From Chiloscyllium plagiosum (lineage: Eukaryota): a stretch of 64,000 nt of DNA. Shown here piece after piece: positions 1 through 64,000 of this stretch. The stretch lies in assembly GCF_004010195.1 (NCBI RefSeq), contig NC_057749.1, positions 8,001,901-8,065,900 of the forward strand, in the 5' to 3' direction. The notes beneath the pieces were generated by a model. That model did no database searches, was not told the DNA's origin, and saw only the letters and a list, made by a program, of their open reading frames with translations. Numbering within the stretch: position 1 is the first letter of the stretch; every line of letters starts with the position of its first letter. Made by a program: the position numbers and the translations under genes.

Positions 1-562
1 ATTTCACCCTCACTAATACTCAACACTGGAGCCACCCAGGGCTGCGTAGTCAGCCCCCTACTGTACTCACTGTGTACCCATGACTGCGTCGCCAAATACC
101 AGACTAATGCCATTTACAAGTTCGCTGATGACACCACTATAATTAGTCGAGTCTCAGATGGTGAAAAAACAGACTTCAGATGGGAGGTGGAAGACTTGGA
201 AAATGGTGCACTGAGAACAACCTAGATCTCAATGCCAGCAAAACGAAGGAACTCATTATTGACTTTCGGCAGGATGTTATTCATGCCCCCTCCACCTTAC
301 ACATTAACAGCACAGAGGTGGAACGAGTGGGGAGTGTCAAGCTGCTGGGAGTGGTCATCCACAACAAGCTTTCTTGGACTCTTCATGTGGATGGACTGGT
401 TACAAAGGCCCAACAACATCCCTTCTTCCTCAGGCAGCTGAAAAAATTTGGCATGATGGCGAATACCCTTGCCAACTTTTATAGGTGTACCAGCAAGAGC
501 ATTCTGTCTGAAAGTGTCACAACCTGGTACAGCAACTGTACCATTCAAGATCAGAGATGGTT
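1..562 (+). mobile_element. Rex1/Babar-type LINE reverse transcriptase fragment (decayed, runs off window start)
   Basis: Translates to LILNTGATQGCVVSPLLYSLCTHDC...IYKFADDTT, then WCTENNLDLNASKTKELIIDFR...LGVVIHNKLSW; frameshifted. Confidence 0.85.
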
Positions 563-795
563 ACTGATGATGGAGAGTAGACTGATTGGGTTGTAATTGG
601 CCAGGTTGGATTTGTTCTGATTTTTGTGTACAGGACATACCTGGGCAATCTTCCAAATTGTCGGGTACATGCCAGTGTTGTAACTGTACTGGAAGAGCTT
701 GGTGAGGGAAGCAGCATGTTCTGGAGCACAAGTCTTAAGTACTATTGCCGGAATGTTCTCAGGGCCTATTGCCTTTGCAATATCCAGTGCCTCCA
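563..795 (-). mobile_element. L2/CR1-clade LINE, RT N-terminal fragment
   Basis: ORF 551..847: KAIGPENIPAIVLKTCAPE...IWKIAQVCPVHK...NYNPISLLSIIS. Confidence 0.8.
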
Positions 796-1408
796 GCTGT
801 TTCTTGATATCCCATATAGCAGTATAACTAGGCCTCTTGTGGTGCAATGCTAATATCTCTTCCTCTGAGCCATTATAACATCACTGTACAAATTGATTAG
901 CAATAACCTAGCATCCATTGCTTCCTCGATCCTAAAATCCTATTCAGCCAAATTCTCACGACCTGCTCTTCCAGAAACTTACAGGCCCTTTCTGAAGAAT
1001 CAGCTTAGACCACATAGCAGCTATGACCTAATGGAGGGTTTGGGGTCTGAATGGTACACTTCTTTTCCTATGTTTCTATATCAATTAATACAAACACTGT
1101 CATGTTCTGTCCTCACAATCTGTGTCAAACATTCAATAATGACTTTTACTTCTTACCATGCATTGAGAATGGCTACGGTATTGAAAGTGAGATGTACATC
1201 ATAATGTAACAATGACATCAACAGTCGCTTGCAAAACACTGAAGAAAGGAGGGTGAAATAATTCGACAAAGGCCAGTGTCCTGTCTACAAGTTACCCTTT
1301 ATTAACACATGCGTAGGACATGATACCGACACAGCTACTTCAGAGCTGGCTCCTGAAGTGAGCAGAACCTGGATGTACATTTGCTCGCTGAGCTGGAAGG
1401 TTTGTTTT

Positions 1409-1447
1409 TAGATGTTTCGTCACCATACTAGGTGACATCATCAGTGA
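1409..1447 (-). ncRNA. Minimal hammerhead ribozyme motif (PLE family D)
   Basis: Minus strand: CUGAUGA-u-GUCACC-uaguau-GGUGAC-GAAAC-AUC. Confidence 0.7.
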
Positions 1448-1529
1448 ACCTCTGGCTGAAGCGTTGGTCGCATGGCCCGCTTTCTATTTATGTGTTTAGG
1501 TTTCCTTGGGTTGGTGATGTAATTTCCTG

Positions 1530-1738
1530 ATGGAAATGTGTTGCTGGAGAAGCGCAGCAGGTCAGGCAGCATCTAGGGAACAGGAGAATCGACGTTTCGG
1601 GCATTAGCCCAAAGAAGGGCTAATGCCCGAAACGTCGATTCTCCTGTTCCCTAGATGCTGCCTGACCTGCTGCGCTTCTCCAGCAACACATTTCCATCTC
1701 TGATCTCCAGCATCTTCAGACCTCATTTTCTCTTCAAA
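1530..1738 (+). mobile_element. PLE family A terminal element arranged as a perfect fold-back
   Basis: 82-bp perfect inverted repeat (1529-1610 / 1617-1698); 14-bp TSD gatgtaatttcctg at 1516-1529 and 1739-1752. Confidence 0.85.
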
Positions 1739-2583
1739 GATGTAATTTCCTGGTCATTTCTTGTTTTTTTTCTCTCAGGGAGTGGTAAATAGGGTCCAAG
1801 TCAATGTGTTTGTTGATCGAGTTCCGGTTAGAATGTCATGCTTCCAGGAATTCTCGTGCGTGTCTCTGTTTGGCTTGTCCTAGGATGGATGTGTTGTCCC
1901 AGTCGAAGTGGTCAAATTCCTCATCCTATATAAGGATACTAGTGGGGGTGGATCATGTCTTTTTGTGGCTAGTTGATATGAGCAGAACCTCTGACACTCC
2001 TGTTTATATCTGTCAGCCAGGGCTCCCTGATTGTACCAGATTAATAGCCCAATCAGGGAACTCATACTATGAGGTCCAGCTGGCTGACCTTGTTCCAATC
2101 ACGATAAATGAAATAGGTTCTACTGATGAGAGATGTACTTACAGAGGATGGTACTTTGTACAATCGTCTATAATATAGTTTGCAGAAACCTACCAGAGTC
2201 TGATAGCAGTCAGTATTAGGTAAGGGGGACAGAATTACAGGTCACTACCATAAAGAAGCGCAGTGTGATATTGACCCTGCTTCTGAGATAGGAGGTCTGG
2301 GATGAAGTCCATAGGTGTGTAGTAACATCTCTGAGTAGGTATAGTCACCATCTTTACATTTCATAGAAAAGAGCTCCAAGCCACAAGTCTTGTAGCACCG
2401 CAAACCACTTTTCCATTTTGAAGTTCAGTCTAACATGTTGTTTCCAGCTCCAATCATTACCCAACATCATGACGTTCAATGCTTTCACTAGAAAGTGAAG
2501 TTGAAGCCACTGTTACATCCCTTGCATGAAAACCTTCAAACACATGCGCTAACATTCAAGCCCAACAACACCGAATGAATTTG

Positions 2584-2890
2584 GGGTGGCTCACTGGCTC
2601 AGTGGTTAACATTGCTGCTTCACAGCACCAGGGACCTGAGTTCAATTCCATCCTCAGGTGACTGTCTCTGTGGAGTATGCACATTCTCCCCATGTCAAGT
2701 GTGGATTTCCTTCCAAAGATGTGCAGGTCAAGTGGATTAGCCATACTAAATTGCCCATAGTACCCAGGAATGTGCAGGGTATGTGGGTGAGCCATGGGAA
2801 TGCGAGCTTACAAAAGTAGGGGGTGGAATGCTCTTCAGAGGGTTGGTGTGGACTCGACGGGCCAAATGGCCTGCTTCCACACTGCAGGAA
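2584..2890 (+). mobile_element. HE1-type V-SINE
   Basis: tRNA-like head tggctcagtggttaac...gagttcaattcc, central tggagtatgcacattctcccc, LINE-like tail. Confidence 0.85.
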
Positions 2891-3296
2891 TTCAATGTAT
2901 TGAAAGGGAATGGGCATCTAAACTTATTGAAAAGCACATATAAATGGCTAGGGATAATATATATCGATAATGTCTCTGTATCCGAGATTACATCTTTTGA
3001 GCTGAACTTTTGCAATTGGCCATCGTGATTATCTTCCCTGTAACCTCCCAAAAGAATAATACTATTCCATTACCTTACTTGATTTTATCCTACAGGCTGT
3101 TTTGCACACCATTTTTCCAACACATTATTGGCAAAAGCCTGGAGTCTGGATGGATGACCTGCTTCCAGCCTTCTGTCAGGCTAAGCATGAGGCAGCTGTT
3201 AAGAAAGTGTGATAGCACTCCAGGGTGACTCAGTAATTTGTATTCAATCCCTACCAATTACAGTATTGATTCTTTTAATAAAAACATGGAATGCTG

Positions 3297-3810
3297 GGGG
3301 AGACAGCGGCCGAGTCATATTATTGCTAGGCACCCAGGTAATGTTCCGGGGACCTGGGTTCAAATCCCCCTATGGCAGGTGGTGGAAATTGAATTCAAGC
3401 AAAAACCTGAAATGAAGAGCCTAATGATGATCATAAAATCATTGTTGATTGGTTGAATGCCTTTTATGAAAGGAAATTGCCATCCTTACCTGGTCTGGCC
3501 TACATATGAGTCCAGACCTATAACTCTGTGGTTGACTCTTAAACAGAAGTTGCTGGTGAAGCTCAGCAGGTCTGTCAGTGTCTGTGAAGGGAAATCAGTG
3601 TTGACATTTTGGTTCCAGTGATCCTTCCTCAGAACTGATGGTAGCTGGGAAAGTGTCAGTTTTTATGCAGAAGATAGGGCAGTGGGGAGGGTGTAAGGAG
3701 CAAACAATAGGTGGGGATAGAACCCAAAGAGAAAGATTCTTAATTCCTCTCTGGGCAATTAGGGATGGCCATGTTAGCAACACCTTCCTCCATGAATGAA
3801 TTTTTAAAAA
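3297..3810 (+). mobile_element. tRNA-derived SINE with L2-like tail, split by a PLE family B end (about 3541-3735, minus)
   Basis: gggttcaaatccc B-box; tail gggcaattagggatgg...atgaatgaa; direct repeat ga(c/t)tcttaa flanks the insert. Confidence 0.7.
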
Positions 3811-4044
3811 ACTAATCTTGTCATTCTGTAGGCGGGTTTGAATGGAACATGTTACCACTTTGATGTTCCCTCCCTAAAATCACAATGATATCCAGAGCAC
3901 TTTGGAGCTTAAAATCTGTCAGCCTGGTAAAGTAGTAGGGCTACTTTCTCACTAAACAATGGAAACAACATGTTACAGACTGACCCGAACAATCCCGCCA
4001 ACCAGTGGATCCATTCAAAGTTCTCCTGGTCAGCCACATTCAGT

Positions 4045-4540
4045 TATAGGGTCATAGAGTAATACAGCACTGAAACAGACCCTTCGGTCCAACCAGTCCA
4101 TGCTGACCAAGTTTCCCAAACTAACTAGTCCCATCTGCCAGCACTTGGCCACTATCCCTCCAAACATTTCTTATCCATGTACTTTTCCAAATGTCTTTTA
4201 AATGTTATAACTGTACCCACATCCACCACTTCCTCTGGAAGTTCATTCCATACATGAACCACTTGCCGTTTAAAAAACGTTGCCCCTCATGTCTTTTTTT
4301 AAAGCTTTCTCCTCTCACTTAAACATATTTTCAATGTGTCTGTCCTAATGTCTTTTAAATGTTGTAACGGTACCTGCACCTACCACATCCTCTGGCAGTT
4401 CATTCCACTATCCTCTGCATGAAAATGTTGCACTTCAGGTCCCTTTTAAATCTTTCTCCTCTCATCTTAAAAATATGTCCCCTCTGTTCACTTTATTACT
4501 GTCCCTTATTGTTTTGTAAACTGCTATAAAGTCACCCCTG
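4045..4540 (-). mobile_element. HER1/CR1 LINE 3' fragment with a diverged internal duplication
   Basis: Tail gtcatagagtaatacagcac; the aaatgtcttttaaatgtt...gttcattcca block occurs twice. Confidence 0.8.
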
Positions 4541-4754
4541 AACCAGCTGTCAATGGTGGTAGAAAACTCAGCAAATAACAGGTGAAAGAGGCTCCACAAA
4601 CATCCTCAAAGGTGGCTTTAAGTGTATATCTTGATGAATTTTTCATCATTAGAAGAGTTTTAATTCTAGCTACGGTGGACTTTCCCTATGCAAACATGAA
4701 CAAATGCTCGAAAACGTGTACATAATACTCTTGCAGTCAAACATTTGAAATAAC

Positions 4755-5030
4755 CTTTTATTTACATCAAAAATATACTTTATTCTTCAAAAACACTTTC
4801 TATACGTGCACAGTCACTAAAGTGGTTCAGATCTGTACGGTCTTTGCATATGGAGAAACAGACAGACATTGGAGTCTGATTTTCCTGACAGTTCCAACAA
4901 ACAAACCCAAGACATTTCTTACTCATACAAGATACTACTTACATATATTTGAGGTACTGTGAGGGTCAAATGACTGAACAGACCACCCTTTGACTTTGGC
5001 CGAAAGACCTTAGATGATGGTCGTGGCAGC
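4755..5030 (-). mobile_element. Probable L1/Tx1-type LINE 3' end
   Basis: Minus strand ends in aataaagtatatttttgatgtaaataaaa (polyA signal plus A-rich end); family assignment is by resemblance only. Confidence 0.4.
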
Positions 5031-5048
5031 AAGCTTTAGTGTATCCCT

Positions 5049-5345
5049 GGGCGGCAAAGTGGCTCAGTGGTTAGCACTGCTGCCTCACAGCACCAGGGTC
5101 CCAGGTTCGATTCCAGCCTCGGGTGACTGTCTGTGGAGTTTGTACATTCTCCCTGGGCCTGCCTGGGATCCCTCCGGTTTCCTCCCACAGTCATGAAGAT
5201 GTGCTGGTCAGGTGAATTGGCCATGCTAAATTGCCTGTAGGTGCATTAGTCAGAGGGGAATAGGTCTGGGTGGGTTACTCTTTGGAGGGTCGGTGTGGAT
5301 GGGTTGGGCCGAAGGGCCTGTTTCCACACTGTAGGGAATCTAATC
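5049..5345 (+). mobile_element. HE1-type V-SINE
   Basis: Full head, core and tail ending gtttccacactgtagggaatctaatc. Confidence 0.9.
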
Positions 5346-5354
5346 AAAACATAG

Positions 5355-6332
5355 TCCTGCACCTACAATGTAGTCCATTGTAGGTTGGATCATCAGACAA
5401 TGATGAGGCAGGGTACAGGAAAGAGATTGAGTGTTTAGTAGCATGCTGTAAAGGCAATAATATCTCCATCAATGTCAGCAAAATGGAAGGAGCTGGTTAT
5501 TGACTTCAGGAAGCAGACTGAAGGACATGTATCAATGTATCAAGTTCCCAGCAGTAATTATCGCCATCATTTTGATGCTACAGTCAAGAAAGCACAACAA
5601 CGTCTCTATTTCCTCAGTAAGCGAAGGAAATTCCGCATATCCACAAAGATTCTTACCAATTTTTGTAGATGTGCCAATGGAAGCATCCTGTCCACATGCA
5701 CCATAGTGTGGTATGGTAACTGCTGTTCCCAAGACCATAAAAAACCACATAGAGTTGTGAACATGGCTCAGTCCATCATAAAAAACAGCCTTCCTTCCAC
5801 TGAAACCATCTACACTTTTCACTGCCTCGGGAAAGCAACCAACATCAACAAAGACCCCGGAAAAGCATAGCCAATCAGGCAGCATCCGAGGAGAAGGGAA
5901 GTCAAGGTTTCGAGCATAAGCGTGGACTCTCCTGCTCTCAGATGCTGCCTGATCAGCTGTGCTTTTCCAGCGCCACACTTTTTTACTCTGACCTCCTGCA
6001 TCTGCAGTCCTCACTTTCACATAATCAAAGACCCTTCCTGCCCTGGTTAAACTCTCTTCCACCATCTTCCATTGGGCAGAAGATATTAAAGTTTGAATTC
6101 ACATACAAACAGATTCAAGAGCAGCTTCTTCCCTGCTGTTATCAGACTTCAGAACGGACCTCTGAAATGTTAATGTTGATCTGTCTTTCTGTACCTTCTC
6201 TGTGGCTATAACACTGTATTCTGCACTCTGTTCTGCTACTCTGATACACTTTGTGTGGTGTGATATGCCTGTAAAACACACAAAATAACACTTTTCACTG
6301 TATCTTGATATATGTGACAACAATAAATCAAA
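5355..6332 (+). mobile_element. Rex1/Babar LINE 3' part, interrupted by a PLE family A fold-back (5858-6018)
   Basis: KKAQQRLYFLSK..KF...LTNFCRC...WYGNC; tail atgtgacaacaataaatcaaa; 16-bp TSD (14/16 identical) at 5842-5857 and 6019-6034. Confidence 0.85.
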
Positions 6333-6559
6333 CCTTGGAATGTGTGAGTCTGTAACATTCAGTTGAGGTCAACTCCTTGTACTAAAGAGTAACAAGAAGC
6401 AACCACAACAGCATAAACATGGAGATCAGAGCTGGGGTCCAGAGGTGAGTAAGAGTGACTGCCCTTGACATTAAAGCAGCTTTTAACTAAGTATGACACC
6501 ATGAAATCCCCCAGAAAAACTGAAATCATTGAGAATTGGAGGTGAGGGGGACATTTCCT

Positions 6560-8345
6560 GTTTGCTGGAGTTATATTTAACACACTCGGAGCTGGTTATG
6601 TTCACTGGAAGTTAATCCTCTCAGTTCCAGGACACTGTTCAGTGGTTCCTCAGGATAGTGTCTTAAGCCCAAAGGTCTTCATTAATGATCTTCCCTCTAT
6701 CATAAAGTCAGAAGTGTGGTTTTCTGCTGATCATTACATTGTGTTCAATCCCAATTGCAATTCCTCACTTCCTCAAGCAGTCTGTGCATGTTAGGATCAA
6801 CATTGCATCTTGGGCTAACAAATGGCAAGTAACATTCCAAGTCCAAGATTGTCTTTAACGAAGCAAGTTAAACCACCTCCCCTTGACATTTAATATCATG
6901 ACTATCATCAAGTCTCCATCTATTATCAACGTCTTGGGAATTAACATTGACCAGAATCCTAACTGGGCCAACCACATAAAGACAATGAATGCTGTGTGAC
7001 ATGAACAGATCAGAGATTGAGAACTCAGCAGCAATTGAGTAACCTTCACATTCCAAAAGGCACACTCCTCATCTAAAAGATAAGATTTACTTGTCTGAAT
7101 GAGTATGACTTCAACATAGAGTCATAGAGATGTACAGCACGGAAACAGGCCCTTCGGTCCAACCCATCCCTGCTGACCAGATATCCCAACCCAATCTAGT
7201 CCCACCTGCCAGCACTTGGTCCATATCTCTCCAAACCCTTCCTATTCATATACCCATCCAAAAGCCTTTTAAATGTTGCAATTGTACTAGCCTCCACCAC
7301 TTCCTCTGACAGCTCATTCCATATACGCACCACCTTCTGCGTGAAAAAGTTGTCCCTTAGGTCTCTTCTATATCTTTCTCCTCTCACCCTAAACCTATGC
7401 CCTCTAGTTCTGAACTCCTTCACCCCAGGGAAAAGACTTTGTCTATTTACCCTATCCATGCCCCTCATAATTTTGTAAACTTCTATAAGGTCAGCCCTCA
7501 GCCTCTGACGCTCCAGGGAAAACAGCCCCAGCCTATTCAACCTCTCCCTATAGCTCAAATCCTCCAACCCTGGCAGCATCCTTGTAAATCTTTTCTAAAC
7601 CCTTTCAAGTTTCGCTACATCTTTCCGATAGGAAGAAAACCAGAATTGCATGCCATATTCCAACAGTGGCCTAACCAATGTCCTGTACAGCAACATGACC
7701 TCCCAACTCCTGTACTCAATACTCTGACTGATAAAGGAAAGCATACCAAACGTCTTCTTCACTATCCTATCTACCTGCGACTCCATTTCAAGGAGCTATG
7801 AACCTGCACTCCAAGGTCTCTTTGTTCAGCAACACTCCCTAGGACCTTACCATTAAGTGTATAATCTCCTAACAAGCTTGACATCTTCCAGGAGAAAGCA
7901 TCTTGCTTGATTGGTAGCTCATCCACCATCTTCAATGTTCACTCTCTCCACCTCCAGTGGCATCAGGGTATAACATCTAGAAGATGCATTAGAATAATTT
8001 GCCAACATTCTTTCCAACAGCTTTTTTCCAAATTCACAGTAAACAAGGGCAGCAGATACATGGGAATGCCACCACTTACCACATGCTATCCTGGCCTGGA
8101 ACTTTATAGCCATTCCTATTCTGTGGCTGGGTCAAGATCTCACAGCTGGCTCCCTCACAGCACTATGGGTGTACCAATGGTATGATCTGCCTGTACCTCA
8201 CGCAGAGCAAAACTTTTCACTGCACTTGGGTACGTATGACAATAATAAATCAAATCAAGTCAAATCAAACTTTCTTAAAGGTGATTAGGGAAGGACAATA
8301 AATGCTGACCTCGCCCAATGTTGCCCACATTTTGTGAATGAATTA
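6560..8345 (+). mobile_element. Old L2-type LINE 3' region, split by a CR1 copy and a Rex tail
   Basis: Degenerate RT C-terminal sequence (gttcctcaggatagtgtcttaagccc...gctgatcat); L2-type tail aataaatgctg...gaatgaatt. Confidence 0.6.
7115..7862 (-). mobile_element. HER1/CR1 LINE 3' fragment
   Basis: ORFs LYRTLVRPLLEY...KLERV and MLPGLEDLSYRERLNRLGLFSLE...NFFTQKVVRIWNEL; (tctatgac)n tail. Confidence 0.92.
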
Positions 8346-9369
8346 AAATACAGGAAACTCAAGAATAAGCAAGTCACGGTTTTATAATTAATGTAAAGAA
8401 GGATTACTGTAAAATACAGGAGATGCTTTGCTTAATCCACTGACATTAGGAATAAGATATTTTACTACCATATTTGCTTAACTGGTATTTTTAATATGGA
8501 TGTCAGTCTGGTTATTTAAATGTTTTAAACAAAGCAAAAAAAAGTTGAGATTTAATATTGAAGAATGTGGAATTGTAGAAATGAATTACAAATTGGGATA
8601 AAAATATTTGCAATCTCCTTCTTCCTTTTCATTTTCAGGTAATGAAAACGTGATTATTTCTGGAATAAAAAATGTGACCCATATCATACAACTCAATATA
8701 GGAGCAAATAGCCTTTATGTGTTATTTTAATTAGAATCAAGTTCGCCTTTAGAAATTACATCTGTACGGCTCATTCTTATTCAAGATTAACCCAACAACC
8801 AGAAAATTAGTTTAGCTTGGCCTCCCTCAAAAATGCACAGCGTGACAACATTGAGAAAATGGTAATCTTGAAAGACCATCCCTTAAACCGACATTTGGTT
8901 TCTGTCTTTCCATAATTTAAAGCTTTTTTTTAAAGAGGCAATTATACAAACAAGACCACAGTGTCGATTGTCATCAAATATTTCCAGCATATGGGGCTGT
9001 CATTGCCTTCCTACTGAGGGTTCTCACCATGATAATTAGCAAAGGTTAGGACCCAGAGCCCATTTTAACAGGCTGACTGACATGCAATTATTTTAGCTTC
9101 AGAGCAGTAAAACAGATAGCACTTACAGTTTGTAACTGATGAAATGCGAGGATAGTTCATGTAGGTGGAATGGAGCGATAAGGCACAGCCAGCCTTTGTA
9201 AAGTTCTCTGGGCTGCTGTCCTTCTTATGAATGAGTTTGAGTTCGGGAGACTCGGTGAAAGATCATCTAATTGTATCATTTAGTGTCCTTCAGAGATACA
9301 TCAAATCTGGAGTCACAGGTAGACTTAGAGGATTCTGCTGCACATTTTGGAAGATTGAAGGAGTCTTTT

Positions 9370-9585
9370 TGCAGTTTCCCAACTAATATTTAACCTTTGA
9401 TGAACACCGAAGAAACAGATCACTGAGTCGTTACTACATTGTCATTTGTGAGAGCTTGCTGTGCACAAACTGTGTTTGCAACATTAAAACAGAGACTACC
9501 TTACAATCCACGGAGTACTTTCTGAAAAGCATTTCTTGCCTTCTTAAAATAATGAAGGGTGCTACATAAATGCAAGATCTTTCTT
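9370..9585 (+). mobile_element. Deu-domain SINE (SacSINE1/AmnSINE1-like) 3' part
   Basis: tttgtgagagcttgctgtgcacaaa...gctacataaatgcaag matches other copies in the window. Confidence 0.55.
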
Positions 9586-9789
9586 TATGTCACAAATTGG
9601 TAAATACTCTTACTTTAAACTGAACACAGTATTAAGCAAAAATAGTATGGAGAAGAACTTTATCTGTGCACACTATAACCCTCATGCTTTTATACTGTAA
9701 CATTAGTGTTACTACAGAGTGGTGTGTCCTTTGCAATAACAGTAGTCAGAATGCAAGTTTGGGGGAAAAGTGATATGACATTCCATGCA

Positions 9790-10720
9790 TGGTTTCAATC
9801 AAGTCAATTCTCACTCCTCTAAATTCCTCCTGTTAGCAGATTGACCTATCCAATCTTTTCTCATAAGACAACCATCCATTCAGGTATTTGTCTAGTAAAC
9901 CTTCTCTGATCTGTTCCCTATGTACTTAGATACAACCTTAAAAAAGGAGACCAATGCTTCACACAGCAATCCCAATGTGGTCTCTCACATTGATTATTAT
10001 AATTGGAGCACAACTTCCCCACATCTGTCATCAATTCTCCTTGCAATAAACAATAGTGTTCCATTAACCTTCCTAACTACCTTTGGTACCTACATCTTAA
10101 CTTTCTGTGATATATAAACAAGGAGACCGAGCTTATTTGTATTTCAGAACTCTCCAGTCTCTTACCATTCAGATAATACATCTTTTATTCAGTTTTCACA
10201 CTCTCGCACACTATGTTTCAATTGTCAGATATTTGAATTCACTTAATCTATCCACATCCTTGTGCAGTACCTTTATGCATCTTCGGAATTTACTCTGCCA
10301 TCAATCTCTGTGTCATGAGCAATTTTAGCGACACACGTTACATAAGAAATAGGCCTTTTGGCCCATAGAGCCTGCTCCACCATTCAATAAGATCATGGCT
10401 GATTTTTTTCTTGGACTCTGCTCCACTTACCCACCCGTTCACCATAACCATTAATTCCTTTACTGTTCAAAAATCTATCTATCTTTGCCTTAAAAATACT
10501 CAACGAGGTGGCCTCAACTGCTTCACTGGGCAGGAAAGTCCACAGATTCACAACCCTTTGGGTAAAGAAATTCCTCCTTGACTCAGTCCTAAATCTGCTC
10601 CCCCTTATTTGGAGGCTATGCCCCGGTTCTAGTTTCACCCAATGGTGTAAATGACCTCCCAGCTTAATTTACTCCCTTCATAATTTAATACATTTCTATA
10701 AGAATCCCCCTCATTCTTCT
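9790..10720 (-). mobile_element. Two adjacent CR1-type LINE fragments
   Basis: ORF 10393..10638 RGSRFRTESRRNFFTQRVVNLW; older CR1-like sequence at 9790-10290. Confidence 0.7.
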
Positions 10721-10899
10721 AAACCTTTGGTGGTGCTTTCATCCACATCCATTGTGAACTCAACTGATTATCGTAAATTAGTTGTTAACGTAGTCATTAG
10801 CACACGCCGGATTGCTCAGTAAGAGATACCCAATCACAGAATCACATCCAAGAGTGGGTGTGTTCTTGGTTAATCAAAGACTGGCTGAATGAGTGCAGT

Positions 10900-11105
10900 G
10901 TGCACGTTTTGGAATTCATTATCACAGGAAGTAGTTGATGCCAAAATATTGAATGTATTCAAGAGGAGGCAAGATATAGCAAGTGGGGAGAAAGGAGGAT
11001 TAGGCTATTGAGTTGGACGATCAGCCATGATGGTGATGAATGGCGGAGCAGGCTCAAAGGGCTGAATGGCCTCCTCCTGCTCCTATCTTCTAGGTTTCTA
11101 TGTTT
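10900..11105 (+). mobile_element. CR1-type LINE 3' end
   Basis: gatcagccatgat...gggctgaatggcct...tttctatgtttct tail. Confidence 0.7.
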
Positions 11106-12444
11106 CTCAGTGGAAATATGGCATCAGTGGAAATATGTAAATGCACCATCCACGCACTGGTTCCTAAACATCTCATTCTGTGGTGCACATAGGAATTTAC
11201 TACTCCACCGAAATTAAACGAGTTCTTAGAGAATTCATGGTTTATATTCTTGCTTGCTAATCCTTCAGGGACCCGACAAGTTGGTGAGGCATCGTCGTAA
11301 AGAAAAATTTTACTGGAACCGGAGTGAAATTCATGAGAGGGATGAGGTCTCGCAGTGCGCATAGATACCAGGCATAAATGTTCATCAGGAATCAAATTCT
11401 GAAAAGACATGGGATTTTCTGAAGCAATACTGGATTTAAATATATAAAACCCTGAATGAAGAGGTAAGAGTTTAATGTCGAAAGGAAATTGTCAATCACT
11501 CTCAATTGGTGGTACAATGAAGATGCCTTAAGCAGTTTAGGATGGCATACAATTCATTTAACACCAGAGAGGCAGTTTTGCAATTTGTGTTGAACTACAC
11601 AATGTATGGACTCAAGCTGCTTGTTTCAATAGATTTCGCATAGGAAATTGCCTTAATCCTGCCGTGTTTTCCAGCATTGTTAGGATGGCCCCATCCAATT
11701 AGTACTGACGCTGGTAGCACTGTTTACCACCATGTAATTTTGCTAAGTTTCTGCAAGGGGCTTGAAGAGTTAATCAGATCATGTGGGAATTGGAATCGCA
11801 CGTAAGTTCGTGTCGGCAGGCTCCATTCATTAATCGAGAACCAGATGGATTTTTGCAACAATCCTGTAGGTTTCATTGTCTCTTTCCCCAGTGTCAGCAC
11901 ACAGATGTCAGATTTATTGTATTCGATTCTTCAAGCTGCTATGTTGGGATTTGAACTCACAACCTTTGTATGGCTAGTCCAGGACTGTAATGACAGTGTT
12001 ACTGTGCTTGTTAGTGAGTGATAAGAATCTTTCACAAAAGTACACAAAAAAGCTCCACAGTCACTCACAACACTGACCAGCAGGAGCTCAGCATCAGCAC
12101 GGCAAAATCTAACCGAATTCCACAGTTGCTTCAGCAATGCTATCATTTTATGTGTCAGCTGTCACTCAGCTGATCAGAATTGAAGTCCCACTTTGGAGAT
12201 TAAACATATATTCCAAGGATACACTCTGACAGAGTGCTGCACTGTCAGAGGTGCAGGCTTTTGGAATGAGATGTTAAACTGAGGCCCCCAATGCCTGCTT
12301 AGGTGCATACAAACGATCCCAGGTCACTATTTTGAAGAGAATGTAGAATCCCCACAGTGCAGAAAGAGACCATTCAGCCCATCACATCTGCACTGACCCT
12401 CCAAAGACCTTCCCACCCACACCACCCTATTTCCATAACCCTAT

Positions 12445-12855
12445 TATTTATTTGATTCATTTGTGGGATGTGGGTGTTGCTGGCTGGGCCAGCATTTATT
12501 GTCCATCCCTAGCTGCCCCTTGAGAAGGTGGTGGTGAGCTGCCTTCTTGAACTGCTGCAATCCACCTGCTGTGGGTTGACCCACAATGCCATTAGGGAGG
12601 CAATTCCAGGATTGTGACCCAGCAACGGTGAAGGAACAGCGATATATTTCTAAGTCAATTTCTGAGTGGTTTGGAGGGGAACTTGAAGGTGGTGGCGTTC
12701 CCATTTATCTGTTGCCCTTGTCCTTCTAGAAGGAAGTGCTCATGTGTTTGGAAGGTGCTGTCTCAGGATGTTGGGGTGAATTTCTACACTGCTACTACTG
12801 AGCGTCAGTGGTGGAGGGAGTGGATGCTTATGGATGTGGTGCCAATCAAGTGGGC
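12445..12855 (-). mobile_element. L2-type LINE 3' end
   Basis: ORF 12444..12704 SFTVAGSQSWNCLPNGIVG...GLQQFKKAAHHHLLKG; L2-like tail. Confidence 0.8.
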
Positions 12856-12890
12856 TAATGCCATGGCTAATCCACCTAACCTGCATATCC

Positions 12891-15565
12891 ACTGCTCCCC
12901 AGACCTAGTGCCATTCATACTAGCTGCAGCAGGAGTTTTCTCCTGCTACCCTGACAGCAGCTTACATCCTACCCCATGCGGAAGTGAAGAGCGCATTTGA
13001 TGAGATGTACACCATCACAAATAGCCTTGAGATGAATACCCTGAGGCCTCGTTCATTGTAGCAGTGACTTCAACCAGGCCAACCTCAAAAGTGTGTGCTA
13101 CCAAGGTACCATCAACACATCTCCTGTCCCAGTAGTGGCTCAAACACCCTGGACCATTGCTACACAACCATCAAAGACGCCTACCGCTCTATTCCCCACC
13201 CACATTTTGGTAAATCAGACAATAAGACTGTGCTCTTTCTCCCGGCTCACAAGCAGAAGCTGAAGCGTGAGGATCTGGTACAGAAAGGTGTACAGCACTG
13301 GTCTGAGGTAACGGATGAGCTCCTATGTGACTGCTTAGAGTCGATGGACTGTCCCATCTTCAAGAACTCAGCAGCCAACCTAAATGACCATGCCACTACG
13401 GTCACAGACTTCATCAGTAAGTGTGTAGAGGACTGTGTGCTATAGAATTTAATCTGAATGTTCCCCAATTGGAAACCATGGATGAACTAGGAGATCCACT
13501 CCTACTGAAGTCCATGTCTAAGGCGGTCAAGTCGGGTCACCCTGACCCATACAGGAAATCTAGATACAATCTTCCCAAAGTCATCAGGGACATTAAGAGA
13601 CAATACCAAACTAAATTAGAGTCTCAGGCTAACCACACAAACACAGTTCGACTGTGGTAAGGCTTACACAATATAACGGGCAAGAAAGCTAAGCTGAATA
13701 GAATTGCTGACGACAGTGTATCCCTCCCTGATGGGATTCTATGCTCGTTTTGAACAGACGTTCAGTGAATTGGTGTCACCTGCCCCCACAGCCTCGGGTG
13801 TACCTGTACCCACACTAACAGCCACAGGGGTCAGATCGGCCTCCTGGAGGGTGAACCCACGGAAAGCAGCAGGCCCGGACATAGTCCCTGGCTGTGCACT
13901 CAGATCCTATGCAGACCAGCTGGTGAGAGTACTTGTAGACATCTTTAACCTCCCCCTACTCCAATCTGAGGTTCCCACCCCTTCAAGTGGACCACCATCA
14001 TCCCAGTGCAAAAGCAAAATCAGGCCTTAATGCCTATCATCGAATGACTCTGATATCCATCATTTGGAAGTGCTTTGAGAGGTAAGCACTGGCACACATC
14101 AACTTCAGCCTCCCAGATTGCTTTGATACTTTACAATACATCTACTGTCGCAATAGGTCTACGGCAGATGCCACCTTCCTGGCTTTACACTCATCCCTGG
14201 AACATGTGGATAACAAGGACACCTACCTATCTATTGACTTTATTCTATCTTCAACACCATCATTGCAACCAAGCCCATTTCCAAACTCTGAGACCTAGGT
14301 CTCTGCTCCCACTCTGCAATTGGTTCCTCGACTTCCTGACCCACAGACCAAAATCAGTAAGGACAGGTGACAACACATCCTCCATGATAATCCTCAATAC
14401 TGGTGCTCCTCAAGGCTGCGTACTCAGCCCCTCACTATACTCCTGGATTACTCACAACTCTGTGGCCAAAAATCTGCTCAGACTCCATTTACAAATTTGC
14501 TGATGACATCGCCATAGTGGGTCAGATCTCAACCAACGATGAGACAGAGTATAGAAAGGACAGAGATGGATCAGTGGCATGGTGTAAGCACAACAATCTC
14601 TCCCTCAATGTCAGCAAAATGAAGGAGTTGGCCATCAACTTCAAGAAGTGGAGTGGAGAACATGCCTCAGTCTATCAATGGGACTGAGGTGGAGGTGGTA
14701 AAAAGTGTCAAGTTCCTGGGAGTAATTATCACCAACAATCTGTCCTGGTCCATCCATATCGACGCTAGGGTCAAGAAAGCACGCCAATATCTCTCCTTCC
14801 TCAGGAGGCTAAGGAAATTCGACATGTTCACAATGACTCTTACCAATTTTTATAAATGCATCATGGAAAGCATGCTATCTGGATACATCGCAGCTCGATA
14901 TGACAACTTCTCTGCTCAGGACGGTCAGAAATTACAGAGAGTGGAGAATGCAGCCCAGTCCATCACACAAACCAGCCTTCCTTCAACTGACTCTGTCTAT
15001 ACTTCCCACTGCCGCCACAATGCAGCCAACATAATCAGAGACCCATCCCATTCCAGTTACACTCTCTATACACACACTTCCATCGGGCAGAAGATACATA
15101 GGTTTGAAAATATGTGCCAACAGCTTCTTCCCCACTGTTATCAAACTTCTGCATGTTCTCTTTATGTCTACACAGAGTTTCCTCCGTCAGTCCAGAGATA
15201 TGATTTTATGATTGCCACATATACCGAAATACAGTGAAAAGTATTGCTTTGCTTGCTCTCCAGGCAAATCACACCTTAGGTAAGTACAGAAAAGGTAAGG
15301 TGCAGAAAAACTCTAATATCTGAGAAGTTCAATCAATAGTTTGAAATTACATGCCAACAGATTCAAGAACACTGTTATCAAACTTTTGAATGAACCTCCC
15401 ATATATTAGAGTTGATTTTTTTTGCACCTTCTCTGTAGCTGTCAGACAATATTCTGCATTCTGTTCTATTACCGTGGTGGACTTACCTAAGGTGTGAGTT
15501 GCCTGGATAGCATGCGAAGCAATACTTCTCACTGTATCCTGGTACATGTGGCAATAATAAAATCA
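12891..15565 (+). mobile_element. Rex1/Babar LINE, about 2.7 kb (endonuclease C-terminus, RT and 3' tail), decayed
   Basis: YHQHISCP...[64 protein letters not shown]; many frameshifts. Confidence 0.92.
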
Positions 15566-16954
15566 TTTCTCTGGACTGAGGGAGGAAGCTCTGTGTAGAC
15601 ACAAGGAGAACATGCAAACTCCACACAGGCAGTCACCCGAGGATGGGTTGGAACTCCAATCCCTGGTGTTGTGAAGCAGCAGTGCTGACCACTGAGCCAT
15701 TGTGCCACCCTAAGTAGCGTAAGTTGTCAATAGTGTCCTGGTCAATACTGATCCCTCAATCAACATTGCAAAAAATCACAGTATCTGGTCATAATCATAT
15801 TATTGTTAGTGGGACTTTGTTGAGGACATGTTGATATCTGCATTTCCAACATTACAGCTGTGTTTACACTTGAAAAAATTGCTCATTGACTGGTGGGAGC
15901 TTTGAAATGCACTCACAGAATGCAAATCTTTAATTCTTGCTTTGTGCCACTCGGGTGAAAAATGTGCTGTGAGCCTGGATAAAGCTGGAATTCCATCTTT
16001 CAGACCAAGGGCTGCTTTCTTGTGCATTTCCTTACATCGCCGGGCTGCTTAACAAACAAACTGTGCAGTCCTCGTGGTTCTGGGTTAATCAGCTCTGCAA
16101 ACCTTGTGATCAATCCATGATGAGAAATTAATCCCTCGGAGCTATTCTGTTATGGATATATCCATTCCATTTTGAAGAAAAAGTTTGGAATAAAATGCTC
16201 AATTTGAAAATGAATCTTAATGATCAGAAACTTCACGTTTATTGATTCCTGGTCCTAATTCACTGTTCATGCCTTTTGTGTGCTACTGGCTGATTTTCTT
16301 CTGGTGGTGAGCTTGCGGCAAATGTACCCAATCTTTTAACGACCTTGAGAGAGCTTATGGAATTGGTACCTCAGTGATGTGGCAGTCTGTTCAGCAACAG
16401 AGGCTCATAAAAAGAATATTAGACAATTATTCTGCTCAGAAGGAGGACTTTCAACCTCACTGTGTCCTTTCAGAGAGAGCTTTCCAACTGATCCCTCTCC
16501 ACAGCTCCTTCACTTGAACCGATATTTTCCTTCTTAATTAATTTTGCTCATTTCCTTCTGAAACTTTCCAACTGAATCTGCTTCAATTCTCAGGCAGTCC
16601 TCTCCTGTAAAATGTGAGCGGTTCTTGTGGTGCATTGGTAGTGTCCTTACCTCAGTGTTAAAGTCCTACCTGCTCCAGAGGCATGTATTCCTGTACAGGA
16701 CAATTAGGAACTATCTAAATGTGTGGGGATAGGGTGGTCATCTCACTGATCCCAAAGCCCAGATTCATGCCTCACCTCTCTGCTGCTCAAAGCGCCCACA
16801 GCAGCAGATATTCAGCTAATAAATCTGGAATGTAAACCTAATTTCAATCATGGTGACCACGACAACAATTATTATCTTTAAAAGCTATCAGATTTACTTC
16901 AGGGAAAGGAACTCTGTCATTCTTCCACAAGTCTGTAGATTTAAGACTGTGATA

Positions 16955-17268
16955 GATAGCACTGCTGCCTCACAGTGCCAGGGACCTGGATTCAATTCCA
17001 GCCTCGGGCAACTGTCTGTGTGGAGTTTGCACATTCTCCCCGTGTCTGCATGGGTTTTCTCCGGGTGCTCCAGTTTCCTCCCACAGTCCAAAGATGTGCG
17101 GGTTAGGTGAATTGGCCATGGGAAATTACCCAAGGTATCTGGGGATGTGTAGGTGAAGTGGATTGGACATGGGAAATGCTGGGTTACAGGGAAAGGGTTG
17201 GCAGTGAGTCTTCAGAAAGTCGGTGTGGACTTGTTGGGCCAAGGCCTGATTCCACACTGTAAGGATTC
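16955..17268 (+). mobile_element. HE1-type V-SINE
   Basis: agcactgctgcctcacagtgccagggacc...gtggagtttgcacattctcccc. Confidence 0.9.
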
Positions 17269-17599
17269 TTTAGATAGATTCCTGATCAGTTGGGGAATCA
17301 AGCATTATGGGGAAAATGCAGGAAGGCGAATGTGAAGAGTGTTGGATCTAAATGGATGGTAGAGCTGGCTTGAGGGGCAGAATAGCCTATTCCTGTTTCT
17401 ACTTCTTACAGTCTTATAGTTTGGTTTATATGTAACTCCAGTCCCACAGCAATAAGTGCTCCTTCTGAAGCAGTCTTGCAATCCACTCAGGATCAAGGGG
17501 GTGGGAAACATATGTTGGCCCACTCAATAACATCACAGTCTCCCATGAAAGAAAAAATTAAAAACTCGCTAGGTATAGAAAAGTTTCCTTATTTCCCCA

Positions 17600-18030
17600 C
17601 ACCTTCTGGACTCAAGATTGAGTTTGACAACTTTAGGGCTTGAACCTCTCCCGTGTCCTTACCCCAACTCCCACACATCAGGCCTTGTTATCACATGGTC
17701 TGCTATTCCACACAATTGTTAGCCATTAACAGTCCCCACTAACATCTACTCACCCTCCTAGCCAGATTGTTATCTACTCTTTTGTCTGTCCAATTGTTCT
17801 TCTCTCTCTTTGGGTTCTATCCCCATCTCTCATTTACTCCTTAACCCCTCCCCCACACCCTATCTTCTGTATATAAACGGACATTTTCCCAGCTACTATC
17901 ATTTCTGAAGAAGGGTCACTGGGCCAGAAATGTTAACTCTGATTTCTCTCCACAGATGCTGCCAGACCTGCTGAGCTTTTCTAGCAATGTATGTTTTTGT
18001 TTCTGGTTTCCAGTATTCGCTGTTGATTTG
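17600..18030 (+). mobile_element. Penelope-like element 3' end (family B) with a degenerate hammerhead at 17901-17938
   Basis: PSGLKIEFDNFR resembles a PLE ORF C-terminus; CUGAAGA-a-GGGUC-acu-GGGCCA-GAAA-U-GUU-aacu. Confidence 0.7.
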
Positions 18031-18294
18031 GGGTTTGATCGTTATCTGAGCCCCTGGTTCTTTTGACAATGACCATAAAACTGTATCTTCTGGTTTACAG
18101 CTCCTCCTTACCTACTCTTTTAAAACTCTTCCTTCGGTGATGGTTTCTAATTAATATTGTTTTTCACCTTATCAATTTTCCTATTTTGTTGACTCCACTA
18201 TGATCGGCTTGCTTTGGACTCACCAGTAGTATTCCCCTCGGGAATTTTAGTGCACAGTTTCTCATGTTCCTTAAGTCAGCATCTAGTTCTTTGA

Positions 18295-18315
18295 AATATA
18301 TATATATATATATAT
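18295..18315. repeat. (TA)n microsatellite
   Basis: atatatatatatatatatat. Confidence 0.9.
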
Positions 18316-18789
18316 TAAATGGAAATCACCACAATGCCTCCTAATCCATCATATTTCTTCTCAGGATCTTCAAAGTAATGTTCAGTGTCATCTATTCACC
18401 AACCTATGATTTATTGTAATTGTTTGGTGCACACCTTTGGAGCAGATACCATCCTGCTCCACGGGCCTCGATGTTGTACTGAGGTTCCTAAGTGTTGGAA
18501 ATAATCAGAGCGTGTCTGTGTGGAAAACAATTCTTTTTATTGCACTGCTAAATTATCCCCCCTGTGTATTGCTTTACGATCAACTCCTTGCACTTATATG
18601 ACGCTGCTAACAGAACAGCGCTTCTCAAAGAGATGATAAAAAAAGGACTTTATTTATGTGGCACCTTGCAAGAGCAGTTCACAGCCAACGACAAACATAA
18701 AAGGACAGAAGAAGTAGAAGCACAGGACAGGCCACTCTGCCCATTGAGTCTGGCCCTCCACTCGAGCAGATTGTGGCTGATCTGACTGT

Positions 18790-19272
18790 GGTCATAGAGT
18801 CATAGAATCATAGAGATGTACAGCACGGTAACAGACTCTTTGGTTCAAATTGTCCATACCGACCAGATATCCTAAATTAATGTAGGCCCATTGGCCAGCA
18901 CGTGGCCCATACCACTCTAAACCCTTCCTATTCATATACCAATCCAGATGCCTTTTAAATGTTGTAGTTGTGCCAACCTCCACCACTTCCTCTGGCAGCT
19001 CATTCCATACACGTACCACCCTCTGCATGTTTTGGACTCCCCCATCCCAGGGAAAAGACCTTATCTATTTATCCTATCCGTGCCCCTCATGATTTTATAA
19101 ACCTCTATAATGTCATCCCTCAGTCTCTGACCCTCCAGGGAAAATAGCTCCAGCCTATTCAGCCTCTCCCTATCGCTCAAGCCCTCCAACCCTGGTGACA
19201 TCCTTGTAAATCTTTTCTGAACCCTTTCAAGTTTCACAACATCCTTCCGATAGGAGGGAGACCAGAATTGTT
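18790..19272 (-). mobile_element. HER1/CR1 LINE 3' fragment
   Basis: QFWSPSYRKDVVKLERVQKRFTRM...; QRVVRVWNELPEEVV. Confidence 0.9.
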
Positions 19273-19469
19273 TCAACCTTCCTCTATGCTGCACGTCATA
19301 ACCCATGACTACGGGTTTGGGTCCAGTGCAAGGTCCAACGAAGACTAATGATCATGGCACCAATGGAAGCAAGATGGCATTGGAGCTTGGCAGTTCCTGA
19401 TCCAGTGGGTGCGGCAAGGGGACTCATGGCTGGCTGCTCTAGCCCCACCTAATAAGAAGCACAGTAAAT

Positions 19470-19800
19470 CATACAATCCTAACAGTGTGGAAATAGGCCC
19501 TTTGGCCTAAGTCCACACTGACCCTCCAAAGAGTATTCCACCTAGACTCAATCCCCATTACTCTACATTTACCCCAGCTAATGCACGTAACCAACACATC
19601 CCTGAACACGATGAACAATTTAGCATGGCCAATTCACCTGACCTGCACACCTTTGGATTGTGGGAGGAAATCAGAGCACCCGGAGTAAACCCACGCAGAC
19701 ACAGGGAGAATGTGCAAACTCCACACAGACAGTCATCCAAAGCTGGAATCGAAACCTGTCGCTGTGAGGCAGTAGTGCCAGCCACTGAGCCATCATGCTG
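19470..19800 (-). mobile_element. HE1-type V-SINE
   Basis: Reverse complement matches the other HE1 copies. Confidence 0.88.
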
Positions 19801-20699
19801 CTCTGTAAAGTTGTGGGTACAAATCCTACTTAATGGGTAGCATAGTGAAAATCTATTGGATATAGGGCTTGCAGGAAAGGATATATTTTCTCAAGTTGTG
19901 CCTCACTTGTATATGTGACAGAGGAGTCACATTTTACTGAGATGGCCTGTTTGTAATGCAGAGTGAAGCAGTTGAGTCTTTCCTGGCAATTGATTCATGT
20001 TTACAACTCAATTCCCATTTTTTGAATTCAAATTCCACCATCTGCTGTGGTGGGATTTGAACCTGGGTCCCCAGAACATTACCTGGATCTCTAGCCTAGC
20101 CAGCAATACCCTTGTATGAATTTTTTAAAAATTGGGGTTGATCTCTGCTGGACACAGACTTTGCTCTGGTTGATGGCTGTCCTGTTTCTAGCTTACCTGA
20201 AGGCTGTGGCCAGGGAGGGTCTGTCTGCAAGGGGATCCATGGCAGCCTTTAATGCGGTCCTGGAAACTCAGCCTCACAGGCAGAGCAGCGATCAATAAAA
20301 TGTCCAAGCTCTTGTCATCAAACTGTGCAGTGCCCTGACACTCCGAGAGCACCACTAACAACTGAGAGGAAACTAACAGTGCAGGCCCAGGGGATACTTT
20401 TAACTGACACCTTGCCACAAGAAATATGCAACCTGAGGGAGAAACTGGATACACTGAAATTGACAAAATAAAGCCTAAAAATTTACGACAGAAGCTGTAT
20501 CAAATTGCAAATCAATTCAATCACTTTAAAGGAACATAATTATCTTGAATGAGCTGATTAATTGTTTTCACCTCGTAATCTTTTTATTATTCAGCAATAA
20601 AGGAAGTGCTGGAATTTTTTTTTAATTTAATGCGATCCTATAAACTATGCTTTGAAACAAAAAACTGGGGATGTTTTCAGCACAGCGACCACATAGGCT

Positions 20700-20818
20700 G
20701 ATGTGATTTCTGATGATTTGGAGGTGCCAGTGTTGGACTGGGGTGGACAAAGTTAGAAATCAACACCAGGTTATCGTCCAACAGGTTTACTTGGAAGCAC
20801 TAGCTTTCGGAGCGCTGA
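20700..20818 (-). mobile_element. PLE family C terminal fragment with a partial hammerhead
   Basis: Minus strand gcgctccGAAAGCTAgtgcttccaagtaaacctgttgg, same family as 63430 and 60721. Confidence 0.7.
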
Positions 20819-20854
20819 TTGCAGGCTTTTTAAAAAGCAAGTAAATCTGGGGCA

Positions 20855-22480
20855 AGATAGTGTTCGAACGTCACTGGACAAGCAGTCTAGAGGCTGAATC
20901 AAGAGAAGTGCTGGAATCCCAACAACAGCAGCTAGTGGAATTCAGATTCAATTAATAAATTCTAGAATTAAAATTCCATCTCAGCGATAGCAACTGTGAA
21001 ACTATCATCAATTGTCATTGAAAATGCCTAAAGCAAAACAAAGAATTGCAGATGCTGGAAATCTAAAACAAAAACAGTAATTGCTGGAGAAACTCAGCAG
21101 GTCTGGGAGCATTGGTGGAGTGAGTAAAACACAGTTAACGTTTTGGAATCAGGTGATCCAGCAGAGCTTAATTTGAATAAATGCGAGATACTGCATTTTG
21201 GTAAAACAAACAAGATCAGGACTTATACAATTAAAAGTAGGGCCCTGGGTAGTGTTGTAAGAAAGCATTTGGGGGCATGCTTGCTTTCATTCTTCAGACT
21301 TCTGAGTATAAGGAGTTATGCTGAGGTTGTACAGAACATTGGTGAGGCCTTTCCTGGAGTACTGTGTCCAGCTCTGGTCTTCCTGTTATAGGAAGGATAT
21401 TATTAGAGTCAATAAAGTCTGCCGCTGGAAAATCACAGCAGGCCAGGCAGCATCCAAGGAGCAGGAGATGCAACATTTCGAGCAGAACCTTGCATCACTA
21501 TCTCCTGGAAGGACATTATTAATCTAGAAAGGGTTCCGAAGGGGTTTACCAGGATGTTGCTGGGAATAGAGGGTTTGAGTTCTAAGGAGATGGTGGATAG
21601 GCTGGGACTTTTTACACTGGAGGGTAGGAGGTTGAGGGGTGACCTTATAGAAGTTTATAAAATCACAAGGGGTACAGATAAGGTGAATGGCAGGTGTCTT
21701 TTCCCTAAGGTGGGGAATTTCAAGGCTAGAGGGCATATTTTTAAGGGGGGTGACCTTATTGAGGTTTATAAAGTCACAAGGGGTACAGATAAGGTGAATG
21801 GCAGGTGTCTTTTCCCTAAGGTGGGGGATTTCAAGGCTAGGGGCATATTTTTAAGGTGAGAGGAGAAAGATTTATAAAAGACATGAGAGGCAATTTTTTT
21901 ACACAGAGAGTGGTTCATGTGTAGGAATAGATTAGGATAGAATAGGCAGGTACAGTTACAACATGTAAAAGATATTTTGATAAGTACGGGAATAAGAAAT
22001 GTTTGGATGGATATGGACCAGCGCAGACACTTTAGTTTGGGATTACAGTCGGCATGGACTGGTTGGGCCAAAGGGTCTGTTTCTGTGCTGTGTGTCTCTA
22101 TGACCCTTCTTCAGACTACTGAAACCAAAAGTTTAACCCAGCTTTCTCTCCATAGATATTGCCAGAGGTACTGAATTTCTCCAGCAATTTCTGTTTTGTG
22201 TTGGTGGAAACCCACCTGATTCAACGAACAAAAAGAACAATACAGCGTGGGAACAGGCCCTTCGGCCTGTCAAGCCTGCACTGCCACATTTTGCTCTTCC
22301 ATATCATCAACATCTTTTACGGAGGGAGACTGCCATCCTTACCTGATCTGGTCTACATGTGACTCACAGCAATGTGGTTGACTCTCGACTGCCCTTTGAA
22401 ATGCCCCACCAAGTTCAGGGGCGATTAGGGATAGGCAACAAGCTAGCATGATGAGCACAGCCCATGAAAACAAATTAAAC
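20855..22480 (+). mobile_element. tRNA/L2-tail SINE split by a nested PLE family B fold-back, a CR1 and a PLE family A end
   Basis: SINE 5' part 20855-21030 and 3' part 22320-22480; family B arms at about 21030-21160 and 22100-22200. Confidence 0.6.
21165..22103 (+). mobile_element. HER1/CR1 LINE 3' fragment with a 111-bp tandem duplication and a PLE family A insert (21406-21506)
   Basis: LNLNKCEILHFGK; LYRTLVRPFLEYCVQLW; 15-bp TSD ggaagga(t/c)attatta at 21391-21405 and 21507-21521. Confidence 0.9.
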
Positions 22481-22839
22481 ATTTTAAATAAAACATAACA
22501 TCAAGGTTTGCTCAGATGGTTGAAGAGAGAAGATATTTCTTTGCAAAATACATCAGTGTGTTACAAAAGTGTTAAGGTTACCTCATAGTGTGTGCTCGCC
22601 AGAGGATAAATTTGTATGTGACATATTATCAAATCTTCTGTGGTGATGCTGGTAATGAGTCTGAGGAGAAGTCAAAGTGTGACAAAATAATTGTGATACC
22701 AGGAATTTTCTGTTATCTGTTACTGCTAGTGGGATTTCTCCACCTGGAAAGGAGCTGTTAAAGGGAAAACCGGGGAAAAATATCTCTCTGTTGAAGCCTT
22801 GCCTGTAGTGGGTCCTGAGATCAAAATAAACCAAATAGT

Positions 22840-23405
22840 TTAGAACCTAGAACTCAGAGCAGTACAGCAGAGTACAGGCCCTCGATGTTGTGGCAACCTT
22901 TTATCCTTCTCTAAAATCAGACTAACCTACATACCCTTAATTGTACTATCTGGCATGTGCCTATCCAAGAGTTGCTTAAATGTCCCTAATGACTCTACTA
23001 CCATTACTGGCAGTTCATTCCACACACCCACCACTCTCTGTGTAAAGAACCTACCTCTGACATCTCCCCTAAACCTTCCTCCAATCACCTTAAAATTATG
23101 CCCCCTCACGATAGCCACTACTGCTCTGGAAAAAAAGTCTCTGTCTATCCACTCTTTCAATGCCTCTCATCATCTTGTACACCTCTATCGAGTCACCTCT
23201 CATCCCTTTTTGCTCCAATGAGAAAAGCCCTAGCTCTCTCAACTTTTCATCATAAGGCATGCCCTCCAATCCAGGCAGCATCCTGGTAAATATCCTCTGC
23301 TCCTCTCTAAAGCTTCCACATCCTTCCTATAATGAGGCGACCAGAACTGAACACAATATTCCAAAGTCTGGTCTAACCAAGGCTCTATAGTGCTGCAGCA
23401 TAACC
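22840..23405 (-). mobile_element. CR1-type LINE 3' fragment
   Basis: MLPGLEGMPYDEKLRELGLFSLE; RGDVRGRFFTQRVVGVWNELP. Confidence 0.9.
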
Positions 23406-23464
23406 CGTTGCTGACAGAATTCAGTCTTCAGGCAGGAGAGGCTGTAGCATTGTGATAATATTAG

Positions 23465-23595
23465 TGAGTGTTGAGAAGATTTGTAACTCAGGTTGAGATT
23501 CTGGATGTAGGTTTGCTCACTGAGCTGGAAGGTTCTTTGTCAGACGTTTCATCACCATACTGGGTAACATCTCCAGTGAGCCTCCGGACAAAGCT
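23465..23595 (-). mobile_element. PLE family D terminal repeat with hammerhead motif
   Basis: Minus strand uca-CUGGAGA-u-GUUACC-caguau-GGUGAU-GAAAC-GUC-uga; homologous to 1371-1460. Confidence 0.75.
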
Positions 23596-23624
23596 TGGTC
23601 AAGAGATCTAGATACAGACAGGGG

Positions 23625-24022
23625 CATGTCCTCAACTCTACTTCCTGAAGGTGATGACCAGTTCCATCATGTTGCTGATATTGAGGGAGAGTTTGTTGCC
23701 TTTCCACCATGCCGTTAAGGTCTTTATCTCTTTCCTGTACTCTGTCTTGTCATTGTTTGAGGTCCAACTCACAATGGTGATGCCATCAGCAAATTTGTAA
23801 ATGGAGTTAGAGCTGAATTTGGCCACACAGTAATGAGTCTATAGTGAGTATAGTAAGGAGCTGAGTACACAGCCCTGTGGGGCACTGGTGTTGAGGATTA
23901 TTGTAGAGGAGGTGATGATGCCTATCCTTACTCACTGCGGTCTGCGGGTCAGGAAGTCAAGGGTCCAGTTGCAGAGAGGGGAGCAGGGTCTTCGGTCTCG
24001 GAGTTTGGCGATGAGTTTGGAA
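23625..24022 (-). mobile_element. Rex1/Babar LINE RT fragment
   Basis: AKFSSNSIYKFADGITIV...LSLNISNM. Confidence 0.85.
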
Positions 24023-24084
24023 GTTAGATCTGAAGCATGGAGTAGATATTCTAAAGAATTGTAAATACAGCAGTGGTCACAAAA

Positions 24085-24740
24085 GCCTGCACTTGAGACT
24101 TACATAATCTAGACTTAAATTTCATAGCAGTACTGAGGGGCAGTTATACTATCAGAGGTACCATTCCTCAGATGAAACGTTAAACGAGATCCCATCTATT
24201 CTCTCAGGCATAAAAGGTCCCAAAGGCACAATTTGAACAATAATGGTGGAACTTTCCTGGAGTCCTGGTCAATGTTTGTCTGGCACCCAACACTTAAAAC
24301 AGATGACCAAATACAGAAATTGCTGGAGAAACTCAGCAGGTCTGATAGCATCTGTCGAGAGAGAAACAGAGGTAATGTTTTGAATGGAGAAGAGTTCATG
24401 TTAGATTCAAAACATTAACTCTGTTTCTCTTTCAAGAATAATCATACCAGACCCAAAATGTTAACTCTGTTTCTGTCTCTGCAGATGTTGCCAGACCTCT
24501 ATGTCCTCTCCAGCATTCTCTATGTCTGTTTCAGATTTCCAGTACTCACCATGTTTTGCTGTTACTTACAGTAGATGATCTGGTCATGATCACACTGTTG
24601 TTTACGGGAGCTTGCTGTGCATGAATTGGCTGCCACAGTTTCCCCACTACAATAGCGACCCACCCTTTAGAAGTACCATACTGACTCTAAAATGATTTAG
24701 GATATCATGAGGTTGTGAATCTTATTCTACAATTGCAAGT
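24085..24740 (+). mobile_element. Deu-domain SINE with an inserted PLE family B fold-back (about 24307-24570)
   Basis: gcagtactgaggg...gatgaaacgttaaacgag...; gggagcttgctgtgcatgaattggctgcc. Confidence 0.7.
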
Positions 24741-25084
24741 TTTTCTTTTTTTTTCCATTTTCCATTTTTTATATTTGAAAAGCTGCTGACTATTCAGTTT
24801 GGGTTTTGTGTTGTACCTAGTTTTGACTTATTACTGCTATAGAATGTGTGAGCACATTTTGAACTGGTTATTCCCAATAGAAGACTTGCTGCAAGAGATC
24901 AGCTTTCAATAACTGTATGGTACAATAGGACCACTTTAATGTAAAAAAACTACACACATGATCGAACCGAGTAGCATTTCTTGGATTAAAAATCTGCATA
25001 TGTTGTCAATTCAAATGCACGACATAACATGCTCGAAATAAAATTATCATTTCAGATGAGATGTTAAAACAAGATCATATCTGT

Positions 25085-25720
25085 CTATTCATATGAGGGG
25101 TAACTTTTTTTCCACAGACAGTGTTCCGTATGTGGAATGAACGGCCAGAAGAAGTGGTGGATGAAGGTACAGTTAACAAGATTTAAAAGACATTTGGATA
25201 AGTGCATGAATAGGAAAGGTTTTAAGGGAATATGGTTAGTGTGGAGTAGTTGGACCGAAGGGTCTGTTTCCATGTTGCATGATTCTAAGTGACTGCAATC
25301 AATCTCATTCATGAAATCATAGAATCACACAACACAGAACGAGATTATTCAGCCCATCTTGCCTCTGCCATCCCTTTGAAAGTTCTCTCTGGTTAATCCT
25401 TCGCCATTGCTCTTTGCCCACAGTACTTACTACTTTGTTCTCCTCAAGTATTTCTCTAGCTCTTTTGAAAGTTTCTATTGAATCTATTTCCACTGACCCA
25501 TTAGTCAGCATGTTCCAGATCACAGCTCCCAGCATAAAACTAATCTCTTTATCTCCCTTCAGGATCCTTTATCAATGATCCAAAGTCTGTGGGTGTTGGT
25601 TAACAAAGCTACTAGCTTCTCCTTGTTGATTCTGTGAAAAGCCTTAATCGTTTTAAACAAAAACCTTATTAAATCTCTCTTCAATCCTCATTGCTTCGAG
25701 GAAGAAGGTCTTAGCTTTCT
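25085..25720. mobile_element. Two tail-to-tail CR1 3' fragments (25085-25290 +, 25315-25720 -)
   Basis: gtgtggaatga...tttaaaagacatttgga; opposing catagaatc tail. Confidence 0.65.
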
Positions 25721-26149
25721 TGAATCTGTTGCAAAGTCACACAAGTCTATTTTTTTTAGAAAATAGTGTGACTTACTTTTCAATCGTCAGGAAGGCACAA
25801 ATAACTGTTCATTTTCTCAATGTCACTTTGTGCAAACTTGTCACATTCTGAATGCCTACCACGTTTTCTTACTCAACAGTGATTGTCTAAAAACAAAATC
25901 AGTATATTCTGAGGATGTGGAGAAAGGTATATCTAGGAAGGTTATTTCTTTATTTTTGTTCTCCTCACTTTCTTTCTCTCTGTTTCTGTAATCCTAAATT
26001 GGATGATTTCATAATCTCTGCCCCATCAACAAGGAATGCTTTTGGGAGCTAAGCAACTAATTCCATTGCCAATTCTTATGTCCAACCTCTGTGAATTGTG
26101 GCTGCTTCAGATGTACTTTGTTTACCCCATCCAAGCACCATTATGACAC

Positions 26150-26470
26150 ACAAGTTCCAGGCAATGACCATCTCAGATAAGGGAGAATCCAACCATCGCC
26201 CCTTTATATTCAAAGACATTACCATCGCTACATCCTCCATCAGCGATACCTTGAAGGGGCTTACCATTGTTTACAAACTGAACTGGATTAGCCGTATAAA
26301 TACAGTGGATAGATCAGAGCCTTGGAATTTTGCAGTGAGTAACTCACCTCTCGGCTCCTCAAAGCCCGTCCACCATCTACAAGACACAAGTCAGGAGTGT
26401 GACAGAATCACTTCCACTTGCCCAGATGAGCAAGGCTCCAACAACACTCTTAGAAGCTTGAGACCAGCCA
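26150..26470 (+). mobile_element. L2-type LINE RT C-terminal fragment
   Basis: HKFQAMTISDKGESNHRPFIFKDITI...KLNWISRINTV. Confidence 0.7.
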
Positions 26471-28397
26471 ATGGAAAACATTCCTTTAGAATGATACCTA
26501 TCAGAGACCTTCACATTCATTTGAAGAATTTGTTCCTGAAGAAGAGTTTTGCAAGACTCTTCAATTTGAAGGATAGCTCCATCAACATAATTATTCGCCC
26601 AAGTTTCTTTTATGTAGAAACGTTGTGAAAATTGGCAATTTTCACACAGAGATCTGAAGCATTTGATAATGGATCCTTGTGCTCTGTTAACTGCTTTTCT
26701 CTCTCACACCAGAGGCTGCCAGACTTGCTGAGTTTCTCCATCACTCTCTGAGTATGTTTCAGTTTCCCAGCGTCATGGTATTTTGCTTTTACATCTTTGA
26801 CCAACCTGTTCAGAGATGTTATGCAACACCTCTGCAGCAGATGGCACCTGAACCTGGAGCTCCTGCCTTCGAGGCAGGGATGCAACCACAGTCCCACAAG
26901 ACTCTAGAAAGTAGAAAGTAAGTTGTGGAAAATAGGGCTGATCTTCCTTTTCATCCCTCTGAAGATAGGTGCATATGGTATATTAAGGAAAGATAAAATC
27001 TCATTCCACTTATTGACTGATTATGAGGGATAGAGTTGGGTCTTGCTACAGAATACCAAAGAACAGGTTTGGTCTCTCAAGATGTGGGAATGAAGGATAT
27101 CCTGCATTGTACTTTAATCCCTTTGAGGGAGTCAGTGTAGTTGGAACTTTCCCTAAGGAGGTGAAATACTTTGAGAGGAGCCCTCAACAAAATAGCTCCC
27201 ACCTATGGTATGTAGCAACTGTGAGTTTAAAACAACTCATAGCATTCTCTTACTTTGCTTTTTAATAATCCCACAAAAAGAGGAAATGTTAGAAACAGCT
27301 AGCCCAGGACATTGTACCGTATTTGTGAAAAACATCACAACTTGAGGGAACAAACATTTAAAGTCTTACATTTATGTAGTGCCTTTCACCAGTTTAGGAT
27401 GCCCCAGAGTGCTTTGCAAACATTGACAATACTTCCGATCCTCCAAAGAAAGTTCCAGAACCAAATTCTGAAGCGAGAATCTAGGTCAGGCCACAAAGGA
27501 GCTGTTGTCAGACGTTTTGGCTCTCTGTGTGAAAATTACCAACATTCACAACACCGCTACATGCAAGAAAATTGGGCACATAATTATTTTGATGGAGCTG
27601 TCCTTCAAATTGAAGGATAGTGATGCTGTTTATGCCATGCATTAATGTAATCAAATGCAGTAGGAATACTCAGAGGAAGGTCTTCAAATAAATGTCTATT
27701 TTATTCCTTCTTAAAGAACTGTATTGGTAGGAGTTTGTCAGCAATCCCCCCAAGGCAATTAGTGATCATTCTTTGCAGCAGGAAGCTCAGTAGAAATAGC
27801 GATGTAAACAGTATAAATTAACGCACAAGGTTCTGTACAATTCTAACTCGAGGCCTTAATTCCTCTCTCCTCTTCGTCCATGCCAATTGATGTTCCAGTA
27901 GCTGCTACCACCCAGAGTAATTGAGGCAAGTAGCTTGGGTGAAGCTCAGAGGAGGCTAGATATACACATGAAGGAGAAAGGAATAAAAATACATGTTAGT
28001 AGAGTCAGTGTTGAGGGATTAATATCCTGAAGACCTGGACCGATGATCCAGAAACAGATGGGTTCAAATCCCATCATCGCAGTTGCAAAATATAAATTCA
28101 ATTCGCCATTCAAATTCAGAGAATGTGAAAAGTATTAGTATAAATAATGGCAGAATCTTATTGGACTAACGAGGATCTCAGCTATGACTTGGAGAGCCAG
28201 CAAGGCACGTATGCTGTTAATTTTCAAGTGGTCCCACCAAACCACAAGACAATCAGGCAATGACAAGGCCACTGGCTGGTCTTTCTTTGGAATCTAGGCC
28301 CCAGAGGCAGAGGGTTCACCAACAGAGAAGATCATAAGTTCAAGTCCCACTCAAAACCAAGCCAGTTTAGTACAGTTCACATCAGTAGTGACCAAGT

Positions 28398-29080
28398 TGT
28401 TGGATTTCTGAAGGGTAAAACCTAATTAAAGGACTGCGACTCTGCTGTCACTTTCAGAGGTTATTTTTGTCCTGGATTTTTTTGAAGACAGGTTGTTGAG
28501 GCAGAGGTGTCAAGCTGTCTCTAAGAAAGTAAACCATTTTTGAGCCTTTTTTTAAAAGTTGCAACAATAAAAGCAGCCTGAGTGTGGCCAGCTCTCACCA
28601 ACCAGGCTTTCTAGTTTTTTTTTAGTTTTTAGGTTTAGTTTTAAGCAGAAGCCTTTGGAATCTGGAAAGAATTGGAAGCGTCAGTAAATGTCTCCATGCT
28701 ACTATACGCGCTGAATTTTCTCTTGATATTTCTTCCCTCCTGGATGGGAGAACTGCATGTGAGAATCCATGTCTGAATTTGCCTTTTTACCAAGGGATAT
28801 GTTTATGGGATGTGACTGTATTTACAACAGTTAATTACTAATAGGTACTGTATTCATTATTCGGTTATGTTTTCCAATAAAGTTAAATCATTCTAGGCAC
28901 CTCTTTCTTTTGTTTGTCTTTTAACAACAGTGGTTAAATAAATTGTGATTTGCTTAATGTTGAGTAGTTTGACTAGTCACATCATATCTGGAACACAGCA
29001 TTTCCCTTTAAAATAAGAAAATATTAGAGTCCACCCTACCTTCTTAAAATATTCTGAGGGTTGTGACCTGGTTCATAACA
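28398..29080 (+). mobile_element. Candidate solo LTR
   Basis: T-rich body, AATAAA near 28876, ends ...ttcataACA; 5' boundary and TSD not resolved. Confidence 0.35.
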
Positions 29081-29671
29081 GGATGAATTTGAGGTGTTCA
29101 GTGCCCACCACGATAAGCACACCATTAACAAGGCAAGTGGATGTGAGGAACAAACTGCCAACCAGTGGTGGTAACTTTTAAAGGTATTGCAGAATGAGGA
29201 ATGCTGTCCTGACAGAAGCACTACCTTTCAAATGCAGCTTTAAACATTTAACACCCTCTCAGGTGGCAAGTCAGCAATTGTTGTACTATTTTAAGATTCT
29301 TCAAGATGCCATTTTGAGACTCTGAGACAACACCAGAGAGTTATCAAGCAATGACAGCACAGTGTAAAGGACTTTCAGAAATCAACAGCAGTTCTATTGA
29401 AAGAGTTGAGGAAATCTGCAAGTTGTGCAACCACAGAGCTAGTAAGGAAATAGGATCAATTTTTCTCTATTTCACTCTCCCAAATCCTGCAGTACCACTG
29501 AGTCTACCTGTACAAGCAACCTCCTACTATTCAATTACAGAAGCCATTCATGAATTCTGACCTCAGGTTTTCAACACCTTCACTTCAGAAAGAGAAGCAT
29601 TCAAAGCAAGTAACAAGCCTACAACAATAACAGACTGATCATCTATGCATCTTTGTAAGTAGCTTTCAAGG

Positions 29672-29970
29672 TTAGATTAGATTCCCTACAGTGTGGAAAC
29701 AGGCCCTTCAGCCCAACCAGTCCACACCAACCCTCTGAAAAGTAACCCACCCAGACCCAATTCACTCTGACTAATGCACCTAACCCTCTGGGCAATTTAG
29801 CACAGCCAATCCACCTGACCTGCACATCTTTGGATTGTGGGAGAAAACCGACGCACCCAGAGAAAACCCACACAGACACAGGGAGAACGTGCAAACTCCG
29901 CACAGACAGTCATCCGACGCTGGAATCGAACCTGGGACCTGTGAGCAGCAGTGCTAACCACTGAGCCACC
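29672..29970 (-). mobile_element. HE1-type V-SINE
   Basis: (ctaat)n tail with full core. Confidence 0.9.
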
Positions 29971-32419
29971 TTAATGTTTGTGTATGCTTAACTTAATAAC
30001 TGTTTGCAATAATTATATGATAATCTAACCTTTGATATGTTCTAAAACTAATGCTTATTATTTTTAAAGTGGAACATTCAAAAATTGAAGAGGGGTTGCA
30101 ATGAGCTGTTTACATTTGCCTTCCATGGACCACTCTGCAGACAGGGCTAATACAACTGTGGTACACATCAACTTAAAATATTAATTATTCTTGTCACTCT
30201 GCAAAGGCTGCTTGATTTGACCACCGTTTCCAATGTTTTCTGTCTTACGTCCTTCCAAACTACTTATTGATCCCACATTACGAATAGGTCCCCTATCTCT
30301 TTTGAAAGTAATCAGTCAGGTACTCTGGTTTCTCTTCAGATCGTATAAATCTTTTACATTTCCCTAAAGATTTCCATGGAGAGCATGAATTGGACTTTTA
30401 AAGAATGTTTCTTTTCTGTTCCTACTCCCAATACTTTCAAAAGCTACCCCAGACCCTTAATTGATTGTATTGTCTTTTCTGCAGATCCACTGTCCCATTA
30501 GCCTTGTAAATGGTGTGCTTATGTCCACGGTCATGCAGTCAATAATCTTGGCTGTTCTGAATTCCTCCAATTCATCCTTTAACTAGATTTTACTCGCCAG
30601 AAATCCCAACAACCTGGTTAATATTGATCTCCACAAACTAAATTAGATTAACAGCATGGCACCAAATGTTCAATCAACATAAAGCATTTGTTCGAAAACA
30701 TTTTTAATGAGAGGGAGTATCTCATTAGAATTACCGTGCTTTGTATCTGATGGGCTAATCCCCTATCATGTGGTGAGAATATATTTCTAATGGGCCTATT
30801 TCAATACATAGATCTTCCTTGGTTTTGTGATATGAATGAGTGCATAGCTTTTCATGACATCTGTAAAGACCAGCAGGTTTGCACTGTTTCATTGCATTGT
30901 TAACAGTCATTAAAGTTGTTCATGCCACTTTCCAGACCACAGCCAAGAACCTTACTTCTAGCATCTGAGTCATAAATATGTGGTTTTGGACAGAAATATT
31001 CTTACATTTTGGCAAAAGAATTCAGAAAACTTTTACACAACCCAGTTCAGAGGAGCAAGTATTTTCTTCACATGGTTGGCTCTTTGTGCAAATCTGGTGT
31101 TGACAGAGAATCACACAGTGAAGGAAGAGATTAATCTGTTTTGAGCATTAATCCCACTCCTCTGCTCCTTTACAAATCCTGCTTTGTTTTATTTTCCGCC
31201 TTGACACAAGAGTCTGTTTAATACAAACTTGAAAATTCTGATTGAATCTGTTTTCAGGCATTACATTTCTGATTGTAACAATGTGCTATGTTTATAAGCA
31301 GATATTCCCCATACCTTCCCTCCTGACTCTGTGGTTACTGACTGCCCACGAAAACAGTTTTTTTCCCTATCCATTCTATCAAAACTGCTCATAACTTTGA
31401 GTACCACATCAAGCTAGTTATACCCCTTTGGTGAAAACAATGTTGGCATCAACGTGTTGACTTCAGACCTCCAAAGCAACAATTGCCAGCAAAAGAATGC
31501 AGATCGAAAGTTATCTATCTCAGGTTATAGCCCAGTAGTATTGTTTGTCTGAGGCAGTCGAAGCATCTGTTGCATTTGCAGCAGCCTCCAGGCATCTATC
31601 CCTTGGCCCTGTGGTCTGCATTTGCAATTCTTGAAACATTCATTTTTCAAGGCTGAACCACCAGCTGCCAGTGAAACTTACTATGCCTGAGCTTGGTCCC
31701 TGGTGCTGCCGTTCTATTTGGCTGTGGGTCAAGCTTTGAGTGTCTAACATCTGCCCAAGAAGCCTGAAGCATTGGCCAGGAGTCAAGCTTGAAGCAATCA
31801 TCCTGCTATTCTTTGCACGCCCCATCCCTCGTCTCTGAACGATTGCAAACATTAATACCAGCCTTGGGTCGGTGGGGGAACAGGGAGGCATGTGGTGTTA
31901 CAAAGGATGAACCCATAATTTGGGAAGTTGTGCAAAACTTTAGAAATCCACTTAATTTGTCCTGTGTTAATCAGAGAGGCAGAGTTTAGTAAGGGACCGT
32001 ATTGTAGATTAGAGGCTTCATCGCATCCTGCAAGGATAAATACACATCCTGATGCCTTCATTTGCTGAGCAATTGATCAGAGCTCTGGCTCGCACTAGCC
32101 TATTGACTTCCAATATCAATGCAGTACATTCTATCACAAGAGTTTTACTTCTTTTCAATGCGGTGCGTGTTTTTCTGAAATATTTTCTCAAAAACATTTC
32201 GCCCTCCCTCACCCTCCCATTCCTCTCTTTCTGAGATTGTGCCTCTTCAATAGCAGCACTGAGCTGTGTTGTCAATTTTCAAGTGGCAGGCTTTTCGGCT
32301 GTCACTCTGTAACTCGATTGTTGGAAGATTACAGGCGATTATACTCGGCCAATGCTCGCATGTGCTTTTATCCCTGCAGAAATCATAGGATTTGATTCCA
32401 AGGGGAGGCACTGATGTCA

Positions 32420-33075
32420 AGCTCATGGCGCTGGACTCATAACCCAGCAACCCCAGTCTGATGTTCTCAGGACAAAGATTCAAATCCCCACACCATGGTG
32501 AAATTTGATTTCAATACAATCTGGAACACAGAAACATAGACAATAGAAGCAGGAGTAGGCCAGTCGGCCCTTCGAGCCTGCACCACATTCAATGTGATCA
32601 TGGCTGATCATGCAATCGCATCCCACTCCTGTTTTCTCCCCATACCCCTTGATCCCTTTAGCCACCTCCAGCTCCCTTTTGAACTGACCCCAACAGCTTT
32701 CCTGTGGAAAAGAAATCCACAGATTTACAACCGTGTGAGCAAATAAATTCTTCCTCATCTCAGTCCTGCATGGCTTACCCCTTATTCTTCGACTGCGACT
32801 CCTAATTCTGGACTTCCCCAATTTCAGGAACATTCTTCCCACGTTTCTATGAGATCCACTCTCATTCTTCTGGAACAATGGTGACCATGTCCATTGTTAT
32901 AAAAAATACCCATCTGGTTCACAAATGTCCTTCAGCGAAGGAAATCAGCCACCTTTACCAGATCCTTTGTGTGACTCCTAAACCCATAGCAATGCTGTTG
33001 ACTCTGAACTGCCCTTTGGGAAATGAAAGATGGGTAATAAATGCTGGCCGTGCCCACAGTGAACAACTTTTTAAA
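32420..33075 (+). mobile_element. tRNA/L2-tail SINE split by a minus-strand CR1 fragment (32525-32872)
   Basis: gattcaaatcccc head; resumes aatggtgaccatg after the CR1 (RIRGKPCRTEMRKNLF..VVNLW). Confidence 0.7.
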
Positions 33076-33154
33076 AAATCAAGGACAGGAATCCTGATTG
33101 TTCCTCTCCTTCATTCAAACTGTAATGATTTAACTGAGTTCCAGGCTGATATCA

Positions 33155-33682
33155 GTTGGTGAGGCCTCTTCTGGAAGACGGTGTGCAGTTCTGGTCGCCC
33201 TGTTACAGGAAGGATATTATTAAGTTGGAGAAGGTTCAGAAGGGATTTACCAGTGTGTTGCAGGTGTGGAAGGTTTGTGTCATAAAGGAAAGCTGGATAG
33301 GCTGGGACTTCTTTCACTGGAGTGTGGGAGGTTGAGAAGTGGCTTTACAGAGGTTTATAAAATCATGAGGGGTATAGATAGGGTTAATAGTAGCTAGCAT
33401 GGAGCATTTCAAGATTAGGGTGCAAATTTTTATGGTGAGAGGAGAAAAATTTTAAAAAGACCATGTGCCAAATTTTTTACAGAGGGTGGTTCACATATGG
33501 AATGAACTTCCTGAGGACGTGATGGATGTGGGTACAGTTACAACGTTTAAAAGACAATTAGATAAGTACATTAATCAGAAAGGAGGGACAGAGGCCAGGA
33601 GCAGGCAGCTGGGACTAGTTTTGTTTGGGATTATGAACTGGTTGGACCGAAAGGTCTGTTTCTGTGCAGTTTGACTCTAAGT
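33155..33682 (+). mobile_element. HER1/CR1 LINE 3' fragment
   Basis: VQFWSPCYRKDIIKLEKVQ; QRVVHIWNELPEDV. Confidence 0.88.
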
Positions 33683-35259
33683 CTCATCTGCAACCTTCTT
33701 GTCAGTAATACATGACATCGGTGTGATACTCTGCTACACAATATATTCACCCACTGAGGCCCTGGAACTAATAACAATAGATATCAAACCATTTTCTCAT
33801 GACAATGTCAATTAAAAATCAAAAGTCCTGGCAAGAGTAATAAATGAATTGCTCTTTTGGAGAGCCAGTGCAAACACAATGGGCCCAATGGCCTCCTTCT
33901 GCACGGTAATAGTTTTGTGAACATGCTCACTAATCTCCACTGCATCCTGACCAGTCAATATGACAAGGTCTCAAGAATGAAGTCAAAACGCGAGGGTGGG
34001 TTGCGGCTGATGTAAATTTTCTGATTGCATTCAAATGTGCCACTAATCAAAACTGCAGTCAACTCAATCCTGAGGCTTTAGCAAATGAACAGAAGATCAC
34101 AACGAGAGCCTTGTGTGTGTCTGTGCGCTTGTCTGTCGTGGATGCAGCTGAGTCCTGAAAGTATTCCTGCTTGATCTGTATCCTGCAACTGTGGTGGCTT
34201 AAATACTGACGAAACACAGGATCAGTGATAAGAGAAACACATTAGCTGCAGGGATATCGGGTGGGCGAGACTTAGCACTCTCTCATCCAATTCTGGCTTA
34301 GGGTTCAATGCATTTGCAATGTTTTAGATTGGGATAAGCCAGGCATCTAAATCCTTGCTGGTCTGCTCAACCTCAGAGCTGTGTGATGTGTTTTGTCAGT
34401 TGTCGGCCAAACTGCTCGAGGGGACGACTCATGGAAGTGAAGCATAGACCTATAGAGGATTGTAACATCAGGAACAAACAGTTAGAGCCAAGAACATTAG
34501 ATTCTTGCATCTTTTATGTGTAAAGAGTTCCTCCTTTGCTCGTCCATACTTGAGGATTGTTTCTGAACGTCTATTTTGTCTGAATTCAGTAATGCTGTGG
34601 CTTGTGAGAGACTAAACATAGAGAAGAAGAGACAAAATGTTAACTCCTTTAATTGCATAAGTCTACCAATTTCCTTCAATGGAGGAACAGAACAGTTCTG
34701 GATTCTATCCCGTATCTTTTGAAAGGAAGAATAAGACTGAGAATAGGTTTCAAGTCAGGTGTATTATTTGCAAACTCAGAGCACACTGTAGCCACTGGAG
34801 TTCTGTCGCTGTGGTAATGTTACAGTGGCCAGTTTTTGCACAGGAAGATCCACAACACTACTAATCATTATTGTGTTAGGTCTCACAGTTAGTATGCACG
34901 ATATCTTTCAGAGACATGGTGGTGATATCATCACTGTATGTGACTGGAGAGTTTCACACTCCATTCTAACTGGGGCCACTTGAAGCATGACATGCTGCTG
35001 GAAGCTTGCCAGTCTTTGGAACTGATAAGCCTAATGTTTGGTGACATTAACTGAAACTGACTGGGATATTTGTAAATGTGACTATGGTTTTTGGATACAT
35101 CAGAAGCTGTAATCAACACCTGTTGAATCTTTCCAGACCACATTACTCACATCTAGTTCTTACATTGCAGGAATAAGTTAGATCAGGCACAAACACCCTG
35201 CTTGAGCGATGGTGGCAGGTCAATTATCCGTTTGAATGTTTGAAGAATTAGTACTGGCC

Positions 35260-35676
35260 GTTTTCCCTGGAGCATCCAAAAGTGAGGGTGAACTTATAGA
35301 AATTTATCAAATTGTGAGGGGCATGGATAGAGTGACTAGTCAAAGTCTTTTTCCCAGGGTAGGGGAGTCAAATACTAGACATCACAGGTTTAAGGTGAGA
35401 GGAGAAATGATATAAAAGAGACCTAAGGGGCAACCTTTTCATTCAGAGGGTTGTGTGTTTATATGGGATGAGTTGCCAGAGGAAGTGGTGGACGCTGGTA
35501 CACTTACAATATTTAAAAGGCATGTGGATAAGTATGTCGATAGGAAGGGTTTAGAGGAATATGGGTCAGGTGCTGACAAATGGGACTAGATTAATTTAGG
35601 ATATCTAGTCAGCATGGATGAGTTGGACCAAAGGGTCTGTTTCTGTCCTGTATAACTTTATGAATCTATGACTCTA
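35260..35676 (+). mobile_element. HER1/CR1 LINE 3' fragment
   Basis: tttaaggtgagaggagaa...agttgccagaggaagtggt...tctatgactctat tail. Confidence 0.85.
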
Positions 35677-36914
35677 TATTCGGACTGTAGCTCTTTGTCA
35701 GGGCTTGAAAGCTGTTGTGACCCCTCAGTCAGAACAATGCAAGTTGAGTAGGCAAGTGTGAGAATTGGGAGTTGATAGGAGCCGTGCATGACTGGTATAA
35801 CTCAGTCAGAACTCTCCAGAAAATAAGCTGCCTCAAAGCTCGATCCCCACGTTTTGGGAAGTCCTGTGTTAATAAAGACCCCAAATAGCAGACTGTTACC
35901 ATTCAATTTTGTGTTACTACCTTGAAGCATGGATCTACTGTTGCAGACATTGTCAATGTGGAGTCAGGTACATCCAACAGGTGATGCAGTGCAATAAGCC
36001 TGCATTGGAATTCAGATTGGAAGGGACTTGAACCAAACTGGGAGAGGCTGAGCTTGTAGAGCACTGTGCACTGATATTCGATCTGCTGCATCATGTGTCA
36101 CAAGAACAGGATTGCAATCTGCTCTGAATGTTTCAGCTGGACTGCAATCTGCTCCGGGGACTGGTTTGTCTGACAGGGCTTGCTTGCAGTTTCTCATGTG
36201 TTTTCTTTTTATTCTTCACAAAGTCTCGAGTGTTTATCTTGCTGAGTAGATTGCCACCCTGAGGTTTATCAAAGCTGCAGGACAATTGGATTTGGAACCA
36301 TCTCAGGCAGCACAGGTCCTCCGTATTCAAGCAGCTTACCTGCAGGGCTGTGCTAATTCAAACCAACATGCCATTTACAACAGAGGTTATTCTGTCCTCC
36401 AGCAAGACAGCAGAAGGCCACTGTGTTTCCATCATTCAATTGTGGCCATCAATTGGATCCGTTCTCCATCTCTCAGTACAGATTAGGTTCCCTGGCCAGA
36501 AGGCAATGATGAAACAAAATTTACCCCTTGCAAATTGTGAAGCTGTTCAAGGATTTTATAAATTGGGAGTCCCAAATTAAGAGAATAAATAAGGTATTGA
36601 CTAGAGAGTATACCATAATATTCAAATACTTAATTTTCAAATGTCACATTAGAGCCAGGCCTCAGTTCAGTAAGTCACCTCATGCTTCACATTGCATTTC
36701 ACTATGTTGTCTGCAGTCATTACTCTTTCCTGGCTCCAGGAGGTAAAATTAGACAAGGGCAACAGATATAGGCACCAGAAATAAAGCTTCTGATCATAGG
36801 CCTCAAACCCTTATAAGAAGATGTTGACAGATAACACATCACAATGCATGATGATACTCTGTTGTTGAACGTCATACCTTAATAAGTATGAAACTCAATA
36901 TTCCAGAGATTTGA

Positions 36915-37135
36915 TATCAGAGACTTGAGCAGAAAATCCAGGTTGGGACTCCATTGCAGAACCGAGGGAAATGCTGCATTGTTGAAGGTGCCAATATTGG
37001 GATAAGCTGTTCAACTCAGGTGGATTTAAAAGATCGCACTATTTTGAAAAAGAGCAGGAGGTTAATTTCTGATGTCCTGGCCAATATTTATTGCTCAACC
37101 AACACTACTAAATCTGGTCTGGTCATTCATCATTG
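36915..37135 (+). mobile_element. Deu-domain SINE fragment
   Basis: gagacttgagca...cactattttgaaaaagagcagg...gtcctggccaatattta. Confidence 0.6.
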
Positions 37136-37194
37136 TCAAACTCCCCCCAGCTACACCTCTCACAGGCCATTCACCCAAGGGAGTCAAGTCAAGT

Positions 37195-37390
37195 GGCCAT
37201 AGCCTGACCAGATCATAGCGCTGCTCTCTCATTGGAGAGAGATGACTGGTGGTGATTTAACCTGAGGGCCACCATGCCTCAGGCGAAAGGAGAGAGGTTG
37301 AAAAGGAGAGTCCTTCATGGTAGCTTCTGTGAGTGATGGGAATTGAACCTACACTGTTGGCATCACGCTGCTTAGCAAACCAATTGTCAG
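37195..37390 (-). mobile_element. tRNA-derived SINE, third family (other copies 43690-43885 -, 48850-49075 +, 59880-59965 +)
   Basis: Shared core ggtggtgatttaacctgagg...accatgcctcagg...ccttcatggt and a tRNA-like head. Confidence 0.65.
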
Positions 37391-38123
37391 GGCCTGCTGG
37401 AACACTAGGTCTAGTTATGTCGGAGGAGTTCTAGGAATTAGCCAATTATCAAGGCAAAGGATCGGTGTCCAGATTCATGCTTTAACTTCTGGCTTGGGCC
37501 TATTTAACAAAACCACAGCTGGTCTTGGTGACTAAGGACTGAGAAGGATGGAGAAAATATAGAAAAGTCAAAGGAGGATAGTAGGCGGGGGGAGGATATG
37601 CGTGCTGGGGGTGAAGTGGATAGACAGTGAAACTGCAAAACGATTGAATAAGAATCCATAACAAATTGCAAAATGTATTGGATTTGTGTGCTTCTAAGTC
37701 CGCAGGTAAAGAATATAAACACTCAACCATGACATATGTTCTCTCTTGTAAGTGCTTTGGTAGAGCTTACTAGAGTCTAATTCTTTTGGCAATGGTGTCT
37801 GATAAGATTAGATTTTAATAACATTTTGTTATCATGCTATTACTTTGCATCCATTTAAGCGGCATATTCAATTTGCCATGCAAAAATTACACAATGACCC
37901 TGTTAATATATATTTAACATTGATACATAAACTGAGATATAATCTTAATTGGAAATTCAGACTGCACAGTAAATGTATTAAAAGATGATGTCCTGATTGT
38001 GTTATTTTACAGTGTAATGCTCGATTATATGAATTTACACTTGCATTTGGACAGAAATCTCATAGAATTGCTTCAAAGATTGTTTTGTGGCTTATTAATT
38101 TAATCCCTGCTTTTTTTTTTCAG

Positions 38124-38331
38124 ATGCACATGGAGTGAGATGCTTTCTTTTCAAGAAAACACAAATGTCAGATAACTCTTAGCTTGAAGCAGGATAGAAG
38201 CGGTCTTGTCTCTAAGACAGAGTATTTTGCTTTCATGTCCCTCTCCACTGTGGGTTGACTCCCCAGCATGGATCGCCCAAATTATTGGAGGGATGAGATG
38301 TGACCTCAATCAGAATAACATGTCTGTTCAG
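38124..38331 (+). other. Candidate spliced exon (208 nt, mostly 5'UTR; possible start ATG at 38320 encoding M-S-V-Q)
   Basis: Acceptor ctgc(t)10cag with upstream ttaat; donor CAG|gtaagc; stops in all three frames before 38320; non-repetitive context. Confidence 0.55.
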
Positions 38332-38659
38332 GTAAGCACCAAATATTCTTAATTGTATTATGCAACCTACTCTCAATAGATTGAGCATATTCATTGATCA
38401 ACTATCTTGAGCACATATGAAAAGAAAATGCTGGCATTTGGGGGGTCTTGGGAGATGTTTGAGATTAATTATGCTGAATTCTGCAAATAAGCCTCTGATC
38501 AAGAAAAGAATCACTGTCTAGTCTCATATTTCACCAAATTCCTTTTATCTGACTAACAGATATCCCACATCACCATTTCAACCGAACCATCCACCCACTC
38601 TCAACCAAGGCACACATCAGGAGTGCAATGGAATACTTCTCACTTGCCTATGTGAGAAC

Positions 38660-38790
38660 ATTAGGAGAAAGTGAGGACTGCAGATGCTGGAGATCAGAGC
38701 TGAAAATGTGTTGCTGGAAAAGCGCAGCAGGTCAGGCAGCATCCAAGGAGCAGGAGAATCGATGTTTCGGGCATGAGCCCTTCTTCAGGA
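38660..38790 (-). mobile_element. PLE family A end with near-intact hammerhead (38761-38788)
   Basis: Minus strand CUGAAGA-a-GGGC-ucau-GCCC-GAAAC-AUC. Confidence 0.8.
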
Positions 38791-38829
38791 ACATTTCCAG
38801 CAGCCCTCAAGGAGCTCAATATCATTGCG

Positions 38830-39335
38830 GTCGCCACATTACAACAAGGATGTGGTAGAGGTTTTGCAGAAGAGGTTTACCAGGGTACTTTCTGGATTAG
38901 AGTGCACAAACTACAAGGAGAAGGAGAAGCTGGACAAACTAGGGTTGATTTCTCTGGAGCAGCAGAGACTGAGGGGAGGCCTGATAGAAGTTTATAAAAT
39001 TAGGAGAGGCACAGATAGGGTTAATGGTCAGAATTTTTATCCCAGAATTGAAAAGTCTAATTCTAGAGGGCAAGCATTTAAGGTAAGAAGGGGAAAGTTC
39101 ACAGGAGAGGTGAGGGGCAAGTTTTATGACAGAGGTGGCTGGAATGCACTGCCAGGCCGGGTGATGGAGGCAGATACAATAGGGGTTTTTAGGTCAGCAG
39201 ATGAGTATGCAAGAAATGGAGGGATGTGGGCCATAGGCAGTCAGAAGGGTTAGTTTAATTTAGTATCAGGTTTAGCACAAGACTGTGGGCCAAAGGGCCT
39301 GTTCTTGTGTTGTACTGTTGTATATTCTATGTTCT
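38830..39335 (+). mobile_element. CR1-type LINE 3' fragment
   Basis: ORF 38825..39253 QKRFTRVLSGLE...LGLISLEQQRLRGGLIEVYKI...WNALP. Confidence 0.88.
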
Positions 39336-39924
39336 ATTCCTAGATTTTTAAAATTCTCCCTTAGCTTCCACTTTTCCTGTCACCTAGGTTCCTTGGCTAG
39401 TTACTTGCTCTTTGATTCTTCAGTTTGTTTCTGTCTGTTACAAGAGGCAGTGAGAACCTGCAAGGGTTAACTGTTATCAATGAGTTCCACCCATCAGGAG
39501 ATAAAGTACTATTTCCAGGAGCAGATGAGAGATTTTCTCTGTATGTTCTCCTACCAGTGCTTCAGTAATTACTCTTAGTCATAATCACACGCAACCAAGA
39601 TAGCATTGTGAGCTCACTCTTGGGTTGAGCCTGATGTCTCTCAAGAGAGTGTCATGTATCTCAGATGTAATGTTAATTATCTCTTAATTAATAAGTAATA
39701 AGCCTACTTAATGTTCAACAAGATTGAGCCTGTCTTCTGCTGATTATTTTGTATGTGCATCTTTCCCCAAATAGAGTCATCGAGTCATTCAGCATGGAAA
39801 CAGAGCCTTCGGTCCAAATCACCCACACTGATCATATTTCCAAATTAAACTCGTCCCACCTGCCTGCATTTGGCCCATATCCCTCCAAACTTTTCCTATT
39901 CATGTATTTGTCTGAAATAGATTG

Positions 39925-40246
39925 GATTAGATTAGATTAGTTACAGTGTGGAAACAGGCCCTTCGGTCCAACAAGTCCACACCAACCCGTCGAAGCGTAA
40001 CCCATCCAGACCCATTCCCCTACATTTACCCCTTCATCTAACACTACGGGCAATTTAGCATGGCCAATTCACCTAACCTAAACATTTTTGGACTGTGGGA
40101 GGAAACTGGAGCACCCGGAGGAAACCCACGCAGACACGGGGAGAATGTGCAAACTTCACACAGAGAGTCGCCTGAGGCTGGAATTGAACCCGGGTCTCTG
40201 GCACTGTGAGGCAGCAGTGCTAACCACTGTGCCACCGTGCCGCCCA
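39925..40246 (-). mobile_element. HE1-type V-SINE inside a split CR1 (39770-39910 and 40450-40600)
   Basis: Near-consensus copy with (ctaat)n tail. Confidence 0.92.
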
Positions 40247-40249
40247 CAT

Positions 40250-40450
40250 AAGTAGCTGCACAGAGGTCAGTAACCCATCACTAAGTCACCCTTTATTTAC
40301 ACAAGTCCAGTACACTGGCTGTGGCCAGCCAGCTCAGAGTTAGTCCCTGAAGTGAGAAGGTTCTGAATCCCCTGTTTATGTTAGTCAGCCAGGGATCCCT
40401 CAATTGGTCCAGGTTAACCAGGATCTCATAATCAATGAGATCCACACAGT
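40250..40450 (-). mobile_element. Short solo-LTR-like repeat copy
   Basis: aagtcaccctttatttacac...tcagccagggatccct, homologous to 1254-2104. Confidence 0.6.
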
Positions 40451-41734
40451 TCCAATCCAAATGTCTTTTAAATTTTGGAACTGTACCTGCACCTAACTTC
40501 CTCTGTCTGTTCATTTCGCAAATGAACTGGGTAAAAAAGAAATTGCCCCTCATGTCCTTTTTAAAACTTCCCCCCTCACCTTAAAAATATATCCCCTGTT
40601 GAGGGAATATCATGTTAGTAACTTAGATTAACAATAATAAGAAGAACTCGTGGTGATGAATTTACCTGAGACAATCCAAATGATCTCCATACGTCCATAA
40701 GATGATGGTAGTGATGAGATTCATGGTACTTTCTAAAACTGCTCAGTGTTTGACTCAATTGTTCTAACTAACAAAGAGAGTGGTGAAGGGAGAATTAATT
40801 CCCAGCTATAGAAGGGTTAGGAACAAGAGAAGATGGGTTTGAGGTCATGGACAAAAAGCTGAAAAGGCTTGTGAAGGAAAATTCAGTGAGAAGGAATTGG
40901 TTCAACTTTTGATCATTGTAAAGGAAATTTTTGTGGGGCTGTGGGGATGCACATCTCTTTCAAAGTCTGCTGATAACATTACTGTGGGGGCATTGTTCCA
41001 TACAAAGGGTAGTTTCTGTGGTTAAGTTATTGTTGGCACGGGCACATTGTGCTGAATGGGCTCCTTCTACACTATATAATTCCCCATTTCCAGTCATGTT
41101 TCCTGTCTGTGTTTGTCTGCTTTTCCCTTTCTCTCACCCTGAATGTATTACTGCTCTCATACACTTCTAATTCTCCACCGGCCTCCTGCAAATTAGGCTG
41201 AATTAATGTGTTTTCGCCAGCATTTTCTGTTTTTTTTTAACCTTCAATGTTTGGAGCCTTTCTCATTGCTTGTGTACACATGCTAATACACACAACTGTC
41301 CTTAACTGGGACACAAGAAGGGTAGTTGTTAATTGGCCTCCAGTTGATCACCTGCTGATTTCCCTCCCGACTTGCAGCGGTGGAAAAGGCATTTGACCAG
41401 GAGCAGACAAAATTTGAGTCTGAAGAACAGTCTTTCATTCTGCATCCTTTCAGATTTGAATTTGCCTCCCAAGTTTTGCTCAGATTGACAGCTCAAACTG
41501 AACATTGGCTAAACAATAAAAGCCAATCTCCTCTCCACTCCCATCAATCCATCACAGGAGGTAGGGCATGCTGTTATAAGTGGCCACTTTTAAAACTGGC
41601 AAGACATGGTAATAGAAAGTACCTTGGTATCCTTTGGTCTAATCTTAGTTTGGAACTTTTTCCAATCCTATGTGATGCTAATTTGGAGATGATGTCTGGT
41701 CAAAGCAGTGAGCTTAGATTGTATAAGGCAATGG

Positions 41735-42240
41735 GCCTTTTATTTATTCATTCATTCACGGGATGTTGGTGTCACTGGCTAGACCAGCATTTCTTGCCCA
41801 TCCCTAATTGCCCAGAGGGTAGTTAGGAGTCAGCCACATTGCTGTGGGTTTGGAGCCATGTGTAAGCCAGACCAGGTAAGGATGGCAGTTTCCTTCCCTA
41901 AAGGACATTAGTGAACAAGATGAGCTTTTCTGTCAAAATAAAAATCGAACAAACTGCGGACGAAGGAAACCATGAACAAAAATTGCTGAAAAGCTCAGCA
42001 GGTCTGGCAGCATCTGTGCAGAGAAATCAGAGTTAACATTTTGGGTTGAGTGACTTCTTCAGAAGAAACATTTTTCTGACAATTGATAGTGTTTGTGGTC
42101 TTTGTTAGACACGTAATTCCAGATTTTTATTAAATTCAAATTCCACTATCTGCCGTGATAAGATTCTAATTCAGGTCCCTGGGTCGTTGCCTGGGTCTCT
42201 GGATTAACAGTCCCGTGATAAAACCGCTAGGCTGTCACCT
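41735..42240 (-). mobile_element. tRNA/L2-tail SINE with a PLE family B insert (about 41937-42070)
   Basis: Tail tttattcattcattcac; ttttctg(t/a)caa direct repeat flanks the insert. Confidence 0.7.
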
Positions 42241-42334
42241 CCCTTTTGTAGATGCATGCAGGAGCACAAAGTATGTTAGGGTTAACATTGGCAGGGAAGA
42301 CCTGGGACAAGTATTGTTCACAAATGAACTTACA

Positions 42335-42540
42335 AATATTTTCTGATCAATCTGTTCAGCGGTGTTCGAACACGCATCTTTACAGCTGGTGGGACATGAA
42401 CACAGGCCCCTTGGCTCAGAGGTAGGGACACTACCACTGCACCATAGACACACGTGCAAAACTTTTTCTATGTCAACATGTTCAGCGATGTTATTGCAAA
42501 CCTCTGGAGCTGGAGGTCTTGGTCCAAACCTCCTGTGCCC
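42335..42540 (-). mobile_element. Short (~110 bp) tRNA-like SINE, two adjacent copies (others near 830, 2260, 16620, 26810, 63570, 63730)
   Basis: Minus strand tggtgcagtggtagtgtccctacctctgagcc...gttcatgtcccacc, with A/B-box-like motifs. Confidence 0.55.
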
Positions 42541-43062
42541 TGTCTGCAGCTTCTCAGCAAACAGGAAAATTCGGGGTTGGGGGGTGGTGGAGCTGGAGGC
42601 GAGGTGTCAAGAGGTATCTGAGGTGATACAGTTTCTGTTATCCATGCAGGTAAGTCATTATCACCAGGTTAAACGCATGGACACCCTGCCATACCTTCAT
42701 CACATGGATAGAATAGTTGAAGTAAAAGGAGTACTGTAATGTCCACTTTCATTTGTTACTGGATGATGGACTAAAAATGGGAACAGACACTGCTTTAAAC
42801 CAAAGAGGTTTAAAGAGGTATTTGCAGTTTTAAAATCCAGTTCACTGGAGCATTGAGAGTTGTATATAAAATGTTATCGTTCCCTGGAGCAGCAAAGGAG
42901 AAGGCTGACAGAATATTACTGGTTGGTTACCAAGTGAAGGGACAACTGCCTGACAACAACAGTTTAATTGGTTTCTGATTTGATTTCATTTGATTATTGT
43001 CATATGTAATGTGACGTATAGAAAGTATTGTTTTGCGTGCTACTCAGGCAAATCATACTATG

Positions 43063-43140
43063 TACAGAGGAACCTCGATTATCTGAATGAGGTAGGCGGG
43101 TACTATTTTGTTCAGATAATTGATTATTCGGATCATCAAT
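43063..43140 (+). mobile_element. Possible pogo/Tigger-type DNA transposon end
   Basis: TA|CAGAGGAACCTCGATTATC followed by an internal inverted gataat motif; second end not found. Confidence 0.4.
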
Positions 43141-43234
43141 TTTAGCTGAAACAGGGGAAGCCATACTGATCTAACACTGTGCTCTACTGGAGAACTTGTT
43201 TAAGTCCATAATTTTAATGAGTCTTCCATTTAAT

Positions 43235-43682
43235 CTTTGCAGAAAAGATTTACAGGGATGTTCCTGGGGTTGGAGGGTTCGAGTGACAGAAAGAGGCGAA
43301 TAAGCTAGGAGTATTTTCTCTGCAGTATCAGACTCTGAGGTATGACCTTATAGAGGTTTATGAAATTGTGAGGGGCATGGATAGGGTGAATAGTCAAGAT
43401 TTTTTTGCCCAACATCGGGGAGTCAAAAACTAAAAGGGTAGAGGTTTAAGGTGAGAGGGGGAGAAAAAAAGGGACCTAAGGAGCAACTTTTTTCACACAG
43501 AGGGTAGTGAGAATCTAGAACTGCCTGTAAGAGTGGTAGAGGCAGAAATTCTCGTAACATTGAAGGAGTATTTGCATGTGCTAAGGAACACGAGTGGCTA
43601 AGTGCTAAAAAGTGGGATGAGAATAGATAGGTGCTTGTATTTAACCAACCCAGAGTTGATGGGCCTTTCTCTGTGCTGTAAA
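43235..43682 (+). mobile_element. CR1-type LINE 3' fragment
   Basis: cagaaaagatttacagggatgtt...gaccttatagaggttta...ttcacacagagggtagtg. Confidence 0.8.
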
Positions 43683-43989
43683 CTGGTAGGTAAAGGTCCC
43701 AAAGTCCTTCTGGACCATAGTGCCACTCTCTCATTAGACAGAAACAGCTGGTGGTGATTTAACCTGAGGGTCACCATGCCTCAGGTGAGAGGAGGAGAGT
43801 CCTTCATGGTAACACTAGCCAGTGCGGGGATTGAACTCATGCTCTTGGTGCTACCCTGCATTACAAAGCAGTTATGCAGCTAACTGATCTAATCAACCCA
43901 TCCCATAGATTGCTATGTCTCAATGAAGAAACTGTCCATGGCTTTAGTTAACCCATAGCTCAAGTACAGTGGGCAGTTTGGCAAGCCAT

Positions 43990-44790
43990 GCTATAGAAAG
44001 GATGTGATTGCATTGGCAAGGGTGAAGAGCAGATTCACCAGGATGTCGCCTGGGATGGATCATTTTGCCTACGAAGAGAGATTGAATAAGCTGCAATTGT
44101 TCTCCTTCTAGCAGAGAAGGCTGAGAGGGGAACTCTTTGAGATCTACAAGTTCTACGGGACATAGACAGACAGGACAGATGGGGAGAAACTTTTCCCATT
44201 AGTAGAGGAGTCGATAAAGGGGGGAAATGGGTTTAAGATAAGGGGCAGGAGGTTTAGAGGGGATTTATTGGAGTCTGAACTGAAGTGCCTCAGAGGATGG
44301 TTATCACAGAAGTGGAAAAGTACTTAGCTGAACACTTACAAGATCAGATCAGATTCCCTACAGTGTGGAAACTGGCCCTTCAGCCCAACAAGTCCACACC
44401 AACCCTCCGAAGAGTAACCCACCCAGACCTCTGACTAATGCACCTAACACTGTGGGCAATTCAGCATGGGCCAATTCACCTAATCTGCACATCTTTGGAG
44501 TGTGGGAGGAAACTGGAGCACCTGGAGGAAACCCACGCAGACACGGGGAGAATGTGCAAACTCCGCACAGACAGTCGTCCAAGGTTAGAATCAAACCCAG
44601 GTCCCTGGTGCTGTGAGGCAGCAGTGCTAATTACTGAGCCACCATGCCACCCCTGGTGCCTCTTGAGAGAGAAAAAAAAAGTGCACAAGGCAAGAGTTAG
44701 AAAATGGGACTGAAGTAGATAGATGCTTGATGACTGGCACTGCTATGATGGGCTGAAGGGTCTGCTTTTGTGCTTTAATATTTTATTACT
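43990..44790 (+). mobile_element. CR1-type LINE fragment interrupted by an HE1 SINE (44345-44652, minus)
   Basis: agattcaccaggatg...cagagaaggctgagaggg; HE1 reverse complement. Confidence 0.8.
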
Positions 44791-45677
44791 CTAAGTGTTT
44801 GCACCAACGCTGATCAAGCAACAGTACAGAGAATATTCAAAATAGGAAATCAGTTCTAATATTTGAACAATTATATTTAAGGAGTAGAATTAACTAAGTG
44901 ATGTGTGACTTTGCCTTAGTAGACTTGAATAATCTCCTTGCAGGAAGTGAAATGGCTATCTGAGCTTAATAGAGCCTAGAAAGATGTCACCAGTTAGGCA
45001 CTGTCTCAGCAGGTTTCACAGAAGAACTATGAAGTACACAAATTTCAATGCCAAGTCCCAAGCGTTCTGAAAAATTCAGTGATCACAAAATCATACCAAT
45101 CCAGAGGCAATTATGAGCAATTAACAACACTTATTGCAGAGAATAATTGCCTGATGTAGGCAAGTACTAATGATACAGGAAACAAAAATATGTCATCGTT
45201 TTAATTCAGAGTTGAACCCTCCCCTGATGCCCCCACTTCTGCTGAAGGTAGAATTATGTCTATTATCGAAAAACTTACAAACATACTTAAGGCACACCCA
45301 AAAAGCTAGAGTGTCTTTAGGGAATTGACTGAATAATGTCATTTCACCAGGTTTAAGCTTCCAAAGCGAAGTCAGATTTTCAATGTTCCCTGAAGATTGC
45401 AGTTTCAGTGACGAGACTCAGACTGAATGTAACTAGAAGCTTTGTCTTCCAGTTCAAGTGTGTAGACTCTCAGAATTAGCACAGCTAGTGCACAGCAGAT
45501 ATACAAACCACAACCTGAGGCATTGAGATTCCAGTATAGAAACATAAGAATTAAAAGTGGGAGCCCTTTGAGCTGCTCTGCCATTCAACATGATCATGGC
45601 TGCTCATATTTGGCCTCAATTTTGCTTTCCTGCCAGCTCCCCATAGCCCTTCATTCCACTTTTCATTAGAAACGTAC

Positions 45678-45883
45678 TTTAGTGATTAGAATGAGGTTGG
45701 CCAGGGAGATCTTATTGAGTATGAGATCTCGGATTGGGGCTGTTAATCTGGGAGCTCTGGTCAGGGATTGTCCTCACTCTAGGGACTGGCTCTGAGCTGG
45801 CTGGTCAGAGTCCATGTACTGTGCATATGTAAATAAAGGGTGACTTGGTGATGGGATACCAGCCTCCATGGAGTTACTTTGCA
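45678..45883 (+). mobile_element. Short solo-LTR-like repeat inserted in a minus-strand CR1 (45535-46000)
   Basis: tagtgatt...aaataaagggtgacttgg...gagttactttgCA. Confidence 0.6.
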
Positions 45884-47063
45884 TATCTATTTATTTCTTG
45901 ACTCTGCTGATTGATTCTGACTCTGCTGCACTTTGAAGCATTGAATTCCACAGCTCCATAACCCTCTGAGGGAAGTAGTTTCTCCTCATCTCAGTTTCTA
46001 CTCTGTATGATATTCTGTTGCTTATTGACCATCATGAATAACAAATGGAAAATTGTGCAGGACACAATCACTTAAGCTGCCTCAGTCCTTCTGTCTGAGG
46101 CTCTCTCCCAGACCTTTCAAAATCTCTTAAAGGCCCATCTTTATTGCTGATCTTTCAATCACTCTTTCTAATTTCAATCCTTGGACTTAAGCCTAGACTT
46201 TTTGCAAGTGGAGACTTCTCCGTTATCACGAGAATACTGGAGGAAGCTGACATCTGGAAATCACACCTCTGAACATAGCACCTGCCTTTTCTGCAGGGGG
46301 TGAGTGGGTGATAGCACAGGGAATGATGCCATGTCTTACACATATATTTGTGTGGAAGCAATTGTCTCCGCTCATGCGTTTTAAACTTATCAAGTTTAAA
46401 CTTATCAGTCTTGATAGAAACTGTTTAAAACTTTGTTGGGTCCTCAGTTGGACTGGGGTAGGATAGATGTTTTGACATAGTGCAGGGACATCTTGGGAGA
46501 AGTAAGTTGCCTATTGATATTGTGAAAGCTCTGACATGAATATCCATACTATTAACAGTCAGGCCCATTGGAACTGTAAACAGTGCTACCAAAAGGAACT
46601 CTCAAAATTGACACTAGGAATTCTCAATAAAAACAATTAAAAGCAACAATCAAAAGTGTCAAAATAAATTATCAATAAGAACTATTGGAAGCAAAAGTAA
46701 CTATTAGAAGTGACTATCAGAAGAGGCTGCCAAGCTGTCAAAACATTTGAAACTCCTGCACTTTGAAGTCTTGGAGAAAAAACTGTTTTGAATGCTCAAA
46801 CATTTATTTCTTACTATAGGTTGTAAAGTATATTGGAGTATGGTTCTGCTGCTGCTGATGGCCCACAGACCTGATAGATCCTAGTCTTGAGTTTCTAGAT
46901 ATGTTTGAAGTGTTCCCTATTCAAGTGCTTTATCCCTTATTAAAACAGCCATTGGAATCCATAGTGTCATTTTTTAAAAATCTGCATTCACCAGCAGCTG
47001 GCAATCAAACTGTGATAATGGAAGGTTGTGAAATCTGTCTTATAGAACTAATCCAATAATGAT

Positions 47064-47738
47064 TGAAAGTACTCCACAGAGGTTGAGATCCCATTACCAA
47101 GCCACCCTTTACTGACACAGGGTGAGTCCTTGACACTGATCCAGCTCCCTCAGAGCCAGCTCTCAGAGCAAACAAGATGTCTGACACAACTGTTCCTTTT
47201 TTTACAAAATGAAATGCAATTACTGGGAGCCAGAGTAAGAATCATCACTAACAGAATAGACACAACTGTTCTTTTTTAAATTTTATTAAACAGAACAAAT
47301 TACAAACAAGCAGTTAACAATGAACAGCAATTTAAAGGGGAAATGGGCAGCAAAGCCAGACCCCTAAACCCCACCACACTAACAGTTCTCAGGGAAAAGA
47401 GGATGTTCCTTAAATCCTGGACACAGCAGTTCTTATCTGTCAGGTAGGAGAAAGTGAGGACTGCAGATGTTGGAGATCAGAGTCGAGAGTCTGGTGCTGG
47501 AAAAGCATCGCAGGTCAGGCAGCATCTGAGGAGCAAGAAAATCAATGCTTCGGGCATAAGCCCTTCATCATCCTGCTCCTTGGATGCTGCCTGACCTGCT
47601 GTGCTTTTTCAGCATCGCATTCTCAATTCTGTTCTTATCTGTAAGCCAGGGCTCCCCGATTGGTCCCAATTAACAACCTCAATCACAAAACTCAGATCCT
47701 ATGAGGTCCACCTGGCTGACTTCATGACAATTACCACA
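47064..47738 (-). mobile_element. Short solo-LTR-like repeat carrying three insertions, including a PLE family A fold-back (47441-47630)
   Basis: 12-bp TSD gttcttatctgt at 47429-47440 and 47631-47642. Confidence 0.7.
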
Positions 47739-49084
47739 GATTATGTTTGGTCTTATGTCAGCAAGCAATGAATTACTTTAACACTCCAGGCAGTTCTGGA
47801 GTGGACAAGGTGGAGATCATAAGTTGCCACAAGGGCTAAAAGAAAATGCTTATAAAGATGTGTAAAAAGGCATAGATTGGCACAGAGGGAATGGGGCAAT
47901 GATGGGTTGGTTGGGGGATGGATGCTTAATGTAGCATGGATGATACATGGGGAGCTTGTATATGGGGCTTTTGAGGGAATTTAGGGGCTCGAAGACTGTT
48001 TTTTTGTCCTTTTGTTGTAAAACATTGACACAGCATTGAAGCACATCTTATAGAATTTTTCTAGTATTTTCTGTGTAGCTTGAGACCTCATGTAAGTGCT
48101 GCTACAGCACTCCTGACTGCAACTGTCTCTTCATTCTCTAGAATCAGCAACCCAAGCTCAATTTTCATGGGTTGTGCACTTGTATTTTGTCTAATTAACT
48201 AATGTAACATATCTAAGCATCTTGACAAATTTGCAAAAACTATCTGAAAACTCCCTATGAATAGATGACTGCCTTAATTGGGTAATAGCAGTCACAAATT
48301 TCCAACCTTGTTCATCAAATCTATTGCTCGCCTCACACCAACATTGGCAGCACCGTGACCACGAGAACTAGGAGTGGGCAGGAAATTCAGGCTTGCCATT
48401 GCCAACATCACTAAAGGAATGTGCTACAATCAGGTTGTGTCATTAAGAAATACCATAAATATTGGAGTAATAGTTGATCTCACTTAAAGGTCGACCTCCT
48501 ATTTTTGGTCAAATAATCTGGAATTCTCCATGTATCTCATGTAAAAGTCATCCCTAGTTCTTCACAGATAACAGCTCAACGGTTATGAGTTTTCCAATCT
48601 GGCAGTTGTTCAGCTCCACTCCTGGTCTCCCAGACCACTGGCTGTTGCATTCCGGTCTGGGTTTTCAGAGTTATAATAATTCTTTTCTTCCTCTTTATTT
48701 GTTTATAATGATACAATATGAATCTTGATGGGCATGAATTTCAGCCCTTCAGAAATAGTATCCATGTCATAGTCAACCCCATAAATTTAACCTTAAAAAG
48801 TAGTCAAAAGCATTCAACTATTAGTCAAGTATATACGGTATTAACAAGTTGAGGGTTGGTTAGCTCAGTTGGCTGGATGACTGGTCCCTGATATAGAGTG
48901 ATGCCAGCAGCATTGATTCAGTTCCTGCAGCAGCTGATGCTACCATGAAGGATATCCCCTTGCCTGCCATGTGGTGACCCTCATGTTTAACCATCACTGG
49001 TCATCCCTTGTTAATGAGAGAGTAGGATTATGGTGAGACAGGCCAACACTCTGCACTACATGACGATAGTGATTTGCACTTCTA

Positions 49085-49262
49085 AAGGCAGAAATTGCTG
49101 GAAAAACACTGGCACAATCTGTAAAGAGAAACCAGTGTTAACATTTCGGAACCCTTTGAAGAAGGGTCACTCAATTCGAAACATTAAGCGTTTTCTCTCC
49201 ATTAACACTGCAAGACCTGCTGAGATTTTCCAGCAATTTCTGATTTCCAGCAATTGCAGTTT
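49085..49262 (+). mobile_element. PLE family B fold-back
   Basis: cagaaattgctggaaaa...ttttccagcaatttctg inverted arms; tgaagaagggtcac...cgaaacatt. Confidence 0.65.
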
Positions 49263-50397
49263 TTTTAAATACTTCAAAAGTAATTAATTTGCTGTACATT
49301 GTTTTCGATATGCTGACGTCCTGACAGGCACCATAAAAATGCAGTCTTCTCTCTTTTCTCCCCTCTGCAAAAACGTTAATCTGCCATATTCTCACTGAAC
49401 CCATTAATGTTTGAGCTCCTGTTATTCTGAACACTTGTAACAAATAGGGGAGAGAGAAAGTGTGAGCTTTCATAACGTCTGAAAGGGATGGATAGAGGAA
49501 CAAAAGTAGAGGATAGTAAGCAGTTACATTGTTAAACTCCTCTTGTTTTGAATATTTATTCCTCTCCAACATTTGACTAGTGGAACAAATTGCAAGGAAT
49601 AATATTTAGGGCCATGTTTACTAAAAACAATGCCGACAGTATTCCAGTAAAATGAGAGGGTTACAATTGAAAAATCCAGGCTTTGATGTCTGCAATAGCC
49701 AGTTGTGAGGTCAAATGGCTGTGCATTTATCCACGCTTAGAGAAACATGCCTCAGTAAGACAGCCTAACACAGCCCTTAAATATAGCTACTTATCCAACA
49801 TTAGCTTTTCGCAATTCTCAATTAACTCCAGATCAATACTGGAGCACTCTTGTCTGAAGTAACATGTACCAAATGTACACTCCCAGTCAAATCAGAGATG
49901 TAAAATCTTCCTCCTTGAATAACATATTCTCAGTCCATGTTCAATCTGGGCACTAAACAAGCAACAAATTCAAGGGACATCGCAAACAGCTTTCAATCCT
50001 GGTTAGGTCACAGGCTGGAAACAGCAGTGTGCACTTGTACAGAATGATAAGTCATATCTACTCACTGAAATGTACCAAACTGTAGAGCAGCAAGTGATCA
50101 TTTCAAAAGCAGCACAACTGTGGGGTTCACATCATATGGCATAAACTGTCAGAACACAAAGCTGAATTGCTTACATAAGTTATCCAAACCCTATAGTTGT
50201 GTTCCTGCCTTTAGCTCCCTTCCAGCTAGTCATTATGTATTATAATGTATGCACATTTAATTTTTAATGGTATAGGTTTTGGATTTGCACCAATTTAAAA
50301 GTCTCTGTGGTCCTGCATCCATTAACTTATGTGCTACACACAGCTATTGGCATTAGCTCTTGTAAGGAAGCTTGCAGATTACAAAGCAATCCCAGCA

Positions 50398-50631
50398 CAG
50401 TGTCAGAGCAAATTACTGCAGATACTGGAACCTGTACTGAAAATAAAAACCGCTGGAGATCACAGCAGGTCAGGCAGCATCCAAGGAGAGAGAGCAAACT
50501 AACGTATCGAATCTAGTTGACTCTTCATCAGAGCTGAGGGATGAAGACTCATCTAGACTTGAAATGTTAGCTTGCTCTGTCTCCTAGGATGCTGCCTGAT
50601 CCACTGTGATCTCCAAAATTTTTTTTGTTTT
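50398..50631. mobile_element. PLE-like family E fold-back with two opposed hammerhead remnants
   Basis: 11-bp TSD caatcccagca at 50387-50397 and 50632-50642; minus strand gcu-CUGAUGA-a-GAGUC-aacua-GAUUC-GAUA-C-GUU-agu. Confidence 0.75.
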
Positions 50632-50967
50632 CAATCCCAGCATCAGTTCATTTTGACACTGAAGAAGTTAATCCATCAGATTCCCTCGCTCTTCTACAGA
50701 AAGGCAAAATGCTGCATGTACTGGAAATTTGTTTGTCTCTCACTCGCCATTCTTTTACCTATGCTGGGTTGAATTATTATTTCCCCCAATGAGGAACCCT
50801 CAATCCTTGTGGGAATTCAACTCAAGTTGTTGGCATCACTCTGCATTGCAAGCAGCCAACTGACCGAGCAACTGTTAACACAGAAAGAAATGGCCAAATC
50901 TCATTCTATAGAAATGAACCTGAACACTGCTAATATTTTGTAATTGTTGTCTTGTGGAATTGATTGC

Positions 50968-51297
50968 AGGCTCAGTGGTAGCACTGCTGCCTAACAAATT
51001 TGGGACCCGGGTTCAATTCTACCTTCAGACGAGTATCTGTGTACAGTTTGCTCATTCTCCCCACGTCTGTGTGGGTTTCCTCTGGTGCTTGGTTTCATCC
51101 TGCAGTCCAAAGATGTGCATGCTAGTAGGATTGGCTATGTTAGATTGTTCCATAGTGTCCAGGTATGTTCAGGCTAGGTGGATTAGCTGTGGGGAATGCT
51201 AGGTTGCAGGGATAGGGGGAGTGGGTCCGGGTGGGAAGCTCTTCAGAGGGTCAGTGTGGACTCAGTGGGCTGAATGGTCTGCTTTCATACTGTATTC
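50968..51297 (+). mobile_element. HE1-type V-SINE (diverged)
   Basis: ggctcagtggtagcactgctgcct...cagtccaaagatgtgc. Confidence 0.8.
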
Positions 51298-51887
51298 TAT
51301 GATTTCTGATGGTATGTTGGCTACCTCATGAACTCCCTTTGCAGTAGAAATAAAAGGAAGGCAGACTGGGAAAGATAAGAACCGAAATGATGTAAATACC
51401 ATTTTTTTTTCCATTGTCCACTTTGGCTGCGTTACTTGTTTCTATTTGATATATTTTACTGCTGCCTGTTAGTGCAAGGTGATGCATGAGTCAGAGCAGA
51501 TTAGAGGTGACAGCAGTGCTGTGCTTGTAACAGTTTCTCCTTCTGTAGCAGTCTTTTCCAATCGGAGATGGACTGCGAGTCGAATGAATTTGTCAATCTC
51601 CAATGGAGCAATCGTGGTCACAGTGGGGAAAAGGTTATCTTCAGTTTTTCAAGCTGATAATAAATGTTTAGGATGCCTTAAGTGGCCTGTGTTTTATCAG
51701 AGGTTTCAAAATATTGGGCTGAAACAGTGAATTATTATAGTAGCACTGCTGCAATACATCTCTTGTTAAGCTAGCCATCAAAATATTCAACCAACCATTC
51801 AAAAACAAAATAAAGAAGTGCTGGAGTTGGTCATTCTGCCCATCACGCCTGCTGCATGAATTTGCTTTCTCAACTCTACCTTCTCCC

Positions 51888-52412
51888 ATTTATGTGCAAT
51901 TCTGGTCTCCCTGCTATGGGAAAGATGTTGTGAAACTTGAAAGGGTTCAGAAAAAATTTACAAGAATGTTGCCGGGGTTGGAGGATTTGAGTTATGGGGT
52001 CAGGCTGGATACTTTGGGGCTATTTTCCTTGCAGCATCAGAGGCTGAGGGGATGACCTTATAGAGGCTTATCAAATCATGAGGGGCATGGATAGGGTAAA
52101 TAGTCGAAGTCTTTTCCCTGGGATGGGGGAGTCCAAAACTAGAGGGCATAGATTTAAGGTGAGAGTGGAAAGATTTAAAAGGGACCTAAGGGAAAATGTT
52201 TTCATGTAGAGGGAAGTCCGTGTGTGGAATGAGCTGCCAGAGGAAGTGGTGGAGACTGGTACAATTACAACATTTAAAAGGCATCTGGATGTATCCATGA
52301 ATGGGAAGGGTTTAGAGGGACATAGGCCAAAATGTATTTAGGGTATCTGGTTAGCATGGACGAGTTAGTCTAAAGGGGCTGTTTCCATACTGTGCATCTC
52401 TGTGATTTTATG
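51888..52412 (+). mobile_element. HER1/CR1 LINE 3' fragment
   Basis: YVQFWSPCYGKDVVKLERVQKKFTRMLPGLEDLSY. Confidence 0.9.
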
Positions 52413-52549
52413 ACTCCAGTGGCTCCATATCTCTTTGTTCTGAACAATCTGTCATCCTTGGACATACTCAAGGACTGAAAGCGTTGATGCTCTCCAGGAT
52501 ACAGAATTCCAAAGACCCTCAACCTCCAGAGTAAAGACTTTCTTTTTGA

Positions 52550-53207
52550 ATCCCTGAAGTGTGGAAACAGGCCCTTTGGCTCTACAAGTCCACACTGACC
52601 CTCTGAAGGGTATTCCACCCAAACCCACTCCCCAACTTTTACCCCTAACCTACACATCACTGAACACTATGGGCAACTTAGCATGGCCAATTCACCTAAC
52701 CTGCACATCTTTGGACTGTGGGAGAAAACCGGAGCAAACCCACGCAGACATGGGGCGAATGCGCAAACTCCACACAAACAGTCGCCTGAGGCCGGGATGG
52801 GACCATTCGCCGCCGCCGCCCTTTCACCACCAAGGACACTTCGCCACCGCCCATTGGCCGCTGAGGACGATTCGCCACCACAAGTGTTTGTAACTCATTT
52901 TTATGTATAAACCAATAAAATGATATTTATTTCACCTCTTTTTTTATCAATATGTACTATGTTGTTGTATACATAAAAGGGACTGAAAAATTTCATAGAA
53001 CAGGTGGGAGGGAAAACAATCAGTACATATATATATATTTCTGGTGGTCAAACAACCCCAGTGGGGGAATGCTGGTGGCAAACCGGCAGTGGCTAATCGG
53101 CGGCGGCGAATGTGCCGCGGTGAATATTCACCAACCCGCCTGAGGCTGGGATTGAACCCAGGTGCTGTGAAGCAGCAATGCTAAGCACTGAGCCACCATA
53201 CTACCCC
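52550..53207 (-). mobile_element. HE1-type V-SINE interrupted by a MITE
   Basis: HE1 sequence is restored exactly when 52793-53138 and one TSD copy are removed. Confidence 0.88.
52793..53138. mobile_element. Non-autonomous DNA transposon (MITE), 346 bp
   Basis: Termini cgggatgg / ccaacccg; 8-bp TSD cctgaggc at 52785-52792 and 53139-53146; subterminal (attcgccacc)-type repeats inverted at the two ends; AT-rich centre. Confidence 0.8.
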
Positions 53208-53714
53208 ATTTCTCTTTGCCTCAGTGCTAAATGAGCAGGAACAGGAGCAGGATTAAGTTGGATGATCAGGCATGACTGTATTGAATGGCAGAGCAGGTTT
53301 GAAAGCCGAATGGCCTACTCCTGCTCCTATTTTCTATGTTTCTATGACCTGGCAACTTTTCAAAGTGAAACTTGGCTTCCTCTCATTCCACCTTGATTTT
53401 GCGCTCAGTTGTTTTTAACATTTGGGGGAGTAGCTTGGGAATGACATGACATCAGTTACTGCATGAATTCCCTCTCTAATAGCATTGCGGGTCAACCCAC
53501 AGCAGGTGGACTGCAGCGATTCGAGAAGGCAGCTCAACATCACCTTTTCAAGGGGCAACGTGGGACCGGCAACAAATGCTGGCCCAGCCAGCGATGCCCA
53601 CATCCAACAAATCAATAAAACAAAGTTGTTGAGTTGGATTATTTTCTATGTTTTCAATAGGCATATTTCTTCACCTAAGGAGTTTCTTGCACATGTCTGT
53701 ATTCTGTTTACCCG

Positions 53715-56700
53715 GTTTGTTTGATTCATTTGAGGATTTTCACTGCTACTACTGCCTTTACATTTGAGTGGAGATAGCCTGGAGATGATGTATGATGTTG
53801 AATTTCACAATCATTTACGTAGCACCTGAATTCTTCACTCATGAATTGAAGGCCATTATCGCTCATCACAATGTCCAGACTATCATAATGACTGAAGTGT
53901 GCATCCAGGCATTCTACAGTCTCACTGGTCGTCTCTGATATTAACTGGTCTTACTCCCAGTTATGAAAATAGCAGCTGACAGTTGCAAGATAATCAGTTC
54001 CTTCAACAGTGACGAGGTCTACTTCATGCTTCTTCCAGGGTCTGTCTGGGATGTCATACATCACAAGCAGCTCTTCAGCTGCCTTCCTATTGTATTTGTT
54101 ATAAACACAGCACTGGCTAATGTGGTCTTTAATCTCATTGCTCCTGATCGGGCAATAGAGCATTTCTCCTCATTTTCTCAGTTCTTTGATGGTTGTTACA
54201 GTGAATCCTGACCAGTGCTCATTATTTTGTGTGAGACTTGCTGTCACTAACTTCTTTTCTGATAAGGATCCAGTGTGTTGAAGGAAAACAACTTAGTTGT
54301 TTAATGCGAAGAGACTCCTTGTCTTAAGCAAGATGCATATTATCACATGATAGCAACTGAATACATGTTACGCTAATATTATAGAGATATTACAGAAACT
54401 ATCAGGAAGACCCACATGGTGGGTCTTATTCCTTTAAAATTGTAATCTCTTCTGCCACCAAATCCATATGAGATTATCATTGTGGGTGGTGCTTAAGGTA
54501 TACCTCAGTATTAATTGTTTTAGACTCTTCCTTTTGGCGTTTCACACTTCAGCATCTGTTTCCCATCAACTCAGATATAATGATTCTATTTCCTTTGTTC
54601 AAGTTGCCACCTTAGGTAATCACTTCATCTCTACATCCTCAATATTCTCCAATGGCTGCTGATGTGACCTTGATGTTTTCAGGTCTTCCATTCATCATTA
54701 CACTCTGTGGAACTTGGAGTGTTCAGCCTTGGTACATCGTTTGCTTGATATGAGCAAGCCACTGTCCTTCAGATTCAATTTCTTTGCTGGTTTGATGACT
54801 TCCAGATCATGTCAAACTGTTTCTCTCTTTGAATCTGGACAATTTCATACTCTGTTTTAGCATCCTCAAATTGATTCATAGGGAGTGCCCCTCTCAACAG
54901 CATATCAGCATTGTACTTGCTTGCACATTGTCTGCAAACCCTAACCCTAACCCATTCTGTGTAGCTACTTTGGAGCGGATAGAAGCAGTTTTAGAAAGTC
55001 ACTTTGAAATGGCTGGTGGTCAGACTCAACAGTTGCCTTGTTTCTCACTAACTAGTAGTGATTGCAATGCTCACAAACAAAGACAGCAGTCAGGAGCTCT
55101 TTCCCAAAACTGAACTTGGCATAGTTCAGTTTGCATCAATGCCTTACATGCAAATGTAACTGGCTGCCCTTGCTGCACAAGGGTTGCTCTACATGCTGTG
55201 TTGTTGGCATCACACTGCAAGGTGTCTCCATCGCTGAAGTCACAGTACTGGCATTGACATTACTCAGTTTCATTTTAGTGAAAGCTACTTCTTACTCAGT
55301 GCCTCAATCTTATTACATATCCTCAAAGATTCTTGTGCAGATGTTCACACTCTGATGACAAATTAGTCCAGAACTTTGCTAGATAGCTCACAAGCCTAAC
55401 AAATCATCATACTGCTTTCACATCTTTCGGCAGCTGCCCCTCTGCTACAGCTTTCATTCTGCCAGCATCAGCAGATGATCTATGTACTTGACTTCAGGCA
55501 TCTTCAATTGCATATTGTTCATCTTTGCCTGGTGAGCTGTCTCCAGCAGTTGCAATAAGTTCTGAATATGGTTTACAATGGCTTCTTCAATTGTCTCTCC
55601 GCATCTAGAGATTAGCAGATTATCAACAATAGCATCCACTCTATGAATATCATTAATAGTCTTGTGTTGTCTGCATTGATGCCATGGAAATGCCAAACGT
55701 CTGTAGCTACTCAGAATATTGCATCAAATAGCAGTTACCTTCATCTTGGCACCTTACTTGGAGTTACCATCCTTTAGGTTAAGGGTAACACATATGTCTG
55801 CCTTGTCAAATTGTGACAAACCTTCTACAATGGTTGGAATGAGCTGGTGAGGTCTCTTCAAAGTCTTATGGACTTTCCACACCTCGGTTTTCCAGGTTTT
55901 ATTCCCTGTTACTCTGCTGTTAATCCTGTCTGTGGAAGTTAGGTGTCACTTTCTTGATGCTTGCCTTCTTTTCCAGCTCTTCTACCTTCTCTTTCAGGAC
56001 TGACTTGTGGGTAAGTGGAACTTTCCTTTCTCCCACATTCTCATCCACTTCAAGATGATCTTCACCACAAAGACTTCTAAGACTAGTAAAAACATCTTTG
56101 AAATCTTTCAGGATGCATTCAACTGTCAATGGCTCAGTGGCATGTGAAATGCTTCACATTTCTTCTGGCATGTAAAGGTTCCTAGTCCAAGCTTTAGACC
56201 AGCTTCAACTGAGCCATACAGAGCTTGATTAGAGTCTTCTACTTGGAACTCCATTGTTCCCATTACAATGAGCTCTCAGCTTAATTTATCCTCTTGGGAT
56301 GAGTATCATTCCATCACATAGTCTCATTCTTATTTTTTAAAGGCCTCATTTTTGGGTCAACATCTCAAACCACATTGCAAAGGTCTGTGAAGCTCCTGAT
56401 GTTGGATGAAGCACCAGTGTTTAGCTGGTACTACACATTCATTTGATACTGTCATCCTGCAGTCTTCATTCTGATAGCCGTAAACAATTTACAGCAGTAG
56501 ATGCTGACATTTTGTGAGTTACAGAGTGATTTGTCAGAATCACCCATTGACATCTTTCCTGCAGCCATCTTTCTTGGCTTGTTTTACTTCTTTCCAGTTA
56601 AATGCTTGTGTGCAAAATGATATAGATTTTTTTCAGTCACAGCACTGTTTTCCCCATATTGGAAATAGAGTCATACAACACAGAGACAGACCCTTCGGTC

Positions 56701-57760
56701 CATGCCGAACAAGATCCTAATTTCAATTAGTCCCTCCCGCCTTCTCCCTGGACAATATCCCTCCAAACCTTTCCTATTCATGTACTTATCCAAATGTCTT
56801 TTAAATGTTATCATTGCACCCATATCTACCACTTTCTCAGGAAGTTCATTCCACCTGAAAACCATCCTCTGTGTAAAAAAAATTGCCCTCATTTCTTTTT
56901 TAAATCTCTCTCCTCTCTCCTTAAAAATGTGCCCCCTAGTCTTGAAATGCCACGTCCTAAGGAAAAGACACCTGCCATTAATCCTATCTACACCCTCACT
57001 ATTTTATAAACTTCTATAAGGTCGCCTCTCAACTTTTTACATTCCAGTGAAATAAGTCCCAGCCTACCCAGCCTTTCTTGATAATTCAGATTGTCCGTAC
57101 CTGGCAACATCCTGGTAAATCTCTTTTGAATCCTCTCCAGCTTAATAATATCCTTCCTACAACAGGACATGTTTTCTTTTCATTTATACAATGCTCACCA
57201 AAACATTATATCCTGACCTCTGGCCTTTATTTTTCTCCTGACCTTTCTGCAAAAAACCTTTTCTGCCCTTGCTTCAAGTATGTAGTTTTCATTCTGCCAA
57301 AAATATCTCTTGAGATATTGTGAGGCCTTGTCTATTCCCTTGTTAGCATATTCTAATGAGTCCTTGACAACCTCAGAACTGTTTCACATATTAACACTTG
57401 CCCAGAGAATAAATTTCCCCTCTCTCAACAGACATGATCTCATGGTGCGATCTCTTATACCTAAGACAAACTATCACTAATGAGACTATGCACAAATGGC
57501 TCTTTGTCTCAATGCTTAATATGCTGATTAATAATCTCTGTCTCTTTCTGCGCTCTGATGTTGAGTACACAGCATTCATTAATAGAAGGCTCAAAGTATG
57601 TCTTCAAAGTCTTCATAATGTCTTCTACATTGGTTCTCTGCTTCTTGGTGAGATGTAGAGTGTAATGTTTTTTGTAGTACTATTTTGCCCTAACTCTAAA
57701 TAGGGTGGCTACATTTATTTGCTTTTTAAAAAATCCAATTCAGTTGCCATTTCATATTAT
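53715..57760 (-). mobile_element. Ty3/Gypsy LTR retrotransposon internal region (gag, PR, RT, RH, IN), heavily decayed
   Basis: Protease QLNTGASSNI (~56420); FKDVF...RKVPL; RT AIVDNLLI (~55620); RNase H TLQCDA (~55215); integrase IPDRPWK..VDL and VMSDNGLQF...TSSPGYLHSN (~53800). Confidence 0.88.
56665..57166 (-). mobile_element. HER1/CR1 LINE 3' fragment inserted in the Gypsy gag region
   Basis: RKDIIKLERIQKRFTRMLPG; FFTQRMVFRWNELPE. Confidence 0.9.
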
Positions 57761-59444
57761 TGACACTGAGACTGCAACAAATTCTGATTTTATATCATGC
57801 ATCCTTTCGTTTCCATAGCAGCAGGGAGTAGAACAGGCACAGCCATCCGACTCAGTCAAAATTTCAAAGTTGTAGACTACGATTTGAATCTGGTTTTCTA
57901 CAGTAGCTGGCCTCTCTTACAGTTCTGAAAATTCTCTCATTCTCAGCCTCTGAAGTCCCGTTCCGAGCAATGTTTTAAAAACGAAAGTAAAAGCAAATTA
58001 CAGCAGAGGTCAAACCACCACAACAGGCCAGAGACAAGTGTTGGATTGCATTGGATAATGCAGTCCAATTGCATTTCTCCAAATTACTGTCATGTCGGTG
58101 GGCACCCAACTGGTAAAGACAAAAAGACCTGACTGGACCCAAGTTACAGGGTTCAAAAACAAATTGCAGTTAATGATCCTTGTTGTGTTCCAATGAATAT
58201 GATATGACAGTTTGGACTGACCAGAGATAGGCCCACTCAAGCCATGGTGCCTACAGGCTAAGTGAATCTCAAAACAATCTGCGCAATTGTCCTCTTCTTG
58301 TTTCCCTTTCCTCTCTGCTTTACTTTCTGTCTGCATTCAATTCTTGATGATTGGCACAGGCTTTCTTTCAGAGGAGATTGAAGATGTAGCACTGAGGTTA
58401 AGCAAGTGTCAGCTCCCATTACAACAAACTTGGTGCAGACAAATATTTGGATGCAACAACAGTGGCCCTAACCCCCCCTCAGGCCCCAAAAGCTCTGTTA
58501 ATGTCGATAGACATTGACTTTGAATACGTAGATCCTATTGTGGCAGGCACCTGTTTAAAACAAGCACATTTTCTCTTCCCAGGAGGCAATTTCAAATGAA
58601 TTGTAGCCCCCACAGTGACAAGTGAGCTACTTTGACACGGCCAAGAAATATGTTGTATAACTATCGCTTTGCAGATGCACTTTAACATGTATGTGTGGCA
58701 ATAACATCAACGTGAGCAGCTTTGCTTCATTAGGCTGAAATCAAACAGCAGCTGCAAGAAAGGAGCTTGAAATTCTTAATTCAAAGACCTACTTGGCTAG
58801 AACCCACTTGATTTCCCAGCCTGAACTTGTTTTTTTTTCCATTTTGGCATTGTCAAACTCACTAGTCCTGCATTCAGTTTCAGAGATAAACTCTCTCATG
58901 GTCATGTGCAATGTGAGCAAGTCCATACTAAATTTCCAGTAGTGTATCATGCCTCAAGCTCATTATCCATCCTTAAATCGGCATCTCTAAAAGGCCATTA
59001 TCACATCACTGTTGATGTGAGCTCACTGTGCAAAATGAGGCTTCTGCACTTCCTACATAACACCAACAGTGACTACACTTCACAAATGACATCATTGGCT
59101 ATAAAGTCATTCAGGATGCTCTGAGACTGGAAAAATCGCTGTAAAATTGGAGGTTTTTGTTTTAGAAAATCCAAATCTTAGTTCCCTTTCTTTCATGTTT
59201 TTTTAAAAAGTTTCATATTTATGTCATCAGTTTGCATACGGGTCTTTATTGTTATGCAAGAGAAAGATACCTATAGCAATCTTTGGCATCAAAAGGTGCA
59301 TGAGGAAGCTGAAAATGGATTTTCTCCTTGATTCATCCTCTGCTGAAAAGGAATTGTCTGCAAAGCTTCCTTTAGGCACAAAGTGAAAAGCAGAATGGAC
59401 CACATGGACTGAAAGGTTCAAAAAGGCAACTCACCAACACCTTC

Positions 59445-59830
59445 TTAGAGTCATAGAGTCATAGAGATTTACAGCACGGAAACAGGCCCTTTGGCCCAAC
59501 TTGCCAATATTACCCAGTTTTCACAATTAATCTAATTCCATTTGCCTGCATTTGGTCCATATCCCTCCATTCCTATTCCATGTACCTGTCCAAATGTTTC
59601 TTAAATGACAAATTGTACTCACCTCCACCTCTAGCCACCTGTTCCAGACACTCACCACCCTCTGTGTGAAAAAAATTGTCCCTCTGAATCATTTTGTATC
59701 TCTCCCCTCTCACCTTAAACCTATGCCCTCCAGTTCTAGACTTTCCTACCCTGGGGAAAAGCTGTTGGCTATCTACCCTATCTATCCTCTCATGATTTTA
59801 CTCTATAAGGTAACTCGTCACTCATACGCT
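59445..59830 (-). mobile_element. HER1/CR1 LINE 3' fragment
   Basis: (tagagtca)n tail; ctctcaccttaaacctatgccc. Confidence 0.85.
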
Positions 59831-60129
59831 CAGGGAAATAGTTCATGTTCATGCAAAAGTGCATGTTAACACAGCAACTAGGGCAGAGTTGGTTGACTGG
59901 ATGGCTAGTTTGGATTAGACTGATGCCAAAAGTACAGGGTTTGTTCCACAATGAGGTTGGCATCATGATCTGTCCCCTTGTGGTGAAGGATTTCATGTTG
60001 TATGCCAGACCCAGCATCAGGCAAGGAACTTAACAAGGGTGGTCCTCAAGAAAGGATATAATTAAACTAGAAAGAGTGCGGAGAAGATTTACTGGATGCT
60101 ACCTGGACTGAAGGGTTTGATAAGAAGAG

Positions 60130-60475
60130 GCCGGATACCCTCCCCCCACCTTACCTCAGTCCCAACCCTCGGACTCAGCACTGCCTTCTTGACCTGCAAT
60201 CTTCTTCCCGACCTCTCCGCCCCCACCCCCTTTCCGGCCTATCACCCTCACCTTAACCTCCTTCCACCTATTGCATTCTCAACACCCCTCACCCAAGTCC
60301 TTCTTCCCTACCTTTTATCTTAGTCTGCTTGGCACACCTTCTTCATTGCTGAAGAAAGGCTTATGCCCGAAACGTCGATTCTCCTGCTCCTTGGATGCTG
60401 CCTGACCTGCTGCGCTTTTCCAGCAACACATATTTCAGCTCTGATCTCCAGAATCTGCAGTCCTCACTTTCTCCC
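60130..60475 (+). mobile_element. PLE family A 3' UTR and terminal repeat, hammerhead core at 60349-60376
   Basis: CUGAAGA-a-aGGC-uuau-GCCc-GAAAC-GUC, followed by the family A tail. Confidence 0.8.
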
Positions 60476-60720
60476 ATCCTTTTTTATCATGTCTTACCAC
60501 ATTCAGACTTGTCACACAGTCCCTTTTTTTCATCGTGTTAAATGTTATCTTGGGAATCAATTACAGCAATAATTGAAATAACTCCATAAAGATAGGTATC
60601 TTGTAACCAAGTCACCCTTTATTTGCACTAACTACACTTGTTCAGCTCCCTCAGAGCCAGGTCTCGGACACTCCTGTTTGTATGTCAGTCAGGGCTCCCT
60701 GATTGAACCAATCCTGATCA

Positions 60721-61309
60721 GTTAAAAATCACACAACAGCAGGTTATAGTCCAACAGGTTTATTTGGAAGTACCAATTTTTGGAGTGCTGCTCCTTCATC
60801 TTTTTTTTTGCAGGTTACAATTCATTAATATGTAAATCCCAGACTTTCTTTCAAGTCACATTCCAAGATAGCTTAAGGTTTTATAAAAAAAGGTAACATC
60901 TCAGCTCAGACAGTGCATTAAAGGTGTGAGATTAGAGTCTGTCTATCTTCCATACTTGAGTCAGACTGGTTCTATTTCCAAAGTAAGAATACATAAAATG
61001 TCACATGGACTGCCTGCCTGCAGATTGTGTGCTTTTTGAACAAAATAGAATGTATCTGCAAATGCAAATTCATGCCATAGACTTAGATGTGTGTGCGTGC
61101 ATGTGTACATGTATGTGTGAGGGAGAGAGTGTGTGACCATGGATGTGAGTGTGAGAGTGTGTAAATGTGCTTGATAGCGTGTGTGTGCGAGTGACTTGGA
61201 GGATATGCCTGTGAGAGGGTGTGTATGAGTGTGAGCATGTATATGGGCGTCTGAGTGAGCGTGTGTATGAGAGACAGTCTACGTGTGATCGTGTGTAAGA
61301 GTATGTGTT

Positions 61310-61345
<36 letters not shown>

Positions 61346-62777
61346 AGAGACTCTATAGTGTATTGGGCTCACTTGTAGTGTGACATGAATCCAGGAGCCC
61401 GTTTGAGGCCATCCTCATGAATACCGAACTTAACTACCAGCCTCTGCCCAGTGACTCTGCATTGTTGCGTATCCCAAAGTCCACCCTGGAGGATGGTCAC
61501 CTGAAGATCCGAGGCTGAATGTTCCTGACCGCTGAAATGTTCCTCGACTGGGAGGGAACCCCTGTCTGGTAATTGTTGCACAGTATCCATTCATCTGTTG
61601 TCATAGCGTCTGCATGGTCTTGCCAATGTACCATGCCTCGGGACATCCTTACTTGCAGCATATGAGATGGAACGTTGGCCATGTCACACGAGTACTTACT
61701 GCACATGTGTAATGGTGGCATCCATGTCAACATTCTGACAAATCTTGCAATGGTTGCCATGGCAGGATTGTCTGGTGTTGTTGTCAATGTTGTCCTGAAG
61801 GCTGGGCAGTTTGCTGTGAATAGTGGTCTGTTTAAGGTTAGGCGGTTGTTTAAAGGTGAGAAGTGGAGGTGTAGGGAAGGTCTTGGTGAGGTGCTCATCC
61901 TCATCGTTAATGTGTTGCAGGGTGCGAAGAACGTAGCGTTTCTCCACTCCCAAGAAGTACTGGAAAATGAAGGGTACCTTATCAGTTGCATCCCGTATCT
62001 GTCTCCTGAGGTCATTGTGCTTCCTCGTTGTGGCACGTCGGAACTAGCGATCTATGAGTTGAGCATCATATCCTATTCTTCTGAGGGCATCCATAAGTAT
62101 CTTCAGGTGTCTGTCATGTTTCTCCTCATCTGAAAAGATCCGATGCATGTATAGGGCTTGTCTGTGGGGAATGTCTGTTTTAATATGAGAAGTGTAGTGT
62201 TGTGAGTTTTGCGATAGAGTGAGGTGCTGAGGTGCCTGTCCTTGATGGAGATGCGTGTGTCCAAGAATGAGACTGATTTTAAAAAGCAGTCCATGGTAAG
62301 TCTGACAGTGGGATGAAACGTATTGATATCACTGTGTAGTTGTTTCAGTGACTCTCACCATGGCTCTAGAGGAAGAAAATGTCAGGGATGTATCTGTTGT
62401 ACAGTGTTGGTTGGAGGTCCTGTGCAGCAAAGAGGTTTTGTTCGAATTTGTGCAAAAAACGTTTGGCATATTCGGTTGCCAATGTGGTTATCATGGCTGT
62501 TCCAAGTGTCTGGATAAAGAACTGGTTGTCAAAATTGATGGTGCTCTGGTTGAGGATGAAGCTGATTAAGTTATAGGATGTTGCCTGGAGATTGGCAGTT
62601 GTTGGTATTGAGGACTGAGGCTGTTGAAGCGATGCCATCATCGTGTGGGATGCTGGTGTAGTGTCGAAACGTCCATTGTGACAAGAAATGTTCCTGGTTC
62701 ACTGGTCTGTGGGTGCTGAGTTTCTGTAAGAAATCTGTAGCGTCGCGACAGGAGCCAAGGGTCCTCTGTACAATGGG
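60721..62777 (-). mobile_element. Penelope-like retroelement (family C): RT plus GIY-YIG endonuclease, 5'-truncated and decayed
   Basis: FDNQFFIQTLGTAM; VSFLDTRISIKD..LSTSLYRK; FKQPPNLKQ; VEEHFSGQEHSASDLQVTILQGG; (TG)n/(GA)n 3' UTR; family C end at 60721-60800. Confidence 0.9.
61085..61350. repeat. Degenerate (TG)n plus (GA)n simple repeat within the PLE 3' UTR
   Basis: gtgtgtgtgtgtgagagagagagagag. Confidence 0.85.
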
Positions 62778-63429
62778 GAATCCTAATAGGGAACTCATAT
62801 TCTATGAGGAGCATCTGGCTGACCTCATTGCAATTACTACAACATTGTTCCTAATTTCTGAAGCAAGTTGACTATTCCAGGCACTTCAGTGAGTCTGAAT
62901 GTTGTACTTAGCCATTTACAAGTCTGCTTGTTTTATCTAAAACTGAGATTTTGGAAAGTCACAGTCAGCTGTTCAGTAAGGAGTTGAGTCACTGAAGGAT
63001 TGGAAATTCAATGCAATGACTGCCTCTTCTAATTGCTAGCAGTTACACATATTATCTCAGTTTTTCTTTCAGGGCAGATCGGAAAGGTTAGGATTGCACA
63101 GACATCTCAAAATATGTTACGGATAATTAAATATGTTTTAAGTCATATGGTAAATGCATGTATGGCTATTTCTGAAAGTCAGTTCTAAGAAAACTTGTAT
63201 TTATGTTTCTTTCTTTATTCTTCCTTGGACTGTATGACCAGGCCAGTGTTTGTTACCCATCCCTATTTGATTGCTGTCTTGCTGAGGCCATTTCAGAAGG
63301 CTCTTTCTGTAAAGTTTCAACCACATTGCTGTGGATCTGGAGTCACGTGTAGGCCAGGCCAGTTAAAGATGGCAGATTTCCTTCCTTAAAATTAGTCAAA
63401 TTTATTTTTTGTGACATGATTTTGTGACA

Positions 63430-63519
63430 ATCACCTGATGAAGGAGCGTCGCTCTGAAAGCTAGTGTGCTTCCAATTAAACCTGTTGGACTATAACCTGG
63501 TGTTGTGTGATTTTTAATT
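63430..63519 (+). mobile_element. ~90-bp PLE family C mini-insert
   Basis: Flanked by 10-bp direct repeat ttttgtgaca (63420-63429, 63520-63529), inside an L2-tail SINE. Confidence 0.75.
63432..63466 (+). ncRNA. Minimal type I hammerhead ribozyme, core intact
   Basis: cac-CUGAUGA-a-GGAGC-guc-GCUCU-GAAA-GC-UA-gug: stem I cac/gug, 5-bp stem II, palindromic AGCU stem III. Confidence 0.75.
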
Positions 63520-63792
63520 TTTTGTGACAGTTGATGATAATTGAGACTACGTTTACAGATGCTTTCTAATCAACCTATTCTGCGATGTTATGACACACTT
63601 CTGAAGCAGGTAGGACTTGAACCCAACCCTCCTGGCTCAGAGGCAGGGCCATTATCACTGTTGCTCAAGAGCCCCTTCAGACCAACCTTATAGTTATTGC
63701 AGTCAACCTGTTATTATACACTTCAACGGTAAGTGGGACTTGAATCCAGATCTTCTGGCCTAGAAGTAGGGACATTACAACTCCATCACGGT

Positions 63793-64000
63793 GGGCGGCA
63801 CGGTGGCACAGTAGTCAGCACTGCTGCCTCACAGCGCCAGAGACCCGGGTTCAATTCCCGCCTCAGGCGACTGACTGTGTGGAGTTTGCACGTTCTCCCC
63901 GTGTCTGTATGGGTTTCCTCCGGGTGCTCCGGTTTCCTCCCACAGTCCAAAGATGTGCAGGTCAGGTGAATTGGCCCTGCTAAATTGCCTGTAGTGTTAG
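63793..64000 (+). mobile_element. HE1-type V-SINE (runs off window end)
   Basis: ggcggcacggtggcacagt...gggttcaattcccgcctcagg. Confidence 0.92.

Follow-up and report, generated by a model that had tools for sequence, protein, structure and literature searches.

The hammerhead motifs dispersed through 64 kb of the Chiloscyllium plagiosum genome (hereafter the window, meaning the whole stretch of DNA analysed) are very probably fossil 3' end-pieces, or pseudo-LTR fragments, left by three or more Penelope-like element (PLE) lineages: a Penelope/Poseidon-type lineage (family D), a Neptune-type lineage (family C) and a lineage comprising families A, B and E. They are genuine yet ordinary, and they extend to another host lineage the class of PLE ribozymes described in 2014.

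All 15 sites listed in an earlier note on this DNA, which gave no strands (nine are on the minus strand and six on the plus strand), are true members of the five sequence groups in the window, and the full census is larger than that list, with 24 scored pieces and four smaller fragments at 20 loci. The motif is a minimal type-I hammerhead with a G10.1-C11.1 pair, a stem I of 2-4 bp and a palindromic ACGU or AGCU replacing helix III. A single extra unpaired nucleotide separates A9 from stem II in all 11 copies with a near-intact 5' box (A in families A, B, C and E, U in family D), and ten of these copies have G at 10.1. The consensus written previously omitted this base, and because all families carry it, the strict CUGANGA-stem-GAAA scan did not rise above chance, with two matches of at least 3 bp where shuffled sequence averaged 0.53; allowing a one-base insert gave three perfect-box matches with at least 4 contiguous bp against 0.12 (maximum of one in 25 shuffles). 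The palindrome at 15.1-16.1 reads ACGU in 6 of 21 pieces of families A, B, D and E, 13 further pieces carrying CpG-transition products of ACGU, and AGCU was found in two of three family C pieces.

Pairing exceeded chance in both stems of the 11 copies with a near-intact 5' box, with 2.18 of 3 positions paired in stem I versus 1.14 across families (permutation fraction 0.0001) and 3.18 of 4 in stem II positions 2-5 versus 1.86 (0.00095), in registers set by hand and with copies of one family being non-independent. The family alignments hold 2-11 decayed copies each, all from one window, and helix I covariation is family-specific, with few copies per family, being weakest in family A (2 bp). These observations uphold the proposal of PLE-type minimal hammerheads in which stem III is palindromic and the pairing covaries from family to family. 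The claim that stem II differs completely between families while pairing is kept was right about pairing but overstated the difference, as stem II of every family opens with G-C and families A, B and E can be aligned.

No Rfam hammerhead family was matched in the window at the gathering threshold, nor at E values up to 10, and weak Rfam matches to miRNA hairpins over back-to-back pairs were rejected with scores far below gathering. The hammerhead fold is not singled out by ViennaRNA, most copies being indistinguishable from shuffles (z-scores of 0.23 to -1.05 for five of six copies, with family D alone at -3.08); for the plus-strand copy at 63435, the active dimer was predicted at -12.5 kcal/mol and the best dimer at -28.9 kcal/mol, in an energy model that leaves out the core contacts. 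A pattern search returned no matches in viral contigs. Metagenome contigs show the same architecture, with H17, which was unselected in the query, in 91 of 97 distinct matches, stem I paired at 1.97 of 3 positions versus 0.99 when shuffled over 37 types, and one motif adjoining an RT/GIY-YIG ORF.

The PLE link made in the earlier note was borne out for families C and D by RT/GIY-YIG ORF remnants. A family D pseudo-LTR (1340..1530, minus strand; C3 at 1444, predicted cut after 1411) keeps all core bases, with the palindrome and stem I broken, and the decayed C-terminus of a Poseidon-type PLE ORF (1746..2005, minus strand) lies upstream of the hammerhead in the same sense. This ORF end has 15 homologues at 64-92% identity, shark proteins with RT and GIY-YIG matches, and the shark RT/GIY-YIG protein P0002 aligns through the hammerhead motif at both D sites, the other being 23496..23600 (minus strand; C3 at 23576), where A6 is lost and the palindrome and stem I are kept. 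Pfam matched no family on the 45-aa D remnant alone. The CX2-5CxxC linker is absent by eye in the homologues P0002 and P0007, and by this motif, rather than by a tree, family D would fall in the Penelope/Poseidon clade.

Family C is represented by a 5'-truncated Neptune-type PLE (60720..62764, minus strand) with a decayed RT-thumb-zinc-finger-GIY-YIG ORF at about 62764-61372 and a 3' region holding a microsatellite and a damaged hammerhead (60802-60774), which lies about 570 nt downstream of the RT-CX4CxxC-GIY-YIG remnant. The C-x4-C-xx-C zinc finger between RT and EN is present in the window remnant and in its homologues. The GIY-YIG Pfam matches on the homologues that link families C and D to PLEs are weak (E of 1e-4 to 5e-3, under the curated cut-off). 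The CX2-5CxxC motif, again read in place of a tree, points to the Neptune clade, Nematis being also compatible. The other two pieces are a 3' half with its 5' box missing (20749..20817, minus strand) and a plus-strand piece at 63431..63517 (C3 at 63435, predicted cut after 63463), which lies in the opposite orientation to the Neptune element.

Families A, B and E were presented earlier as distinct from each other, but they are mutually alignable at about 68% over 120-135 nt and so form one related lineage, which makes three lineages instead of five unrelated families. This lineage is probably Neptune-type, and we infer its link to an ORF. Its copies carry the PLE signatures of back-to-back insertion, an optional tail of about 40 nt and target duplications, and a few codons at the start of the longest family B piece (17600-17640) weakly resemble Neptune-type ORF ends. 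No RT/GIY-YIG ORF remnant was detected near any A, B or E piece by tblastn with 172 PLE proteins and seven locus ORFs, the pieces being too short for an ORF; this miss is weak, because the profile used derived mainly from the C lineage.

Within this lineage, one insertion is a back-to-back family A pair (1530..1738, both strands) with 82-nt arms that are 100% complementary and a junction within the hammerhead; it was inserted into the D element between 14-bp target duplications (1516-1529 and 1739-1752), and residues 145-197 and 198-221 of P0001 align on either side of it. Another A pair, absent from the earlier list (5859..6018, both strands), sits in a LINE remnant with its junction in stem II/GAAA and 9-bp duplications at 5849 and 6026, and a third (47447..47635, both strands) has a damaged core and 12-bp duplications at 47429 and 47631. 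Single family A pieces lie at 21424..21497 (minus strand, decayed and previously unlisted), at 38664..38791 (minus strand; C3 at 38788), with core and stem II kept and the palindrome lost to a CpG transition, and at 60130..60475 (plus strand; C3 at 60349, predicted cut after 60376), the longest, with core bases and palindrome kept and G10.1 and stem I mismatched. Family B pieces were found at 3538..3736 (minus strand; C3 at 3632, G12 lost), at 41952..42064 (minus strand; a stem II deletion, G12 lost), and at 17600..18030 (plus strand; C3 at 17905, predicted cut after 17934), where the core bases are kept, 10.1-11.1 is mismatched and the palindrome has decayed. A back-to-back B pair at 49084..49260 (both strands) has its junction within the hammerhead and has lost C3. 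Among the unlisted copies, a B piece at 22101..22207 (both strands) has the 5' half of its hammerhead inverted relative to the 3' half, three decayed B pieces lie back-to-back at 24284..24547 (both strands), a B 3' flank stands alone at 26685..26770 (plus strand), and a decayed piece of the B/E lineage occupies 21047..21168 (minus strand). Family E consists of one back-to-back pair (50409..50629, both strands) with 90-nt arms at 80% and one core change in each arm, A14 being changed in one and C3-U4 missing from the other.

Overall, back-to-back pairs occur at 6 of the 20 loci, three of them with target duplications of 9-14 bp (three of seven tested); flanking duplications were not found at three of six further pairs, and the 7-mer at the E pair falls within chance expectation. 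The family A 3' ends fall into two classes relative to the cut site, at +95 to +98 in four of eight and at +45 to +71 in the other four, and each of the three A pairs combines one long and one short arm. The 5' edges lie inside the hammerhead in 19 of 26 cases and at the scissile bond in none.

All 12 invariant core bases (C3-A9, G12-A15.1, U16.1 and H17) are intact in 5 of the 24 scored pieces, namely 1411, 17905, 38761, 60349 and 63435, which belong to families A, B, C and D and are the only 5 of the 15 originally listed sites to keep them. Core and stem III palindrome are both intact in two pieces, and only the plus-strand copy at 63435 retains all core bases, AGCU, the 3-bp stem I and the 5-bp stem II, with a G.U pair at its base (10.1-11.1). 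The very large ribozyme population that had been extrapolated is therefore overstated, given that 19 of the 24 pieces have lost core bases. Most copies are fossils that decayed mainly through CpG transitions, which account for 11 of 12 changes at 11.1-12 and for 13 of 15 changes at the CG of the palindrome. Decay thus tracks CpG mutability and not selection, and because methyl-CpG transitions strike C11.1-G12 and the ACGU palindrome, nearly all copies are now inactive.

Taken together with published work, these features suggest how the pieces may have arisen. Each parent PLE would carry the known minimal type-I hammerhead, and two motifs in the parent RNA would pair via ACGU or AGCU, building helix III for each other. 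By analogy, slow cleavage of the dimer would follow 3' of GUC, GUU or CUA, probably aided by the element's own protein. The RT/GIY-YIG protein would cut genomic DNA and prime reverse transcription at some 45-100 nt to the 3' side of the hammerhead, with a start at either of two points producing the optional tail. Synthesis would usually stop within the hammerhead or shortly beyond it, in many cases with two pieces left back-to-back in one target duplication, and the inserted copies would then decay neutrally, mostly by methyl-CpG transitions.

The window copies share with the minimal hammerheads of Cervera and De la Pena (2014; PMC4209133) the type I topology, the extra base between 9 and 10.1, G10.1-C11.1, the palindrome without helix III and the short helix I, as well as the occurrence of several families per genome, mostly as single truncated copies, and of opposite-strand pairs. 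They differ in helix II (4-6 bp versus 7-8 bp in Schistosoma) and in pair spacing (overlapping or within about 30 nt versus 100-700 nt), and their apparent density, extrapolated from one window, is above the 4,000-9,000 per genome of coelacanth and Xenopus; shark terms are absent from the text of that study and from two of its three supplements. The Poseidon element PAc of Anolis carolinensis (PMC11167929) likewise has a hammerhead in its pLTR and two end classes set apart by the tail, with 3' ends 85-92 nt downstream of the cut site by the published coordinates (82-98 nt in the long class of families A and B). PAc has demonstrated activity and a protein-assisted ribozyme, whereas the window copies are decayed and known from sequence alone. 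The Neptune and Penelope/Poseidon clades (Arkhipova et al., 2013, PMC3846280; Craig et al., 2021, PMC8557442) share with the window the order of RT and C-terminal GIY-YIG, the CX2-5CxxC linker, present in the C lineage and absent in D homologues, inverted 5'-truncated copies, the optional tail (30-40 nt) and target duplications, but the window contains no full-length element.

It is improbable that A, B and E are instead separate non-autonomous mini-elements, retrozyme- or SINE-like, that start at the hammerhead and are mobilised in trans by PLE proteins. The missing ORF and the majority of pieces beginning at the 5' edge of the motif would fit such elements, and a preprint (10.64898/2026.07.22.740005) describes non-LTR retrozymes with PLE-derived type-I hammerheads in vertebrates, one chondrichthyan genome included, many of them monomeric. 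However, such retrozymes are defined by head-to-tail tandem units each with a hammerhead, and no such units were found at motif sites by Tandem Repeats Finder (four arrays in the window). Moreover, three pieces reach 104-305 nt upstream of C3, the 5' edges spread over about 35 nt without a common start, and families C and D, which have ORFs in the window, yield equally short pieces.

The possibility that some copies serve the host by cutting intron-containing pre-mRNA, raised in the earlier note, found no support and seems very remote. The whole architecture at 63435 and the core and palindrome at 60349, both on the plus strand, could be read in its favour, but the 279 ORFs of at least 62 aa yielded no host exon (short exons would escape), Pfam on all of these stop-to-stop ORFs returning only RVT_1, ALKBH8_N (LINE ends), rve and one sub-threshold RPA43_OB. 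The window offers the copy at 63435 no second AGCU motif in the same sense to pair with, partners in back-to-back arrangement run antisense and would hide the motif inside a long hairpin, and the CpG-driven decay also argues against selection. Furthermore, published minimal hammerheads did not cleave as monomers and were weak as dimers (PMC4209133), and eight of nine Xenopus dimers tested failed to cleave. A structure merely resembling a hammerhead, such as a protein-binding or RT-pausing hairpin, is just as improbable. The absence of 5' edges at the scissile bond agrees with it, as do reports that hammerhead cleavage is dispensable for insertion in vitro and that no Anolis RNA ends at the site (PMC11167929). 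On the other hand, unrelated lineages have all retained the catalytic positions, H17 and stem I, and so have the metagenome matches, where these were no part of the query; the same study found that the Anolis Poseidon hammerhead, which needs the PLE protein for cleavage, was cleaved with it and that C3 and G8 mutations abolished activity.

The identification of these motifs as PLE end-pieces is of value for repeat annotation, since such CpG-decayed fossils are missed by Rfam, and for little else. A further idea, which we consider unlikely, is that the hammerhead acts as an integration joint and not only as a processing ribozyme. Template RNAs would be dimerized via the palindrome, the PLE protein (predicted to be dimeric and to extend both strands) would copy the paired RNAs from both nicked target strands, and both cDNAs would halt in the uncleaved hammerhead and join there. 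This would account for the many 5' edges inside the motif with none at the scissile bond, and for tailed and untailed arms lying back-to-back in one target duplication. Shark genomes, which may hold 10^5 of these insertions, would allow the idea to be tested directly. Should 5' ends and inversion junctions prove to cluster in the hammerhead genome-wide, the finding would matter more, since thousands of junctions would form a natural record of this step and would bear on what the hammerhead does in PLE transposition.

The earlier note described at least five distinct families of minimal hammerhead ribozymes (A to E, told apart by stem II) in this window, and its observation was confirmed in part while its interpretation is supported in part. 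All 15 sites that it listed are true family members, nine of them on the minus strand. Its consensus did not hold as written, since the strict CUGANGA-stem-GAAA form occurs at two sites against 0.53 in 100 shuffles. Every family carries one unpaired base after A9, and a scan allowing this base gave three perfect-box sites with at least four contiguous pairs, against 0.12 in shuffled sequence (maximum 1 in 25 shuffles). Self-comparison of the window yielded 24 scorable pieces and four smaller fragments at 20 loci. All 12 invariant bases are retained in five of the 24 pieces (1444-, 17905+, 38788-, 60349+, and 63435+, named by C3 position and strand), two pieces keep these bases together with the palindrome, and only 63435+ has the full set of core, palindrome, stem I, and a stem II whose 10.1-11.1 pair is G.U. 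In the 11 copies whose 5' box is intact or altered at a single base, pairing within families occurred at 2.18 of three stem I positions against 1.14 between families (permutation fraction 0.0001) and at 3.18 of four positions (2-5) in stem II against 1.86 (permutation fraction 0.00095), using hand-set registers, counting G.U, and with copies that are not independent. Families A, B, and E are mutually alignable at ~68% over the motif and 3' flank, so that the five families reduce to three lineages (A/B/E, C, and D); family E is a single insertion. An Rfam search of the window returned no hammerhead at any threshold. Outside families A-E, the relaxed scan found an isolated CUGAAGA-A-stem-GAAG site at 26536-26570 (plus strand), which may be a chance match or a sixth family.

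In family D, an ORF end at 2005-1746 lies upstream of motif 1444- in the same sense and matches 15 of 16 candidate proteins. The homologues contain RVT_1 plus weak GIY-YIG matches, and at each of the two D sites the alignment of one of them (P0002) continues across the hammerhead. No zinc-finger linker was seen in these homologues, an absence that, at the sequence level, points to Penelope/Poseidon as defined by this criterion in PMC8557442. Annotated shark gene models among the homologues (EYA3-like, MAP3K7, WBP2-like, and CUEDC2 isoforms, within P0001-P0014) end in the family D peptide, and these are exonised or mis-annotated ends of Penelope-like elements (PLEs). Family C has a decayed minus-strand ORF (~62764-61372) matched by shark and other proteins across RT, thumb, a C-x4-C-xx-C linker, and GIY-YIG, which makes it Neptune-type. 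A damaged C motif follows the stop of this ORF by ~570 nt, and 63435+ sits in inverted orientation ~670 nt outside the 5' end of the ORF.

No ORF match was obtained for A/B/E with 172 proteins and seven locus ORFs as queries; this lineage carries PLE signatures of the type described in PMC8557442 and PMC3846280 (inverted copies, tails, and target duplications). Back-to-back pairs occur at six of the 20 loci, and target duplications of 14, 12, and 9 bp flank the three A pairs, with no convincing duplication at four other sites tested. The pair at 1530-1738 splits the D element, whose homologue aligns on either side. The 3' ends of A pieces fall at +95 to +98 from the cut site (four of eight) or at +45 to +71 (four of eight), and each A pair joins one arm of the long class to one of the short class. 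The long class is close to the reverse transcription start of an Anolis element, which, by our arithmetic on the coordinates in PMC11167929 (cut at 26 nt and start at 111-118 nt after the start codon), follows the cut site of that element by 85-92 nt.

The 5' edges, taken as the best own-lineage alignment edge of 26 pieces, fall mostly within the hammerhead itself. Nineteen lie between C3-10 and H17, five reach 86 to >570 nt upstream, and one each lies at C3-25 and H17+6; divergence of stem II from the reference may account for the B edges at +19 to +26. Against a uniform null over 201 nt, a range that is arbitrary, 19 of 23 edges in 38 nt gives a binomial tail near 1e-10. None of the 26 edges lies at position 1.1, immediately after the cut, and the templates were therefore not cleavage products. 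Either reverse transcription stalled in an uncleaved hammerhead or short RNAs started there. That a hammerhead dimer served as the physical joint of PLE integration, both cDNAs stopping in the uncleaved hammerhead and being joined there, seems to us unlikely.

As described in PMC4209133 and the review PMC6765202, minimal hammerheads have no helix III, and two of them associate by way of the palindrome; cleavage was absent in monomers and slight in dimers. An Anolis motif cleaved only with the element's protein, and insertion did not require cleavage (PMC11167929). By analogy, the parent elements here would have shown the same dimer or protein-assisted behavior. The window's own copies are fossils, with CpG decay at both the CG spanning 11.1-12 (intact in 12 of 24, with CpG transitions making up 11 of 12 changes) and the palindrome CG (intact in 6 of 21, with transitions making up 13 of 15 changes). 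No same-sense AGCU partner for 63435+ exists within the window, back-to-back partners being antisense, and folding energies argue neither for nor against predicted activity. The suggestion that intact copies could cut host pre-mRNA is unsupported, since no gene was identified and the decay looks neutral.

The window consists of vertebrate DNA rich in repeats and poor in CpG (GC 42%, CpG observed/expected 0.25), and annotated carpet-shark proteins (Stegostoma, Chiloscyllium, and Hemiscyllium) share 64-92% identity with its protein remnants, which marks the host as shark-like. None of its 279 ORFs of at least 62 aa matched a host-gene family in Pfam; the matches were to RT, the C-terminal ends of LINEs, and a single integrase piece. 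The rve (integrase core) remnant at 53729-53950 (minus strand), under the curated cut-off, probably derives from an old LTR retroelement. Many decayed LINE ends lie at 1-600, 5442-6200, and 13000-15240 (plus), and at numerous other sites, for example, 7200-7800 (minus), 19030-19290 (minus), and 21310-21860 (plus), the last including a 111-bp tandem duplication (21636-21856, 95% match). They comprise RT/ALKBH8_N-type pieces and a second type, which we take to be CR1-like, with matches at more than 12 places. An inverted repeat of 139 nt (88%) around a smaller one of 36 nt (15150-15616) belongs to no hammerhead family and is possibly a foldback or MITE-like element. A U5 snRNA match at 30320-30433 (plus; 42.2 bits against an Rfam gathering threshold of 40), with altered loop I and a weak 3' stem, is probably a pseudogene.

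Five core-intact sites per 64 kb would extrapolate, from this one window, to ~2 x 10^5 per 3-Gb genome (PMC8455134 gives 2.96 Gb for the assembly of a relative), whereas PMC4209133 reports 4,000 and 9,000 in coelacanth and Xenopus; the criterion used here is looser. Shark terms do not occur in the two supplements of that paper that were searched, and a preprint (10.64898/2026.07.22.740005) includes one chondrichthyan genome with hammerhead retrozymes. Neither a shark-specific description of such hammerheads nor one of junctions at the hammerhead was found, in a search that had most subscription papers and repeat databases outside its scope.

Metagenome contigs contained at least 121 loci matching a pattern of two boxes plus GGG/CCC, from which H17 and stem I were left out. 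Among the matches listed, which are other animals' DNA, one had a short DNA match to the window families, H occupied position 17 in 91 of 97 distinct hits, and stem I pairing in 37 types reached 1.97 of three positions against 0.99 when shuffled (maximum 1.46 in 5000). An inverted copy lay within 150 nt upstream in 11 of 112 testable hits listed, and in one contig (L002) the motif follows an RT/GIY-YIG ORF and a second, inverted copy stands at the opposite end. Four non-shark contigs (L012, L016, L052, and L100) carry back-to-back hammerheads 25-42 nt apart, and junctions next to the motif are therefore not shark-specific. The motifs of the window belong to an already known class, the hammerheads of animal PLEs, and the shared H17, stem I pairing, RT/GIY-YIG ORF, and inverted copies indicate that this hammerhead architecture is general to animal PLEs.
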